Origin: Candidatus Latescibacterota bacterium
Lineage (GTDB): Bacteria; Latescibacterota; CBDEFO01
Length of the DNA: 64,000 nucleotides
Reading direction: 5' to 3'
NCBI GenBank assembly: GCA_965248755.1
Contig: OZ252149.1
Span: forward strand, 3,424,001 to 3,488,000
Shown: one piece after another, positions 1 to 64,000 of the stretch
How positions within the stretch are numbered: the first letter of the stretch is position 1
Layout of the letters: the number at the start of each line of letters is the position of its first letter
Made by a program: the position numbers and the translations under genes
The notes under the pieces: generated by a model
Told to the model about the DNA's origin: nothing
Databases searched by the model: none
Seen by the model: the letters and a program-made list of their open reading frames with translations, nothing else

Positions 1-733
1 CGGCGTTAATCAGTTCGTTGATGCGCGACTGAGTCTTGGTCATAGTCTCCAGATCCTTGGCCTGGAAGGCGTTCCAAAGCTGGACGAAGAGTTGGGGCAT
101 CATATTGTACGTTGAGCCGATACCTCCGCAGGCGCCGGCCAGAAGTGCAGCCAGCAAAACAGTGTCTTCTCCCTCAAAGATAAGGGTCTCTCTTCCCTGG
201 GCTGAGAATAGACCCAGTGAATAGATATCGCCGCTGGAGTCCTTCATGCCGACAATGTTCTGCACCTTGAGCAGTCGGTCAAAGAGGTCTTGGGTCATGG
301 TGATGCCTGTGCGCTGGGGAATGTTGTAGATTAAAAGCGGGACGCCCGACGCCTCGGCTACGGCGGTGTAGTAGAGGACAAGGCCCAGCATGTCTGGCTT
401 ATAGAAGTAAGCTGGGGGCAAGGCAGCAATGGCGTCGGCGCCGACCTCACTGGCATGCCTGGTCAGAGATAGGGTGTCAGCCGTCTGGAAGGCGCCCACG
501 TGGGCGATGACACCCGCGTTGCCTTTCACTTCGTCCAGGACAGTTTCGAGAACCGCCCGGCGTTCTTCCTGGGTCAGCAATAGTCCTTCGCCTGTTCCTC
601 CACAGACGTAAAAGCCATCTACGCCAGCCTTGAGTTGATACTGTACGATCTTGCGCATCGCTTCGGAGTCATAGAGGCCTTTTATATCGAGTGGAGTCAC
701 GATTGCGGGGTAAATTCCTTTCAATTCTCTCAG
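1..733 (-). CDS. DHDPS/N-acetylneuraminate lyase (NanA/KDG aldolase-like) family protein, runs off the left edge
   Basis: Manual translation: LKGIYPAIVTPL...YVCGGTGEG...IYNIPQRTG...VGMKDSSG (Schiff-base Lys). AAAGGAG SD precedes CTG at 733 (alternative TTG at 724). Absent from the ORF track because it is truncated. Confidence 0.9.
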   Translation of the reverse strand, partial: MRELKGIYPAIVTPLDIKGLYDSEAMRKIVQYQLKAGVDGFYVCGGTGEGLLLTQEERRAVLETVLDEVKGNAGVIAHVGAFQTADTLSLTRHASEVGADAIAALPPAYFYKPDMLGLVLYYTAVAEASGVPLLIYNIPQRTGITMTQDLFDRLLKVQNIVGMKDSSGDIYSLGLFSAQGRETLIFEGEDTVLLAALLAGACGGIGSTYNMMPQLFVQLWNAFQAKDLETMTKTQSRINELINA

Positions 734-780
734 GGTCCTCTCCTTTCACATAAGAAGAAAAAGTGAATTAAATCGCTTGT

Positions 781-816
781 CCCCCCCGATTAAATCGGGG
801 GTTGAATCTATCGGGG
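781..816. repeat. Nested short palindrome of the CCCCGATTGAATCTATCGGGG family
   Basis: CCCCGATTAAATCGGGG lies inside CCC...TTGAATCTATCGGGG; relatives at 4151, 8833, 16525, 59465. Confidence 0.7.
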
Positions 817-832
817 AATTGACTTTTGCGGT

Positions 833-1693
833 TCAGAATTTAGGGTGATTGAGGGCCAGACCTTGTACGCCCGTGTTGTCCAGACGATGGATGCACAAAT
901 TGTCGAGCGAGGCGGCCAGCATGATGTCGCGGTTCGGGCCGGCAAAGGCGATGTCGGTCGGCCCGCGCAAGGCCTCGCCCATCCAGTCGTCGACGAACAA
1001 CTGGATCCGCCGGCTCTCCAGATCAAAGACGTAGATCGCATCCGGACGGTGGCAGGCGATCCACAGCCGGCCGTTTGTATCGAACGCTATTCCATCCGGT
1101 ATGTGCCGGGGCATGTGGACCATACGCTCAAAGGCACCGGCCGATCCATCAGGGTAGATGGTGATGCGGGCGATGGCACTGCCGAAGGTCTCCACAAAAT
1201 AGAGGTACAGCTCATCGGCGTCCAGAACGATGGCATTGGGGGTATCCACCGGTTCTGGGTACCAGAGCACTGCCTCGCCGCCGCCGGGTTTGATCTTGTA
1301 GATGTAGCCATTTATTTCACCGGACCAATCGCCGCTGTCGGAGAGGTACATATTACCCTGACGATCGAAGGCGGGGTAGTTGGTGCAGGCAAAGGGACTC
1401 CCATCTGGACCCGTGGCGTAGGTGCTGATCTGGCCCTGGGGGTTAATCTTCAACACCTTGCCAGGCACGCATTCGGCACAGTAGAGGTTGCCGTCTGCAT
1501 CCACGGCCTGACCGAGACAGCGGTTGTAAGTCCGGGCGAACTGCTCGGCTGTGTTGGTCTCCAAATCGACACGATATACCTGGCAGCCTGTTCCGGTGGT
1601 GTAGACTTCGCCTTTGGGGCCGACGGAGATGGACTCCGGATGGTCGACGCCGCTGATGTGGACGATCTTGTGCTTGTCGTAGGGTTCGATCAT
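833..1693 (-). CDS. SMP-30/gluconolactonase family beta-propeller
   Basis: HPES, TNYPAFDRQGNMYLSDSG, PNAIVL and PDGIAFDTNGRLWIA motifs. Confidence 0.9.
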   Translation of the reverse strand: MIEPYDKHKIVHISGVDHPESISVGPKGEVYTTGTGCQVYRVDLETNTAEQFARTYNRCLGQAVDADGNLYCAECVPGKVLKINPQGQISTYATGPDGSPFACTNYPAFDRQGNMYLSDSGDWSGEINGYIYKIKPGGGEAVLWYPEPVDTPNAIVLDADELYLYFVETFGSAIARITIYPDGSAGAFERMVHMPRHIPDGIAFDTNGRLWIACHRPDAIYVFDLESRRIQLFVDDWMGEALRGPTDIAFAGPNRDIMLAASLDNLCIHRLDNTGVQGLALNHPKF

Positions 1694-1695
1694 GG

Positions 1696-2742
1696 TCAGT
1701 TACCTTCCTCAAGCTCGGGGTAGAGGGGTAGGTCGATAGGCTGGCCGCCGGCCTCGGCCGAGCGGTAGGCTGCTTCCATCATCTCCACACAGCGCAGCCC
1801 CTCAACCCAGGTCAGGCAAGGTGGACGGTCCTCCTGCACCCAGCGCACGAAGTCGCTAGTCTCCAGCCGGTAGGCGTGGTCGAAGCCCAGATCAGCAAAG
1901 CGCTCGTGATTGACCTCTTCTTCGTCCAGACGCTGCCAGTAGAGATCGATACAGTCCAGGCGGGGCACCATCTTGAAGCCGCCGTGCCGACATTCGGCCC
2001 AGGGGCCCTGAGATTCGCGGAACTTGTGCAACGGATAGGAGAGCCCGCCGTTGATGGTGGCCAGGGCTCCGGACTCGAACCGAAACGTGGCGTGTAGGAT
2101 GTCCGGGAATCTGTATCGTTCGTCGTGTTGCGGCCCGTACATGGCCGTCACCCTGACGGCATCCCCGCACATCGCGCGGAACCAGTCGATAACGTGCACG
2201 CCGTGCATGTGAAAGAAACCGCCTGAGAGTTGGGGATTGCCCCACCACGTGTCAAAGAAATCGTACGGACGGTTATCAACGTACTCCGTGACCGTAACAG
2301 CCAGGACGTCGCCCAGCAAAGCCTCGTTGGTCAGATCGATCATGCGAGCCCAGGGTGGACGCAGCCGGCGTTTGTGGCCGATCATCAGCTTGACGTTGTT
2401 CTCCTTTATGGCCCGGACCATCTCCCAGCACTCGGAAACTGTGCGGGCCATGGCCTTCTCACAGAACACGTGCAGACCCGCTCGGGCTGCAGCGACGGTG
2501 ACTGCTGCATGCGCGACGTTGGAAGTGGTGACCGCTACGGCGTCCAACTCGCCTTTTGCGAACATTTCCTGGCAATCAGTAAAGTGCGGCACATCCAGAT
2601 GCAGCGCTTTGGCCGTCTCCGCGATGCCGGATCTATTCACATCGCACAGCGCGGTGATGTCGGCCGCCTCCAGGAAATAGTTAGCAAGATACTTGCCGAA
2701 ATCACCGCATCCAATAAGTCCCAGACGGAGTTTCTGACTCAT
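1696..2742 (-). CDS. Gfo/Idh/MocA family oxidoreductase
   Basis: GLIGCGDFG Rossmann motif, HVFCEKAMA, GVHVID. ATG at 2742 follows an AAGGA SD (ORF track starts at 2751). Confidence 0.9.
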   Translation of the reverse strand: MSQKLRLGLIGCGDFGKYLANYFLEAADITALCDVNRSGIAETAKALHLDVPHFTDCQEMFAKGELDAVAVTTSNVAHAAVTVAAARAGLHVFCEKAMARTVSECWEMVRAIKENNVKLMIGHKRRLRPPWARMIDLTNEALLGDVLAVTVTEYVDNRPYDFFDTWWGNPQLSGGFFHMHGVHVIDWFRAMCGDAVRVTAMYGPQHDERYRFPDILHATFRFESGALATINGGLSYPLHKFRESQGPWAECRHGGFKMVPRLDCIDLYWQRLDEEEVNHERFADLGFDHAYRLETSDFVRWVQEDRPPCLTWVEGLRCVEMMEAAYRSAEAGGQPIDLPLYPELEEGN

Positions 2743-2987
2743 GGACAGCATCCTTTCGCGTGTTCTACTGCAGCAGCACTCTGTCTGGGCTCACATCAAG
2801 GTGTCAGTTCTGGCCCTAGATTTACACTTCATGGATTTACTCTTTAACAAGGTGATCCTTTGATCATAATACTACCGCAGACTAAATCCTTTGTCGTACT
2901 CACATAAGAATGTAGCTGATACGGTTAGCACAAGGGCAGTGCAATGAGTGAATAAACCAAAATATAGGAATTTCAGATGAATCTTAC

Positions 2988-3037
2988 AGTTGATGATGGG
3001 AATCACCTGCACGTCAGGTTCATTGATCTGTTAGGAA
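2988..3037 (-). other. Degenerate integron attC-like site after the dioxygenase stop
   Basis: Minus strand: TTCCTAAC-AGATC-AATGAACCTGAC-GT-GCAGGTGATT. R''-like box plus paired L''/L' arms with bulged bases; R' is degenerate. Confidence 0.45.
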
Positions 3038-3040
3038 ACT

Positions 3041-3799
3041 TTACACATCTAAGATGAATCGCGCTGAGTCGCTCAAGCGCTCGTACGTCTGTGGAAGAAT
3101 ATATTTCCTTTGATCGGTCTGTTGAGGCTGGTTCCGGCGGCAAAAATAGGCGTGCATGGCGCGACGAGGCGCATCACTTTCATTTTGTGCTCCGCCGTGC
3201 CAGGTGTGTGAATTAAAGATTACAACAGTACCTGCTGGCGCAATCAATTGGATCTCATCCGGATGAGTGTTCATCGGATCGTCCATTGCATCAATCGGTA
3301 GTTTGCCGCTGCGGTGTGATCCTGGTACTATGCGAGTTGCTCCATTGTCCGAGTTGAAATCATCCAGTAGCCAGATCGAATTGCATACATAATAATCACC
3401 AGGAGATGCGGCCTTCTTCCCATCGACATGCAGTGTCTGCCTGCCATATCCAGGCACTGCAAAACGACTATTTAATGACGAAAGTTTAAAGTGTGTTCCC
3501 AAGACATGTGCGATTGCGGCAAGTACTTGTGAATGAGTAAAGCTTATGTCGAACATCGGATCCTTGTTCACCAGATCGCTCAGCCTGACCGTTCCGGTTT
3601 CTTGTTGAACTTCTTTGCCCGCCTCGTCTCCTTCGAGTTCTGCTAATTCGTCCAGACGCAAAGCGATTGCCTTAACTTGCTCCTCGGTAAGAATTCCTGA
3701 AAGGGGTAGATAACCGTTTTCGTCCAGGAAGGATTTCTGCTCGAAAGATAATTTATCTTCGCTGACACCTAATTCGTAAAGTGCTTCTTCCATGTTCAT
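3041..3799 (-). CDS. Phytanoyl-CoA dioxygenase (PhyH) family Fe(II)/2OG oxygenase
   Basis: LHVD (HxD), NGATRIVPGSH, TWHGG, PRRA motifs. Confidence 0.9.
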   Translation of the reverse strand: MNMEEALYELGVSEDKLSFEQKSFLDENGYLPLSGILTEEQVKAIALRLDELAELEGDEAGKEVQQETGTVRLSDLVNKDPMFDISFTHSQVLAAIAHVLGTHFKLSSLNSRFAVPGYGRQTLHVDGKKAASPGDYYVCNSIWLLDDFNSDNGATRIVPGSHRSGKLPIDAMDDPMNTHPDEIQLIAPAGTVVIFNSHTWHGGAQNESDAPRRAMHAYFCRRNQPQQTDQRKYILPQTYERLSDSARFILDV

Positions 3800-4136
3800 T
3801 ATTATGACTCCCGTGCAATTTCATCAGCGGTAATTGATACTTATAGCTGAAGTCCAATTGCAGAATCCGATTTCAATTTAAATATAGTTCTTTGCCCTCT
3901 AAAAGGCAATCACATTATCAGACTCGACGGCTATCCAGTTCTCTTCAGAAACATCGTTAGAGCAGAAGTGAAGTGACGCATCGAGACCAGGCAGGACACC
4001 TGATTATCCCAATTGTCTTGATTTCAATACAATTACCAACAGTACCTTGACAAGCTCTGAATGGCGTTCAACGCAACTCAACGCAACCCCAGACTGAGAA
4101 CTTAATATAGGATCATAATAATCTGGACAGATTACC

Positions 4137-4277
4137 AGATTGCTTCGCTTCCCCGACCCCCAATTGAATCTATTGGGGCTTCAATCGGGGACTCGGAATG
4201 ACGCTTGATCTGTATCTTTCAACTACTTGGCTTGGATCCTGGGTCATTGCTAGAGGCGTTGGCCCCGAAGCAATTTC
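4137..4277. repeat. Inverted pair of REP-like elements (REPIN-like) with nested palindromes
   Basis: AGATTGCTTCGC...GGAATGAC (4137-4202) and GTCATTGC...CGAAGCAATTTC (4243-4277), 40 bp apart. Confidence 0.6.
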
Positions 4278-4353
4278 ACATATCTTCCGACTTAACATAT
4301 CCGACAACTCTTGTCAAGCTACTCAAATGATCCTGTATCTTCCCTGATTCCTA

Positions 4354-4382
4354 TTGACATCGTCTATCTTCTTTTGTATTTT
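4354..4382 (+). promoter_or_regulatory. Putative sigma70 promoter
   Basis: TTGACA-N17-TATTTT. Confidence 0.4.
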
Positions 4383-4695
4383 CTCTCACATTAGATCTGC
4401 GCACGGGATCCTATTTGCCATAAGTAATGACAACGGACGAGGGTCTTTGTGGAGAACACATCGCTGTGGATGAGCAATCGTAATTTTAGACGTCATTTCT
4501 GGAGACCAAACTTTAGGAGCCATGGGTACCCGTGAGCTGGAAGGTGGAGATTCAACTTTAGCTATCAGAAGCAGAGCCAGATCGACGGCGTGTGGTAGGA
4601 GTGGGGAGAAGGGCCCAAGCGCCCAGGCCGAGTAAGATCATGCCCCTTTACTACGAACGCGGATACGAAGTGAACTACGTTACCGTCCCGACGAA

Positions 4696-5565
4696 GTGAA
4701 CGTCCAGGTACACGGAAACGGAGGTAAAGCCGTGCGAATTGATCCCATCGAAATGAGCATTCAAAGCATAGACCGTAACGAGCAAAGATCCTTCCCCATC
4801 GGCTCTGTCTCTGGGGCAAGATTTGCCTCCCGTGACGTCGCGGGCATGCGCAAACGACTGGACGAAACCCTCGAACAGGACGGAGAATTTACCGGTGCGA
4901 CCCGAACCAACCCATCCATTTTCCACATTGGGCGCTACCTTCTGACTCAGAGTTCAAAATTCGAAGTGCAGGGACCGCTGACCGGCGGTGAGGCAGAGGC
5001 AGTCGCTATCCGAGCAGGTGACGAGGTGTTTATCTCAGTCGGTAGCGATCAATGTGATCGTGAACTTGGCTCTCTGTTCCCCGACAAGCCCAAGCAGATG
5101 TGCCCTCACCCCATTGCTTCGATTGCCTGGCCGTACAGGGAGGTACGCGATCACTGGGACAGCCTTCGGATCTACAGCCACGTGGTGGCTGGCGGACACA
5201 CCGTACCGATCCAGGACAGTGCGCTGTCCGAGTTAGTCGATCTCGAATATCTGCTGGCGATGGATGCGGTCAGGACGCTGGCCGATCCGATGATTCTGTA
5301 TTGCGGGGCCGCGCCCTCACTGGAATCTGCTGCCCAAGCGGTAAAGCAGTATGGCTTGCCGGAGGAAACGGCTAAGGGAGTTGGTGAGGAATTCTTCGTC
5401 CGGTTGCATGACCCCGTACTCGATCGCATGATCGAACATCGATACAGCGCCATACCTCTCGATGATGACCTGGCCGAGCGACGTGACCTTCCTGGCGTTT
5501 CCAAAGACAGAAATGGCCCGATAAAACCGGTCGGAGATAACGATTTCTTGCAGAGAGAGGAGTGA
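4696..5565 (+). CDS. DUF2848-like protein (FAH-related fold)
   Basis: TGGEAEAV...VGSDQCDRE...KQMCPHPIA...VRDHWDSL pattern. Confidence 0.75.
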   Translation: MNVQVHGNGGKAVRIDPIEMSIQSIDRNEQRSFPIGSVSGARFASRDVAGMRKRLDETLEQDGEFTGATRTNPSIFHIGRYLLTQSSKFEVQGPLTGGEAEAVAIRAGDEVFISVGSDQCDRELGSLFPDKPKQMCPHPIASIAWPYREVRDHWDSLRIYSHVVAGGHTVPIQDSALSELVDLEYLLAMDAVRTLADPMILYCGAAPSLESAAQAVKQYGLPEETAKGVGEEFFVRLHDPVLDRMIEHRYSAIPLDDDLAERRDLPGVSKDRNGPIKPVGDNDFLQREE

Positions 5566-5569
5566 ACAA

Positions 5570-6841
5570 ATGGAACACAAAGACACGACAGATTCACCGA
5601 GCTTGTATGTGGCGCTTAGCCACGCCCCTCTGCGTGCCGCTGGAAATGATGTCGATCTCTCAATTTACCGGAGCGCCGGTGAGCTCAGCTATGGTAAGTT
5701 TAAGTACAAGGCTCCCGCCGAGGGTTTTGTTCAAGTTGGTCTCCCTCACTGGACAGAGACCGAATGGACCGACGACTTCGAGATTGCCTACACAAAAGTG
5801 GGGGACAAAGGCCCACTCGTGCTCTTCCTGCACGGTGTCCCCACCAACAGGGCACAATGGGAGGAGATCCAGAGACACGTGGGCAGATTCTGCGAAACCA
5901 TCGCCATCGACATGCTTGGAATGGGTGAGAGCACCCAACCTCGTCAGTACGGCAAGAAAACGGACAAGCGCGACAACGATCTGTGGTACTGGAAACACGA
6001 CGTAGAATATATCGAAAAGCTCATGCAACAAGAGTACCCTGGTCGCAAGTTTATCTTCGTCGCTGATGATTGGGGAAGTGGTATCAACTCTCAGTATGCG
6101 GCCAAGCACAACGACCGTCTGGAGGCTTTCGTTCAGCTGGATGCCATCGCGTTCGATGGATACCCGGTCAATGAGATCCAGGCCATTGGGCGCGCTTCAC
6201 AGATCCCGAACACACCGGAAGGCGACGAGATGTTTGCTGCGGCATTCGGTGCGTTCGATCAGACTCTCGTGCAGATCTACAAGACGATGGTTTATGATCC
6301 CACAGTCTACAACCAATACAACCTGCGATGGATCACATTCCCCTATGTGGACGTGGATTATGAAAGGAACCGCGCTGGTGATGGAGTCACGGATGTTGCG
6401 AAATCCACTACTCTCAGATTGAAGATGCACAACATCCGCGTGCTTGCCGATCGTGCTGCAATCCTCAGCCCAGCTCTACTTTTTCCCTATGACGCTGAAA
6501 AGAACCCAGAGGGTGTCAAATACGATAATATTACTGTACCTACACTCATTATGTGGGGAGAGTATGATAATATGATGCCTGCAGCTCAAACCCAACGATT
6601 TGCCAACGTTCTCGGTACAGACGACGTTCAATTAACGTTAGTGCCCCGTGCTGGCCATTTCGCCGGAACCGATCAACCCAAGTTCGTTGCAGATACCATC
6701 GTTAACTTTATCCGCCGTGTAGAGGGCCGCCAGGCCATGGTTGATATCAATCTTGGTAACGAAGGTATCTGGAAGGGAGATGAACGCCTCATGATGGAGG
6801 ATCTCCGAGAACTTTATGGGATTAAGGCTGAATCCCAATAA
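5570..6841 (+). CDS. Alpha/beta hydrolase, epoxide hydrolase/dehalogenase-like (Asp nucleophile)
   Basis: LFLHGVP, IDMLGMGES, ADDWGSG, MWGEYD, RAGHF. GAGGAG SD. Confidence 0.88.
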   Translation: MEHKDTTDSPSLYVALSHAPLRAAGNDVDLSIYRSAGELSYGKFKYKAPAEGFVQVGLPHWTETEWTDDFEIAYTKVGDKGPLVLFLHGVPTNRAQWEEIQRHVGRFCETIAIDMLGMGESTQPRQYGKKTDKRDNDLWYWKHDVEYIEKLMQQEYPGRKFIFVADDWGSGINSQYAAKHNDRLEAFVQLDAIAFDGYPVNEIQAIGRASQIPNTPEGDEMFAAAFGAFDQTLVQIYKTMVYDPTVYNQYNLRWITFPYVDVDYERNRAGDGVTDVAKSTTLRLKMHNIRVLADRAAILSPALLFPYDAEKNPEGVKYDNITVPTLIMWGEYDNMMPAAQTQRFANVLGTDDVQLTLVPRAGHFAGTDQPKFVADTIVNFIRRVEGRQAMVDINLGNEGIWKGDERLMMEDLRELYGIKAESQ

Positions 6842-6974
6842 TAAAGCTCATTGCAGCGGATAGTGGAGCCGATGGCGGGGACGAAAACAGGTTATGAAAG
6901 GACCGTTCGCCCCAGGGATCCTACGTGTGGTGAGACTGGTCATTCAGTAAACCATTCGATTGACTCGCGCATGG

Positions 6975-7160
6975 TCATGCCGCTAAATGCGTACATGATT
7001 TTGGCAGCTCATACCAAAAGGAATGGTTTTGGCACAGCGCAAGTTTGCCAGCCCGGCAGGTTAGAACGTGGAACTTGTACACTTTCCTTCTATCCCAAAT
7101 TTCCAGCGCTTCATAGTAAACCGTTAACTCGCTCTGTCCATCTGTGTTCTTCTCTTTCAT
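6975..7160 (-). CDS. Small hypothetical protein or gene remnant
   Basis: 61-aa ORF with an AAAGGAG SD; no recognisable motif. Confidence 0.3.
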   Translation of the reverse strand: MKEKNTDGQSELTVYYEALEIWDRRKVYKFHVLTCRAGKLALCQNHSFWYELPKSCTHLAA

Positions 7161-7339
7161 AGTTGGTCTACTCCTTTCACCCGACCCTCAGGCGGTGACA
7201 GAACAAATCTACTCGGCAATAGCAGGCGAGGATTACGTCTTCCATATTGAGGAGCTTATCCCACCGTAATACTCTATGACCAGGTGAAGCAATTGAGACT
7301 GTTTTGAGTGAGCAAGTAGGGTCCAGACTGGGATTTTAA

Positions 7340-7368
7340 AGGCCCCAGGCAAAGCGTGGGGCCTCTTT
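7340..7368. terminator. Intrinsic terminator hairpin, possibly bidirectional
   Basis: AGGCCCCA-9nt-TGGGGCCT with A/T runs on both sides, downstream of the YceI gene. Confidence 0.55.
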
Positions 7369-7494
7369 ACTATCCTACGGAAGCTGTGGACAACTATGCT
7401 AATGTGGTGGCCTTCAGGGGGCAGTGAAAGGGCGTGGATGATTTTCTGTGTGTTCCCTGGGGACGGGGAGAAGCCATATCTGATACTATTACTT

Positions 7495-8235
7495 TTACTC
7501 GCCGCAGGGATTGCAAGGATCCATATGTTCGCTGCAAGGGTCGCACGGATCCTTCTTTTTATTACAGGGGGCGCAAGGGTCCATGTGTTTGTCGCAAGGA
7601 GCAGCATCAGTGGCGAACACGTCGATGTCCACTTTGATGTTTTCATCTAACTTGAGGATTACCATCGTGGGAACTTTGATGTTATAGTCTGAAAGCTTTA
7701 TGATGAAAGAACCCTCGACTCGCATTAAATTCCCGGGGAGCTTTGCGCGCGTCGCTTCGCTCTCCTTGAAGTAGGTGACCTTTAAGTCCATCTGCTCTTT
7801 ACGCTTGACACCGTGGAGGTCAAATGTCCCCTCAGCTACAAGATCTATTGTCTCCCGATCCGCCAGAGCGTCCTTAGAGGATGAGATGATCTTGTCAAAT
7901 GTAAATACAGCCTTGGGAAATTTTTCTGTCTCAAGGTATTTATCCCGCATATGCTCGTCTCTCAGGTCTATTCCTGTCTTCATGCTTGCTAAATTGACCT
8001 CAAACTTGGCGGAAGTCCCATCCTTGATGTTGGTCGGATCGACTCTAATATCCCCCGTGATCTGATTGGTAATCCCGAGGATGGTCTCCAAAGGAGCGTG
8101 GGATTCGAATCTCATCACGTTCCGCCCTACCTTGTCCTGAGCGTAGAACGTGGTGGTACCAGCCAGAACTACTGAGGATAATATCAAATGTAGGACTGCG
8201 CTGAAGACGAGAGTCCTAAAGATAATTTTTCTCAT
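7495..8235 (-). CDS. Secreted YceI-family protein with a C-terminal Cys/His/Met repeat tail
   Basis: Signal peptide; TGIDLRDEHMR, GTFDLHGVKR, LSDYNI motifs; tail PCDKHMDPCAPCNKKKDPCDPCSEHMDPCNPCGE. AAGGAGG SD. Confidence 0.9.
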   Translation of the reverse strand: MRKIIFRTLVFSAVLHLILSSVVLAGTTTFYAQDKVGRNVMRFESHAPLETILGITNQITGDIRVDPTNIKDGTSAKFEVNLASMKTGIDLRDEHMRDKYLETEKFPKAVFTFDKIISSSKDALADRETIDLVAEGTFDLHGVKRKEQMDLKVTYFKESEATRAKLPGNLMRVEGSFIIKLSDYNIKVPTMVILKLDENIKVDIDVFATDAAPCDKHMDPCAPCNKKKDPCDPCSEHMDPCNPCGE

Positions 8236-8423
8236 ATTTACCTCCTTAAGAGAGTTAATGGTTTTTTACCTATCTTCTTATGGAATCAATATCTGTGGAC
8301 AAGAGAGAAAGACCGCCATTTCTAACGGGTTGTGTATTCGATGATCTGTGAATTTTTGAGAAAAGGGCTAAGGAGTCTATTTCATTGTGGCTTCCAAAAG
8401 GAACATGGTAATGGATCACTGTA

Positions 8424-8807
8424 TCAGAGTTTATCTTGTAACCCGTTTTCTTCCGTTTTTGCAAGAGATTTTATAATTTCTTCTTTCAGTTCAGTCAGGT
8501 TTGAGGATTTAACGATATAGGCGTCGGCCGACCAGCTCATAAAATTGTCCTTGTAGTTGGCATGGGCCGTATTGAGTATTACCGGTATTTTGTTATCCCG
8601 CGCGAGTATCCTCTCCATTGCTTCTATACCGTCTATTCGGGGCATAACTATGTCCAGGACCACAAGGTCTGGGCGGCTTTCCTGCACCTTATCTAGGGCT
8701 TCCTGTCCGCCTGATGCGAGGACTACGTTGTAGCCGTTATCTGTGAGCTCCTGTTCGTAGAGGAGCTTCTGATTTAGGTCGTCATCCACCACTAATATAG
8801 TCTTCAC
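8424..8807 (-). CDS. Single-domain response regulator
   Basis: ILVVDDD, LVVLDIVMP, LNTAH, YIVKS. GTG start with AAGGAGG SD. Confidence 0.9.
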   Translation of the reverse strand: MKTILVVDDDLNQKLLYEQELTDNGYNVVLASGGQEALDKVQESRPDLVVLDIVMPRIDGIEAMERILARDNKIPVILNTAHANYKDNFMSWSADAYIVKSSNLTELKEEIIKSLAKTEENGLQDKL

Positions 8808-8809
8808 TC

Positions 8810-9016
8810 TTAATCACCTCCTTCGGGTTGATCCCCGAAAGAATCCATCGGGGACTGATACCGCGATTCGGGGTTGATTGCGGGGAGAAGGATAGTCAGA
8901 GTCATCCTGATCTCCTCTGTGCAGAGGACATCTATCTTCTCCCCGTGATCATTTGTTTCCAAATTCTGTATTCTTTTGATCTTTTCGAAATCTGAGCATA
9001 CACCACCTTTTGTCAT
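8810..9016 (-). pseudogene. Remnant C-terminus of a histidine kinase ATPase domain
   Basis: NDHGEKIDVLCTEEIRMTLTILLP resembles the HGGxIxVxSxxGxGTTFxIxLP end of HATPase_c; directly upstream of the regulator. Confidence 0.5.
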
Positions 9017-9094
9017 TTTCTCTATCTCGTAAAGTTCTTGTTCAGGTTCGGTTTGAATCCGTCTGTTATAATTTCCATCTGTGATGATGTTAAC

Positions 9095-9111
9095 TGCAAA
9101 TAGGGTGCCAA
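9095..9111 (-). promoter_or_regulatory. sigma54 (-24/-12) promoter
   Basis: Minus strand TTGGCAC-CCTAT-TTGCA is an exact consensus match; AT-rich DNA upstream. Confidence 0.75.
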
Positions 9112-9389
9112 TAACTTTACGATTAAGAAGTAAAGTTGTGTCATTTACATAAGTGTTTGTAAAGACATGAACTTGAGGAGTATTATCTCACGATATAAAG
9201 ATAACGTAGAGTATGAATTTTGCGCAGAAGTTATAAAATGGAAATGATCAGACGTTTCAGTTTGAAATACAACAGGCACCGGGCAAGTTAGATCTTGAAG
9301 GCTGGGGAGCAAAATCGGCAGTGGGATATTGTGAGCGGTTATCCAGATAAATTCTCAGTCTCTTTTTGGTTATGCCGGTGTTGTTCAGG

Positions 9390-9790
9390 TCAGGACTTTT
9401 CACCTTCTGTATTGTCGTAAAGATCCTGTGGAGATTCTTTTAGAGAGATATTGTACTCCTTTAGCTTTCTCCACAGCGTAGTTGTCGAGATGTCGAGTCT
9501 TTCAGAGGCTTTTTTGCGGTTCCATGAGCACTCCTCCAATGTGTCGAGTATGTGGAGCCTTTCAACATCGGATAGTGTCATCCCGCTTCTGTGTCTTCTT
9601 TTAGATTCCATCTGGACGCCGCCCTCCGAGGGTCTGCGGAAGATCCTCAGGGGTGATAGTCTCGCCCGACCCAAGTATTATCGAGCGTTCGATAACGTTT
9701 TCTAATTCTCTGACGTTTCCCGGCCAGTCGTAGCTCATAAAGAGACTCAAGGCCCTTTTAGATATAGATTCAATGTCTATTTTGAGCCGC
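9390..9790 (-). pseudogene. 5'-truncated, frameshifted sigma54 activator (end of AAA+ domain plus Fis HTH)
   Basis: [20 protein letters not shown]...PEDLP ends in a stop; TLSDVERLHI...NRKKASERLDISTTTLWRKLKEY continues in another frame. Confidence 0.85.
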
Positions 9791-9794
9791 CCGG

Positions 9795-9837
9795 TGATGA
9801 CCTGGCCGAGCGACGGGGCCTTCCTGGCCCCTATTAA
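9795..9837 (+). repeat. 3'-end remnant of a second DUF2848-like gene
   Basis: 9795-9828 matches 5463-5496 at 32/34 nt and encodes [13 protein letters not shown]. Confidence 0.7.
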
Positions 9838-10222
9838 GTGTTAGTAAGAGTCCGATGATGCTCGCAGCAGTGGAGGCCGCACTCTGCGATTCGGTGATGT
9901 GCCTTACAGGCTGACCCTCAAGAGAAACACCACTAATTCCCTTTGGTGTGACCTATCAGATGATCCGAAGAATAGGGAAATTTGATTAGACTTTTTTGTG
10001 AACTCAGCTACTTCTTTCACCTCCAATACTTTGACTTCTAAACCTTCTTGTACCTTTTCTTGATCTTCTGGTTTCAAATTTTGATAATGCAGAACGCGGG
10101 ATTACCTGTAACATCAGCGTCAATCGCTTCCGAATTATGGTCACTCTGATGACAGGGGCTAATTCAAAAGCCTTGAGGTGGGAAGTGAATTACTCCTGTT
10201 CAGAAGCCGGTGTAATTCACTA

Positions 10223-10251
10223 TTGACTTGGATGCCGATTGTTTTTATCTT
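10223..10251 (+). promoter_or_regulatory. Putative sigma70 promoter
   Basis: TTGACT-N17-TATCTT. Confidence 0.55.
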
Positions 10252-10315
10252 GTCGAAGAGAGTTTTCGCGCACTATGAGAAAAGGTCAATTTTTGTGATC
10301 ACAAAGGAGGTCTAA

Positions 10316-11113
10316 ATGGCTGAAGGGAACGGAAAAGTCCAGGTTCAGATGATCGGTTTTGCAACACTAAAACTGACGTCTCCCAACGGCAAGGTAATTT
10401 TGATCGATCCGTGGCTAACAGGAAACGATTTCTTCCCAGACGGGAATCCCGCGGTGCCGGATAAGTACAAAGAGGACGTGGGTGCTTTCGGGAACGTGGA
10501 CATAATACTCCAGACTCACGCTCACTTCGATCATTTGAATCTAAATGACATCGTCGCTTTGACCGAAAGATTCAATCCCATTATTCTGACGCCTGTCGAG
10601 ACAGCAGTCTATATCAGGGAGAAGACGGGTATCGAGAACTTCTGCAACGACGGCTGGGGGATGAATCGCGGTCCGCTTGCTCCCATAGACGGAATTCAGG
10701 TCTCAGGCGTTCACTGCGAGCACACGTCCTCGGAGATCCAGACCACGTCTGAGGGAGGGTTAACGGTGCGCGATGTGGGGGATCCAATAGGGTTCGTGGT
10801 AGAATTCGAGAACGGCTTTAAAGTCTACATCTCTTCTGACACGGGACTCTGCTCAGACCTGAAGCTCGTTATTGGAGACTACTACAAGCCAGATCTGACT
10901 ATCTTGAACATCTGCGGCGGCGGGTACACCCTGGGAGGGGATAGCGCAGGATACGCAGTGAAGTTGATCGCTCCTAAGTACGTGATCCCTGCTCACTACG
11001 GGGTCTTTCCAGTAATGGATCAGACACCTGACAAGTTCCTGGAGGCTTTGAAAGTGCACGCTCCAGACGTGAAGGTGTTTGTGCTCGAGTCAGATGAGGT
11101 GGCAGAATTTTGA
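10316..11113 (+). CDS. Metallo-beta-lactamase-fold metal-dependent hydrolase (UPF0173-like)
   Basis: LIDPWL, THAHFDH, EHTS, SSDTG, IPAHY. AAGGAGG SD. Confidence 0.9.
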   Translation: MAEGNGKVQVQMIGFATLKLTSPNGKVILIDPWLTGNDFFPDGNPAVPDKYKEDVGAFGNVDIILQTHAHFDHLNLNDIVALTERFNPIILTPVETAVYIREKTGIENFCNDGWGMNRGPLAPIDGIQVSGVHCEHTSSEIQTTSEGGLTVRDVGDPIGFVVEFENGFKVYISSDTGLCSDLKLVIGDYYKPDLTILNICGGGYTLGGDSAGYAVKLIAPKYVIPAHYGVFPVMDQTPDKFLEALKVHAPDVKVFVLESDEVAEF

Positions 11114-11132
11114 GGACTACAGATCGTGATTG

Positions 11133-11164
11133 GGGCGGAACGTCTTTCATTTTCCGCCCTTTTT
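11133..11164 (+). terminator. Intrinsic terminator
   Basis: GGGCGGAA-loop-TTCCGCCC followed by TTTTT. Confidence 0.7.
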
Positions 11165-11207
11165 CTCTGTCGTTCGCATAGTCACCGGCCTCGTGTGACT
11201 CTTTGTC

Positions 11208-11236
11208 TTGACTCGTCTTCTTTGAAGTGTTATCAT
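11208..11236 (+). promoter_or_regulatory. Putative sigma70 promoter with extended -10
   Basis: TTGACT-N17-TATCAT with TG before the -10. Confidence 0.55.
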
Positions 11237-11271
11237 AGACAGGAAATTAGATAGGCAAAAGGACGTCCAGA

Positions 11272-11487
11272 ATGCAAGGACAAAAGGGGGCCATGACAGT
11301 GAATGAGAAAGACCTTGAAGAGCTGAAACGGATTCAGTTTAGGTGGCGGGAGACGCGGTCCAGGTTCAACGATCTGAAGACGAACATGCAGTTTCCAAGC
11401 AGCATAGGCGATTGGTTTGAGAAATTCATTACAGTTCTGGATAAGCGGCTGGAGATCATAGAGAGGAACCTAATAGATAAAGATTAA
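11272..11487 (+). CDS. Small helical hypothetical protein
   Basis: 71-aa ORF behind its own promoter; start uncertain. Confidence 0.55.
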   Translation: MQGQKGAMTVNEKDLEELKRIQFRWRETRSRFNDLKTNMQFPSSIGDWFEKFITVLDKRLEIIERNLIDKD

Positions 11488-11503
11488 GGATAAGGTTAAG
11501 TTT

Positions 11504-12991
11504 TCATTCTCTTCTTTTGATTACGGCTTCCACTAATCCTGCGGCTTTGTACATGGTTTCGATATATTCCCTTTCCGGCGAAGAATCGGCGACGATTCCC
11601 GCTCCCACCTGCAGGTATGCCTGCCCTCCAGAAAGAACCAAGGTCCTTATGACGATGTTGAAGTCACAATCGCCGTTGTAGCTGAAGTATCCGACAGATC
11701 CTGTATAGATATTTCTGGTTGTGGGCTCGAGCTCGTCTATGATCTCCATGCACCTTATCTTTGGACAACCTGTGATGGTCCCTCCGGGGAAGACGGCTCT
11801 TATCAGCTCGAAGGAGGTGTATCCGTCCTGCAAAGTCCCGCTGATATTTGAGACGATGTGCGTGACGTGTGAGTATCTTTCCAGGGTCATAAGTTCATCT
11901 ACGCTTACTGAACCATATCGGCATACCCGCCCAATATCGTTCCTCTCCAAGTCGACGAGCATGATGTGTTCGGCCCGTTCTTTTTGATCTAAAAGGAGTT
12001 GGCCGCCGATCCTTTCGTCCTCCTTCTGGTCTTTTCCTCTCTTTTGGGTTCCGGCGATTGGTCTGGTCTGCACCTGATCGTTACAGAGCTTTACCAGTCT
12101 TTCCGGGGAGGAACTTGCGATCTTTATGTCCGCAAGCTTCAAATAGCAGGCAAAAGGAGAGGGGTTTATGTCTCTGAGGGCTCTGTAGAGATGCCAGCTG
12201 TCGCCCTCAAATTCGATGGCTAATCTCTGCGATAAATTGACTTGATAGACGTCTCCGGCGCGGATGTATTCCTTAACCCGTCGAACGGCTTTTTCGAATT
12301 CTGCCCTCTCGAAGTTGTACGATATATCTCCTGTCTTGAAGGACTCGCTTTCGTCATAAATCTTGTAATTCTTATTCAGCAGGATATCGGCTACTCTGTA
12401 AATTCTCTCTTTTGCAGAGTCTATTTCGAGTTTAGTGTCAGAGGTTAGGTCTATATTGGAGATTATGTAAAGGCTGTCGGCAAGGTGGTCGAATACGACT
12501 GCGCTGTCGCATACCAAGAAGAAGATGTCCGGCAGCTCAAGGTCGTCTTGGGCTCTTCGGGAGAGCACCTCAAAGTAGTGACGGGCGTCGTATCCCAAGT
12601 AGCCTATGGCTCCGCCTGTAAAGTTGGGGAGTCCCTCCAATTTCGGGGAAGAGCGTCTTTTCATCAACTCCTGCAGACCGGATACGGGATTCCCTCTCTG
12701 GGAAGATTCCGATTTGCCTTCGGTTATGTGAAAGCGGTCGCCCTTGCCCTTGAAGATAAGTTCGGGAGTCGCGGCGATGATCGAATATCTCCCAATCTTG
12801 GTGCCTACGCGAGCGCTCTCCAGGAGCGCTCCATAGTCTCCGCGTATAAGCTTTGAGCACATAAGCTTTGAGAAAGCTCCTATTGGACAAACAGGAGGAC
12901 TCTTGATCTGTGCCCATAGCGGATAACGCCCGAACCTATCGGATAAGTCGTCAAGCTGCTGTGGGCTCAGAGTTAAGGCTATATCTATCAA
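11504..12991 (-). CDS. Anthranilate synthase component I / aminodeoxychorismate synthase (TrpE/PabB family)
   Basis: LLES, SSSPERL, RPIAGT, KERAEHIMLVDLERND, FPGGTITGCPKIR, GAGIVADS. Confidence 0.92.
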   Translation of the reverse strand: MIDIALTLSPQQLDDLSDRFGRYPLWAQIKSPPVCPIGAFSKLMCSKLIRGDYGALLESARVGTKIGRYSIIAATPELIFKGKGDRFHITEGKSESSQRGNPVSGLQELMKRRSSPKLEGLPNFTGGAIGYLGYDARHYFEVLSRRAQDDLELPDIFFLVCDSAVVFDHLADSLYIISNIDLTSDTKLEIDSAKERIYRVADILLNKNYKIYDESESFKTGDISYNFERAEFEKAVRRVKEYIRAGDVYQVNLSQRLAIEFEGDSWHLYRALRDINPSPFACYLKLADIKIASSSPERLVKLCNDQVQTRPIAGTQKRGKDQKEDERIGGQLLLDQKERAEHIMLVDLERNDIGRVCRYGSVSVDELMTLERYSHVTHIVSNISGTLQDGYTSFELIRAVFPGGTITGCPKIRCMEIIDELEPTTRNIYTGSVGYFSYNGDCDFNIVIRTLVLSGGQAYLQVGAGIVADSSPEREYIETMYKAAGLVEAVIKRRE

Positions 12992-13119
12992 TTTAATAGT
13001 ACCAAATTAGGCTTAATCCACCCATGGTAAATAGAGTCAGTGTAGTAGCTATCTACTATCTCCTATCTACGTGTTTATGCCGTCTACTTCTCTAATCCTC
13101 GTCTGCCGATTTAATAACC

Positions 13120-13148
13120 TTGACTTTAGAAATCTTTATTATTATCTT
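13120..13148 (+). promoter_or_regulatory. Putative sigma70 promoter of the FAH/oxidoreductase pair, now separated from it by IS copy 1
   Basis: TTGACT-N17-TATCTT. Confidence 0.45.
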
Positions 13149-13280
13149 TTGACCTTTCATACTGATAGTATAATACATCCTAACTGAAGAATCAATAAAA
13201 AATGGGAAGTTATTTCATACCGCTCCCCTTGACAGAGCGACAAATATTTCGCAAATTGGGGTTTGAGAAGGGAGGTCAAG

Positions 13281-13592
13281 GTGTCGAGCCCCGAAGTGAA
13301 AGATGGTAAGCGCTGGACGGCGACCCGTAAGGGAGAGATTGTGTTGGCTCTTTTGAGAGGAGCAGATCTATCTGAGGTGTGTCGTAAGAATGGAATTAGC
13401 CAGTCGCAGGCGTATGCTTGGCGTGATAGTTTCTTAGAAGGGGGCCAGGAGAGTCTGAAGTCTCGGCGTGGTCGCAAGGATCCGAAGGAGCGAGAGGTTA
13501 GCCGGTTGGAGCGCAAGGTAGGGCAGTTGACGCTCCAGTTGGAGATACTCGAAGAGGTAGCCCGTCTAAAAAAAACGAAGCGGTTGCCTTGA
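13281..13592 (+). CDS. IS3 transposase OrfA (HTH)
   Basis: SEVCRKNGISQSQAYAW HTH plus leucine zipper; GTG after AGGGAGG. Confidence 0.9.
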   Translation: MSSPEVKDGKRWTATRKGEIVLALLRGADLSEVCRKNGISQSQAYAWRDSFLEGGQESLKSRRGRKDPKEREVSRLERKVGQLTLQLEILEEVARLKKTKRLP

Positions 13593-14452
13593 GTGGGCGG
13601 TTTTTGGGTCGAGGCTATTCCCGCAAGGTGGTAGCTTTGGCTTTGGGTTTGCATCGTTCGACTCTGTATAGGTTTAGGGATAGAGGTGTCAGTTCTTCTG
13701 TTAAAGAGCCTGTGATAGATGAGGAGCTTGCTTTTCGTATTCGAGGGATACTGGACCAAGAAGAGGCATTTGGTCACAGGCGGGTTTGGGCGCATCTTCG
13801 TTTCAAGGAAGGGGAATGTGTCAACGTTAAGAAGGTTCATAGGATAATGAAGCTTAAGGGGTGGCAGTGTAAGCTGTGGAATCGTCCCGGGAGAAAGGGG
13901 CCACAGGTTGCCCAGAAGCGTTCTGTGGTGGATAGTCCCGACAGTTTGTGGTCGAGTGACTTGACAAAGATTTACTGTGGAAAAGATGGTTGGTGTCCTC
14001 TTATTGCGGTGGTGGACAACGGAAGCCGGGAGGTTCCTGGGTATCGTTTTAGTCGAAAAGGGAGGGCACTGGAGGCCACAGATGCCCTGGATCGGGCCGT
14101 GATCTCTCGATACACTTCCAAGGAGGCTGTCCCCCAGGGTCTCACTTTGCGCTCTGACAATGGTTCCATCTTTTTGGCTCGGGCCTATTTGGCCAGTACC
14201 GAATATTGGGGAATTCGTCAGGAATACATACCAAGTGGTAAACCCGATTGGAACGGTGTTGTAGAGCGTTTTTTCAGGACCCTCAAGCAAGAGTGTGTTT
14301 GGCTTCACAAGTTTGAATCCTTTGAACAGGCTGAGAAGATCATATCTCAGTGGATCGATAATTACAACAAGAACAGGCTTCATTCATCCCTGGGATATAA
14401 GACCCCAAAAGAGTGGAGAAAACAATTTTATCTACTACCCCAGGTTGCTTAA
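13589..14452 (+). CDS. IS3 transposase OrfB (DDE integrase core)
   Basis: WSSDLT, RSDNG, VERFFRTLKQE, HSSLGY. Confidence 0.95.
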   Translation: MSGRFLGRGYSRKVVALALGLHRSTLYRFRDRGVSSSVKEPVIDEELAFRIRGILDQEEAFGHRRVWAHLRFKEGECVNVKKVHRIMKLKGWQCKLWNRPGRKGPQVAQKRSVVDSPDSLWSSDLTKIYCGKDGWCPLIAVVDNGSREVPGYRFSRKGRALEATDALDRAVISRYTSKEAVPQGLTLRSDNGSIFLARAYLASTEYWGIRQEYIPSGKPDWNGVVERFFRTLKQECVWLHKFESFEQAEKIISQWIDNYNKNRLHSSLGYKTPKEWRKQFYLLPQVA

Positions 14453-14548
14453 TTGGTGTCGCTTTCCTGGGAAGCAGTACAATTTGCTGAAATTGGCTTA
14501 TCACTTTTTCTATGAGAAGGCTTATCTCGGAAACACGGAGGCATTAAA

Positions 14549-15457
14549 ATGGCGGAAAAGTTTGTAAGATTCACGGTTGAATCTGGTCGAGAAGTGTGGG
14601 GGAAAGTAGTAGACGAATCGGATATTTCGAATGTGAAGGCAGTAAGATTAGATGGCGAGGGACTCGAGGGACCTATTCGAAGTTACGAACGTCTATCCGA
14701 TCAATTACATACGGCAACCCAAAGAGAAGAGATTACAATCACAGAAGGCAGATTCCTTCCTCCCGTAAACCGTCCGCCAGATTTTCTGCCGAATATCTAC
14801 GCCGTGGGACTCAATTACTACGAACATGGAGCGGCGACCGGGCAGCTGGAAAAGGGCCAAAGGCCCGGAGCACCTATTCTGTTCCCTAAATGGACTACGT
14901 CGGTCACCTCCCACACTTCTCCGATCATTTTGCCTGCCTCAGCGCCAAACTGTGTGGATTATGAGGTAGAATTAGCCTTAATCATAGGCAAGGAGGGTAA
15001 GAACATCCCACCGGAAGCGGCGTTAGAATATGTATTAGGATTTACTATTGCAAACGATGTGAGTGCCCGTGACGTGCAGGGAATGTATCCCCAAATCCAA
15101 CCAAATAGTCAATGGGGAAAAGCAAAATCGTTTGACACATTCTGTCCCTTGGGACCATTCTTAGTTATGGACATAGACCCTCAAGACCAGGATATAATGT
15201 TGTATGTCGATGGAGACAGGAAACAATTGGGTAACACAGGCGATATGATGTACTCGTTAGCAGAGCTCATCGCCTATATTTCTCTGGATGCCAGGTTGTT
15301 GCCCGGAACGGTACTATTGACCGGGACGCCCAAAGGTACACAGGTAGAAGAGCATCATGCTGGAAGGGAGCCGCGTTATCTGAAAGCGGGTCAAGAGGTA
15401 GTAGCTCAAATCGGCGAGGTGGGAACCTTGGTAAACTGTGTCCAAGAATCTAAGTAA
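14549..15457 (+). CDS. Fumarylacetoacetate hydrolase family protein
   Basis: GLNYYEH, VDYEVEL, NDVSARD, KSFDTFCPLGP, TGTP. Confidence 0.93.
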   Translation: MAEKFVRFTVESGREVWGKVVDESDISNVKAVRLDGEGLEGPIRSYERLSDQLHTATQREEITITEGRFLPPVNRPPDFLPNIYAVGLNYYEHGAATGQLEKGQRPGAPILFPKWTTSVTSHTSPIILPASAPNCVDYEVELALIIGKEGKNIPPEAALEYVLGFTIANDVSARDVQGMYPQIQPNSQWGKAKSFDTFCPLGPFLVMDIDPQDQDIMLYVDGDRKQLGNTGDMMYSLAELIAYISLDARLLPGTVLLTGTPKGTQVEEHHAGREPRYLKAGQEVVAQIGEVGTLVNCVQESK

Positions 15458-15511
15458 AGCTTCTCCTAACTATTGCTGATCGTTGTGGAATTTCGAACAG
15501 GAGGACTCGAT

Positions 15512-16510
15512 ATGGCGAAAGATAAAATCAGGTGGGGTGTGTTGGGATGTGCCCGCATCGCTCTGAATTCTTTTCTTCCAGCATTAGCAAGTTCCGAAAC
15601 AGGAAGCCTAGCCGCCATCGCCAGCCGTGACAGATCCAAGGCCGAAGCTGAGGGCGAGAAATTCGGGGCGGAGAGGTTCTACGGATGCTACGAGGAGCTT
15701 TTGGACTCTGGTGGCATAGATGCCCTCTATATTCCATTGCCCAACAATATGCACAAAGAATACACCCTCAAGGCTGCGCAAAGGGGAATACACGTCCTTT
15801 GCGAAAAGCCGTTTGCTATGAACCAAAAGGAAGCCCTCGAAATGAAGGAAGCCTGCCGAAAAAATAGGGTCCGACTTATGAACGCCTTTATGTGGCACTT
15901 GGACCCCATGAATCAGCGGGCGCTTGAGATAGTACGTTTGGGAGAGATAGGAAAGATAAAATATATGAACGCTGCCTTTACCTCTAATCTTCCAAGACAG
16001 GACGATATCCGCCTGCAAAGAAAGATGGGAGGGGGGTCGCTTCTGGACGCCGGGGTCTATTGTGTCAACACCTTTCGACGTTTTATGAGGAAGGAACCGG
16101 TCGAAGTGGTGGGCCTATCTGTTACTCCTACGCTCAAAGCAGATGTGGATGAGACATTTAGCGGCCTACTCCGCTTTGATGAAGATGAGATAGCTGCATT
16201 CGTCGCCAGCTTCAGAATGAGCAGCCAGCAGCGATACGAGATAGTAGGCGAAAAGGGGAGAATACGTTCTCCCTGCGGTCCGTGGCACCGTAAAGAACCG
16301 AATAGGATAGAGGTCATAACAGATGACAACGTCAGGGAGGAGAACTTCGAGGAGAACGATCCGTTCAAAAACGAAATCGAGTATTTTACAGGGTGTATTC
16401 AGTCCGATAAGGAGCCTGACCCAGGCGGAGAGGACGGTTACCTTGAAATGAAAGTGCTGGATGCTCTTATGGAGTCTGCTCTGATGGGAAAGAAGGTTGA
16501 GATAAAATGA
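15512..16510 (+). CDS. Gfo/Idh/MocA family oxidoreductase
   Basis: WGVLGCARIA, HVLCEKP, GGGSLLDAGVY. AGGAGG SD before ATG 15512. Confidence 0.92.
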   Translation: MAKDKIRWGVLGCARIALNSFLPALASSETGSLAAIASRDRSKAEAEGEKFGAERFYGCYEELLDSGGIDALYIPLPNNMHKEYTLKAAQRGIHVLCEKPFAMNQKEALEMKEACRKNRVRLMNAFMWHLDPMNQRALEIVRLGEIGKIKYMNAAFTSNLPRQDDIRLQRKMGGGSLLDAGVYCVNTFRRFMRKEPVEVVGLSVTPTLKADVDETFSGLLRFDEDEIAAFVASFRMSSQQRYEIVGEKGRIRSPCGPWHRKEPNRIEVITDDNVREENFEENDPFKNEIEYFTGCIQSDKEPDPGGEDGYLEMKVLDALMESALMGKKVEIK

Positions 16511-16524
16511 CGTTTACATTGTTG

Positions 16525-16547
16525 CCCCCGATAGATTCACTCGGGGG
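16525..16547. repeat. Palindrome-family hairpin between convergent genes, may act as a terminator
   Basis: CCCCCGATAGATTCACTCGGGGG. Confidence 0.65.
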
Positions 16548-16548
16548 T

Positions 16549-17919
16549 TCAATCGTTGTATGTACCTAACTGACGATATTCATTAAGCTTGTTTCTTAAA
16601 GTTCTAACGCTTATCGCTAAAATCTCTGACGTTTTCTCCTTGTGACCGTTCTGTTCTTTTAGGGTCTCCAGGATGAGGGTCTGTTCCAATTCTTTCAGGG
16701 TCTTGCCAGTCAGGTTGAATTTATTCCCGTTATGGGACGCAGGACTTTTCCTTTCGAATCGGAAGTCTTTGGGGGTTAGGATCTCATTTTTGCTCAGCAC
16801 AACTGCCCGTTCTATGCTGTTTTCCAATTCCCTGACGTTCCCCGGCCAATCCATCTCTAACAAAAGATCCAACGCCTCATCCGAAAGCCCGTTAATTTTT
16901 TTTCCGTTCTCCTTGCTGTACTTGTTGATAAAGAACTCAGCCAGAAGCGGTATATCCTCTTTCCTCTCTCTTAAAGAAACCGGAAAGAGCGGGATTACAT
17001 TTAGTCTGTAGAAAAGGTCTTCTCGGAACCTTCCTTCCTCTATCTCCTGGTTTAGATCTCTGTTGGAGGTTGCTATTATCCTCACATCCACGCTTACGCT
17101 CTTTTCCCCTCCGACCCTCTCAAACTCTCTTTCCTGAAGCACGCGCAGGAGTTTCCCCTGAAGCGACGGAGTTATCTCACTTACTTCATCCAAGAGCAGT
17201 GTCCCGCCGTGTGCCATCTCGAACTTCCCCTTATTCTGACGGATGGCACCTGTGAAGGCACCTTTCTCATGCCCGAACAGTTCGCTTTCCACCAGGCCTT
17301 CGGGCAGGGCAGCACAGTTTATCTTGATGAAGGGGTTGTCTCTCCTGTTGCTGTTGTAGTGGATGGCCTTGGCTATGACCTCCTTGCCTGTTCCGCTCTC
17401 CCCTTGTATGAGGAAAGTGGCTCTGGTGGATGCCGCCATCTCTATAGTCTCAAAGACCTCTTGCATCTTTGGGCTCGTTCCGACTATTATGTTGTCGAAG
17501 CTGTACTTACCCCTAAGTTCCGATTTAAGGTATCTGTTTTCGTCTATGAGCTTTCTGAGTTCGAATATCTTAGAGACTCTGACTTCTATCTCGTCAGCTG
17601 AAAAGGGCTTGGTAACGTAATCGCGGGCGCCGTCTTTCATCGCCTCGACGGCGTTGCTTATCGTTCCGTAGGCTGTTACTATTATGACATCTGTGGAGGG
17701 AGAAATCTCTTTCGCCGCGTGTAATACTTCCATCCCGTCTGCGCCCGGCATCCTCAAATCTGTCAATATCAGATCATAGGAACCTGATGTGATCTTGCTA
17801 ATCGCTTGTTTTCCATCTGCTGCAAGATCGATTTGGAAACTCTTTCTTTCTAAGACTTCCTTGAGAAAATCTCTCATTAGTGGCTCATCATCTACTACGA
17901 GTATGCAGCCTTCCGACAT
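16549..17919 (-). CDS. sigma54-dependent response regulator (NtrC family, FlgR/FleR-like)
   Basis: REC domain, [24 protein letters not shown], Fis HTH; flagellar context. Confidence 0.95.
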   Translation of the reverse strand: MSEGCILVVDDEPLMRDFLKEVLERKSFQIDLAADGKQAISKITSGSYDLILTDLRMPGADGMEVLHAAKEISPSTDVIIVTAYGTISNAVEAMKDGARDYVTKPFSADEIEVRVSKIFELRKLIDENRYLKSELRGKYSFDNIIVGTSPKMQEVFETIEMAASTRATFLIQGESGTGKEVIAKAIHYNSNRRDNPFIKINCAALPEGLVESELFGHEKGAFTGAIRQNKGKFEMAHGGTLLLDEVSEITPSLQGKLLRVLQEREFERVGGEKSVSVDVRIIATSNRDLNQEIEEGRFREDLFYRLNVIPLFPVSLRERKEDIPLLAEFFINKYSKENGKKINGLSDEALDLLLEMDWPGNVRELENSIERAVVLSKNEILTPKDFRFERKSPASHNGNKFNLTGKTLKELEQTLILETLKEQNGHKEKTSEILAISVRTLRNKLNEYRQLGTYND

Positions 17920-18296
17920 GCCTGCTCCTTATTTACGCTGGGCCCGATAATTAGTCTTATTATTCTTCTATTTCCCCAAAGAGTTCCTGAATACTTTTGG
18001 GGGACCTTAGCGGCGAGGTAAATGAAAATACTTTGCTGAACCTTCGGAGATTCTGCACTTGGCTCTGGGCTAAAGGTTCTGTGCTTTGGCTTGTGATGAT
18101 GCAGCCTGCTCTTGTCTTCAGTCACTGCGAAGTGCCAGACCGCGATCCCTTAAGGAGTTGCCGAGCAGAACCGATCTCAAAAGCTTTCTCCTGCTGCAAG
18201 AAAGAGTGATCGTTCGACGTGTTTGGGGGTCGTCCCTCATTACAATGCAGGGTTCAAAACAGTTGACAGGATCGGAAAATCTTTCCTTATTCTGTA

Positions 18297-18325
18297 AATG
18301 TATCTAAAATCAGTGTAATTGTCAA
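18297..18325 (-). promoter_or_regulatory. Putative sigma70 promoter, giving a ~370-nt leader to the activator
   Basis: Minus strand TTGACA-N17-TACATT. Confidence 0.5.
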
Positions 18326-18341
18326 GAGCTTTCAAAGGGCT

Positions 18342-19553
18342 CTAAGCATAACAGGGGAGAGTGACCACCAATGTGGCTCCCACTCCTGGCTTGCTTTCTA
18401 CTTCCACCGAGCCGTCGTGCGACCGCAGTATCTTTTCGACTATAGCCAATCCCAAACCTGTTCCCTTCTCTTTGGTGGTGAAGAAGGGGCTGAATATCTG
18501 ATCTCTGTCCTTTTGCAAGATCCCCGGCCCTGTGTCTGATATTTTCACGCTTGCGAAATCCTGATGCCCGTCGCTGTGAGATTCTACTTCTACATTTAGC
18601 CTTCCGCCCTTAGACATCGCGTGGAAGGCGTTCTTAAAGAGGTTAGAAAGGGCCTGTAGTATTAGTTCAGGATCGGCCTCAACATATATTGCTTTTTGAG
18701 GGAAATCCCTTATTATCTCAAATCGTTGCAGGGCTTCCTCTGTCTCTGTTTTAACGCTTAAGAGGGCGCTTTCTACTGATGAAGCAATATCTAACTTTTC
18801 CTTCTTCGGCTCCAGGGGACTTGTAAAGACTAGAAGATTATGAATGATCCCCTCCAGGGTGGACACACCTTGGATAATCTTTCTGGCCATCTTATTTCTG
18901 GGGTCATCCCTTCCCAGGTCTCTCTCCAGAAGGCTGGCAAAGCCTCCTATCCCACAGAGCGGATTACGTATTTCGTGTGCGATCAGCGCAGCCATTTCAC
19001 CCAAAACAGCAAGTGTCCTTGCCTTTTGGATTCTTTGCTCTAAGTTCCTCAGAACAGCGATGTCCCTTAATATCTCCACGGCTCCTAAGATCTTTCCGTT
19101 GTTGTCAGTTACCAAAGATGTGCTGAATTCTACCGGCAGACTCTCTCCTGTTTTGGTTACGATCAACTTTTCCTGACCTACCGCCAGGTGGTCCGATACT
19201 AGGGTATACAAGGGTGTGTCTTTGTAGTCCAGAGAGTCCCCGAAAAGATCAAGGTATTTGGAGTTTAGGGCTTCATCCGATGAGTATCCTGTGATTTCCT
19301 CAGCCTTCTTGTTAAAAAGAGTGATTTTTCCTTCCAAGTCTACAACCAGTACAGCGGCGTTAATGCTCTCCAAGATGCTGTCGAGGTAATCGGTTGCATT
19401 TTGGTCATTTTGAGCTGGTCCTTCTTCTTGACTCTTATTCCCTAGCTTGAAATTGACATCTGCCAGTTTCTGGGACAGTTCCAGATAGTCGGTCCTTAAT
19501 TTGTCCATCGTGCTGTTGAAGCTCATGAAAGTTTCTTCAAAGGGCTTCATCAT
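18342..19553 (-). CDS. Cytoplasmic PAS histidine kinase (FlgS/FleS-like)
   Basis: Coiled coil, PAS, AHEIRNPL, NLFKNA, DTGPG, FFTTK, GTGLGL. Confidence 0.93.
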   Translation of the reverse strand: MMKPFEETFMSFNSTMDKLRTDYLELSQKLADVNFKLGNKSQEEGPAQNDQNATDYLDSILESINAAVLVVDLEGKITLFNKKAEEITGYSSDEALNSKYLDLFGDSLDYKDTPLYTLVSDHLAVGQEKLIVTKTGESLPVEFSTSLVTDNNGKILGAVEILRDIAVLRNLEQRIQKARTLAVLGEMAALIAHEIRNPLCGIGGFASLLERDLGRDDPRNKMARKIIQGVSTLEGIIHNLLVFTSPLEPKKEKLDIASSVESALLSVKTETEEALQRFEIIRDFPQKAIYVEADPELILQALSNLFKNAFHAMSKGGRLNVEVESHSDGHQDFASVKISDTGPGILQKDRDQIFSPFFTTKEKGTGLGLAIVEKILRSHDGSVEVESKPGVGATLVVTLPCYA

Positions 19554-19568
19554 AAGTAGCCTTTCCGA

Positions 19569-19760
19569 TTAGATACCCGCTAGTACCCGTTCTATTTTCT
19601 CCTTCGACACGCAGGCCATAGAGGGTTTGATCACATAGTTGCTCACACCCGCTTTCATAGCTTCTATTTTATACTCCTGGATACTCCTTGTGTTGCCATA
19701 GGTATAGCTAGATCCTTCAAGTCACCGTCGCCATTTCGCCGGGCCCTCAGCAAGCTATCA
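19569..19760 (-). pseudogene. cheY: cheY-like remnant, truncated and frameshifted
   Basis: DGDLKDLAIPMAT, then after a frameshift RSIQEYKIEAMKAGVSNYVIKPSMACVSKEKIERVLAGI*, matching the CheY C-terminal half. Confidence 0.7.
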
Positions 19761-19771
19761 GGCAATCTGTT

Positions 19772-20224
19772 TTATCCTTTCCAGGCGATCCTCGGACGCC
19801 TTGAGTTTTTCCGAGTGGATGCGATTTTCCTGAAACTGTATCTTTGTGTTGCCATCTCGTACTGCTTTACAGCCCGCTCCACCGTATGCAACACCTCTGG
19901 TATGCCGAATGGCTTCACTATGTAGTCATATACTCCCTCTCTCAGCGCCTCCACCGCAGAGTTATAGCTCGGATAGGCGGTCATTATTATTACGGGGATT
20001 TCCTCATCTTTTGCGCCAATGGCCGACGTGACTTCCAGTCCATCTACTCCCGGCATCTTGAGATCCACTAACGCGGTGTGCAATGTCACTTCTTTAATCA
20101 TCTCGATCGCCTCTTGGCCATTTTGAGCTAAAAGGACGCTGTAGCCGCGACTGGTCAAAGAGCGACACAGCAGATCTCTTATCAAGAGCTCGTCGTCTAC
20201 TACCAAAACTGTCGTGATTTCCAC
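19772..20224 (-). CDS. Response regulator receiver protein
   Basis: LVVDDE, LVDLKMP, MTAY, YIVKPF. AAAGGAGG SD favours GTG at 20224. Confidence 0.88.
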   Translation of the reverse strand: MEITTVLVVDDELLIRDLLCRSLTSRGYSVLLAQNGQEAIEMIKEVTLHTALVDLKMPGVDGLEVTSAIGAKDEEIPVIIMTAYPSYNSAVEALREGVYDYIVKPFGIPEVLHTVERAVKQYEMATQRYSFRKIASTRKNSRRPRIAWKG

Positions 20225-20787
20225 AGTCCTCACCTCCTTTCTATAATCTCTGCCAATCCACTATACCTTTGGTCGGAAAAGCTCCGCTTTCAGAAAGGTC
20301 TATAGTGTGTGGCATATCGCTTTCAATGCCCTTTGTGTCAGTTGTGAATTGAATTCGAGGTTTGTCCAACCTGGGTGGAACTTCACTTTTGATTTTTCCC
20401 CTTTCAGGTTTAAGCCTTTCAGGTTTAAGCCTGTATGGAATTAAATATCAGCTCAAAATAGTCCGGTACAAATTGTAGAGATACAAAATAGTAAAGAGGT
20501 TTACTTAGATAACTTGGCTTGCTAGCAATTCGTGCCCTGAGAAAAGGAGTGGCAGCAGCGCACGGAGTACCCACGGCGCCTGAAAATGAGACTGCTTGGC
20601 TTCGTCCCTTCGTTCATTGCAGTAAACTTTGTGGTCTCTTGCCTGCACTACCCAGCAAGCGCCGCCGCCCCGACCCCGTCAGGAGTTGCGACCCCGCAGG
20701 AGACGCTGAACGGAGCGAATCTCAAAGGAGATCCCTGTCTAATTATGTCTGATAAGTTTTGTCAAGCTACTTAGGTGTCTTGTTGCC

Positions 20788-21144
20788 TCAGTGCAGAAGA
20801 TCGTCTACCACCTTCTTAACAGTGTCTATGTCGAACGGTTTCTGCAAAAAGCCGTCAGCTTTACACCTCTTGATTTCCTCGAGGCTCTCTCCAACGCCGA
20901 GTGCAGCTATAATAACTACAGGCAGATCTGGAGATTTCTCCTTGATAGTCCTGAGCAGGGCAAGTCCATCCATCCTGGGCATGTATATATCCGTGATAAC
21001 CAGTCCGAACTTTCTGTTTTCCATCGTGTGGAGGGCCTCCTGACCATCGCAGGCAGTAGCGACCGTGTATCCTGATTCTCCTAATACGGCAGTTAGTACC
21101 TCTACTATCCCTTCCTCATCATCGACTACCAAAATATGTTCCAT
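20788..21144 (-). CDS. Single-domain response regulator
   Basis: ILVVDDE, ITDIYMP, LQKPF. Confidence 0.88.
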   Translation of the reverse strand: MEHILVVDDEEGIVEVLTAVLGESGYTVATACDGQEALHTMENRKFGLVITDIYMPRMDGLALLRTIKEKSPDLPVVIIAALGVGESLEEIKRCKADGFLQKPFDIDTVKKVVDDLLH

Positions 21145-21176
21145 CCTCTTTCCCTTTATCACTATCCAGTCTCGTT

Positions 21177-21863
21177 CTAACTTTTGTCTTCTCTTTCCTT
21201 AGACTCAGAAGACTCAGACTTTTCTACATCTATCATGTTTACTCCACCGTGATATTCCACTACCTCCGCTTTGATAAGCTCAGATAACTTCCATACTACA
21301 TCGTGTATCTTAAGGCAGGAGTCCTGGATAGCCTTCAATCTTGTGACGGTATCACTCTTTCGGGTATTCGAGTTTGCCAAAAGGAGCTGGGCGTTTCCCA
21401 TAATGACGTTCAGAGGGTTGTTTATCTCGTGATTCAAGGTAACTGCAGTTCTGCTGATTGCTTCTGTTTGTGCTAACTGGATGAGTTCATCTACAGATTT
21501 TTTGAAGTTCAATGCTCCCTCCACAGCGGACACTAAGGCCTTCTCTTTAACAAGCTTAGTTACGTAACTACAAGCAACGTCTGAAATGACCTGAGCCTCC
21601 GGTTCTTCTGCAGTCTTGGTAATAATAGATAAGACGGGTGTTAAGGGACTATTTTTCCTAATTTGCTTTATGATCTCTCCTTTGCTTTCTGCGTCTGCAT
21701 CAACCACGAACAGACTAAAGTCGCCGCTGTATTGGGTGTTCTGTCCCTCTTCTACACCTGAGGTCCCAATTACATCGTATTTTCGTTCTTTCAGGAGTCC
21801 TTCGATTCGTCTTTGGGTCGAATTCCCCGCTCCGATGACCAATATCTTTGTCTGCTGTGACAA
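21177..21863 (-). CDS. Degenerate receiver plus HisKA (DHp) domain, no ATPase domain
   Basis: REC-like N-terminus lacking the acidic pair; TLNHEINNPL H-box; ends about 75 aa later with no N/G boxes. Confidence 0.8.
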   Translation of the reverse strand: MSQQTKILVIGAGNSTQRRIEGLLKERKYDVIGTSGVEEGQNTQYSGDFSLFVVDADAESKGEIIKQIRKNSPLTPVLSIITKTAEEPEAQVISDVACSYVTKLVKEKALVSAVEGALNFKKSVDELIQLAQTEAISRTAVTLNHEINNPLNVIMGNAQLLLANSNTRKSDTVTRLKAIQDSCLKIHDVVWKLSELIKAEVVEYHGGVNMIDVEKSESSESKEREDKS

Positions 21864-22306
21864 AATTTAACCTTTCTGAACGAACTGAGACACTACTGTC
21901 ACCTGAAATCTTTAAAATAAAATGAAACTCAGTCGCAAGATGTGGGGTTGAACAAACGATACCAGATGAAGAAGTGGCACCAAAATTCAGCAATAGATAA
22001 TTTACGCACCGGGGCACTTCGTGCTTTGCTGCCTCCTCTCCCCAGCAAAGCGCCCGCGGCGCCCAGCCCTTGGGACGACCACTTCGTGGCATGTGCCTCC
22101 ACATCTTAACTATGCCCGCACTGCCACGGAGCCTCGCGCCTGCGCGGTGTTTGATCAGTGCTTGCTTATCTCCAAAACGAAAACTACTTCACCCTGGAAC
22201 TACACCTGAATCAGTAACATTTCACAATGTGATCTCAATAAAACCGGCTCAATTGAATTCTGGGTTATATACCTAGCCAGAGGCTTGTTTACTAAAACAG
22301 TTCAGA

Positions 22307-22990
22307 TCAAGTTGCCAAAAATAACACAACAACGCGCCGGTTTTTCACCTGATTTTCCGGGATGGACGAGCCATCCTCGGCGTTGTGGGGAACTTCAGGT
22401 CTCGTATCGGAGTATCCCACTACTCTCAGACGCTCTGCAGGGACCCCCTTATCTATAAAGAATTTGACTACACTGCTGGCTCTGGAGGCTGAAAGTTCCC
22501 AATTGGAGGGGAATATAGGCGACGATATAGGTATGTTATCCGTATGTCCTTCAATAGCGATGTTGTAGGGGATCTTATTTATTTCTTCTGCGATCTCTGA
22601 TAAAATCGGCTTAGCCGTTTGCCGCAGAGTTGCTTTTCCCAACTTAAACAGGACACTCCCCCTAAGGTTAAGGGCAACTCCTCTATTTGTCATCTTGACA
22701 TCGACCTTATCCTCAAGTCCTTTATCCTCCACCACCTTAGTAATCTTCTGGTGGAGTTCTGGGAGAGATATTTGGATTTCCGCTTCATCTATCTCCCCCA
22801 TAGCGCCCGCCATAGACTGAGCTACCTGGCCAAATTTCACGGGGTTTATCTCAGACATCGCCACGATGATTATGAAAAAGCACAGTACGAGCGTCACCAT
22901 ATCGCTGTAGGATATGAGCCAGTCGTCGCCCTCATCCCCTGCTTTCCCCTGCCCTAAAGACAAATCCTTGTCTTTGTCTGAATCATTCAT
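22307..22990 (-). CDS. motB: Flagellar stator protein MotB
   Basis: WLISYSDMVTL plug/TM; OmpA-like EGHTD, NWELSASRA, NRRV. Confidence 0.95.
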   Translation of the reverse strand: MNDSDKDKDLSLGQGKAGDEGDDWLISYSDMVTLVLCFFIIIVAMSEINPVKFGQVAQSMAGAMGEIDEAEIQISLPELHQKITKVVEDKGLEDKVDVKMTNRGVALNLRGSVLFKLGKATLRQTAKPILSEIAEEINKIPYNIAIEGHTDNIPISSPIFPSNWELSASRASSVVKFFIDKGVPAERLRVVGYSDTRPEVPHNAEDGSSIPENQVKNRRVVVLFLAT

Positions 22991-23122
22991 AAAGTAATCC
23001 TCATCTCAAGTAGATAGTAATCAGTACACAGTAGGTACGGGCCGTGGCCACTCCTGCCTGTCTATCATCTACTATTCAAGCCTTTTGCTCATTCCATCAA
23101 AAGTTTTCAGTGCATCATTTGC

Positions 23123-23917
23123 TCACCGTGTTCCCGCTGAGGCGCTCATCTTCCTTTCGAGAATCTTCCGTTTGGCGGGCGGTACGAATGAATTCAGATA
23201 GTCCAGAATCTTAAAGGGTTGCCAGCCCTCCCTTATCATGGTAATACTTGCGGTCAGCATTCTTGCCAAAAGCGCCCGTTCTTCCTTCCGCTTTTCCAAT
23301 TTTACCGCTATCGGTTTGAATAGCAAGTTGGCCATTAACACGCCATAGAAGGTCGTCACTAAAGCTACAGCCATACCTCCGCCTATTTTGTCCATAGAGC
23401 CTGCGTCCATGTTTGACAGAAGATCGATGAGACCTATCAGAGTTCCCAACATTCCGAAGGCGGGTGCGAACTTAGCCATATTTCTGAATATATCTGCTTC
23501 TCCCTCCTCACGTATATTCTGGTACACAACTCGCTCATTTAGTATTTCCCTTATCTCCTCTGCAGGATATCCGTCGATGAGCATCTCAACAGCGTCCCTT
23601 AAGAACGGATGCTTTATCTTGTCAACTATCTCCTCCAATGCAAGGATGTCTCCGCGCGCCTTGGCGGAAAGGGAGGCTACCTGTTCTATGTGATCCTCAA
23701 GGCGCGGCGGTTCCTTTTTAAACACTATGAAGAATACTTTGAATCCTCTTATTACTGTCGGCAACGGAAAGCTGATGAACGTCGCGGCCGCTGTCCCTCC
23801 AAGGACGATGATTATGCCGGGTAGGTTGATAAAGAAATTGATATCCGCCTGCAACATAATCGCCGCGGTAAGGAGGGTCACACCGAGGATGATACCAAGG
23901 ATAGTGGATGTGTTCAT
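23123..23917 (-). CDS. motA: Flagellar stator protein MotA
   Basis: IVLGGT, APAFGMLGTLIGLI, ALVTTFYG, KPIA. Confidence 0.95.
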   Translation of the reverse strand: MNTSTILGIILGVTLLTAAIMLQADINFFINLPGIIIVLGGTAAATFISFPLPTVIRGFKVFFIVFKKEPPRLEDHIEQVASLSAKARGDILALEEIVDKIKHPFLRDAVEMLIDGYPAEEIREILNERVVYQNIREEGEADIFRNMAKFAPAFGMLGTLIGLIDLLSNMDAGSMDKIGGGMAVALVTTFYGVLMANLLFKPIAVKLEKRKEERALLARMLTASITMIREGWQPFKILDYLNSFVPPAKRKILERKMSASAGTR

Positions 23918-24477
23918 CTATACCTCTCTTATTGTCCGGACTTTGAAACGATGACAGAGAGGATTTGTGATTTGAGGCACCATCTGTCTCTGTATCTCCT
24001 AAAATGGGGAGCAATTTCTATACCATATATTATATGGAAGATTGCACAGCCATACATTAAGCCTCCTTTCGCGACAATTGTTACAGGTTAAAATTAAAGG
24101 GAATTATTTTCGTCAACGTAAGAAAAGACTGAATTATACGTGTGTCTTAAGGCAGGTGTCTACTACTATTGTGAGGGTCTAAGAATGTAGAGCGCAAGAT
24201 AAGCAAAAAAAGATGCAAAGTCAAGACAAAAGTTGACCCCGGATATGACACGAAAGTTTGCTTATAATCTGTCAATAGACAGACCCCAAGGTGCTCCTAT
24301 ACCTATTTCAAAGCAGCAAAAAAGGTTCCCGATCGGAAAAAGTTGCCGATATTCTATAGACATCGCGCCCCTGCTGGAGTTGGTAACTCTGACTTTTCGA
24401 GTAATTTTCTTTGATCAATCGAATACTACATAGTTCTGATAGAAAGCTGTGTAAATTTGCAGTCCATATTTATCTTG

Positions 24478-24493
24478 TGGCATAGGATTTGCG
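24478..24493 (+). promoter_or_regulatory. sigma54 promoter upstream of the flgF operon
   Basis: TGGCAT-AGGAT-TTGCG. Confidence 0.65.
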
Positions 24494-24750
24494 CCGTTTC
24501 ACGCTTGCAGATACATTAATCACGTATGATTTTTGTTGATTGTCAAGTGTTCGCCTATTATGCAGAAGGGGTCAAGAGGTATGAAAGACGGAATACTTTA
24601 TCCACTCTCAAAGCTTAGACTCAGGCTGTGGCTTCTAAACCGGAAAATGGACAAGCTCGGCAAGCGAATATACAAAATTACCTCGAGACAGGCTCGTTCG
24701 TAGCATGCATGTTTTGCATCTGTGCTATTTTCAATTGGAGAGACTCTTTC

Positions 24751-25515
24751 ATGATAAAAGGAATATATACAGCGTCATCCTCCATGATCTCCCGTCCGAT
24801 CACACTGCAAGTAATAGCCAACAACCTAGCTAACGTCAACACTCCAGGTTTTAAGAAGGACTCCATAAAGTTCAGATCGCTTCTGGACGCCAACGTGTCG
24901 CTTCGTCAGGCAGGAGCGATAGAGTCAGGCGGTGTAGAAGACAGTATAGAATATAGAGTAGATTTCCGGCTGGGGCCTATTCAACAGACGCATGGACGCT
25001 TAGACGTGGCGATAGATGGAGACGGATTCTTTTCGCTTGAAACACCCGCTGGAACTAGATATACCAGAAACGGCAGTTTCAGGCTGGATGCAGAGGGAAA
25101 TCTAACTACACACACACACTTTCAAGTTCTGGGAGAGGGCGGCGCAATACAGATAGATGAGAATGATGTCAATATCAGAATCAACAGCAGAGGAGATATC
25201 ATGGTCGATAGAGATGTAGGCGGCGTAGTCGGTGGTCAGATTATAGGCAAGCTACTGATAACCGATTTTGACAAGCCTTACCAGCTCGCCAAGGATACAA
25301 ACGGTCTATTTGTCCCTTCTGATCCATCCTACAGTGGCAATGTAGTAATAGATCCGTCTGTAAAGCAAGGTTTCTTGGAGAATTCCAACGTAAACCCCTT
25401 CGAAGCGATGGTGGAGATGATAGAGAACATGCAAAACAATCAATCCTCTCAAAAGGTGATGTCATATCAGGATGACACTTTAAGAAAAGCTGTAACCGAA
25501 GTGGGAAGCTTCTGA
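24751..25515 (+). CDS. flgF: Flagellar basal-body rod protein FlgF
   Basis: IANNLANVNTPGFK, YTRNGSF, LENSNVN; GGAG SD; precedes flgG. Confidence 0.88.
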   Translation: MIKGIYTASSSMISRPITLQVIANNLANVNTPGFKKDSIKFRSLLDANVSLRQAGAIESGGVEDSIEYRVDFRLGPIQQTHGRLDVAIDGDGFFSLETPAGTRYTRNGSFRLDAEGNLTTHTHFQVLGEGGAIQIDENDVNIRINSRGDIMVDRDVGGVVGGQIIGKLLITDFDKPYQLAKDTNGLFVPSDPSYSGNVVIDPSVKQGFLENSNVNPFEAMVEMIENMQNNQSSQKVMSYQDDTLRKAVTEVGSF

Positions 25516-25697
25516 TTATGAACGCAGCTTACTATCTCTCTAGCGTAGTTATCAATTGGAATAATGGGGAATCGTGTATTTTCTCTTCAAAAGGTTCTTC
25601 GCTGCTGTGTCGTGTGCTACCTCCCCGCATAGTGGCGGCGCCATCTTTTTGGAGACCTTATTGCTTTTTAACACGGATTACTTAAGGAGGAACTTAA

Positions 25698-26486
25698 ATG
25701 ATTAGAGCGTTAAGAACAGCGGCTACTGGAATGTATGCACAGCAGCTTTATGTGGATACTATAGCTAATAACTTGGCTAACGTCAACACTACAGCCTTCA
25801 AAAAGGACAAGGTAGAATTTCAGGACCTTCTCTATCAGAGCGTTGAACTGGATAACGGCGAACCTTCTGGCGGTGAGGGTACGTCATCCCAGATACAGAT
25901 CGGAGCTGGGGTGCAGCCTGCAGCCATCCAGAAGATGTTCTCCCAGGGCGACTTAACCCCCACACAAAATGCCCTCGACATCGTTATCGAAGGGAATGGC
26001 TTCTTCCAGATAATCCGACCCGACGATTCCATAGCCTACACAAGGGATGGGACGTTCAAGCTCTCATCGGACGGCAGGATAGTCAACTCCGACGGATTTG
26101 TCCTTGAACCCGCATTATCTATTCCCCAGGACTCTACAGATATTCAGATAAGTGCTGACGGAACGGTAAGGGTTCTTTTGGCGGGGGAAGTCGATCCTCA
26201 AGAAGTAGGACAAATCGAGCTTGTCAGATTTATCAACCCCGCAGGACTTAAGAACCTCGGGGGCAACCTCTACGAAGCTACAGTCTCATCAGGCAACCCC
26301 GTAATAGGGACACCGGCGTTCGAGGGGTTAGGTAGACTTCGCCAGGGATATTTGGAAATGTCCAACGTCAAAGTCGTAGAGGAAATGGTAAACATGATCT
26401 TAGCTCAGAGGGCCTATGAGATCAACTCCAAAGTAATAAGAACTGCCGAAGAGATGCTCTCCACAGCCAATAACCTCCAGAGATAG
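25698..26486 (+). CDS. flgG: Flagellar distal rod protein FlgG
   Basis: MIRALRTAATGM, EFQDLLYQ, QRAYEINSK. Confidence 0.96.
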   Translation: MIRALRTAATGMYAQQLYVDTIANNLANVNTTAFKKDKVEFQDLLYQSVELDNGEPSGGEGTSSQIQIGAGVQPAAIQKMFSQGDLTPTQNALDIVIEGNGFFQIIRPDDSIAYTRDGTFKLSSDGRIVNSDGFVLEPALSIPQDSTDIQISADGTVRVLLAGEVDPQEVGQIELVRFINPAGLKNLGGNLYEATVSSGNPVIGTPAFEGLGRLRQGYLEMSNVKVVEEMVNMILAQRAYEINSKVIRTAEEMLSTANNLQR

Positions 26487-26497
26487 GATAGACTTAA

Positions 26498-27280
26498 ATG
26501 AAGACGCTTAGTAAAACAGTATACAGCATAAAGAGAAAGATAGGTATGCCCCGTCTACTGTCTACTACCTACTTTCTCCTCGCCTTTTCTGTAGCTTTCA
26601 TTGGGTTGTTTTTGATGGTTCAAAGTGCAGAGTGCGCCATGGAAGTACTGACTTCAGATCAGACAAAACAGAGGATAGAAAATGTTGTATATGAGCTATC
26701 TGGTAAGAGTAGAGACGACTTGATTATAGAGTTTAGGTATGTGCCTCAAAGTATAAAGGTTCCTGATGGATCACGGGTGGAGATAACACTTCCGCGAATG
26801 TTGGAACGGAGAGGTTCTGCAGTAGCTTACATCACTGTGAAGTCGGACGATGGCCGCTACACCAGGAGGATACCCGTCTCCTTAAAGCTTAGAACTTTCG
26901 ATTACGTCTTTGTGGCCAAAAAGCGACTGGGCAGAGGACATATCCTAGTTCCTGACGATATACGTAGGGAAAGAGTTGAAACTACGAATCTGTCCGGCGG
27001 CCTTGTTAAAGAGTCAAGTGAGATATACGGCAAGAAGACAAAGAGAATAGTAAACACCGGAGCGTCCATTAGGACGGATATGATTGATCTTCCCAATTTG
27101 ATCGAAAGGGGAGATATAGTCAATATAGTAGCTCATTTGGAGGGCGTGAAGGCCACAGGGGTTGGAAAGGCGAAACAGAGTGGACGCAAAGGGGATATGA
27201 TTATGATCAAGAATGTAGATTCAGGTAGACAGATAACCGGAAGAATAAAAGACTCTAGCACCGTTTTGGTCAATCAGTGA
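26498..27280 (+). CDS. flgA: P-ring assembly chaperone FlgA
   Basis: SAF-like region, IERGDIV, GKAKQSG, KNVDSGR; position between flgG and flgH. Confidence 0.9.
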   Translation: MKTLSKTVYSIKRKIGMPRLLSTTYFLLAFSVAFIGLFLMVQSAECAMEVLTSDQTKQRIENVVYELSGKSRDDLIIEFRYVPQSIKVPDGSRVEITLPRMLERRGSAVAYITVKSDDGRYTRRIPVSLKLRTFDYVFVAKKRLGRGHILVPDDIRRERVETTNLSGGLVKESSEIYGKKTKRIVNTGASIRTDMIDLPNLIERGDIVNIVAHLEGVKATGVGKAKQSGRKGDMIMIKNVDSGRQITGRIKDSSTVLVNQ

Positions 27281-27387
27281 GCATCAAGGTGAAAGGTGCA
27301 TCTAATAAAGTCCTCCGCACAGGTACGGGTACTTATGGCAGAGAAAAAAGTGAAGATTCCAAGACGTTCAGAAGGAAAGGACTCCAC

Positions 27388-28026
27388 ATGTCTATTTTCA
27401 GATATAACAAGATATTTATCTTAGCGTTATTTGCCTGGTTTCTTGTGCATGGTGTAGCAGACTACGCAGCGGCTCAGATGGAACAGCCAGAACCGAGTGG
27501 AGCATCCACTGCCAGCGGTGCTATGTCCCTCTTTTCCGATCATAAGTCCCATAGAGTTGGAGATATACTAACAGTCTTAATCGTGGAATCGGCCAGTGCC
27601 TCAAAACAGGCTGCTACCTCTAACAAAAAGGAGTTTAATCTTTCGTCTGGAGGCACGGGTGAAGAGAGCTCTCTGAACTTTATACCACTGTTCGGACTTA
27701 AGACGAGTACGAGCTCCAGACAGGCATATTCAGGCGACGGCTCGACGAGCCGGAGGGGCGATCTTAAAGCTACAATCCCCGTCAGAGTGGTCGACGTAAG
27801 TCCAAACGGGGACCTGGCAGTCGAAGGAACCAGAGAAGTCGGAGTAAACGGTGAGTTAGAGACGATAGTTCTATCTGGGATCGTAAGACCCCAGGACATA
27901 ACCGTTGATAATACAGTTTTTTCGTTCAACATCGCCGACGCTCGGATTCACTACGAAGGTAAAGGTACAGTCAACTCTGGTCAGAAGCCCGGAATTCTCA
28001 TAAGGCTCATCAACTGGATATTCTAA
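27388..28026 (+). CDS. flgH: Flagellar L-ring protein FlgH
   Basis: LFSDHKSHRVGDILTVLI, SGIVRPQDI, IADARIHY. AAAGGA SD before ATG 27388; no lipobox Cys. Confidence 0.93.
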   Translation: MSIFRYNKIFILALFAWFLVHGVADYAAAQMEQPEPSGASTASGAMSLFSDHKSHRVGDILTVLIVESASASKQAATSNKKEFNLSSGGTGEESSLNFIPLFGLKTSTSSRQAYSGDGSTSRRGDLKATIPVRVVDVSPNGDLAVEGTREVGVNGELETIVLSGIVRPQDITVDNTVFSFNIADARIHYEGKGTVNSGQKPGILIRLINWIF

Positions 28027-28109
28027 ACCGTTCTGAGAAGTAGGCATCGCTGGAAGGAGATGCTCTAACCTACTTACTCTGGCTACCTAAAAGGAAGGTA
28101 ACTATCACT

Positions 28110-29228
28110 ATGTTAAATAGAATAGCGCCGTTTGTTCTATTTGTTCTCTTGATTGGTACACAGAACTCCGTCTCAGCGCAGGTCAGAATAAAGGACATAG
28201 CCGAGATAAAGGGATTTAAAGATCTCCATCTTATCGGGTATGGAATAGTAGTCGGTCTCAACGGCACAGGAGACGGACAAAGAACCATCTTTACCAAACA
28301 GTCCGTCGTAAACATGCTCAAAAGATTCAGTATAAACGTGCCTCAGGACAAAGTGAGGTCGGGGTTAGATAACGTAGCTTCGGTGATAGTAACTGCTAAG
28401 CTTTCGCCCTTTACAAAGGAAGGGAGTACGTTCGACGTTGTCGTTTCCTCCTTAGGGGACGCCACGAGCCTGGAGGGCGGCACTCTTCTTTTGACGCCGC
28501 TAACGGGATCTGGTGGACTATTCTACGGCAACGCCCAAGGATCGATATCCGTCGGGGCCTTCAGCGTTGAGACCGAGGGTGGAAGCAGCATCCGAAAGAA
28601 CCATCCGCTCGTCGGCCGGGTCCCCAACGGAGCGATGTTAGAGAGCGACCTTCCATTTGTGTTGTCTCCCAATGAGAGTCTGGAAATTGTGCTCAGACTG
28701 CCCGATTTTACCACGTCGTTGCGCACTGCAGAAGCCATAGACGATAGATTTGGAAATACAATAGCCCAGGCTCAAGATCCGGCCACGATACTTGTCGCTG
28801 TTCCCGGTGAATATCAACAGCCCGGTAGATTCGTGGAATTCATAGCCACCATCGAAGCTGTGAATATAACGCCTGACGTGGTCGCAAGAGTCGTAATAAA
28901 CGAAAGGACAGGGACCATTGCTGTCGGGAAAAACGTAAAAATATCCACAGTCGCTGTCTCGCACGGGAATATTACCATAGAGATCAGTGCGCAGCCCATA
29001 ATCTCCCAGCCCCCTCCGTTCTCGGCGGGAGAGACTATCGTTGAGCGCGAGACACAGGCATCCGTCACCACCGAAATAGCCGAAATGAGAATCATAGAGG
29101 AGACCGCAGACGTCAGCGACGTGGCAAAAGCCCTTAACGCCCTGGGGGTTACTCCCAGGGATATAATATCCATCTTCCAGGCGCTTAAAGAGGCCGGAGC
29201 CCTTAATGCCCAACTTGTGATAATGTAA
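28110..29228 (+). CDS. flgI: Flagellar P-ring protein FlgI
   Basis: RIKDIA, GYGIVVGLNGTGD, VINERTGT, LKEAGAL. Confidence 0.97.
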   Translation: MLNRIAPFVLFVLLIGTQNSVSAQVRIKDIAEIKGFKDLHLIGYGIVVGLNGTGDGQRTIFTKQSVVNMLKRFSINVPQDKVRSGLDNVASVIVTAKLSPFTKEGSTFDVVVSSLGDATSLEGGTLLLTPLTGSGGLFYGNAQGSISVGAFSVETEGGSSIRKNHPLVGRVPNGAMLESDLPFVLSPNESLEIVLRLPDFTTSLRTAEAIDDRFGNTIAQAQDPATILVAVPGEYQQPGRFVEFIATIEAVNITPDVVARVVINERTGTIAVGKNVKISTVAVSHGNITIEISAQPIISQPPPFSAGETIVERETQASVTTEIAEMRIIEETADVSDVAKALNALGVTPRDIISIFQALKEAGALNAQLVIM

Positions 29229-29248
29229 AGTATGGAAACCTAAACGCT

Positions 29249-29605
29249 ATGCCTTTTATCCCGATTTCAGATACAACGTCCACTTTCAAGCCCATATCGC
29301 GCTCTGTTCAAAGAGACGCACCTCAAAAAGCCGATGCAGACGATTTGAAGCTTCAGAAAATCTCAAAGGACTTCGAGTCTATATTCGTCTTCTATCTGCT
29401 TGAGACTATGAATTCAACAGTGCTTGAATCAGATCCGCTGGAAAAAGGTTCGGAAGGGGACTACTTTAGATCATCTCTTAATCAGGAGATAGCCAAACAA
29501 ATTTCCCATAGAGGGGACATCGGACTCTGGAAGATGATCTACAATGATCTTAAAGGAAAGGTAGAGGCGCAGAACGAATCCAAGGAGACAGAAGATCAAA
29601 ATTAG
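29249..29605 (+). CDS. flgJ: FlgJ, rod-binding domain only
   Basis: KDFESIFV...IAKQIS...GDIGLWKMIY; no muramidase domain. Confidence 0.85.
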   Translation: MPFIPISDTTSTFKPISRSVQRDAPQKADADDLKLQKISKDFESIFVFYLLETMNSTVLESDPLEKGSEGDYFRSSLNQEIAKQISHRGDIGLWKMIYNDLKGKVEAQNESKETEDQN

Positions 29606-29789
29606 AAAATTAACAAAGCTACCCTTCCCATCTTTGTATGCCCCCAACTGTTTGCTGTCGATTGGTCAAGGCTTACTTCAACTGTGAAAAAGACTAACAA
29701 AAATGAGGAGAACAAAAGACAAACCATACCGCTCCCCTTGACAGAGCGACAAATATTTCGCAAATTGGGGTTTGAGAAGGGAGGTCAAG

Positions 29790-30101
29790 GTGTCGAGCCC
29801 CGAAGTGAAAGATGGTAAGCGCTGGACGGCGACCCGTAAGGGAGAGATTGTGTTGGCTCTTTTGAGAGGAGCAGATCTATCTGAGGTGTGTCGTAAGAAT
29901 GGAATTAGCCAGTCGCAGGCGTATGCTTGGCGTGATAGTTTCTTAGAAGGGGGCCAGGAGAGTCTGAAGTCTCGGCGTGGTCGCAAGGATCCGAAGGAGC
30001 GAGAGGTTAGCCGGTTGGAGCGCAAGGTAGGGCAGTTGACGCTCCAGTTGGAGATACTCGAAGAGGTAGCCCGTCTAAAAAAAACGAAGCGGTTGCCTTG
30101 A
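29790..30101 (+). CDS. IS3 transposase OrfA
   Basis: Translation identical to copy 1. Confidence 0.9.
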   Translation: MSSPEVKDGKRWTATRKGEIVLALLRGADLSEVCRKNGISQSQAYAWRDSFLEGGQESLKSRRGRKDPKEREVSRLERKVGQLTLQLEILEEVARLKKTKRLP

Positions 30102-30961
30102 GTGGGCGGTTTTTGGGTCGAGGCTATTCCCGCAAGGTGGTAGCTTTGGCTTTGGGTTTGCATCGTTCGACTCTGTATAGGTTTAGGGATAGAGGTGTCA
30201 GTTCTTCTGTTAAAGAGCCTGTGATAGATGAGGAGCTTGCTTTTCGTATTCGAGGGATACTGGACCAAGAAGAGGCATTTGGTCACAGGCGGGTTTGGGC
30301 GCATCTTCGTTTCAAGGAAGGGGAATGTGTCAACGTTAAGAAGGTTCATAGGATAATGAAGCTTAAGGGGTGGCAGTGTAAGCTGTGGAATCGTCCCGGG
30401 AGAAAGGGGCCACAGGTTGCCCAGAAGCGTTCTGTGGTGGATAGTCCCGACAGTTTGTGGTCGAGTGACTTGACAAAGATTTACTGTGGAAAAGATGGTT
30501 GGTGTCCTCTTATTGCGGTGGTGGACAACGGAAGCCGGGAGGTTCCTGGGTATCGTTTTAGTCGAAAAGGGAGGGCACTGGAGGCCACAGATGCCCTGGA
30601 TCGGGCCGTGATCTCTCGATACACTTCCAAGGAGGCTGTCCCCCAGGGTCTCACTTTGCGCTCTGACAATGGTTCCATCTTTTTGGCTCGGGCCTATTTG
30701 GCCAGTACCGAATATTGGGGAATTCGTCAGGAATACATACCAAGTGGTAAACCCGATTGGAACGGTGTTGTAGAGCGTTTTTTCAGGACCCTCAAGCAAG
30801 AGTGTGTTTGGCTTCACAAGTTTGAATCCTTTGAACAGGCTGAGAAGATCATATCTCAGTGGATCGATAATTACAACAAGAACAGGCTTCATTCATCCCT
30901 GGGATATAAGACCCCAAAAGAGTGGAGAAAACAATTTTATCTACTACCCCAGGTTGCTTAA
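30098..30961 (+). CDS. IS3 transposase OrfB
   Basis: Translation identical to copy 1. Confidence 0.95.
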   Translation: MSGRFLGRGYSRKVVALALGLHRSTLYRFRDRGVSSSVKEPVIDEELAFRIRGILDQEEAFGHRRVWAHLRFKEGECVNVKKVHRIMKLKGWQCKLWNRPGRKGPQVAQKRSVVDSPDSLWSSDLTKIYCGKDGWCPLIAVVDNGSREVPGYRFSRKGRALEATDALDRAVISRYTSKEAVPQGLTLRSDNGSIFLARAYLASTEYWGIRQEYIPSGKPDWNGVVERFFRTLKQECVWLHKFESFEQAEKIISQWIDNYNKNRLHSSLGYKTPKEWRKQFYLLPQVA

Positions 30962-31612
30962 TTGGTGTCGCTTTCCTGGGAAGCAGTACAAAACGGAGGC
31001 TCTTGAAACGGGCATTCCGCAAAGAGCAGCGGACGTTCTGCTGACCAATGAAAGGGGCCAGGATAAGGATTTAAGCTCTGTCCTTTCCGATCTTTGTGAA
31101 CTCATTGAAAGGGAAATAGAGGCCTTCAACTGGCTAATGTCGCTGCTTAAAGAACAAAAAAGGATAATCGGCGACGGAGAATTAGAAGGCTTCAAAGAAA
31201 ATCTGATGAGGCAGGAAGAGACTATCGCCAAGGCCCGATTCCTCAAGCAGGACAGGATAAACAAGATGAAGACTATTGCCCTAAAGTTGAGCATTCCTTC
31301 TGAAGGATTAACGATGATAAAGCTTATCCAGTCGGTACAGGAACAGTACTCATCAAGATTGAAGGAGCTGAGAGATACCCTGATAACCCTTGCGGGAAGA
31401 ATCAACTGGGTGACCAAAGACAACAGGTATCTGATAGAACGATCTCTAAATACTGTGGATAAGAACCTAAAGATCATAGTCGGAGCTGCAGAGAAAAATC
31501 ATCTCTACCTTAAGCAGAACGGCCCCAAGGGCTCCATCCGATCGGAAAGCTCGGTCAAGAGGATACTCGATCTTACATTCTAAAGACCTCAACAAAAGAG
31601 GAGAAGTCAGTC

Positions 31613-32995
31613 ATGTCTGGCATATTGGGAATCATGGAAATAGGGAGAAGAGCGTTGAATGCTCAGCAGGTAGCTTTGAATACTACGGGTCACAACATTG
31701 CCAACGCGAATACAGAAGGATTCACACGGCAGGAGGCCGTTTTAAAGTCAGCCCAGCCCTTAAAACTCTTATTTGGGCACGTAGGCACAGGCGTTGATGT
31801 AACCGAAATCAGACGTTTCAGAGATCAGTTTATAGATTCTCAGATAAGAGAGGAAAAAAGGGGTCTTGGGAGTGCAACTTACAAACGGACAGGTTTTGAG
31901 GAGATAGAGACCATACTCAACGAACCTTCCGAATCGGGGTTGAGGAGCATGCTTGCACGCTTTTTCAACAGCTTCCAAGAGTTAGCTAATAATCCAGAGA
32001 GCACGGCAGTCCGAAATACTGTCAGAGATCAAGCAAATGTCTTAGCCTCGGCCTTCAATCAATCGGACAAGCAGCTAAGAGAACTCCAGGAAAGCTTCAA
32101 CAACGACCTGGAGCTTAAAGTCGGTCAGATAAATTCCATCTTAAAGCAGATAGCCAACCTCAACAACCAGATTGCCTCTGTAAAAGGAGAAGCGTCTAAC
32201 GACTTCCTGGATAAAAGAGATCTCCTTGTAGACCAGTTCAATGAACTTGCCGAAGTAACCATCTTTGAGGAGGAAAATGGCATCATTACGGTTTCCATAA
32301 AAGGCATAACTCTAATCTCAGGTGAGCAGGTGTTTGAACTGGAGACCAAGCCCTTTTTGTCGGGCAGCTCTAGCGTTCTCAAAGTAATCCGTAAAGATGA
32401 AGGGGACGATGTGGAGATAACGGAAGGGAAGATTGCGGGACTCCTGGAGATGAGAGATGAGATAGTCCCGAAATACAGGGGCTTTCTAGATCAATTAGCC
32501 TCTGCTCTTATTGAGGAGGTAAACACCATCCATCAAAGCGGCTTTGGACTCAGCGGTTCATCCGGGGTTATTCCTTCGAACAATAAATTTTTCTCCGGCA
32601 CAGGAGCCTCCGACATCACGCTTGATCCGGATATAGTGGAGAACACCAATAACATGGCCGCATCATCGGACGGCTCACCGGGCGACAACGGTGTCGCCTT
32701 GGCAATAGCCCAACTGTCCAGAGAGCTGATCCTGGATAACAACACAGAGACAATAGGGGATTTCTACAACTCCGTAATCGGAACCTTGGGAATCGAGGTC
32801 CAGGAGATAAACAACCTTGCTGAAAACCAGGAACTCCTCATCACAAGGCTTGAAAACATCAGACAGTCGATATCAGGAGTATCGCTGGACGAAGAATTGA
32901 CGAATCTGATCGAATTCCAGCACGCATACCAGGCAGCCGCAAGGCTTATAACACTGGCTCGTGACATGATGGATACTGTTCTGCAAATGGTCTAA
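31613..32995 (+). CDS. flgK: Hook-associated protein FlgK
   Basis: TGHNIANANTEGFTRQ, SGVSLDEE, QHAYQAAAR. Confidence 0.97.
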   Translation: MSGILGIMEIGRRALNAQQVALNTTGHNIANANTEGFTRQEAVLKSAQPLKLLFGHVGTGVDVTEIRRFRDQFIDSQIREEKRGLGSATYKRTGFEEIETILNEPSESGLRSMLARFFNSFQELANNPESTAVRNTVRDQANVLASAFNQSDKQLRELQESFNNDLELKVGQINSILKQIANLNNQIASVKGEASNDFLDKRDLLVDQFNELAEVTIFEEENGIITVSIKGITLISGEQVFELETKPFLSGSSSVLKVIRKDEGDDVEITEGKIAGLLEMRDEIVPKYRGFLDQLASALIEEVNTIHQSGFGLSGSSGVIPSNNKFFSGTGASDITLDPDIVENTNNMAASSDGSPGDNGVALAIAQLSRELILDNNTETIGDFYNSVIGTLGIEVQEINNLAENQELLITRLENIRQSISGVSLDEELTNLIEFQHAYQAAARLITLARDMMDTVLQMV

Positions 32996-33017
32996 CTCAT
33001 AGCGAAAGATTAGAAAA

Positions 33018-34145
33018 ATGCGTATCACAAATGACGTACTAAAATCCACGATTCTTAGGAATGTGGACCTGAGCAGAAAAAGAATGATGGAAAGCCAGAC
33101 CCAGATAGCTACTTCTAAGAAGATAAACAAGCCCTCAGATGATCCCATCGGAATCGCAAAGGCGCTGGCTTTAAGGACCTCTTTAGATGATATTGAACAG
33201 TTCAGAAAGAATCTTACCGACGGAGTCAATTTTCTGACCGCTACCGAGTCCGCCCTCACCGCTATAAATGATATGCTGGGTGAACTCAACTCCCTGACGA
33301 TCAGAGGTGCGGACGACTCCCTGGGGGAAAAGGGCCGCAGATCGCTGGCGTCCCAGGTGGATAATTTTATAGATCAGTTAGTCACAGTTTCTAATACCCG
33401 ATTCAAAGGCAGTTCCATATTCGGCGGGACACAGACAGATACGCCCCCCTACACGGCGTCTAAAGAGATCACTGATGAAACCTTCACTGCTTCTTTGGAT
33501 ACTCCAGTCCTCCTTGCCCACCCGAGAATTGATGAAGACCCTCAAGACCCTGTCGTGGTTACTGATTCTACAGGTACTGTCACCTTCATACCGGAAGTTG
33601 ACTACACGATAGACTACGAAAATGGCACTATAACGGCTCTTTCCAGCGGGGCACTGACAAACGGGGTGGAGTACAAAATCAGCTATCGCACAGTTCGAAC
33701 GAGCGCCGTCATCGAAAATCCTGAGGACATAACGGGAAGTGTAAACCGAGAAATAGAAGAAGGGGTCGTGGTGCCCGTCAACGTATCCGGAAGAGAGGTA
33801 TTCTCGAAAGATGTGGACATCTTCGGATCTTTAATCCAACTGCGAGATGCTTTAGAGAGAGGTGACACAGCGACTATAAGTAGTTCTATAGACAAGATAG
33901 ACTCCAGCCTGGATCAGGTATTAGGAGTGCTTGGAGACGTGGGTGCCAGAATCAACAGGCTGAACTTTACAGACCAGCGGCTCGAAGACGAAATTCTCCG
34001 TACAAGCTTCACGTTATCTAAGATCGAAGACACTAACATAGCCGAAGCCATACTCAACTTCGAGACTGAGAAGAGCGCTCTTGAAGCAGCGTTGGCCGCA
34101 GGGGCCAGGATAATACAGCCGAGCCTTATAAACTTTCTCAGGTAA
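33018..34145 (+). CDS. flgL: Hook-associated protein FlgL
   Basis: MRITN, KKINKPSDDP, VGARINR, QPSLINFLR. Confidence 0.96.
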   Translation: MRITNDVLKSTILRNVDLSRKRMMESQTQIATSKKINKPSDDPIGIAKALALRTSLDDIEQFRKNLTDGVNFLTATESALTAINDMLGELNSLTIRGADDSLGEKGRRSLASQVDNFIDQLVTVSNTRFKGSSIFGGTQTDTPPYTASKEITDETFTASLDTPVLLAHPRIDEDPQDPVVVTDSTGTVTFIPEVDYTIDYENGTITALSSGALTNGVEYKISYRTVRTSAVIENPEDITGSVNREIEEGVVVPVNVSGREVFSKDVDIFGSLIQLRDALERGDTATISSSIDKIDSSLDQVLGVLGDVGARINRLNFTDQRLEDEILRTSFTLSKIEDTNIAEAILNFETEKSALEAALAAGARIIQPSLINFLR

Positions 34146-34173
34146 AATAGTAATCACAAAGGCGGATTAAGCT

Positions 34174-34677
34174 ATGAGCAAAGGAAACAAGATTTCCCTT
34201 TCCACTTTACAGTTTGGAGAGATTTCCTTCGATAAGGACATAATAATCCACTTCCCCTCGGGGATTGTAGGGTTTGAGGATATGAAAAGGCACATCATCA
34301 TAGACGCGGAGGACTGCAAGCCGTTCAAGTGGCTCCTTTCGGTGGATGATCCCGACGTGGGTTTTGCCATCATTGACGCTTCCTATCTGTACCCGAAGTA
34401 TCAGCTAAATCTCGCTCCAGAGGATGCGCAGGGATGGCTCAAGGACTCCAGAGTAGAGGACCTTGCCAGTTATCTTGTGGTAACTTTGAGAGAGAACATA
34501 GAAGATGCTACGGTTAATCTGAAAGCTCCGGTCATTATAGATGTAGAAAGAGGAGTGGGAGGTCAGATAATCTTGACATCGGAGGATTATCCCATAGACT
34601 ACCCTATATTCAGGGAGGAAAACGTAGTATACCAGGAGGGTGATATGTATGCTGGTTCTGACCAGGAAAATAGGTGA
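34174..34677 (+). CDS. fliW: Flagellar assembly factor FliW
   Basis: [25 protein letters not shown]. Confidence 0.95.
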
Positions 34678-34933
34678 GTCCATTATGATTGGCCATAACG
34701 TAAAGGTGATGGTCGTAAACTCTGAGGGTGGACAGGTGCGCTTGGGGATAGAGGCCCCTCCAGAAGTCGTTGTGCATCGTGAGGAGATATACAGAATGAT
34801 TCAAAAGGAAAATGTGATGGCATCAGCCCCTAAGACAGACGAGATAAAAAAGATCGCTCAGGCTCTAAGAGATAAAAAGGGCTCAACCCAAGACCGGGAG
34901 AACAGCTATGTCAAGAAAGTCGTCAGAAAATAG
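34649..34933 (+). CDS. csrA: Carbon storage regulator CsrA
   Basis: [15 protein letters not shown]...VRLGIEAP...HREEIY; AGGAGG SD. Confidence 0.97.
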
Positions 34934-35475
34934 AGATCAATCCAAAGACCAAATAGGTGGTGTGACCACTCCTGATAGATTCGAGATTCTCAAGGAAGAA
35001 GTTGAAAAGGCCCCCCAATCGCTTGAGACAAACAGGAACCTCGCCAACTACTTGATGGAAAGCAGCAGAGAGGACGAGGCAGAGCAGTACCTGGAGGTGA
35101 TGCTAAAGTTGGACCCCGGTTGTGCCGAGGCGCACAACGCCCTCGGGATGATATGCTCCAACAGGGACCAGGTAGAGAGTGCTGAACGTCATTTTATGAA
35201 GGCCTTAATGTTCGATTTCGGACTTACCGAAGCCCACTTCAATTTAGCGTCGTTCTATTACGGTCAAGGCAAGTACAAAGAGGCTCTTTCCTACTATAAA
35301 GAAGTTATCACAGCGGATCCTAACGACTACAGGACGTACTGCTTTATGGGAGAATGCGCCCTAAGGTGCAACATGGAAAGCGAGGCCGAAGCTTTCTTTT
35401 TGGAAGCTGTCATACCGCTCCCCTTGACAGAGCGACAAATATTTCGCAAATTGGGGTTTGAGAAGGGAGGTCAAG

Positions 35476-35787
35476 GTGTCGAGCCCCGAAGTGAAAGATG
35501 GTAAGCGCTGGACGGCGACCCGTAAGGGAGAGATTGTGTTGGCTCTTTTGAGAGGAGCAGATCTATCTGAGGTGTGTCGTAAGAATGGAATTAGCCAGTC
35601 GCAGGCGTATGCTTGGCGTGATAGTTTCTTAGAAGGGGGCCAGGAGAGTCTGAAGTCTCGGCGTGGTCGCAAGGATCCGAAGGAGCGAGAGGTTAGCCGG
35701 TTGGAGCGCAAGGTAGGGCAGTTGACGCTCCAGTTGGAGATACTCGAAGAGGTAGCCCGTCTAAAAAAAACGAAGCGGTTGCCTTGA
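35476..35787 (+). CDS. IS3 transposase OrfA
   Basis: Translation identical to copy 1. Confidence 0.9.
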   Translation: MSSPEVKDGKRWTATRKGEIVLALLRGADLSEVCRKNGISQSQAYAWRDSFLEGGQESLKSRRGRKDPKEREVSRLERKVGQLTLQLEILEEVARLKKTKRLP

Positions 35788-36647
35788 GTGGGCGGTTTTT
35801 GGGTCGAGGCTATTCCCGCAAGGTGGTAGCTTTGGCTTTGGGTTTGCATCGTTCGACTCTGTATAGGTTTAGGGATAGAGGTGTCAGTTCTTCTGTTAAA
35901 GAGCCTGTGATAGATGAGGAGCTTGCTTTTCGTATTCGAGGGATACTGGACCAAGAAGAGGCATTTGGTCACAGGCGGGTTTGGGCGCATCTTCGTTTCA
36001 AGGAAGGGGAATGTGTCAACGTTAAGAAGGTTCATAGGATAATGAAGCTTAAGGGGTGGCAGTGTAAGCTGTGGAATCGTCCCGGGAGAAAGGGGCCACA
36101 GGTTGCCCAGAAGCGTTCTGTGGTGGATAGTCCCGACAGTTTGTGGTCGAGTGACTTGACAAAGATTTACTGTGGAAAAGATGGTTGGTGTCCTCTTATT
36201 GCGGTGGTGGACAACGGAAGCCGGGAGGTTCCTGGGTATCGTTTTAGTCGAAAAGGGAGGGCACTGGAGGCCACAGATGCCCTGGATCGGGCCGTGATCT
36301 CTCGATACACTTCCAAGGAGGCTGTCCCCCAGGGTCTCACTTTGCGCTCTGACAATGGTTCCATCTTTTTGGCTCGGGCCTATTTGGCCAGTACCGAATA
36401 TTGGGGAATTCGTCAGGAATACATACCAAGTGGTAAACCCGATTGGAACGGTGTTGTAGAGCGTTTTTTCAGGACCCTCAAGCAAGAGTGTGTTTGGCTT
36501 CACAAGTTTGAATCCTTTGAACAGGCTGAGAAGATCATATCTCAGTGGATCGATAATTACAACAAGAACAGGCTTCATTCATCCCTGGGATATAAGACCC
36601 CAAAAGAGTGGAGAAAACAATTTTATCTACTACCCCAGGTTGCTTAA
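35784..36647 (+). CDS. IS3 transposase OrfB
   Basis: Translation identical to copy 1. Confidence 0.95.
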   Translation: MSGRFLGRGYSRKVVALALGLHRSTLYRFRDRGVSSSVKEPVIDEELAFRIRGILDQEEAFGHRRVWAHLRFKEGECVNVKKVHRIMKLKGWQCKLWNRPGRKGPQVAQKRSVVDSPDSLWSSDLTKIYCGKDGWCPLIAVVDNGSREVPGYRFSRKGRALEATDALDRAVISRYTSKEAVPQGLTLRSDNGSIFLARAYLASTEYWGIRQEYIPSGKPDWNGVVERFFRTLKQECVWLHKFESFEQAEKIISQWIDNYNKNRLHSSLGYKTPKEWRKQFYLLPQVA

Positions 36648-39600
36648 TTGGTGTCGCTTTCCTGGGAAGCAGTACACTGTTAGCCTCAAGCCCGACTTTG
36701 TGGAAGCCGCTCTGTTACTATCGGACATGCTTTTGGAGCAAAAGCGATTGCCTGAGGTGCAGGAACGGCTTGCGGAACTTGTGAAGTTCTATCCTGATAT
36801 GGCGGAAGTTCAGCTTGCGCTCGGACTCGTTCTGAAAGAACAAGAAAAGTATGAAGAGGCTCTTAGTCACTTGAGAGAGGCCGTGCTTTGTGACTCAGAC
36901 GATCCCGACGTCTACAACGCTTTGGGAGAATGCTGTGTCAAGATCCAGGCCTACGACCAAGCTGAAAGCTTCTACGCCCAGGCTTTAAGGCTCCGTCCCG
37001 ATTTCGACCTTGCCATGGCTAACCTGGGAGAACTCTACTATGACCGGAGCGACTTCCATAGTGCCCTTTTGGTCTTTGAACAGCTCAAGATACTTTCTCC
37101 AGACGACCCCGAGATCGCCGCTTTGATCAAAGAATGTCTCTCAAAAAAAGGAGCCGAAATACTCATAGTGCAGGAAGAGGGCATAGGAAATATGGTCATG
37201 TTGACCCCTGCCATCAGAGCCATTAAGGAGAACCTCCCCAACTGCAACGTAACCGTGCTCGGAAAATATCCATCCTTGGAGGTAATCGAGGGCTGGGAGC
37301 TCGTTGACAAAACCATTACAGAGTTTGACGACAGAGTATATGACTACGTCTTTTTCACTATATGGTCTCTCAATACCAAGAGACAGTTCGGGGATGCCAT
37401 AACTTCAAAGTGCCGAAACATAGTGGAAATAAACTACAATGACCCTTCCACTCACGAGGTGGGCTATCACCTTGAGATATCCAGGCATTTAGGCTATCAC
37501 ACAGAGAATCCCTCCACATACTGTGCCATCGAGGATGTGGAGTTGGAGTTGCCCGACGATGCCACCGTCGTGGGGATATGCGACACCACGCGTTTGGGAC
37601 CCTGGGAGAGAAAGAGATGGCCCTATTATAAAGACCTCGCCCGGATGTTAGTGGACGACGGATACGCGGTCGTACTGATCGGTGGTCCTCAAGAAGCTGA
37701 GAGATTCAAGAAAGAAGAGTGGCCCGAAGAAGTCATAAACTGCCTCGGTAAATATAGGGTGGCCCAGACTGCGGGAATACTAAACAAATGCGACATCGTA
37801 ATAGCCAATGACAGCGGCCCTGCCCATATAGCCGCTGCCCTCGGCACGAAGACCTATACGCTCTTTGGACCCACCAGAGTGACCAAGAACCAGCCGATAG
37901 GTCCTCAGGTTCAGGTTCTAACCAAAAATCTCCCGTGCAGCCCCTGTCAGTACACGACCGGATGGGACGAATGTTCCGACTGGCAGTGCATGAGTCAAAT
38001 CAGCCCGCAAGAGGTCATGCAAGCCATCAAGGATGGAAGATCAGCTTTTCCTTCTGAGGTCTTTGATTCCAGCGCTGCAGTGGATACTCCATTTGAAGAA
38101 GCTGCACCTGAGCATATGTCTGTTGCGGACCCTGAACCGGTCGAAAGTAGACAGCAAACAGTAAACAGTAGACAGGGCACTTCCTCCCCTCCCTCCGGCG
38201 GATTGTCCCTTATCTCCAAGGACTACTCCGACTGCCGCGTAGTCCGGGAGGATAACATCACGTACGTAGAGAGAGACGGTTTTCGAGAGCAGCTTAAGGT
38301 TCACCTTGTCGGAGCCAGATGGGCTAACTTCCCCTGGGGAATGGAAAATGAGGTCTTCCGCTCGTTTGAGAAGATGGGATGCGAGGTCTTCGACACCGAC
38401 TACAGGCTCCAGGCGGATAACCTGGACGAGCTGTTCTTAAGAGAGGCGCATCTTACGCTTGTATTCAAAGGCAGTGGCATCCAGCCTGAACTTATAGAGG
38501 AACTTAAATGTCCCTCAATACTATGGTATCAGGACGATATATTCACCACCGGCCATGGCAGGAGGGATATCGCCTACTCGGGTTCTGCATACGACAGGGT
38601 CTATACCTTTGACAAGAGCGCGATAGAGGAATACAAAAATTACGGCATTAAAGATGTAAGGTGGCTTCCGCTTTGTATGAGTCCGGCTGTGCATAAGAAG
38701 ATGTACATACCGAAAGTCCACGACGTCTCCTTCGTCGGGAATATATATCCCAACAGGGAAAGATTGATATCGCGGCTCAGGGAGAGGTTCGACGTCTTCG
38801 TAACGAAGGCCTATATGGACGAGATGGTCAAGGTTTTCAACGAATCCAAGATCGTCCTGAACCTCGGCATAGGCAACACTGGAATACAGTCCAGAGTCTT
38901 TGAAGCCCTCGGCTGTGGAAGTTTCCTTTTGACCAACGAAATACAGCAAGACGCCAGGCTCTTCAAGGATAGAAAACACCTTGTCTATTTCAACGAGTCG
39001 GACATTGAAGAAGCCGTAGCGTACTACCTAGAAAACGAAGAGGAGCGTGAGCAGATAGCGCTGCATGGTTACCTGGAGGCGAACCGCGCCCATACCTACG
39101 ACCACAGGGTCGAGGCTGTCTTGAAAGACCTCTTCCCACTGATTCCAGACAGAAGCAGTCGGGGCCAAGATAGCCAAGAGGATCGGGACAAGAAAAGCTC
39201 GATTCCAATCATTAGCCCCTCAGAGGAGGAATTGACTCCTAAGAGGCGTCTCTTAGTCTTCTGGCACGGAATCGGAGACAACATAATGGCCACTCCTTCC
39301 CTGCGCGCCCTCAAGGAAAAATATCCCGATGATTCCCTGGGTTTTATGTATCTAAAGAGGATAGACAAAGACGGTCTATTCGACGAGAATCCCTACATAG
39401 ACGCCACGTATACGTGCAGCGACGCTTGGGACGATTACGCCGATTACGAAACCGGAGTCAAGGCTATTTTGGAGGAGGCCAGGCAAGTCGCAGAGAAAGA
39501 GGGCTACGACGAGATTTTGCCTGTGACCCTTCGCTCTTGCTCTCTGGAAAATCACAGGATTTATCGTATAGCGCACGAACTCGGTGTTGAGCTATCGAAC

Positions 39601-42177
39601 TGGGACACGGAATTTCCGATCCCCCAAGAGGAAAAAGAGAGAGCTGACGCCATCTTCAAGGCCAGGGGTATAGACGACGACGACTTCGTGGTTGCCATCC
39701 ACAGGAGAGGTGCAAATATCCATAAATATTGGGATGTGGAAGAGGCTGCAAGGTTCGTGGATTACATGGTGGAAAACTACAACGCCAAGTTTATCGCCTT
39801 CGAGACTCACACCGATCTGGACAGGGAGGAAGCGCGGCAGTTGGAAGGCGAAAATATCTTCAGCACATATCGCCTGCCCGATATGAATCTGAAGCTCTCG
39901 GCGGCTTTCATTGACAAATGTAACCTCTTTGTGGGCATAGACTCAGGTCCCATGTGGATGGCCACTACCACAAAGACCCCGATAATTTCCCTTTTCACTA
40001 TGACGTGGATGCACCAGAGTGCGCCTATGAGTAAGGACAGCTACATAGTCTGCTCCGACAGATCCAAAGAGATGGCGACGGAGAAGTTCAAGGCGGAACA
40101 TAAAGACAGGATCGTCTATTCCTCAAAAGATGGCACGAGTATAGACACAGAGGCAGTCATCAGTTGCCTGGAGAAACTTGAAATTGAGGGTCTCATCAAC
40201 TTACCAGATGGACACTCTGGTGGCAATGGAAGTGTTCATGACTCGATCTCCAAATACTCGGCAAATTCTACGGTTGATGCCGGCGGAGAAAGAGTTCCAC
40301 CTGCACCGCCCGCACCACCTGTAGTGGGATTGCCACCTTCCAGCGATACTTTTCGGGAGCCCCAGCCAACAAAGGTGGATGTCGTCGAGCCATCTGTAGG
40401 CAAGCCAAGTCTCGTCGGGGTGGGACTGCCCCTCGTTGGAGAAAAGAATGAGTCACCTGCCAATTTTAGTCTCCTTGAGAAAGCCCAAAAGGGAGAGGCG
40501 ATAGTCCTTCCGGACAAGTACTGCAGGCCCGGAAGCTATTGGGCGGCTTTCCTTACGCTTTACTGCACCGCCAAGTGCACGTACTGCATCCAGCATCTGG
40601 AGTTTGACAGCTTTCAGAAGGCCCAGAAGGTCAAGATGCTCTCAGGCGAGCAGTGGGTGACGATCCTCAACAGCATAAAGCACGACGACGGACGTCCCCT
40701 TGCGGTGATAGGCGGCGAGGCTTCGATGCACCCTGATTTCCTTTACATCCTCAATAATCTGGAAGGATACTTCGTCACAGTCACGACCAATGTCTACTCC
40801 AAGGTCTTCGAGGACATAGACAGATTCGCAGAGGAGCTAAAGCCCAAGTCCACCATCAGGTTCAACACCTCCTTCCATCCAGACTACATCTCCATAGACG
40901 ATTTCTGTCATAGGGTCAAAAAGCTGCGTGAAAATAGGCTCTGGGTCGATCAGATAGCCATGGTAGATCACCCCGAAAGCAACTTTGCAGAATATCAAAA
41001 AGAGTTTCAAGACCGCGGAGTTCCCCTAAGGCCTCAGACGTTCTTGGGGAACTGGAAGGGCGTGCTTTATCCGAATCCCAACTCTAACATAACCAACGAT
41101 TTAAAGGAGACCGGTATTTCAGATTACAGACGATTGGAGGACGGATTTAGCAACAGGAAGAGATCGTCCGTTTTGTGTGCGACGGACCGGTTCTTAATCT
41201 CTCCGGATGGAGCGGTTTTCAACTGCCACTACAGGCTCTACAGCCGCCACGACCCTGTCGGAAGTGTCTTAGAAGGATTCGATCTCCCTTCAGACTACTT
41301 CATCTGCCATGACTACGGATTCTGTAATCTCTGCGACTTTTCACGCGTCAATTTCAAGCCCCTTGATCCATCAGCTAAGATCGACCCCGTCATTTATGTC
41401 GATGGTGAGGGCGGATGTCGCCTGTGCGGAGGAAAGTATTTGACGGTGGCCTACAAAGATCTCCTAATGTGCAACGACTGCGGTGTCCTCTTCAAGTCTG
41501 ATCTGCCTGACAAGGACGAACTTATGGAGAGCCTCTCCGGATTCCTCCTTTCTGCCTGCTTTGACGGGTCTAAAGGAAGCAGAAGGTTCAAAGAGGCCGA
41601 CTATCAGTTAGACCTGATTGAGAAATACACAAAGAAGGGCTACCTATTCGATATCGGATGCGCCTCAGGTTTCTTCATAAAGCGCGCCTTCGACAGAGGC
41701 TGGTCAACAAACGGAACGCTCTGTGGGAACGATATTTCAAAGGCGTCCGTCCAGTGGGCAAAGGAGAATTTCGAGATAGATATAGGGCACGGTTATTTCG
41801 AGGATATTGACCTTCCGCTCAAGCACTTCAACACTGTTGTCCTCTGGCACAGCTTAGAACATACCCTGAATCCGCTGAAGACTCTTCAAAAGTGCAACAG
41901 GATACTTGCAGACGGAGGCATAATCCTCATCAGCGTCCCGGAGAAGGCCGTAAAGGACGTGGCCCAGCACTACGAGCCAATGCACCTTTATGAGTTTAAC
42001 AGAGACAGCCTGGACAATCTGCTTTGTCGTACGGGCTTTGATAGGCTGGAACTTATCGAAAGGACCGACACCCACATTCCACAGATAGATGTGGTTTACA
42101 GGAAAGTAAAAAGTACAGAAGAAGTCACTATACAACATAGCGATAGATAAACTCACTTAACAAAGGAGTTTACTACA

Positions 42178-42873
42178 TTGAACACTCAAGAATGGGTCAA
42201 AAGACAGTCCAATTTTCACTTGGAAAGGCTCGACTGGCCCGAGTTCAAGGCGTCAGTAGACCACAACCAGAGACGCTTTGAGGTTCTCTGCAAATATGCC
42301 AAGCCAAGAATGAGAATGCTTGATGCCGGCTGTCATGCCGGGTGTGTAGCAGAGGAAATGCACAGAAGAGGGTTGGACGTTACGGCTGTTGACCTTCCTG
42401 ACGTTGTAGAGAGCATAGACAAGAAAGAAGGGATAACTTATTATGGTATAGACCTAAACGGCGGAAATGGTATTACCAGAAGGTTAGATGGGAAGGTGAT
42501 AGATCAGGGCGGATGGCCTTGCCGTGCAGTCGGCGTTGGAGGAGTAAGCAACGTCATTGTTCCAGAGCGGTACAATCTCATCTTTTCAGGAGAGACTATA
42601 GAGCACCTTTACAATGATTTCGACTTTTTGAAACGGTGCTATAATGGGCTTGTGGAAGGAGGGCTTTTGATTCTTAGCGCTCCCTTTTATTATCCCGATC
42701 AAGACTGGTCGATAAACGGCGGGATGCACATAAGGGTCTATCCAGCAAGGATGCTCGACGGACTGGTACAGCTTGCTGGATTTGAGATAATTGAGACAGA
42801 TAATGTACAGATACTTGACAATGCTGGGATTAAAAGGAATACCGGAAGAATAGTTGTGGGCAGGAAAGAGTAA
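42178..42873 (+). CDS. Class I SAM-dependent methyltransferase
   Basis: MLDAGCHAG, SGETIEHL, GGLLILSAP; AAGGAG SD, TTG start. Confidence 0.88.
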   Translation: MNTQEWVKRQSNFHLERLDWPEFKASVDHNQRRFEVLCKYAKPRMRMLDAGCHAGCVAEEMHRRGLDVTAVDLPDVVESIDKKEGITYYGIDLNGGNGITRRLDGKVIDQGGWPCRAVGVGGVSNVIVPERYNLIFSGETIEHLYNDFDFLKRCYNGLVEGGLLILSAPFYYPDQDWSINGGMHIRVYPARMLDGLVQLAGFEIIETDNVQILDNAGIKRNTGRIVVGRKE

Positions 42874-43127
42874 CTCTTTCTGCCTGGATGCTTTGCTTCA
42901 ACGCGCAGGATTTGAGAGACTGTAACTGATGCAGCTATTTCGCAAGCAGCGGTAGTCTAGAGGAAAAAGTCGCCAGGGCAGTACTCCTCCTCCCTGTCTA
43001 CTGTAAATCATAAGCGAGAAAAGATGGTCAATTCAAGAATATCCGACTTGCAAAGATATGAATCACTACATTGTATATCAATAACTTCCCCGCACTGGAG
43101 AGTAAGGGTACCTATCCATCCTGATAA

Positions 43128-43211
43128 GTTGTGGTGGACACTGGCTTATCTGATCAGACAGTCGAGATAGCCGAATCTTTCGGCGCAAGTGTCTACCATC
43201 CTTGGGAGTAG
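43128..43211 (+). pseudogene. Small GT2 glycosyltransferase fragment
   Basis: VVVDTGLSDQTVEIAESFGASVYHPWE* parallels IVVDTGSTDLTAQIAESHRAKVYHHSW of the gene at 52638. Confidence 0.7.
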
Positions 43212-43347
43212 GGGAAGGAACATACCTTATAGAGTCTGGCTTATAGATCTTTTCCCCACTATATTGGAGTTGGGACAAATCGACTTTGATAAAAAATGTT
43301 ATAAGAGGTAAAAACCTATTAGCTTGTAATAAGAGGAGAAGAAGCCA

Positions 43348-44100
43348 GTGGCCGAAAAGATTGAGAGAAATGGGACACATAGCGTAGGCACAAAAATGGA
43401 GCCGTTTGACTTTATGCAGGACGAAATTGCGATAACAATTGACACGTATGATGGGATTGCCGAGGATTACTGTCGGCATACCAGAAAAGAAGCCAAGCAG
43501 GAGCCAAGAGTGCGGGAAGCCACAAGAGAGTATATGGATTACTTCCTAGCGCTAAATTCCAAATCAGATCCCATAATTGCTGATATTGGTTGTGGTGATG
43601 GCAGGGATTCAAAATATATGATTGACAAAGGATATCGAGTATTATCAATAGATGCGTCGATAGGAATGTTACGACAGGCAAAAGGGAAGGTAGAGGATTC
43701 TTTGATGATGGATATACGGGATATTGGGTTAGCTGATATGTCTGTTGATGGTGTTTGGCTCTGCGGGGCTTTGTGGCATCTTCCAAAAAAAGAGTTGCCC
43801 AAGGCAATATGAGAAATTAACAGGATATTGGCTCCTGATGGAGTGTTTTCGTGCAGTTTCAAATTGGGAACTGGTGAAGGTATGGAGGAAAATCCCTCAT
43901 CCTTTCTGGGAGCGCCGAGATACTATTCGTACTATGGTGTATTAGAAATTCTGGATATTATAAGAGAACATGGATTTAGGATTATTTTAACAAGTAGATA
44001 CGATACAAAAGTCTTTGGTCATACAAAATACCAGATATTTTCTCGAAAGGAATTGTCCAATGAACATTATAATCGTTTCCTGCGATTCCTTGCGCCCTGA
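43348..44100 (+). pseudogene. Class I methyltransferase with one in-frame TGA (43810-43812)
   Basis: IADIGCGDGRD...LPKAI*EINRILAPDGVF; both track ORFs lie in the same frame. Confidence 0.85.
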
Positions 44101-46101
44101 CTTTTTGGGTTGTTATGGACATCCAAGTGCCAAGACCCCTAACATAGACAGAATAGCATCTGAAGGGGTGCTCTTTGAGGAACCCCGGACACAGTATATG
44201 TGTACGGTTCACTCAATTATTGCGATGATGACAGGCTCAAATATTGAGGTGGATGACAAGAACACGCTCTTTGGCATTCTATCGGATAGGGGTTATAAGA
44301 CTTTAAATAGTTTTTATCACAAACCACAATGGGGACACTGCAAGTTGCATCACGCTGAGTTTTGTCAGGAGAGTATTAACGAGTGGATAGATGAAAACCA
44401 GCACGAGAACTTTTTGATGTTGCTCTGGTATCATCAGACACATAGCCCCTACGGTTCAGAGAATCATTGGGGTTCACGGGACTCTGTCAGGCCAACATAC
44501 TTTATTAACCCAATAAGCCGCGAATTTTTGAAGCATCAGCCCAGTATCCCCCCAGAGAGTTTGTGCCAAATGGATATGGAGCAGAAGGATCGAAGATTGT
44601 CCCAGCTTTTTAAGCAGGGCAATATGGAACCAATTGAGAAGGTGTATATAGAAGCGATTGAGGAGGTAGATCGGCAAATAGGGGAAATTGATCAGCATCT
44701 TAGAGACTTAAACCTTGACGAAAAGACTATATTTATCGTAACATCAGATCATGGCCAGGATTTTAATAACCCCGTTGCAAGAGAGGCAGGCCTGAATTTT
44801 CACTATAAAACGCGCTCTAAAGATGCCAGGCGGGTTGTATTGATAATGAGACAGAAGCATTATCAGCCTGCTGGCAAGAGAGTATCTACCGTTGTAAGGC
44901 TTGTGGATTTATTTCCAACGGTGATAGAGATGTTAAATATTGATGTACCAGAAGCTGTTGGCCCTCTCTCAATTGTTGGAAGGAGCCTGATGCCTGTTAT
45001 TAGAGGAAGAGATACCGAAGATCGCCCAGAGCCATGCAGTATAATAGGGACGTTTGAAAACGCCGATACGGAGACTCGGCTAAGAAATCTGGCGGATGAT
45101 TTCACCGTTGTAAAGCTCGGAGACTTGTACATAAGGGAGAATAGACTCGATGAGGCAATAAAACATTACGAAGAAGCTTTAGAGATAAATCCTGATAATT
45201 CCGATGCCTATAACGGTTGGGAATACGCCCTCCTTCAAAGCCGTAATCTGCTATCTGTCCTTGGAAAGATCTATCTTAATAAGAAACGCTACAACGACGC
45301 TATAAGTACCTACCAAGAACTCCTTGAGCAGAGAGAAATAATCGAAAAAGATCCAAATTTCAAGGCCTACGTTATGGACACGAAGTCAAGGAACAGCGCT
45401 ATCAGGGCAACCATTGGTGAGTGCTACCGACTTTTGGGAGACTACGAAAAGGCTATAGATTATTTGAAAAACGCTATTGCCCAGGATGACCAGCATCTCG
45501 ACCTCTACAAAAGCCTTGCTTTCTGTTATATTGAGACGGGGGAATTACCTGACGCCCGGCGTACGCTTGATAGAGTAGCTGCAGTTGGAATAGCTGACGA
45601 TTTTGTCTTTGTAAAGCTTGGAGACTTGTACATAAGGGAGAACAGACTCGATGAGGCAATAAAACAGTACGAAGAAGCTTTAGAGATAAATCCTGATAAT
45701 TCCAATGCCTATAATGGCTGGGGATACATCCTCCTTATGAAAGGCCAAGAGGAGGATGCAGATTTGAAATTTTCAAAGGCACTTGAGCTTAATCCCAACC
45801 ACGAACGGGCTCATTTCAATCTTATGAAGCTGAAGTTCGCCCAGGGGGCACACCAGGAGACACTGGAACAGATTGATAAGTTAGTGTCGTTGGAACCCCA
45901 AAGCGCTGAAATATACAGAGAATCTGGAAACATCTGCGTCAGGCTTGGAAAGTACGAGAAAGCTATTGAACTGTACGAAGAATGCATCCGACAAGATCCG
46001 ACAGACAAAGTTACTATGTCCAACGTTGCCTCCTGCCATACCGCTCCCCTTGACAGAGCGACAAATATTTCGCAAATTGGGGTTTGAGAAGGGAGGTCAA
46101 G

Positions 46102-46413
46102 GTGTCGAGCCCCGAAGTGAAAGATGGTAAGCGCTGGACGGCGACCCGTAAGGGAGAGATTGTGTTGGCTCTTTTGAGAGGAGCAGATCTATCTGAGGTG
46201 TGTCGTAAGAATGGAATTAGCCAGTCGCAGGCGTATGCTTGGCGTGATAGTTTCTTAGAAGGGGGCCAGGAGAGTCTGAAGTCTCGGCGTGGTCGCAAGG
46301 ATCCGAAGGAGCGAGAGGTTAGCCGGTTGGAGCGCAAGGTAGGGCAGTTGACGCTCCAGTTGGAGATACTCGAAGAGGTAGCCCGTCTAAAAAAAACGAA
46401 GCGGTTGCCTTGA
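46102..46413 (+). CDS. IS3 transposase OrfA
   Basis: Translation identical to copy 1. Confidence 0.9.
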   Translation: MSSPEVKDGKRWTATRKGEIVLALLRGADLSEVCRKNGISQSQAYAWRDSFLEGGQESLKSRRGRKDPKEREVSRLERKVGQLTLQLEILEEVARLKKTKRLP

Positions 46414-47273
46414 GTGGGCGGTTTTTGGGTCGAGGCTATTCCCGCAAGGTGGTAGCTTTGGCTTTGGGTTTGCATCGTTCGACTCTGTATAGGTTTAGGG
46501 ATAGAGGTGTCAGTTCTTCTGTTAAAGAGCCTGTGATAGATGAGGAGCTTGCTTTTCGTATTCGAGGGATACTGGACCAAGAAGAGGCATTTGGTCACAG
46601 GCGGGTTTGGGCGCATCTTCGTTTCAAGGAAGGGGAATGTGTCAACGTTAAGAAGGTTCATAGGATAATGAAGCTTAAGGGGTGGCAGTGTAAGCTGTGG
46701 AATCGTCCCGGGAGAAAGGGGCCACAGGTTGCCCAGAAGCGTTCTGTGGTGGATAGTCCCGACAGTTTGTGGTCGAGTGACTTGACAAAGATTTACTGTG
46801 GAAAAGATGGTTGGTGTCCTCTTATTGCGGTGGTGGACAACGGAAGCCGGGAGGTTCCTGGGTATCGTTTTAGTCGAAAAGGGAGGGCACTGGAGGCCAC
46901 AGATGCCCTGGATCGGGCCGTGATCTCTCGATACACTTCCAAGGAGGCTGTCCCCCAGGGTCTCACTTTGCGCTCTGACAATGGTTCCATCTTTTTGGCT
47001 CGGGCCTATTTGGCCAGTACCGAATATTGGGGAATTCGTCAGGAATACATACCAAGTGGTAAACCCGATTGGAACGGTGTTGTAGAGCGTTTTTTCAGGA
47101 CCCTCAAGCAAGAGTGTGTTTGGCTTCACAAGTTTGAATCCTTTGAACAGGCTGAGAAGATCATATCTCAGTGGATCGATAATTACAACAAGAACAGGCT
47201 TCATTCATCCCTGGGATATAAGACCCCAAAAGAGTGGAGAAAACAATTTTATCTACTACCCCAGGTTGCTTAA
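46410..47273 (+). CDS. IS3 transposase OrfB
   Basis: Translation identical to copy 1. Confidence 0.95.
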   Translation: MSGRFLGRGYSRKVVALALGLHRSTLYRFRDRGVSSSVKEPVIDEELAFRIRGILDQEEAFGHRRVWAHLRFKEGECVNVKKVHRIMKLKGWQCKLWNRPGRKGPQVAQKRSVVDSPDSLWSSDLTKIYCGKDGWCPLIAVVDNGSREVPGYRFSRKGRALEATDALDRAVISRYTSKEAVPQGLTLRSDNGSIFLARAYLASTEYWGIRQEYIPSGKPDWNGVVERFFRTLKQECVWLHKFESFEQAEKIISQWIDNYNKNRLHSSLGYKTPKEWRKQFYLLPQVA

Positions 47274-47544
47274 TTGGTGTCGCTTTCCTGGGAAGCAGTA
47301 CACTGCTACGCGAAACTCAGGGATTTAGAATCCGCCCAGATGGCGTATCAGAACGCTCTTAGCATTGACCCTGATTACAGCGAGGCATCGTGCAACCTCA
47401 AAGTGATTGAAAACGCCATAGCTGAACTCGGTGAAGAGAAGATGGCAGATGCCGCCTCGTAGTATATAGATCGACAGGATAGTTTACGAAAACTCATAAC
47501 AGGAAGAACAAAAAGACTGTGCCCTTATCAGGAAAGTATCTCGG

Positions 47545-49500
47545 ATGATACATAGCATAAGAAATTTAGGATTCTTTGAAGATCATAAGATAGAACTTAA
47601 TTCTGTGGTTGATCTCGGGGCTCATCACGGTGAAGTAGCGATATACTTTGCCCAAAGTAATCCTTCGGCAAGGATTCTGGCTGTTGAAGGATCGAGTCAA
47701 AGTTTTGCTATCCTCAAGGAGAATGTTGAAAGACAGAACCTCTTAAGTAACAACATCATTTTAGTAAATGAAGCCATATCGGATAGAGCAGGTGTTGTCG
47801 ATATGACATTAGATAGAGGAGGCGAAAATACGATTGTTTTAGATGAAAAAAAGCGATGGCGTTATCACCCATGGTTGAAGCCCTTCCGAAAAGAAAATTT
47901 GAGGACCGAAAAGGTCAAAAGCGATACACTTTCAAATCTGTTGAAACGATATAATTTTGATTATGTTGATTTCATGAAGGTTGATATTGAGGGAGTTGAA
48001 CCCTTGCTCTATGAAAGTTTAGAGAAGGATTCTTCAATCATCAAATCAATCTTTATTGAACTCGGCTCTTTAAAGACCCTTGATGGTGATCATAGATTAA
48101 TGGGACTACTGTTTAGGAAAGATTTTAAGTGTTTTGATCTATGGGGGACAGAGTTAAAAAGTTTAGATGTAGCTAAGGAGTATTTGTACAAAGGATGGAT
48201 AAATAAGGAATCGATCCCAAATCTTTGGTTTCTCCAGGGAAAACACAGCAAAAAGAGCTATCACAGCAGCTTTAAGAGCCTCGAAAGGCAGATAGAAGAG
48301 GATCCTAACAACACCTTAGCCTGGTACAACCTGAATCAAATCTTGCGCGACAAAGGAGAATTTGACAAAGCTGTCGAAAATGGAATTCGCGCTCTTTCTT
48401 TCAAACCCTATGAGGAGGACCGGAAAACCTATCTTATGCTCCTCTTCAACACAGCCTACTGCTGCCTTATGAGTGGACACTTGGACGAAGGCGAGAGATT
48501 GTGCCAAGAAGGTTTAACGTACAACCCTCAAAGTCTCAATCTGCTATCTTTCCTTTCTGTCCTTGGAGGTATCTATTTTAATAAAAAACGCTACAACGAC
48601 GCTATAAGTACCTACCAAGAATTCCTTAAGCAGAGAGAAATAATCGAAAAAGATCCAAATTTCAAGGCCTACGTTATGGATACGAGGTCAAGGAAGAGCG
48701 CTATCAGGGCAACCATTGGTGAGTGCTACCGACTTTTGGGAGACTACCAGAAGGCTATAGATTATCTGAAGAACGCTATTACCCAGGACGACCAGCATCT
48801 CGACCTCTACAAAAATCTTGCTCTCTGTTATATTCTGATGGGCGAATTGCCTGGTGCCCGGTGTACCCTTGAAAGGGCGGTTGAAGTTGGAATAGCCGAC
48901 GATCGCACCTTTGTAAAGCTCGGAGACTTGTACATAAGGGAGAAGAGACTCGATGAGGCAATAAAACAGTACGAAGAAGCTTTAGAGATAAATCCTGATA
49001 ATTCCGATGCCTATAACGGTAGGGGATACGCTCTCCTTATGAAAGGCCAAAAGGAGGATGCAGATTTGAAATTTTCAAAGGCTCTTGAGCTTAATCCCAA
49101 CCACGAACGCGCTTGCTTCAATTTTGTGAAGCTGAAGTTCTCCCAGGGGGCACACCAGGAGACACTGGAACAGATTGATAAGTTAGTGTCGTTGGAACCC
49201 CAAAGCGCTGAAATATACAGAGAAGCTGGAAACATCTGCGTCCAGCTTGGAAAGTACGAGAAAGCTATTGATCTGTACGAAGAATGTATCATACAAGATC
49301 CTACAGACAAAGTTACTATGTCCAACGTTGCCTCCTGCTACGCGAAACTTGGGCATTTAGAATCCGCCCAGATGGCGTATCAGACTGTTCTCAGCATTGA
49401 TCCTAACTACGCCGAGGCAACCCGCAGCCTCAAGGTAGTTGAAGACTTGATAACCAAATACGGAATTGGCGAACAGAGTATGGTTGATGCCGCCTTGTAG
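47545..49500 (+). CDS. FkbM-family methyltransferase plus TPR tail (intact)
   Basis: VVDLGAHHG, LAVEG, FMKVDIEGVE, followed by multiple TPRs. Confidence 0.92.
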   Translation: MIHSIRNLGFFEDHKIELNSVVDLGAHHGEVAIYFAQSNPSARILAVEGSSQSFAILKENVERQNLLSNNIILVNEAISDRAGVVDMTLDRGGENTIVLDEKKRWRYHPWLKPFRKENLRTEKVKSDTLSNLLKRYNFDYVDFMKVDIEGVEPLLYESLEKDSSIIKSIFIELGSLKTLDGDHRLMGLLFRKDFKCFDLWGTELKSLDVAKEYLYKGWINKESIPNLWFLQGKHSKKSYHSSFKSLERQIEEDPNNTLAWYNLNQILRDKGEFDKAVENGIRALSFKPYEEDRKTYLMLLFNTAYCCLMSGHLDEGERLCQEGLTYNPQSLNLLSFLSVLGGIYFNKKRYNDAISTYQEFLKQREIIEKDPNFKAYVMDTRSRKSAIRATIGECYRLLGDYQKAIDYLKNAITQDDQHLDLYKNLALCYILMGELPGARCTLERAVEVGIADDRTFVKLGDLYIREKRLDEAIKQYEEALEINPDNSDAYNGRGYALLMKGQKEDADLKFSKALELNPNHERACFNFVKLKFSQGAHQETLEQIDKLVSLEPQSAEIYREAGNICVQLGKYEKAIDLYEECIIQDPTDKVTMSNVASCYAKLGHLESAQMAYQTVLSIDPNYAEATRSLKVVEDLITKYGIGEQSMVDAAL

Positions 49501-50938
49501 CCAGTTGAGCTATCGAAATTGGGTTCGTTCAACATGTGGGGTTTAATTCTAGAGATTGATGCCGATGCATGCCGTTGTAATTGTTGTTGGGAAAAACCAT
49601 GGATAGGGGTAAGACATGCAAGAGTGTCACAGTATTGAGAATTTCTTTGCAAAACACAAAATAGAACTCAGGTCAGTTGTTGATATTGGAGCCGAGATCG
49701 GCAAAATTACTCTTTACTGTGCAGAAAAAAACCCCAAAGCGAGAATTTTGGCTATTGAAGGATCAAGTCGAAATTTTTCTGTTCTTCAGAAGAATATTCA
49801 GAGATCTGGCTTTAACAATATTATCTTAATAAATAAGCTTGTTTCAGATAGAGTAGACACGATTGACGTGTCTACTGGCAGAGGATCAGAAAATACCATT
49901 ATTTTAGATAAAAGAAATTTGAGGATAAGATATGAACCCCAAACAGAGAAAGTTCAATCAGATACACTATCAAATTTGTTGAGACAACATAATTTTGATT
50001 ATGTTGATTTCATGAAGATCGATATTGAGGGAGGTGAACCATTACTTTATGAAAGCTTAAAAAGGTATGCATCGGATATAAAATCCCTATTTATCGAATT
50101 TGGCTATATGAATACAAAAGATAGCTATTTTTCACTATTAGAACTATTATTCGAAAAAGGATTTTTGTGTTTTAAGGACTTTGGTGAAGAATTAACAACC
50201 CTTAAAGAAGCCCAAAAATATTTTAGTGAAAAATGGGATATTAGAGAAATTACCAACCTTTGGTTCTTACAGAAAAAGCACGCTAATATTACTTCTCAAA
50301 ATCAACGAACCCTATCAGATTGCATGATCGTCAAAGACGAAGAAGAGTTCATGTCTAGGCGCATTGAAAGCTTCGAAAAGCAGATAGAAGAAAATCCCAA
50401 CAACACGTTTGCATGGTTAAACTTCAATCAAATCTTGCGCGACAAGGGAGAATTCAACAGAGCTGTCGAAAATGGAAAGCACGCTCTTTCTCTTGAATCC
50501 TACGAAGAGGACCCAGGAACTTATCTCATGTTGCTCGACGATACAGTTTACTGCTGTCTTATGAGTGGACGCTTGGACGAAGGCGAAAAACTGTGCCAAG
50601 AGGGTTTAAAGCATAATCGTAAAAACCTCGATTTGCTATGCACCCTTGCAAATATCTATTTTAGGAAAAAACGCTACGATGACGCTATAAATGCCTATCA
50701 AGAATTCCTCAAGCAGAGAGAAATAGCGGAAAAAAGTCCAAACGTTTACTCCCATATTGTGATCACGTGGTCATTCCAGAGTATTGTCAGGAACAACATC
50801 GCTCAGTGCTACCGGCTTTTGGGAGACTACGAAAAGGCTATAGATTATCTGAAAAACGCTATTGCCCAGGACGACCAGCCTCTCGACCTCTACAAGAGCC
50901 TCGCTTTCTTGTACTGCTTCCCAGGAAAGCGACACCAA

Positions 50939-51802
50939 TTAAGCAACCTGGGGTAGTAGATAAAATTGTTTTCTCCACTCTTTTGGGGTCTTATATCCCA
51001 GGGATGAATGAAGCCTGTTCTTGTTGTAATTATCGATCCACTGAGATATGATCTTCTCAGCCTGTTCAAAGGATTCAAACTTGTGAAGCCAAACACACTC
51101 TTGCTTGAGGGTCCTGAAAAAACGCTCTACAACACCGTTCCAATCGGGTTTACCACTTGGTATGTATTCCTGACGAATTCCCCAATATTCGGTACTGGCC
51201 AAATAGGCCCGAGCCAAAAAGATGGAACCATTGTCAGAGCGCAAAGTGAGACCCTGGGGGACAGCCTCCTTGGAAGTGTATCGAGAGATCACGGCCCGAT
51301 CCAGGGCATCTGTGGCCTCCAGTGCCCTCCCTTTTCGACTAAAACGATACCCAGGAACCTCCCGGCTTCCGTTGTCCACCACCGCAATAAGAGGACACCA
51401 ACCATCTTTTCCACAGTAAATCTTTGTCAAGTCACTCGACCACAAACTGTCGGGACTATCCACCACAGAACGCTTCTGGGCAACCTGTGGCCCCTTTCTC
51501 CCGGGACGATTCCACAGCTTACACTGCCACCCCTTAAGCTTCATTATCCTATGAACCTTCTTAACGTTGACACATTCCCCTTCCTTGAAACGAAGATGCG
51601 CCCAAACCCGCCTGTGACCAAATGCCTCTTCTTGGTCCAGTATCCCTCGAATACGAAAAGCAAGCTCCTCATCTATCACAGGCTCTTTAACAGAAGAACT
51701 GACACCTCTATCCCTAAACCTATACAGAGTCGAACGATGCAAACCCAAAGCCAAAGCTACCACCTTGCGGGAATAGCCTCGACCCAAAAACCGCCCACTC
51801 AA
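50939..51802 (-). CDS. IS3 transposase OrfB
   Basis: Translation identical to copy 1. Confidence 0.95.
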   Translation of the reverse strand: MSGRFLGRGYSRKVVALALGLHRSTLYRFRDRGVSSSVKEPVIDEELAFRIRGILDQEEAFGHRRVWAHLRFKEGECVNVKKVHRIMKLKGWQCKLWNRPGRKGPQVAQKRSVVDSPDSLWSSDLTKIYCGKDGWCPLIAVVDNGSREVPGYRFSRKGRALEATDALDRAVISRYTSKEAVPQGLTLRSDNGSIFLARAYLASTEYWGIRQEYIPSGKPDWNGVVERFFRTLKQECVWLHKFESFEQAEKIISQWIDNYNKNRLHSSLGYKTPKEWRKQFYLLPQVA

Positions 51803-52110
51803 GGCAACCGCTTCGTTTTTTTTAGACGGGCTACCTCTTCGAGTATCTCCAACTGGAGCGTCAACTGCCCTACCTTGCGCTCCAACCGGCTAACCTCTCG
51901 CTCCTTCGGATCCTTGCGACCACGCCGAGACTTCAGACTCTCCTGGCCCCCTTCTAAGAAACTATCACGCCAAGCATACGCCTGCGACTGGCTAATTCCA
52001 TTCTTACGACACACCTCAGATAGATCTGCTCCTCTCAAAAGAGCCAACACAATCTCTCCCTTACGGGTCGCCGTCCAGCGCTTACCATCTTTCACTTCGG
52101 GGCTCGACAC
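51799..52110 (-). CDS. IS3 transposase OrfA
   Basis: Translation identical to copy 1. Confidence 0.9.
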   Translation of the reverse strand: MSSPEVKDGKRWTATRKGEIVLALLRGADLSEVCRKNGISQSQAYAWRDSFLEGGQESLKSRRGRKDPKEREVSRLERKVGQLTLQLEILEEVARLKKTKRLP

Positions 52111-52561
52111 CTTGACCTCCCTTCTCAAACCCCAATTTGCGAAATATTTGTCGCTCTGTCAAGGGGAGCGGTATGTTCTGTTATATGGAGTCAGGGAAAT
52201 TACCTAACGCCGAGCGTGTGCTTGAAAGCGCTGTTGAAGCTGGAATAGCCGACGATCCCACCTTTGTAATGGCTGAAGTTTACAAAGATGCTGGAGATAT
52301 CTGCGTCAAACTCGAAAGGTACGAGAAAGCTATTGATTTGTACGAAGGATGCATCAGACGGGATCCTACAGACAAAGTCACTTTGTCAAACATGGCCTCC
52401 TGCTACGCAAAACTTGGGCATTTAGAATCGGCGAAGATGGCGTATCAGACTGCTCTCAGCATTGATCCTAACTACACCGAGGCAGCCCGGAACCTCAGGG
52501 TTATAGACAACGCCATAGCTAAACTCGGCGAAGAGAAGATGGCAGATGCCACATCATAAAT

Positions 52562-52633
52562 AAGTAAACAGTAGGTAGTAAGCAGGGTATTCTCCCCTCC
52601 CTGTATGCTGTCTACCTATGTTTGCTGGCTACC
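52562..52633. repeat. Heptamer-periodic inverted repeat element (clearest copy of the family)
   Basis: AGTAAAC-AGTAGGT-AGTAAGC-AGGG...CTCCCCTCCCTG...GTCTACC-TATGTTTGCT; relatives at ~13031, 23008, 26510, 38146, 42941. Confidence 0.6.
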
Positions 52634-53432
52634 AAAAATGAGACCCACAATTTCCCTTTGCATGATCGTCAAAGATGAGGAGGAACACCTCGGAGCCTGC
52701 CTGGAGAGCGTCCTGGGCGTTGTCGATGAGATGATAGTAGTGGATACTGGCTCGACCGACCTCACTGCCCAGATAGCCGAAAGCCATAGAGCTAAAGTCT
52801 ACCATCATTCCTGGAAGGACAACTTTTCGGAAGCCAGAAATTATTCCATCGGCTGTGCATCCTCAGATTGGATACTTCAACTGGACGCCGACGAAGAGTT
52901 TGAAAAAGACGATCTTCCCATCCTGAAGAACGCAGTTGAATCCGACCTGTACAACGCTGTTTTTTTGGCCATATACAACGACCTCCCCCAAGGCAGATCC
53001 AAATTCTACTATCCCAGATTGTACAGAAGGGGCAAGGCCCACTACGAAGGCATAGTACACAACCAACTCATCTATGAGGGCAAAGGCCTACACAGTGAAA
53101 TAAGGATATATCATAAAGGGTATAACCTGGGCCATAAAAAGACAATGCAAAAAACTGAAAGGAGCAGAAAGCTTCTTGAAAAGCAGCTTCAAGACGATCC
53201 TGATAACATCTTTGCGTGGCACAATCTCATAAGGATATACAGGAACCGAAAAGAGTTTGAGCTTGTCCTCCGATACGGGGAAGATGTTCTTGACAGGATT
53301 CCCTACGAAAAAGACCCTAACTTCTACCTTATGATACTCTACGACGTCGCCTTTTCTTACCTTCACCTTTCCAACTACGAGAAAGCGGAAAAGTTTTGTC
53401 TTTCTGCCCTTGATAAGAAGGACAACTATATA

Positions 53433-55058
53433 CCCCCATTCGCCATATTAGACCCGAAAAATGGTTGTCAAAGTCGCCAGAACATGTTATATTACAATAA
53501 ATAAGACTCATAAATGGCGGATAAATATTGATCATCCAGAGGGTGAAAGAATGAAAGTAGGTTTTGATGGAGGAATAAAGCTTGAATTTCATGGTGCAAA
53601 GGTGACATCAAACGGTGGACTTCTTGCGTATCGTGACCTTGATTACGCACTGGGATTATTTGATTCGGTATCAGCGGTTTTTACCGATAAACGCACAGGC
53701 CGTAATATCCAACATGATATATCTACTCTCCTGCGTCAATCGATATACAGCCGTCTTGCAGGATATGAAGATGTAAATGACGCCGAGCGATTATCCGTTG
53801 ATCCCGTCATGCGAGCGATTACCGGAAAGAAGGACAAAGGCAGGCAAGCTGCCAGCTCCAACACGATAGGACGTTTTGAAACTGATATACTGACTCAGCA
53901 TGACAATCTCAGAAACTTGTCAGATATCAATGGCAAGTGGGTTCAAAAAGCGATGAGTAAAACACAGCATCAACGAATCATTCTGGACATGGACAGTTCG
54001 GAGAGTCCGGTACATGGCCAGCAGGAAGGATCAGCTTACAACGGTCATTTCGGATGTACCTGTTTTCATCCAGTGTTCTGCTTCAATCAGTTCGGGGATT
54101 GTGAAGGAGTCCTACTTCGCTCTGGTAATGTTCACAGTGCTGATCGTTGGAAGGAAGTTCTGGAACCGATCGTCAAGAGATACGAGAGCAAGAAGAATAG
54201 GAAATACTTTCGAGGCGATGCTGCATTCGCAAAGCCTGAGATTTATGATTATCTGGAGGGAAACGGCTATTTGTATGCCATTCGGCTTCCCGCAAATGAG
54301 ATACTCTATGAAAAGATACGATACCTGCTGACTCGGCCAGTTGGACGACCGCCGAGGAAACCGATTGTATCGTTATATGAATTTCAATATAAAGCGGCCA
54401 GTTGGGATCAATCGAGGCGAGTGGTCGCCAAGGTTGAATGGCACCAAGGGGAGTTATTCCCAAGAGTGGGATTTATCGTGACCAACATGAGCGCCAAGCC
54501 AGAAGGCGTGGTACACTTCTACAATGGCCGTGGCAGAGCTGAGCAGTGGATTAAGGAGGGCAAGTATGCTCTGAACTGGACCCGACTCTCATGCAAGCGT
54601 TTCGTCTCCAATCAGGTGAGGCTCTGGCTGTTTGTTCTGGCTTACAACTTGGGCAACTTCCTGCGACGTTTTGTTCTTCCGAAGAAAATCAAACACTGGT
54701 CACTACGCAGCCTCCTCGTGAAATTTATCAAAATCGGAGCGAAGATTGTCAGACACAGCGGATATATTACGTTTCAAATGGCTGAGGTTGGGATAGACAA
54801 GAGGTTATTTGCCGAAATATTATCCCGGATTGAACGATTGCGATGTTATTCTGTTTAAACTGCCACATTTTTTTGTGAGTCGATGGAGAGGTGTCTCTAA
54901 TTGGAGGATTTAAACACAAAGAAAGTGATAATTCAGAGGAAAATACTATTTTAATTGAAAAAAGTACTTGTTGAAAAATGTAAAAGTGGTAATATTAATT
55001 CAGAAACAAGAATGTATCGAAATATAATCCCTCATGAATGTGATATGGGGAATGTCGG
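53433..55058 (+). mobile_element. IS1380-family insertion sequence (1626 bp)
   Basis: TIRs CCCCCATTCGCCATAT / ATATGGGGAATGTCGG (13/16), CC...GG ends, 5-bp TSD ATATA. Confidence 0.93.
53461..54858 (+). CDS. IS1380-family DDE transposase
   Basis: GYEDVND, ILDMDSS, RGDAAF, YNGRGRAEQWIKEGK; start may be 53551. Confidence 0.95.
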   Translation: MVVKVARTCYITINKTHKWRINIDHPEGERMKVGFDGGIKLEFHGAKVTSNGGLLAYRDLDYALGLFDSVSAVFTDKRTGRNIQHDISTLLRQSIYSRLAGYEDVNDAERLSVDPVMRAITGKKDKGRQAASSNTIGRFETDILTQHDNLRNLSDINGKWVQKAMSKTQHQRIILDMDSSESPVHGQQEGSAYNGHFGCTCFHPVFCFNQFGDCEGVLLRSGNVHSADRWKEVLEPIVKRYESKKNRKYFRGDAAFAKPEIYDYLEGNGYLYAIRLPANEILYEKIRYLLTRPVGRPPRKPIVSLYEFQYKAASWDQSRRVVAKVEWHQGELFPRVGFIVTNMSAKPEGVVHFYNGRGRAEQWIKEGKYALNWTRLSCKRFVSNQVRLWLFVLAYNLGNFLRRFVLPKKIKHWSLRSLLVKFIKIGAKIVRHSGYITFQMAEVGIDKRLFAEILSRIERLRCYSV

Positions 55059-56016
55059 ATATAGACGTCCTTCTTACATTGGGACAGGTCTATCTCCAAA
55101 CAAGGGAACACGAAAAGTCCATCCAAGTTCTACAGACCTATCTTGCAAAAAGGCAAGAATGGGTTGATAGCCCAAAGCTCAACTTTCTCATAGTCAACAC
55201 CATAGAAGACCATGCAATCGCCTACTCTTTGATCGGATACTGCTACCTTTCACTATGGTCGCACCACTCTTCCTCAAAATCGCTGACCTTTTTGGAGGAA
55301 GCCGAACGGGCATACAAAGCTTCCTCAGAGATAGACCCCACATATTCTGAGGCTCACAATGGACTTGGGTATGTATATCTTCTCAAGGGCAAACTCGATA
55401 AGGCTCTAGAGGAGTTAAATGCTGCCCTGAGGTACAAGCCTGACTGGCCGGAAGCCCTTTTGAATCTGGCCCAGGTATATATCGCTCAAGATAGAAGGGA
55501 CAAGGTCAAAAGCATCGTCGAAAGGACAAAACTTGTCGAAGACATGTCACTTAAAGCCATCAGGAAGCTCGGAGACATAAGCGTGAACATTGCAGATTAC
55601 GAAACAGCCGCAGGGCTTTACGAAAGATTCCTCCACCGTAACAACTGTGAGAGTGGCAATGCTGACCCCCAAGTTCTTACCAATCTCGGCTCCTGCTATG
55701 CGCAGATGGGACAGTACGAATCGGCTCTATCCAGCTACAGAGCCGCCTTAAGATTAGATCCTAACTACGAAAACGCCGTTCAGAATCTCATAGCTTTGAA
55801 AAGCAGCGTTAACTCCCTGTAAACGTCGCAAAATGTAAGTATTATTTAGCCCTCCTTCTGTCCGCCCTGTTATACATTCTTTCCAAATCTTGTTGCTCTG
55901 GCCCTCGCTGTTTTTATGTAAGCTTCAAAAAGAGCTTGACCTTGGCATTGTCATTTAACATATTTACTACAAAGAAAACCCATACTTGACCGGGATTTTA
56001 AGCGGGGTACGTTACA

Positions 56017-56346
56017 GTGAACAATACCAGACATAGTTTCGGTTCAATTTTCGCGCCTCTTATAGCCCTGGTTCTTCTATTGTTGTTCTTCATAGCCTGG
56101 GGTCACGTTCATGCATATGGGACAGAAGCCTGGGGGCATGTACATCCATATGGGACAAATTATCTGGATGAGATCAACTGTCCTTTATGCATCTTGACTC
56201 ACATTCCGGTGTGTGTGCGTTCGTCTGCGGTCCTGATTTATCCGACAGCTTTTCTGATAAGCCTCATTCCGCTTTTCTGTCCGCGCATATCCTATCCTTT
56301 CCTTTTACTTCTCCGCAGTCGCTCTCCGCCGTTCTCCTCCTTATAA
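56017..56346 (+). CDS. DUF2946-like metal-sensing leader protein (TM, His repeats, CxxC, RSPP)
   Basis: Hydrophobic N-terminus, AWGHVHxYGT twice, CPLC, C-terminal RSRSPP; upstream of metal uptake genes. Confidence 0.7.
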   Translation: MNNTRHSFGSIFAPLIALVLLLLFFIAWGHVHAYGTEAWGHVHPYGTNYLDEINCPLCILTHIPVCVRSSAVLIYPTAFLISLIPLFCPRISYPFLLLLRSRSPPFSSL

Positions 56347-56523
56347 TATTTCCTTTAGTTAATCTCCATCTGAAGTTCCTCCATATAAATGTGGTGTACA
56401 TTTTGCGTTCATAGTGTAAGTCTGTCTTGGGTTTTTTCTCAGACCCACGTAAATATCAGACATTGGTGAAGCCTTCGCTATGTGCAGCTAACGTGTCATC
56501 CGCTCATTTTAAAGGAGAGCAAG

Positions 56524-57594
56524 ATGTTAAACTTCCTTTTAAGATTGATTTTCTTTGTTTTGCTCATATTGTCCACTTTCAGCTCATCTTTTCCTCAGAC
56601 AGGAGCATCTGTGACCGGGATATCGAGGGCGTTCAATCCGGCCATAAGTGTCAACGGTCTCTTTTTAGGAGCGTACGTCTCTGATAGGGAAAAAGAAGAG
56701 GAGCTATCCACAGGGATGAGAGTTCAGGAGGTGGAGATTCGGTTGAGTTCTTTTATAGATCCCCATGTGAGGGCGGATCTACTATTTGCTGTGGAGGGGA
56801 CTGAAGGCATAGAGATTGAGGAGGGTTATGTCACTACTGTGGGTCTCCCGGGGAACCTGGGGTTGAAAGGAGGGAAGATCTTTGGGGAGTTTGGAAAGCA
56901 TAATCTTTTGCATACTCATCTATTTCCTTTTGTGGATAATCCGTTGGTCAATGAGAGAATATTCGGCGAGGAGGGCTTAAACGATGTGGGTTTAAGCTTG
57001 AGTTATCTTTTCCCTGTGTCGTGGTACTCGGAGTTGACGCTTCAGTTTCTAAATGGGGATAATGAGGAGATTTTCAACAGCCCTGATGATAATGATCTTG
57101 CGTATTTGGGGCATTTCAAGAATTTCTGGGATCTGTCTGAGAGCAGTACACTGGAAATCGGAGGATCTTATGCAGGCGGAAGTAACGATTCTAAGAAAGG
57201 CCTGTCCCAAGTAGTGGGTGCGGATTTGAGAATTAAGTGGAAACCTTTAAGGAGGGCTGTCTACAAGAGCATAACCTGGCAGACGGAGTACATATATCTG
57301 CGTAAAAGCGACGATGACGATAATGTGGATGAAGTCGGAGGGCTTTATTCTCTGTTACAATATCAATTCAGCAGGCGATGGTGGATAGAGGGACGCTACG
57401 ATGCATTTGGGTTGCCAGAGCGTAAGGACGAGAAAAGGATTCATAGGGGAAGTCTGCTTCTGGCCTTTGTGCCGAGTGGGTTCTCGGCTTTGAGGATTCA
57501 ATATAACAGACTGCGCGAAGAAGACAAGAATGTGAACGAATTGATGATCCAGTATAACTTTACGATAGGTTCGCATCCGGCTCATAAGTATTAG
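56524..57594 (+). CDS. Outer-membrane beta-barrel/porin linked to metal uptake
   Basis: Signal peptide, FNPAISVNG, EIEEGY, FGKHNLLHTH, C-terminal GSHPAHKY; AAGGAG SD. Confidence 0.85.
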   Translation: MLNFLLRLIFFVLLILSTFSSSFPQTGASVTGISRAFNPAISVNGLFLGAYVSDREKEEELSTGMRVQEVEIRLSSFIDPHVRADLLFAVEGTEGIEIEEGYVTTVGLPGNLGLKGGKIFGEFGKHNLLHTHLFPFVDNPLVNERIFGEEGLNDVGLSLSYLFPVSWYSELTLQFLNGDNEEIFNSPDDNDLAYLGHFKNFWDLSESSTLEIGGSYAGGSNDSKKGLSQVVGADLRIKWKPLRRAVYKSITWQTEYIYLRKSDDDDNVDEVGGLYSLLQYQFSRRWWIEGRYDAFGLPERKDEKRIHRGSLLLAFVPSGFSALRIQYNRLREEDKNVNELMIQYNFTIGSHPAHKY

Positions 57595-57663
57595 GATAAC
57601 GCAGAAGGCAAAGGAGGTGCCTCATCCCTAGCCTTCGCCTTTGGCCTTAGCCTCTATAAGGAG

Positions 57664-58581
57664 ATGACAATGTTTAGATTCAGCAATGTAATTCTAGCGC
57701 TGACAGCAGCCTCGATCTTTGTATCTGCAGTGTCTGCCGAGAGCAAGATAAGAGTGGTGACAGCGACGACCGATCTTTCAGCTATTGTAGAAGAAGTGGG
57801 CAGGGATAAGGTGGAGGTAAAGAGCATATCTAAGGGTTATCAGGATCCACATTATGTAGATGCCAAGCCGAGTTATATGCTACAGGTCAACAGGGCAGAT
57901 ATGTTAGTGTACGTCGGGCTTCAGATCGAAGTGGGATGGCTCCCACCGCTCGTTCAGGGAGCAAGGAACGGAAAAATCGCCAGTGGAAATGGAAATTTAG
58001 ACGCTTCGAAGGGGATAAAGGTACTCGAAATCCCTGTAGGAGAGCTAAGCAGAGCTATGGGAGATATTCATCCTGAGGGAAATCCCCACTACTGGCTCGA
58101 TCCGAGGAACGGTTCTACCGTAGCTCTGAGGATCAGGGAGCGTCTGGAGATTCTGTCTCCGGATGACGCTTCGTACTTTGAGGGTAATTTACAAAGTTTC
58201 AAAAAGAGATTGGAAGCTAATATTGGTGAATGGGAAGGACGAGCAACGGGCTTTAGAGGAAAAGAGGTCGTGGCTTATCATAAGCAGTGGGAGTATTTAG
58301 CCGATTGGTTGGGGTTGAATATCGTTGATTATATAGAGGATAAGCCGGGTATACCGCCCTCTCCAAGACATGTAACTTCTTTGATAAGGCTGATGAAAGA
58401 AAGGGACATAAACGTCATTTTGATGGCAAATTTCATAGATCCGAAGGGGGCACGGCGTGTGGCAGAGGAGACGGGCGCCCAGTTGATAATCCTACCCACT
58501 TCTGTAGGCGGAGACGAGAAAGTAGAGAGCTATCTTGATCTCTTCGAGTATATTATATCACAGTTGGAAAGGGCACTATAG
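57664..58581 (+). CDS. Metal ABC transporter substrate-binding protein (ZnuA/PsaA family)
   Basis: QDPHY, GDIHPEGNPHYWLDP, AYHKQW, KPGIPPSPRH. Confidence 0.93.
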   Translation: MTMFRFSNVILALTAASIFVSAVSAESKIRVVTATTDLSAIVEEVGRDKVEVKSISKGYQDPHYVDAKPSYMLQVNRADMLVYVGLQIEVGWLPPLVQGARNGKIASGNGNLDASKGIKVLEIPVGELSRAMGDIHPEGNPHYWLDPRNGSTVALRIRERLEILSPDDASYFEGNLQSFKKRLEANIGEWEGRATGFRGKEVVAYHKQWEYLADWLGLNIVDYIEDKPGIPPSPRHVTSLIRLMKERDINVILMANFIDPKGARRVAEETGAQLIILPTSVGGDEKVESYLDLFEYIISQLERAL

Positions 58582-58628
58582 GTGCAGTGTACACTCCATG
58601 TGGTGCGACCACTCTGGGAGGATAAAAA

Positions 58629-59474
58629 GTGACTGATTTTCTGGTGTTTATGTCGGCTCCCTTTGCGGCGTGCCTGGTCCTTGTGGGGATCTACGCCTAT
58701 ATGGGAATACATATTTTAGAAAGGGAGGTCATATTTGTAGATCTGGCCTTAGCTCAGATCGCAGCCTTAGGAGCTGCTGCGGCTCTATTTTCAGGCTATG
58801 AGTTGGAGGGCAGCCAGGCTTACGTCTTTTCACTTTTGGCAACGTTTTTAGGAGCAGGTATTTTCTCTTTAAGCAGGTCGAAGGATGGAAGGATTCCACA
58901 GGAGGCGATTATAGGCATTGTGTATGCTGTGGCTGCTGCCGCTGCTGTATTGGCTGTGGACAGAGCGCCTCACGGAGCAGAGCATATAAAGACCCTCCTG
59001 GTAGGGTCTATTCTCTGGGTGACGTGGCCAACAGTCATAAAGACTGCTCTTATCTGCGGCGCAGTAGGGGGCTTTAATTGGATATTCAGAAAGAAGTTTT
59101 TGCTAATATCTCTTCAACCGGATCAGGCTTTAAAGGAAGGCATGAACATACGTCTGTGGGATTTTCTGTTTTATGCATCTTTCGGGCTTGTGATCACAAG
59201 TTCTGTTCAGATTGCTGGGGTTCTTTTAGTATTTTCCTTTCTCATCGTTCCTGCTGTATGCGGGGCTATGTTCTGCGATAGTTTAGGAAAACGGCTGACC
59301 TTAGGATGGATTATGGGCACAGTCGTCAGTGTGTTGGGCTGTGTTTTTTCCTACAGTTTTGATCTTCCTACAGGTGCCGCGATGGTGTGTACTTTCGGGT
59401 TAGTTTTATTGATGTCAGTGGGAGTCAAACTGATGTGGTTGAGACCAAAGCAAGTAGATAGTAGCCACGATTGA
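58629..59474 (+). CDS. Metal ABC transporter permease (ZnuB/MntB family)
   Basis: IFVDLALAQIAALG, EAIIG, GVLLVFSFLIVPA, DLPTG; multiple TMs. Confidence 0.92.
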   Translation: MTDFLVFMSAPFAACLVLVGIYAYMGIHILEREVIFVDLALAQIAALGAAAALFSGYELEGSQAYVFSLLATFLGAGIFSLSRSKDGRIPQEAIIGIVYAVAAAAAVLAVDRAPHGAEHIKTLLVGSILWVTWPTVIKTALICGAVGGFNWIFRKKFLLISLQPDQALKEGMNIRLWDFLFYASFGLVITSSVQIAGVLLVFSFLIVPAVCGAMFCDSLGKRLTLGWIMGTVVSVLGCVFSYSFDLPTGAAMVCTFGLVLLMSVGVKLMWLRPKQVDSSHD

Positions 59475-59501
59475 ATCTATCCCTGATTGAACCTATCGGG
59501 A
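59465..59501. repeat. Nested palindrome-family copy overlapping the permease stop
   Basis: CCACGATTGAATCTAT-CCCTGATTGAACCTATCGGGA. Confidence 0.6.
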
Positions 59502-59583
59502 GTAGAAAGGGCACCTGCCCCATCTGTGTCCATAGTTATAGGTGTCTTGTCCCAAACTAATTTCTTAATCTTTTTTCAAAACA

Positions 59584-59599
59584 TGTGATGGAGATCACA
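59584..59599. promoter_or_regulatory. CRP/FNR-family binding site
   Basis: TGTGA-TGGAGA-TCACA is an exact CRP consensus. Confidence 0.65.
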
Positions 59600-59640
59600 G
59601 ATAAAGTGTTTGTAAAACATTATATTGTGTGGAATTTATG

Positions 59641-59669
59641 TTGACATTGTTTTCATTTTTTATTATCTT
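59641..59669 (+). promoter_or_regulatory. sigma70 promoter of the HDOD kinase
   Basis: TTGACA-N17-TATCTT. Confidence 0.65.
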
Positions 59670-59830
59670 ATAGCGTGAAGGTCCAAAGGACGTGTCAGTC
59701 ATATACGGATTCGTAACAAGAATGTGATAGGAGTTCCAGCTAACAGCAGCGTGTCAAAGTACCGTTCAGGATCATCGTAAGTCTCAAGTATGTTGCATCA
59801 TGAGTCGAAGTAGATGGAGGGAGAGGAAAG

Positions 59831-62227
59831 ATGGCTGAGAACAGTTCTGATAAGTTAAAGATCAAGCAGGCTATAGGAAAGCTGGATGGTCTTCCCACAC
59901 TGCCCTCGATGCTGGTGGAGGTAATGAACAGGGTTCTGGATGAGAACTCCAGTGTCCAGGATGTCTCTGAGCTTGTGGAAACGGACCAATCTTTAACTAC
60001 CAAAGTCCTCAGAGTTGCCAACTCCTCCTTCTACGGAAGACCCAAAGCAGTATCCACGGTCAAGAACGCTATAGTCATTTTAGGATTTAATAAGCTCAAG
60101 AACATAGTATTGAGCATCTCTTTAATGGACAATTTGGAATCCATTGAGAACTCCAATTTAGATATGAAGGAGTTCTGGCGCCACTCCTTGTCCTGCGCTG
60201 TTTTATCCCAAGATATATCGCAAAGACTCCGTTTCAGCTTCTCCGATCAGGTGTTCGTAGCTGGTCTGCTTCACGATATAGGGAAGCTCATATTAGATTT
60301 ACATGTACCTGATAAATTTGGGTCCGCGTTAGAGCTTTCGATGAAGGACAGAATAGACTTATCTGAGGCGGAAAGGCGCATAATCGGAGTTGACCACGGA
60401 CTTGTGGGCAAGTGGATTATGGAAAAGTGGAAGTTTCCCGACCATCTGATAGAAGCCGCCTGGATGCATCACAACCCGCCGGGCATAGATGCACAGGGGA
60501 ACGAGCAGCTTATGACCTCTTTGGTCTCTTTGGCTAATAACGTATCCAACGTCTGTTCCGGCAAGATGATCGGTTTAAACGGCACTTTCGATCAAATAGA
60601 GAAACTAAGAGATAGATTCAAAATCCCGGAGGATGACTTAAGGGAGATAGCTTCAAAGGCCGAGGAAAAGGTACAGGAAATAGCTCAGACACTGGACCGA
60701 GACATAGGCTCGGGCAAGGATCATCTGACTCTCATGCAGAGAGCCAATCAGGAACTGAGCCAGATAAACCTGGATTTGGATCAGACAAACAGGAAGCTGC
60801 AAAGCAGATTAGCCGAAAGGACGGCTCTTCATAAACTCGGTCTTAATCTACAGACTTGTGTAGAGATAGATGAGGTGGTTAAAGCGGCTGTCAGATGTGC
60901 AACATCGGACATAGGGTTCTACAAGGCAGAATGTGTAATAGACATGGGTGATGGGGAGACGTATCGAGCAGAACAATCGGTCTCAGAGCTGGGGCAGGCT
61001 GCAGCTTCGAGAACGAACGGAGCGTCTTCGGAGAGTTCCATTGTTGAAGGGTTAGAGCCACTTACAGAGGGAGTAAGGATAGATATCTATGTTGAAAACA
61101 GGACTGCGGGATATCTGAGAGCGTGGCGCCGGGATAACGTCGAGTTCAGAGAACGCGAGGCTGTAGTATCCCTTTCTGCAATTTCTGATCTTGTGTCCCT
61201 CACAGTTCACAGGTGTATGGAGCACAGGCGCAGTGAAGAACATATCGAAAAACTGGCCCTGGCTCAGGCGGATTTAGAGAGTTCCTATCGCAAATTGCAG
61301 GGGGCGCAAAAGCAGATAATCCAGATGGAAAGGCTCAACGCCCTCGGAGAAGTCGCAGCGGGAATGGCTCACGAATTCAACAATATCTTGGGCATCATAC
61401 TCGGCCAGTCACAGATACTCCACAGGAGCCTGGAGCAGCCCGAGTCGAAAATGCGCCTTAAGGCCATAGAAAAAGCCACTATGGACGGGGCTGAAATTAT
61501 AGCCAAAATACAAGATTCTACACGCCCACGCCAGGACGTAAACTATGCAAAAGTCGATATAAACGAGATTATAGAAGAGATAATTGATATTACAAGGCCC
61601 AACTGGGAAAGAGAGGCACAAATAAGAGAAATCCAGATACGGTTGCACAGACGACTCGGTGATGTTCCCCCCATATTTGGGAATCCCGTAGAAATTCGAG
61701 AGGTCTTTACCAATCTTATCTTCAACTCCATAGATGCAATGCCCAATGGCGACGACATATATATTAAGACTGAGTCTTATGGGGATTCGATTTTGATTAC
61801 CGCATCGGACACAGGAGTCGGGATTCCGAATGAATTACAGAATAAGGTATTCGATCCCTTCTTTACCACTAAAGGAGCCAACGGGAGCGGCCTGGGCTTG
61901 AGTTTAGTCTATGGGATCGTCGAAAGACATAAAGGGGAGATTAAAGTCCATAGCATCCCCAATAAGGGGGCTACCTTTATTATAAGGCTCCCGGGTTACG
62001 CCGATCGTATCACTTCTTTCCCAGAAAGCTCTTCGCCCACTTCGAGACTTGCCGCCACTTCAGCAGAGCGGCCACGCAACATCTTTAGGAGCTCCGAGCG
62101 CATTGCTTCCATGGAACACCAGGTTCAGCAAAGTAGTCCCTATGCAGAACAGGAAGAAACAGCTACAGATACTTCATCTGGCCCGGAAGTAGAAACGATG
62201 CAGCTTTCCCAGCAGCTGAGAAGATGA
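59831..62227 (+). CDS. HDOD-domain histidine kinase (HDOD, GAF-like, HisKA, HATPase)
   Basis: LPTLP, VANSSFY, FWRHS, GLLHDIGK; AHEFNNIL, DTGVG, FFTTK, GSGLGL. Confidence 0.93.
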   Translation: MAENSSDKLKIKQAIGKLDGLPTLPSMLVEVMNRVLDENSSVQDVSELVETDQSLTTKVLRVANSSFYGRPKAVSTVKNAIVILGFNKLKNIVLSISLMDNLESIENSNLDMKEFWRHSLSCAVLSQDISQRLRFSFSDQVFVAGLLHDIGKLILDLHVPDKFGSALELSMKDRIDLSEAERRIIGVDHGLVGKWIMEKWKFPDHLIEAAWMHHNPPGIDAQGNEQLMTSLVSLANNVSNVCSGKMIGLNGTFDQIEKLRDRFKIPEDDLREIASKAEEKVQEIAQTLDRDIGSGKDHLTLMQRANQELSQINLDLDQTNRKLQSRLAERTALHKLGLNLQTCVEIDEVVKAAVRCATSDIGFYKAECVIDMGDGETYRAEQSVSELGQAAASRTNGASSESSIVEGLEPLTEGVRIDIYVENRTAGYLRAWRRDNVEFREREAVVSLSAISDLVSLTVHRCMEHRRSEEHIEKLALAQADLESSYRKLQGAQKQIIQMERLNALGEVAAGMAHEFNNILGIILGQSQILHRSLEQPESKMRLKAIEKATMDGAEIIAKIQDSTRPRQDVNYAKVDINEIIEEIIDITRPNWEREAQIREIQIRLHRRLGDVPPIFGNPVEIREVFTNLIFNSIDAMPNGDDIYIKTESYGDSILITASDTGVGIPNELQNKVFDPFFTTKGANGSGLGLSLVYGIVERHKGEIKVHSIPNKGATFIIRLPGYADRITSFPESSSPTSRLAATSAERPRNIFRSSERIASMEHQVQQSSPYAEQEETATDTSSGPEVETMQLSQQLRR

Positions 62228-62302
62228 GAAACACAATGCCAATTTCCTCCTGAAGAACCATAAGCTATGGAGGGCCCTGCTGCGTCCTATCCCTAGCGTT
62301 TA

Positions 62303-63246
62303 TCAATAGGTCTCGACAAAGAGGCGGTCTTTGTTGCGATCTCTGAATATCTTTTTGATTGTAGAATCCTTCCTAGACATCTTTGCAATGTCGTCTAGAC
62401 TATATCCATCGGGCGGAGAGATCAGATTCGTCCTCATTCGCAGAAGCTCCGCGTAGATTCCCACCTCCATACCCGCTAACCCGCAGATGTAAAGGCACGT
62501 TGACTTTTTCCTGAGCAGAGGCTCAAGCTCGTGAACGTGTTCCCTTAATCTGTGCTGAACGTAGACCTTGCCCTTTGAAGGATTTTCCCGGCTGATAGCA
62601 GTGACATAATGAAAATTTGAGTGCGCTTCGGCATACTTCCGAAACATATTGTCATAGAGCACGTCTGTGCTGTATGGTACGCCAAAGATCAGCCAGACCT
62701 GACGCGTAAACCCGAGTTTAAAGAGTTCTTCTAACATTCCTCGAAAAGGCGCAATGCCGGTGCCGGTGGCTATAAAGACGTAATCGTGATCCAACAGATC
62801 ATCGGACAAAAGAAAGTTGTCGTACCACGGCCCCATCACCTGTGCTTTTTCCTCTATTCGCATATCGCAAAGGTAGCTTGAGCACACCCCCTTGACCAAT
62901 TTCCCGTTTTAGGATCCTCAGCAAGTTCACGCTTCACGGTCAGTGAAAAGGTATTTCCCTTGCCGTCATCGCCCCAGATCGGTGATGCCACAGAATAGGC
63001 GCGGGGTTTGTGTTCCCTTCCTCTTTCATCCAGGCCTGGAGCTTTGACACCCATGCTTGTTCCTGTTCTGACTGCGCCGGCCAGCCGGCTTTGGCTTATA
63101 TCAAATGTCAGATGCCAGGCAAAATTAGGGCTGGAAGGATGCGTCAACTTTGTCCTGTGCACAAGAGGCGCCAGAAAGGGTAGCTTTGGCGGGTATATGT
63201 TTAGCCTTACCTGGGGAATTAGGTAATTGCCCATAGTCATTCCCAT
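62303..63246 (-). pseudogene. Plant-type ferredoxin-NADP+ reductase split by a 1-nt frameshift near 62900
   Basis: RAYSVAS in the 5' ORF; GVCSSYLC, ATGTGIAPF, CGLAGM, FVETY in the 3' ORF. Confidence 0.88.
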
Positions 63247-63323
63247 TTCACGTGGGCATTATACAGGGGACATCTTCCCATGCCCGTAAACTCAAGTAAG
63301 TTGCGGTTACTGCGGGTTTCACT

Positions 63324-63421
63324 TCTGGTAATGACTGAGGGCTTAAGATGAGCAACTAAAAGACACAGCAGATCGTCATTGAGAAGCGGAGGGGCTGCTT
63401 TGCTGAGTTGGAAGCAATCTC
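63324..63421. repeat. REP-like element with a degenerate inverted partner
   Basis: GTCATTGAG...GAAGCAATCTC (63375-63421) preceded about 40 bp upstream by GGTAATGAC; same family as 4137-4277. Confidence 0.5.
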
Positions 63422-63818
63422 GTTATGGCATATTTGCTATGTACTCATCTGAGATCTATCTCATATAGTCCCGGAATCGATTCACCGAAAATGCTGGATC
63501 TGTGCAGCTTCCAGATTCGTGGATTGCTTCTCCCTTGAAGCCGGTCTTTACAAACATCCGGGCCATCCGTCTGGAATGGGAGAGTCCTGCACGACCAGGT
63601 CGTTGTCTTGAACCATTTGCACGTTCTTTAATTTGGCAGAATCGAGCAGTCTTTGGGCTGGACCTTTCAGTCCAGCCAGAACTTCGCTCAAGCACAACTA
63701 TTACTCGCTAAATGGAATTTTTCAACTTCTTCAACAGATACTCAAGCTACGGTGGCTATTCCTGAGCAGGCGTACTCGATTGCATCGTTCGTAAAGGCAA
63801 GGGGACATCAGGAGATGT

Positions 63819-64000
63819 TCACTGCGTGGACGTACCCACTGTCAGTATTCCCCTTGCCATTTCCTGCTCCTCTCTTTCCGCCTCTTCTGTCTTCAATTTC
63901 ACTGGCGAGCGGGTAAGTGCTTTGGGGAAGGAGAGCTTGACTAACTCAAAGTGGCTCTGGCTGCAGGGGAAGGCGACCTGATCAGTGGTACCTTCTATCT
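63819..64000 (-). CDS. Possible C-terminus of a hypothetical gene entering from the right edge
   Basis: Open frame ...IEGTTDQVAFPC...EEAEREEQEMARGILTVGTSTQ*; no motif. Confidence 0.3.
   Translation of the reverse strand, partial: IEGTTDQVAFPCSQSHFELVKLSFPKALTRSPVKLKTEEAEREEQEMARGILTVGTSTQ

Follow-up and report, generated by a model that had tools for sequence, protein, structure and literature searches.

IS3 transposases, Mu, and retroviral integrases all act, in the textbook view, on a CA-3′ tip. The window analysed here, a stretch of 64,000 nucleotides, contains five copies of an insertion sequence that begins with CA at its left end. An earlier note reasoned that one transferred strand of this element would end in TG-3′, and this inference holds. 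The locus raises the question of whether the unusual end is real and, if so, how an element that carries it has spread.

Copies and boundaries of the element

The copies and their target-site duplications (TSDs) are as follows.

13216..14481, + strand: copy 1, intergenic (neighbouring genes: anthranilate-synthase-like and FAA-hydrolase); TSD ATTT at 13212-13215 and 14482-14485
29725..30990, + strand: copy 2, inside an FlgN-encoding frame; TSD AAAC
35411..36676, + strand: copy 3, inside a TPR/glycosyltransferase/methyltransferase gene; TSD CTGT
46037..47302, + strand: copy 4, inside a sulfatase-TPR gene; TSD CTGC
50910..52175, - strand: copy 5, inside an FkbM-TPR gene; TSD TTCT (+ strand)

The five 1266-bp copies are 100% identical and, as the earlier note had described, each is flanked by its own 4-bp TSD. 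The left tip reads CATACCGC and the right tip, reverse-complemented, reads TGTACTGC. Of the 45 exact copies in the genome, 30 are flanked by a 4-bp TSD precisely at these boundaries (the chance rate of a random 4-bp match is 0.4%), and any shifted boundary gives at most nine copies with a TSD (lengths of 4 or 5 tested). Distinct simple TSD events number 46 (33 of the 1266-bp form and 13 of a 1288-bp variant), all CA-tipped inside the duplication; against these precise 4-bp cases stand one of 5 bp and one of 3 bp. Among the 97 left-end cores in the genome, 95 start with CA, one with TG, and one with TT, the last being a weak match that a longer core search did not recover. Neither a target-site consensus nor target homology was found at 29 insertion sites. 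The precise 4-bp events, together with the lack of a target consensus, point to concerted two-ended joining. The element is very active, and its proposed boundaries stand, as the genome-wide test did not find other copies with different ones.

Removal of the element plus one TSD restores the host frame in copies 29725 (39+196 aa, FlgN), 35411 (180+1823 aa), 46037 (682+51), and 50910 (432+126); removal of three or five bases instead of four does not. The claim that host frames are restored is thus correct for four of the five copies and inapplicable to the intergenic copy at 13216. A boundary or assembly artefact, with CA being target sequence or a consensus error, is refuted and retains almost no probability. 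Nothing was found in its favour, and CA is missing from the restored host frames. CA was also seen in a second genome, where 23 of 25 left cores start with it, in 10 metagenome contigs, and in an independent run, in which the element is one contig of exactly 1266 letters with zero differences (X1; depth 2.2).

Gene organization and family membership

The features of copy 1, all on the + strand, are listed below.

13216..13261: left inverted repeat, tip 5′-CA; 9/13 outer and 18/25 inner matches after a 2-bp gap
13281..13592: orfA, HTH, weak DUF1153; likely GTG start behind GGAGG
13568..13575: A8 run (A_AAA_AAA), predicted -1 frameshift to a 390-aa OrfAB
13589..14452: orfB, DDE integrase core D124, D190, E226; K233; scores above the IS3 cut-off of NCBIfam
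14438..14481: right inverted repeat, ending in the canonical CA-3′

The left repeat has 2 bp more than the right one; they lie between its outer run of C and its inner GCGACA box. The ORF finder places the start of orfA at TTG 13263.

The assignment to IS3 made in the earlier note is upheld by OrfA, a predicted A8 slip site, and a DDE-type OrfB. The length of 1266 bp and the position of orfB in the -1 frame relative to orfA correspond to the family layout (1.2-1.5 kb), and the imperfect terminal repeats of 46 and 44 bp and the 4-bp TSD correspond to its range (about 20-45 bp and 3-5 bp). OrfB, an integrase-like DD35E protein, scores 208 bits against NF033516 (cut-off 160), with D124, D190, and E226 conserved. 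A slip at the A8 run would give an open 390-aa fusion, and downstream hairpins, scored without a shuffle control, are present at this predicted frameshift. The IS481 family was rejected on a model score of 116 (cut-off 224), two ORFs instead of one, and a left tip of CAT instead of TGT. A departure from a typical IS3 element is the tip pair TG...CA, which the CA of nearly all left cores breaks. Membership stands because these tips are not obligatory for the family: PMC3219604 gives them for IS3 "in most cases", and IS2 is an accepted exception. A plasmid search for a catalogued match gave no DNA match and a best protein match below 40%, and a comparison with the PDB turned up no structure of an IS3 transposase.

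Comparison with known systems

IS2 is the best-studied tip exception, yet it retains the 3′ A. According to PMC3299598 and PMC3219604, its left end is TA-3′, 1 bp longer, and a recipient only. This end supplies the -10 element of Pjunc and becomes able to act as donor in step II, and its position 2 sets joining accuracy. The TA tip was confirmed in the E. coli K-12 record (IS2A). Like IS2, our element departs from the canonical left tip but has A at its second position, and it has a longer left repeat and orfA and orfB with an A-run frameshift (predicted in our element). The split junction promoter of IS2 recurs in the TA-tipped relatives. It differs in that the left transferred strand ends in G, the TSD is 4 instead of 5 bp, the offset is 2 instead of 1 bp, and the junction promoter is decayed. 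OrfB is 23% identical and the tree does not group the two. Membership of the IS2 subgroup was therefore rejected on identity, tree, tip, promoter, and TSD.

The nearest annotated relatives are IS3 elements of 1210-1217 bp on enterobacterial, Aeromonas, Vibrio, and Ralstonia plasmids (OrfB 38-40%), which, judging from length and host range, are probably ISKpn40 and its kin. They share the DUF1153-type OrfA and form a sister group in the tree, but their tips are canonical TG...CA in six of six loci. IS150 and IS3 from E. coli K-12 have the same gene layout (OrfB 30% and 25% identical, respectively), and the TGTACTG tips of IS150 resemble the right tip of our element; unlike it, IS150 has canonical tips on either side. 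According to PMC3219604, IS150 and IS3 use both ends as donors. Retroviral integrases have the same catalytic core as OrfB, and the OrfB loop that precedes the catalytic Glu aligns with the PYNPQSQG loop of integrase. Integrase K159, which reads the A of CA-3′ (PMC3219604), has its equivalent in K233 of OrfB, although one end of the element offers G.

Left tips among relatives

All 10 metagenome relatives with 72-95% protein identity have CA as their left tip; this tip is TA in 17 of 17 loci at 44-63% identity that hold the left end (6 of the 23 loci in this range lack it and are outside the count), and TG in six of six loci near 39% identity. Automatic end calling was unreliable for distant loci and named plasmid elements, so the TG labels of the group at 40-44% come from visual inspection of part of its loci, with 13 loci given no tip label. 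In quick trees, the CA rows form one clade (SH-aLRT 98) nested in a TA+CA group (96 and 99), and the TG group is the sister. The CA tip is thus a trait of the whole clade, which has a single origin and likely arose from IS2-like ancestors. The larger TA-tipped group resembles IS2 in its longer left end and junction promoter and, because the CA clade is nested within it, the CA tip is one transition away from the known TA exception. It is not a two-base inversion of TG. In a sister branch (L060-L062), a right tip of CG-3′ accompanies a left tip of CA; the 3′-A is therefore dispensable in this group, in which CA, TA, TG, and CG tips all occur.

The possibility that catalogued relatives already have this end was addressed for plasmid relatives only, the nearest of which (38-40%) are TG...CA. 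A literature search, with most classic IS papers outside its coverage, found no IS3 element with a CA left tip. Viral contigs contained no relatives, and a phylum search gave matches only in the element's own genus, in 2 of 168 genomes (up to 14 candidates scored per genome); in a smaller genome set, 2 of 41 matched.

G217 and D220, which align with integrase Y143 and Q146, distinguish CA rows from TA rows, and the catalytic-helix residues are unchanged. P0012, a 75% relative, retains E220. With at least this one exception and a single origin, these residues are only a lead towards an active-site explanation.

Junction and inner promoters

Two further features, like all promoter calls here, are consensus matches only.

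13229..13257, + strand: predicted inner promoter, TTGACA, 17 bp, CAAATT (9/12), absent from a second promoter scan
Right repeat, 17 nt from the tip: decayed -35, TCGCTT

By the same measure, the junction promoter of the TA clade matches 5/6 at -35 and 4-5/6 at -10 in 12 of 12 rows, and both junction hexamers match only 2-3/6 in the CA rows (11 of 11). The inner promoter matches 8-10/12 in CA rows and 7-9/12 in TA rows. TA members would thus have a strong IS2-type junction promoter spanning both tips, with a spacing that requires a junction spacer of 0-1 bp, and the CA clade seems to have lost this ancestral circle-junction promoter. As the clade has a single origin, the correlation between CA tip and promoter decay counts as one event.

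Circle junctions and end pairing

No circle or tandem junction was found in the genome with spacers from -2 to 11, in the fetched relative loci, or in JGI metagenomes (0 matches to a pattern that fits close relatives only). Run contigs gave no end-to-end joint; circles are rare, and junction unitigs, which would have fewer than 31 letters per side, may escape detection. Junction hits in viral contigs (22 and 2) were all rejected as unrelated hairpins with no transposase nearby.

An intact empty site validated seven end pairs, of which all are left+right and none is right-right; the 4-bp-compatible right-right pairs had no joined empty site, or one partner was already paired elsewhere. A 420-bp mini-element has 14 copies with one left flank and 13 different right flanks. 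Two left ends, one with a TG tip, sit at a single target site (TSD CTAT; empty site seen in G001), which could be a left-left event.

Pathways for a TG-3′ end

The reading we favour, and consider probable, is IS2-like copy-out/paste-in transposition in which the right end alone serves as donor. The T of the left tip would have changed to C, and the transposase would cut TG-3′ and join it when the element inserts. This reading is supported by the precise TSD events, the tips and trees of the relatives, the contrast in junction promoters, the IS2 precedent, the left+right end pairs, the flanks of the mini-element, and the CG-3′ right tip of L060-L062. As no circle junction was seen, we infer the circle pathway, the donor polarity, and the spacer length. 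After a nick, the right CA-3′ would be linked to the left tip or a point close to it; the first bases of this tip would not be tested in this step because the left end acts only as recipient. Replication would give a circle with abutted ends, with a spacer of 0-1 bp in the TA ancestors as judged from promoter spacing. Both tips would then be cut and joined to the target with a 4-bp stagger. The ancestral TA tip would have formed the -10 box of the junction promoter; once the inner promoter had taken its place, T would have become C, and the A at position 2 was probably kept for recipient geometry, as in IS2. The active site would take any pyrimidine-purine 3′ step. Against this reading, the IS2 junction promoter is described as essential, so that a highly active element lacking it must obtain its transposase in some other way; the site with two left ends and the single origin of the CA clade also count against it.

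A junction with a shared core is a conceivable but improbable alternative. In this scheme, the attack by the right CA-3′ falls two bases within the left end, so that the circle has one CA common to both tips; when the element inserts, a cut with a 2-nt stagger restores CA to each end, the left CA being a copy of the right. It is similarly doubtful that the lineage moved to such a negative-spacer junction, with an integrase-type DDE enzyme opening the shared CA and the left tip rewritten from the donor in each cycle. Read as a direct repeat, the left tip is indeed the same as the right tip, the left repeat exceeds the right by exactly 2 bp, and the overlap would destroy the junction promoter, explaining its decay. 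The sole TG-tipped left end faces another left end, and TG is what that end would donate; with the same small probability, this site would be the record of a negative-spacer junction. However, it is equally explained by a left+right composite followed by a 723-bp deletion, from the right tip of the mini-element to the inner left end, which gives the same TG hybrid. Copying cannot yield the CG right and CA left tips of L060-L062, the 2-bp offset also exists in the TA group, where the tips are uncoupled, a single transition turns TA into CA, and the overlapped junction was found neither in the genome nor in JGI metagenomes or viral contigs.

Slightly less probable still is a symmetric pathway of the IS3/IS911 type, in which either end is donor, the spacer is 3-4 bp, and the enzyme is relaxed at both tips. 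The 4-bp TSD would fit the rule, given for IS3, IS150, and IS911 in PMC3299598, that spacer equals TSD; the possible left-left event and the CG-3′ right tip of the sister branch, as tolerance at the presumed donor end, also agree with it. It is opposed by the longer left repeat, as one extra bp abolishes donor function in IS2 (PMC3299598), by the lack of a validated right-right composite, and by the promoter spacing of the TA group. Far more unlikely is single-end transfer, in which the transposase is responsible for joining the canonical right end alone, leaving the left end to host repair or recombination. This would spare the enzyme a TG-3′ substrate, and such processing is known for IS911 with one dead end, but the precise 4-bp duplications with just two exceptions, the invariant left boundary, and the lack of target homology all speak against it.

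Implications

The element is a main mutagen in its host, and four of the five copies in the window break genes, which encode a flagellar protein and TPR/glycan-modifying enzymes. Annotation tools that presume TG...CA would misplace CA-tipped ends. The clade supplies natural, highly active TG-3′ and CG-3′ substrates beside TA- and TG-tipped relatives, and this natural tip series therefore makes both the reading of the terminal base and the need for a junction promoter testable by simple swaps.

Copies and boundaries

Self-comparison of the window recovers five 1266-bp copies that are 100% identical, and each lies beside the 4-bp target site duplication (TSD) claimed for it in the earlier note. 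The left tip of the element reads CATACCGC and the right tip, reverse-complemented, TGTACTGC.

Window features:
13216..14481 (+), copy 1 of the element
13568-13575, A8 run in copy 1
13157-14383 (-), antisense open frame of about 400 aa, present through each copy
28110-52559, cluster of flagellar and TPR/glycosyl-/methyltransferase genes, with paralogous repeats inside it

Across the 4.54-Mb genome the exact copies number 45, and a 4-bp TSD lies at these boundaries in 30 of them (chance rate 0.4% per site). Moving either boundary by up to 4 bases fits no better across the 45, which speaks against different boundaries in other copies. CA stands directly inside the duplication in 46 distinct simple insertions, variants included, and the remaining genomic copies are mostly parts of composites or rearrangements. 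The earlier claim that excision restores the host frames holds at four window copies when the element and 4 bases are removed, and does not apply to copy 1, which is intergenic; removal with 3 or 5 bases does not reopen the frames. An independent run yielded one contig that is exactly the 1266-bp element. In the congeneric genome G001, left cores are CA in 23/25 and CG in 2/25, one CG lying at a site where the present genome (G000) has CA, and right cores are CA in 21/22. In the own genome, remnants that are old and diverged likewise start with CA in 13/13 cases. The CA-tipped element is real, active, and clade-wide.

Two target duplications depart from the usual length, one with 5 bp and one with 3 bp (G000:C1:3015014 and 1573874/1643511), other events being 4-bp. 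Two left-end-like sequences (G000:C1:1326936 and 1330457) start with GGTACTG and keep the TTGACAGAGCGACAA box intact, with unrelated DNA downstream.

Several derivatives accompany the element. A 420-bp mini-derivative lies at G000:C1:465327-465746 and 13 more places (11 exact copies); the flank of its own left end never changed, and its right end, paired with a left end from the full element, carries a truncated helicase-like passenger. A 1288-bp variant, 91% identical (G000:C1:2436704-2437991 and 12 more TSD sites), differs by an inserted 20-bp palindrome and by extra single bases in orfB; its spread was in trans, with the same CA...CA tips. The antisense frame has no Pfam match at E 0.1 and is probably a shadow ORF. 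Four of the five window copies break genes in the flagellar cluster, which suggests that flagellar glycosylation is decaying or is selected against.

Family identity and relatives

OrfA, an HTH protein, matches DUF1153 weakly, and OrfB scores above the NCBIfam IS3 cut-off and below that for IS481. The A8 run would fuse OrfA and OrfB into a predicted 390-aa protein, and D124, D190, E226, and K233 are conserved across 45 homologues. The element is an IS3-family member outside the IS2 subgroup; identity is 30% to IS150, 25% to IS3, and 23% to IS2. The nearest annotated relatives, plasmid elements at 38-40% identity, carry the canonical TG...CA tips at 6/6 loci and offer no precedent for the CA end. 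The plasmids searched gave no DNA match to the element, and a structure search for an IS3 transposase gave no match.

An alignment-based metagenome scan returned the best 80 of at least 540 loci; among these, the left tip is CA in 10/10 loci at 72-95% identity, and of 23 loci at 44-63%, 17 retain a left end, which starts with TA in 17/17 (mostly TATACT, five with a TSD). Two of the 10 CA loci are flanked by a 4-bp TSD, and a third matches over the 3 available bases; the others are probably collapsed multi-copy contigs. The 40-44% group has a TG left tip, as read by eye; L110 and L118, which are more distant, have TA. Two quick trees place the CA rows in a single clade (SH-aLRT 98) within a TA+CA group (96, 99) whose sister is TG-tipped, so CA derives from TA by one transition. 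Two independent variants (L060-L062) have a CG-3' right tip and still a CA left tip; in these loci both transferred strands would have a G end.

End anatomy and junction promoters

The outer 13 bp of the left and right repeats are in register, the left having 2 extra bp ahead of the inner box; by eye, the TA group shows an equal 2-bp offset. In TA-clade rows that include both ends, the left tip is TATACT or TATTCT, and a TTGACT or TCGACA sits 17 nt inward of the right tip (12/12). Judged by consensus matches, abutted TA-clade ends with a 0-1 bp spacer would make a sigma-70 promoter. Both junction hexamers match just 2-3 of 6 positions in 11/11 CA rows; as the CA clade arose once, this association of promoter decay with CA counts as a single event. 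An inner promoter of the TTGACA-17-CAWATT type matches consensus at 8-10 of 12 positions in CA rows, against 7-9 in TA rows.

TATACT left tips mark a broad IS3 group unrelated to IS2 (L063-L083, L131, L110, L118); in its near clade a TTGACT is found 17 nt inward of the right tip. The predicted IS2-type junction promoter of this group is apparently of independent origin.

Mechanism of joining

DDE chemistry joins 3' ends. Since the duplication abuts CA, any two-ended model gives the left transferred strand a TG-3' end. Joining of this end by the host is disfavoured because the 46 insertion events are too precise. In a shared-core junction, the two tips of the circle would share one CA, the left CA being copied from the right tip. 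This predicts a target with a left end on either side, one of them bearing the 3' dinucleotide of the other, as seen for G000:C1:2434658, where the sole left end tipped with TG lies. The G001 empty site shows its target partner to be another left end at 2708202 (TSD CTAT), which an inferred inversion has placed on the opposite side at a distance of 273 kb. The same letters, however, would arise from insertion of the usual left-end and mini-element composite followed by a 723-bp loss from the mini-element right tip to an inner left end, and the CG/CA branch contradicts obligatory copying of the tip; we consider a shared core unlikely. The host bases ahead of the TG-tipped left end, GCACTA, resemble the right-tip core of the element.

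The 14 copies of the mini-element have one left flank and 13 right flanks, and the end pairs that an intact empty site confirms join left with right in 7/7, which suggests that step I pairs a left with a right end. These observations favour, as the probable reading, an asymmetry like that of IS2, in which the requirement for a pyrimidine-purine step is relaxed: the left end would be joined as a TG-3' strand by an enzyme whose tip requirement is relaxed to that extent. Two IS2 reports (PMC3299598, PMC3219604) describe a left end that terminates in TA-3' and is one bp longer, acts exclusively as recipient in step I, and acquires donor function in step II; the tip of this end serves as the -10 box in a junction promoter described as essential; position 2 is required for joining accuracy, and the A of CA-3' is contacted by integrase K159 (PMC3219604). 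The K-12 record confirmed the IS2 tip as TAGACT. PMC9462459 supplies context on ISKpn40, and the IEE preprint (10.1101/2023.06.07.543989) the general copy-out model. Circle junctions were found in none of the genome, JGI metagenomes, viral contigs, fetched loci, or run contigs, so we infer spacer, polarity, and promoter use. No literature on a CA left tip was found, in a search with thin coverage of classic IS papers and with ISfinder outside the comparison. The element probably works like IS2; what is new here is the routine transposition of a strand ending in G, together with a junction promoter that appears to be lost.

Follow-up and report, generated by a model that had tools for sequence, protein, structure and literature searches.

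A giant gene in a 64,000-nucleotide stretch of a Candidatus Latescibacterota genome (the window) encodes a soluble chain in which a TPR block precedes five enzyme domains. Where the gene is intact, its product probably extends and chemically tailors an O-glycan on flagellin, or on another exported flagellar protein, before export; the copy in the window is split by an insertion sequence (IS) and is probably inactive. In bacteria the gene is found in flg-fliW-csrA or fliC operons wherever its context can be read, which makes the extension of a flagellin glycan its most probable role.

The split reading frame

The giant gene begins with an ATG at 34908, inside csrA (34640-34933), as the original prediction had it, and is interrupted by a 1266-bp IS with CTGT on either side (a 4-bp target duplication). 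The HTH of orfA, the integrase core of orfB and the short target duplication place the element in the IS3 family; its left end is CA, and TG is expected for this family. The genome holds 69 near-full matches to the element, 46 of them identical full copies. Excision of the IS and one target duplication by script gave 5973 nt encoding 1990 aa with zero internal stops, as predicted (∼1990 aa), and the domain limits proposed earlier agreed with ours to within about 20 nt (Table 1). In short-read assemblies of the same sample (runs X1 and X2), one 8487-bp contig matched 36651-43000 with 0 differences and a second, on the left side, terminated within the IS; the IS-free junction was not among these contigs, which drop rare variants. 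Runs X3 and X4 gave short pieces only.

Table 1. Features of the giant gene and its surroundings (window coordinates)
Feature	Position	Strand	Remarks
csrA	34640-34933	+	last gene of flgFGAHIJ-NKL-fliW-csrA; 26-nt overlap with giant gene start
Giant gene, 5′ part	34908-35410	+	aa 1-168, TPR repeats; first CTGT target copy at its end
IS3-family element	35411-36676	+	orfA 35458-35787, orfB 35784-36647; second CTGT 36677-36680
TPR domain, remainder	36681-37152	+	aa 168-325
GT9a	37153-38043	+	Asn338 (37189-37191) at catalytic-Asp position; donor-site Lys and Asp kept; C-terminal 4-Cys motif
Linker GT9a/CgeB	38044-38289	+	disordered, pLDDT <50; short AGTARAC heptamer repeat near 38146-38175
CgeB-like GT-B domain	38290-39141	+	PF13524, PF12996; nearest folds GT4-type enzymes
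GT9b	39241-40182	+	catalytic Asp1034 kept; DSGPMW replaces DSGxxH
Pro-rich linker	40195-40497	+	
Radical SAM	40510-41358	+	CxxxCxxC 40564-40587, GGE, five conserved C-terminal Cys, SPASM/twitch type
CxxC-x14-CxxC, then class I methyltransferase	41416-41481 (Cys pair), to 42150	+	motif DIGCASG
Giant gene stop	42148-42150	+	closes methyltransferase domain
Two separate methyltransferase genes	42178-43812	+	homologue of first follows giant gene in L030, L031, L035
Sulfatase-TPR, two FkbM methyltransferase-TPR genes, GT2-TPR	44015-55822	+	sulfatase-TPR: IS at 46037; second FkbM cut by IS at 50910; GT2-TPR cut by IS1380

Domains of the rejoined protein

The domain order is TPR, GT9, CgeB-like glycosyltransferase (GT), GT9, radical SAM, CxxC pair and methyltransferase. 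Pfam searches of the 3′ ORF identified TPRs, two GT9 stretches (154.8 bits), PF13524 (CgeB-type, 89 bits) and PF12996, both above cut-off, Methyltransf_23 (60 bits) and Radical_SAM PF04055 (26.4 bits, just below the cut-off of 29.5). No transmembrane segment was predicted in the giant protein, the CgeB domain had no significant sequence match in the PDB, and neither a Maf/FlmG-type Pfam domain nor a nonulosonic-acid pathway was found in the giant protein or the scanned neighbors. That several enzymes share one chain, as first proposed, is supported. In a structure model of the three GTs (pTM 0.45) the domains lacked confident mutual packing.

The first GT9 domain (GT9a, PF01075) has a GT-B fold of WaaC/WaaF type, with matches to 3tov (Z 29.3, rmsd 2.5, 290 aligned), WaaF (Z 28.0), WaaC (Z 25.2) and TibC (Z 20.7). 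It marks a clade in which Asn replaces the heptosyltransferase catalytic Asp: Asn stands at the HepI D13 position in 46 of 47 members (the other a gap from a truncated extract), whereas outside the clade this position is Asp in 60 of 70 proteins (7 gaps, 2 Asn, 1 Ser). The equivalents of the donor-site residues K192 and D261 are kept in 47 of 47. Because HepI D13A loses activity 4688-fold (PMC5713226), GT9a is perhaps non-catalytic; three GT-fold domains are present as predicted, but the count of three glycosyltransferases is uncertain because the GT9a clade as a whole lacks the catalytic Asp. GT9a has the four Cys that an iron finger like that of TibC/AAH would need, but nearly all outgroup GT9s have four Cys too, and the C-terminal 4-Cys motif was set aside as a TibC marker. 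The second domain, GT9b, keeps the catalytic Asp within WHGIGD and has its DSG motif as DSGPMW; throughout its clade Trp takes the place of the His of DSGxxH (H266).

The predicted CTAKCTYC at 40564-40587 and the CxxC...CxxC before the methyltransferase were both present, and CxxxCxxC, GGE and a partial TIM barrel place the former domain in the radical SAM superfamily. The Cys-rich C-terminal cluster region noted earlier corresponds to five Cys in a SPASM/twitch-like pattern (aa 1667, 1683, 1710, 1716 and 1719), conserved in 94-100% of 95 rows and compatible with more than one number of auxiliary clusters. Top fold matches were peptide maturases and sugar enzymes alike: SkfB, anSME, BtrN, SpeY and BlsE (Z 15.6, 13.8, 12.2, 10.6 and 12.0) and DesII (13.7). 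The SPASM/twitch enzymes share the partial TIM barrel and Cys-rich C-terminal cluster domain, but they and DesII are 11-20% identical to the giant protein's domain, which is ≤20% identical to any solved enzyme. The substrates of BtrN, SpeY, BlsE and DesII are sugars or cyclitols. No NCBIfam family matched the domain. It has 584 relatives (E up to 0.001), among them fusions to GT9, GT2, GT1, sulfotransferase, methyltransferase and Gfo/Idh/MocA domains as well as stand-alone proteins. It belongs to an unnamed family, probably of SPASM/twitch type, that is often fused to glycan enzymes. A stand-alone radical SAM protein upstream in locus L031 is not a member (match probability 10%), a search of the genome contigs with the domain gave a single, unrelated match, and a viral sequence scan gave no match.

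Relatives and genomic context

All 30 long homologues found contain the first GT9, 14 of 30 contain the radical SAM domain and 4 of 30 have the same catalytic order as the giant protein. Rear modules are swapped (GT8, GT1/4, GT2, sulfotransferase, extra methyltransferases), and methyltransferases occupy many positions in the chain or are separate genes. TPR-GT9a(-CgeB) is the only constant part and everything behind it is shuffled, which qualifies the "assembly line" first proposed: the single multi-enzyme chain is upheld, but its composition is not fixed. Relatives have a separate upstream TPR gene to which the entire TPR block is orthologous; the N-terminal TPR is a captured neighboring gene. 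Several uncultured bacterial groups carry intact relatives with shuffled modules. Phages carry the GT9(Asn)-CgeB core. When viral sequences were scanned with the three-GT alignment, the matches at 32 loci were all distant (22-39% identity) and fell mostly on CgeB. The GT9a and radical SAM trees (FastTree only) have poorly resolved deep nodes and were not used for event order.

The readable bacterial contexts are flg-fliW-csrA or fliC operons in four lineages. The giant gene lies directly 3′ of fliW in G013, G023 and G018/L033 (one genus); in L035 an intact 1459-aa giant lies within flgAHIJNKL-fliW-csrA-TPR-giant-MT-GT2TPR x2-fliC-fliS-fliD; and in L031 DegT, epimerase, WbqC and formyltransferase genes are upstream and fliC downstream. 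Context is known for a minority of the 30 long homologues. Among 13 metagenome loci, just 3 share their contig with a flagellar structural gene; 4 are phage-like, 5 are short or uninformative, and L038 has non-flagellar genes upstream. The stop-split G002 copy is on a contig without a flagellar gene. GT9a was found in 4 of 168 genomes of the phylum, and true fliC in 4 of these 4, which are kin and not independent; flagellin/FlgL family matches occur in 73 of 168. Flagellin middle regions are 24-29% Ser+Thr. All 4 carriers tested have an ADP-heptose adenylyltransferase, which fits the flagellar reading; HldD epimerase was found in none of 4 carriers at E 1e-40, a weak test. A complex prediction for the separate TPR protein and the flagellin of L035 scored 0.01, which weighs neither way. 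The predicted flagellar link thus holds for the operons of four lineages, but the same modules occur in phages, and GT9b in a polysaccharide locus.

One unlikely explanation is that the product of the chain is a surface glycan outside the flagellum (lipo-oligosaccharide, capsule, S-layer or pilin glycan), the position of the gene in flagellar operons being historical. Characterised GT9s are mostly LPS heptosyltransferases, GT9a resembles WaaF (Z 28), multi-GT-methyltransferase chains are known from O-antigen synthesis (PMC11231755), and L038 has no flagellar gene upstream. A GT9b paralogue (80% identical) in the source genome (G000:C1:4009723) belongs to a Wzc polysaccharide locus, and genes of the heptose pathway are found farther on. 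However, the flagellar context recurs in four lineages, the N-terminal TPR is constant, the protein has no membrane anchor and four separate Asp-type GT9 genes of G000 could serve LPS. Moreover, the NCBIfam equivalogs for LPS heptosyltransferases I, II and III scored 78, 106 and 109 bits against cut-offs of 185, 135 and 170.

The copy in the window is probably dead, and its host genus is losing motility. The source genome has one broken flagellin and a fliD cut by an IS, and the 25-kb bin of the giant gene is among 3 of 181 genome bins holding four IS copies. In G001, a 96% complete genome of the same genus, three flagellins are broken, and fliW, GT9a, CgeB and radical SAM all gave no match. 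This joint decay of flagellar genes and giant gene fits a flagellar role.

Proposed function and significance

We infer that the intact chain docks on a flagellar protein and that its reactions follow an order of this kind. A first sugar would be placed on Ser/Thr of the S/T-rich flagellin middle by the neighboring GT2-TPR enzyme or the CgeB-like domain, and the TPR block would tether the chain to flagellin or another flagellar protein. The constant GT9a-CgeB pair would add the core, GT9a binding an NDP-heptose-like donor and using a base other than the usual Asp (either the acidic residue that lies five positions before it or the phosphate of the donor). GT9b would add a further sugar to the glycan acceptor, the radical SAM domain would abstract hydrogen from one of the sugar carbons, leading to oxidation, epimerisation or deoxygenation, and the methyltransferase would cap the chain. 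Rear-module swaps would alter the glycan end in a serotype-switch-like manner.

It is quite unlikely that, on a flagellar target, GT9a is instead a pseudo-enzyme that binds a primed glycan or nucleotide sugar, with the radical SAM and methyltransferase acting on soluble NDP-sugars before transfer, as a tethered pathway with two transferases. The Asn shared by nearly the whole clade (46 of 47), the varied positions of the methyltransferases, the stand-alone radical SAM proteins and the lack of confident packing in the model would fit such a pathway, but the donor-site Lys and Asp are kept in 47 of 47, GT9a is the sole invariant catalytic-fold module, and the stand-alone GT9a(Asn) proteins that exist (332-367 aa) suit an enzyme better than a scaffold. 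An assembly chimera or chance read-through, conceivable in a genome crowded with IS copies, is refuted by the exact 6.3-kb match within a single short-read contig and by the 30 long homologues, four of them independent and of the same catalytic order.

Beyond flagellin glycan extension itself, a more ambitious proposal is possible, though doubtful: an undescribed family of flagellin glycan synthases, each a single chain whose modules are shuffled as in NRPS, in which a TPR-guided, Asp-less GT9 would start or extend a heptose-containing protein glycan by a new mechanism, the tethered radical SAM, itself from an unnamed family, would rewrite a sugar carbon directly on the protein-bound glycan, and phages would possibly use the GT9(Asn)-CgeB core to glycosylate their own particles.

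To our knowledge, flagellin glycosylation has so far been described for separate one-domain enzymes in a few cultured species. The C. difficile type B proteins GT1/GT2/GT3 (CDR20291_0241-0243) likewise build a glycan stepwise from genes beside fliC, GT2 extending the flagellin glycan with a methyltransferase domain that is proposed to cap rhamnose (PMC5207246), and GT2-family genes occur there as in the giant gene neighborhood; however, they are described as separate GT2-family proteins with one extra domain only, and without GT9, CgeB or radical SAM (PMC5207246). Caulobacter FlmG, whose TPR binds flagellin, also joins an N-terminal TPR to a GT-B domain, but has 596 aa and one GT, transfers pseudaminic acid (PMC7591256) and has no Pfam counterpart in the giant protein. 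TibC is a GT9 fold able to heptosylate proteins (PMC4358343; PMC5713226 for the GT9 group). GT9a shares this fold and the donor-site Lys/Asp with WaaC/WaaF and TibC/AAH, but differs from them by the Asn in place of the D13/D110 base. GT9b differs by the Trp that replaces the His of DSGxxH, and the scores stay below all family cut-offs, that of TIGR04414 (BAHT, TibC/AAH) at 26 of 200 bits. Bacillus subtilis CgeB, proposed to glycosylate protein Thr, has the same PF13524 and PF12996 GT-B domain, but is a stand-alone spore-crust enzyme with an unsettled donor (PMC13577073). WbbB and K. pneumoniae O7 ORF6 are likewise single polypeptides that hold more than one GT together with a chain-terminating methyltransferase, but serve a lipid-linked polymer with a coiled-coil ruler and ABC export, and the account of them describes neither a TPR docking block nor radical SAM (PMC11231755).

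The new points are the Asn GT9 clade, the unnamed radical SAM family, the captured TPR, the phage core and the Wzc-locus GT9b copy. The architecture had not been recognized in the original prediction, and we found no description of TPR-GT9-CgeB-GT9-radical SAM-methyltransferase in the mostly open-access literature covered.

The value of the finding lies in the intact relatives, the window copy being a broken relic. The GT9a clade represents a heptosyltransferase-like fold that dropped a base thought universal, the radical SAM family, so often fused to glycan enzymes, is a target for study, and compact multi-step glycosylation chains may find use in glycoengineering. The family suggests that in uncultured lineages a single chain holds an entire glycan pathway and is diversified by module swaps, and the intact relatives likely build an unusual sugar coat, of predicted chemistry, on the flagellum.

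The interrupted reading frame

Scripted excision of the insertion sequence (IS) from the giant gene gave a stop-free frame of 1990 aa that begins inside csrA, as originally predicted. Pfam domains agreed with the predicted order of TPR, first GT9 (GT9a), CgeB-like glycosyltransferase (GT), second GT9 (GT9b), radical SAM and class I methyltransferase, the radical SAM match being weak. The window lies on a single 4.54-Mb contig (98% complete). An assembly chimera was excluded as the source of the long frame: one short-read contig from each of two runs on the same sample (X1, X2) reproduced 36651-43000 with zero differences. No IS-free joint was listed among the short-read contigs of these runs. 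Genome-wide, the IS has 69 near-full matches, 46 of them identical full copies; in several copies the target duplication is missing and the right flank is identical, which suggests composite moves or adjacent deletions. The AGTARAC heptamer occurs in tandem 56 times in the genome, with very high depth in the short-read runs.

Because the IS sits in the TPR part, the 3′ ORF (1816-1886 aa) retains every catalytic domain; sequence inspection revealed no ribosome-binding site ahead of its first usable codon. The 325-aa TPR block matched the separate TPR genes found upstream at three loci (L025, L031, L035) with 134-156 bits, whereas its scores with the short TPRs of the giant homologues themselves were lower, at 31-68 bits; the homologue P0005 shares this pattern. 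Most simply, these scores point to a putative fusion of a separate upstream TPR neighbor onto the GT core. Decay in this genus is general and extends beyond the giant gene: an IS also interrupts three further cluster genes and fliD, and a stop breaks one of the three flagellins, while in a second genome of the genus (G001) all three flagellins are broken and neither fliW nor the giant gene was found with the queries used.

Coordinates of features in the window and in related loci
Feature	Position	Description
Giant gene	34908-42150	Start inside csrA (34640-34933)
IS	35411-36676	1266-bp IS3-family element at codon 168; CTGT target duplication; atypical CA left end
Heptamer repeat	38146-38175	AGTARAC, within coding linker of the giant gene
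Downstream genes	44015-55822	Sulfatase, FkbM and GT2 heads on related C-terminal TPR tails
GT9b paralogue locus	L005:9301-11904 (G000:C1:4009300-4011900)	Partial GT2-GT9b fusion, then separate CxxC methyltransferase
Different fusion	L047:7149-9911 (G010)	921-aa GT-CgeB-methyltransferase, immediately 3′ of flgL
Gene pair	L048:1787-3722 (G013)	Two related genes between giant and GT2-TPR gene, presumably glycoside phosphorylase-like

Gene neighborhoods

The window order is flgF-G-A-H-I-J-[IS]-flgN-K-L-fliW-csrA-giant, followed by two methyltransferases, sulfatase/TPR, two FkbM/TPR and GT2/TPR genes. Three relatives (G013, G023, G018) carry flg genes, fliW, a separate ∼356-aa TPR gene and then the giant; the G018 contig ends inside that TPR gene, and its arrangement recurs at L033, apparently the same organism. 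At L035, an intact 1459-aa TPR-GT9a-CgeB-GT9b-radical SAM protein lies between csrA-TPR and a methyltransferase, two GT2/TPR genes and fliC-fliS-fliD. A TPR-GT9a-CgeB-GT8 form (L031) is flanked by sugar-pathway genes and fliC. Within the phylum, GT9a was found in 4 of 168 genomes, all four with fliC; 73 of the 168 have a flagellin/FlgL family match.

Neighbors were identified by BLAST with an in-house reference set, supplemented for selected ORFs by Pfam or PHROGs. Flagellar genes were called in this way at 3 of 13 metagenome loci, and two more have the L031 gene order, ending short of flagellar genes; three were uninformative, four phage-like, and one (L038) has non-flagellar upstream genes.

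Phage-like contigs (L039, L040, L041, L042) carry a GT9a-CgeB or GT9a-like gene, possibly for virion glycosylation; phage marks are portal and terminase (L041), dNMP kinase (L039, L041) and tail protein (L042), and L041 has an additional methyltransferase and GT1. In G001, the syntenic place (L028-L029) is occupied by a tandem array of roughly six GT2-TPR genes and three of FkbM type. Immediately upstream of fliC-fliS-fliD in G002 (L100) lie a methyltransferase, two GT2-TPR genes and aminotransferase-like, epimerase-like and RfaE-like nucleotidyltransferase genes.

Module composition and catalytic domains

A radical SAM-region search among long proteins yielded eight intact homologues (1450-2043 aa), and a GT9a-CgeB search 30 besides the window's own. 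GT9a is present in all 30, CgeB in 27, GT9b in 19, radical SAM in 14 and the CxxC-methyltransferase in 6; four have the window's catalytic order. The rear of the chain can instead hold GT8, GT1/4, GT2, a second CgeB, sulfotransferase, phosphodiesterase or additional methyltransferases. Some homologues come with a source label, in each case a depositor's name on an assembled genome: KSB1, Calditrichota, Deferribacteres, Deltaproteobacteria, Ca. Kuenenia, Actinobacteria and Ca. Latescibacteria. C-terminal to the same GT9a, CgeB and GT9b each split into two clades that diverge from one another, a pattern consistent with module exchange. The architecture, unrecognized in the original prediction, was not found described in the literature searched, which misses many journals; the same search returned no account of an Asn-type GT9.

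The predicted three-GT model (pLDDT 84.9, pTM 0.45, 36 rows) gives GT9a a WaaF/WaaC-type fold and the CgeB domain a GT4-like GT-B fold. The GT9a motif, [DE][EQ]G[IL]GN, has Asn where HepI has its base D13, a residue said to occur in every heptosyltransferase and whose change to Ala cuts activity 4688-fold (PMC5713226), and where TibC uses Asp110 (PMC4358343). With a profile made from clade members and split at 150 bits, Asn occurs in 46 of 47 sequences above the split, and 60 of the 70 below it have Asp. The rival in which GT9a is non-catalytic and a tethered pathway works on soluble sugars is improbable; GT9a retains the donor-site Lys and Asp, and stand-alone members exist. GT9b retains the catalytic Asp. 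Its 80% identical paralogue is fused behind a partial GT2 in the Wzc polysaccharide locus of the same genome and groups with the window's GT9b (87/69 support) inside the giant clade; this location suggests that the GT9b acceptor may be a glycan, not a protein. The locus also holds carbamoyltransferase, FkbH, PEP mutase and hddA/gmhB heptose genes.

Relatives of the radical SAM domain number 584 (E up to 0.001), and a 95-row alignment keeps CxxxCxxC, GGE, one Asn, one His and five C-terminal Cys. The model (pLDDT 96.7) resembles SPASM/twitch enzymes (Z 10-16, identity at most 20%); no NCBIfam family claims the domain, and the nearest Atlas clusters are unnamed, with many phage proteins. Among long relatives, the fusion partners are GT9, GT2, GT1, sulfotransferase, methyltransferase, Gfo/Idh/MocA and further radical SAM domains. 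Three proteins (P0099, P0081, P0069) join this family to a Gfo/Idh/MocA oxidoreductase or chain it with several radical SAM or B12-binding domains. The likely role of the domain is sugar C-H chemistry.

Precedents include flagellin binding by the TPR of FlmG (PMC7591256), a GT-methyltransferase in C. difficile flagellin glycosylation (PMC5207246) and proposed glycosylation of a protein Thr by CgeB (PMC13577073). A non-flagellar glycan as the product seems unlikely. We consider it probable that the giant is a cytoplasmic chain acting on a flagellar O-glycan: GT2-TPR neighbors, or its own CgeB-like domain, would prime the glycan, which the chain would then extend and tailor.
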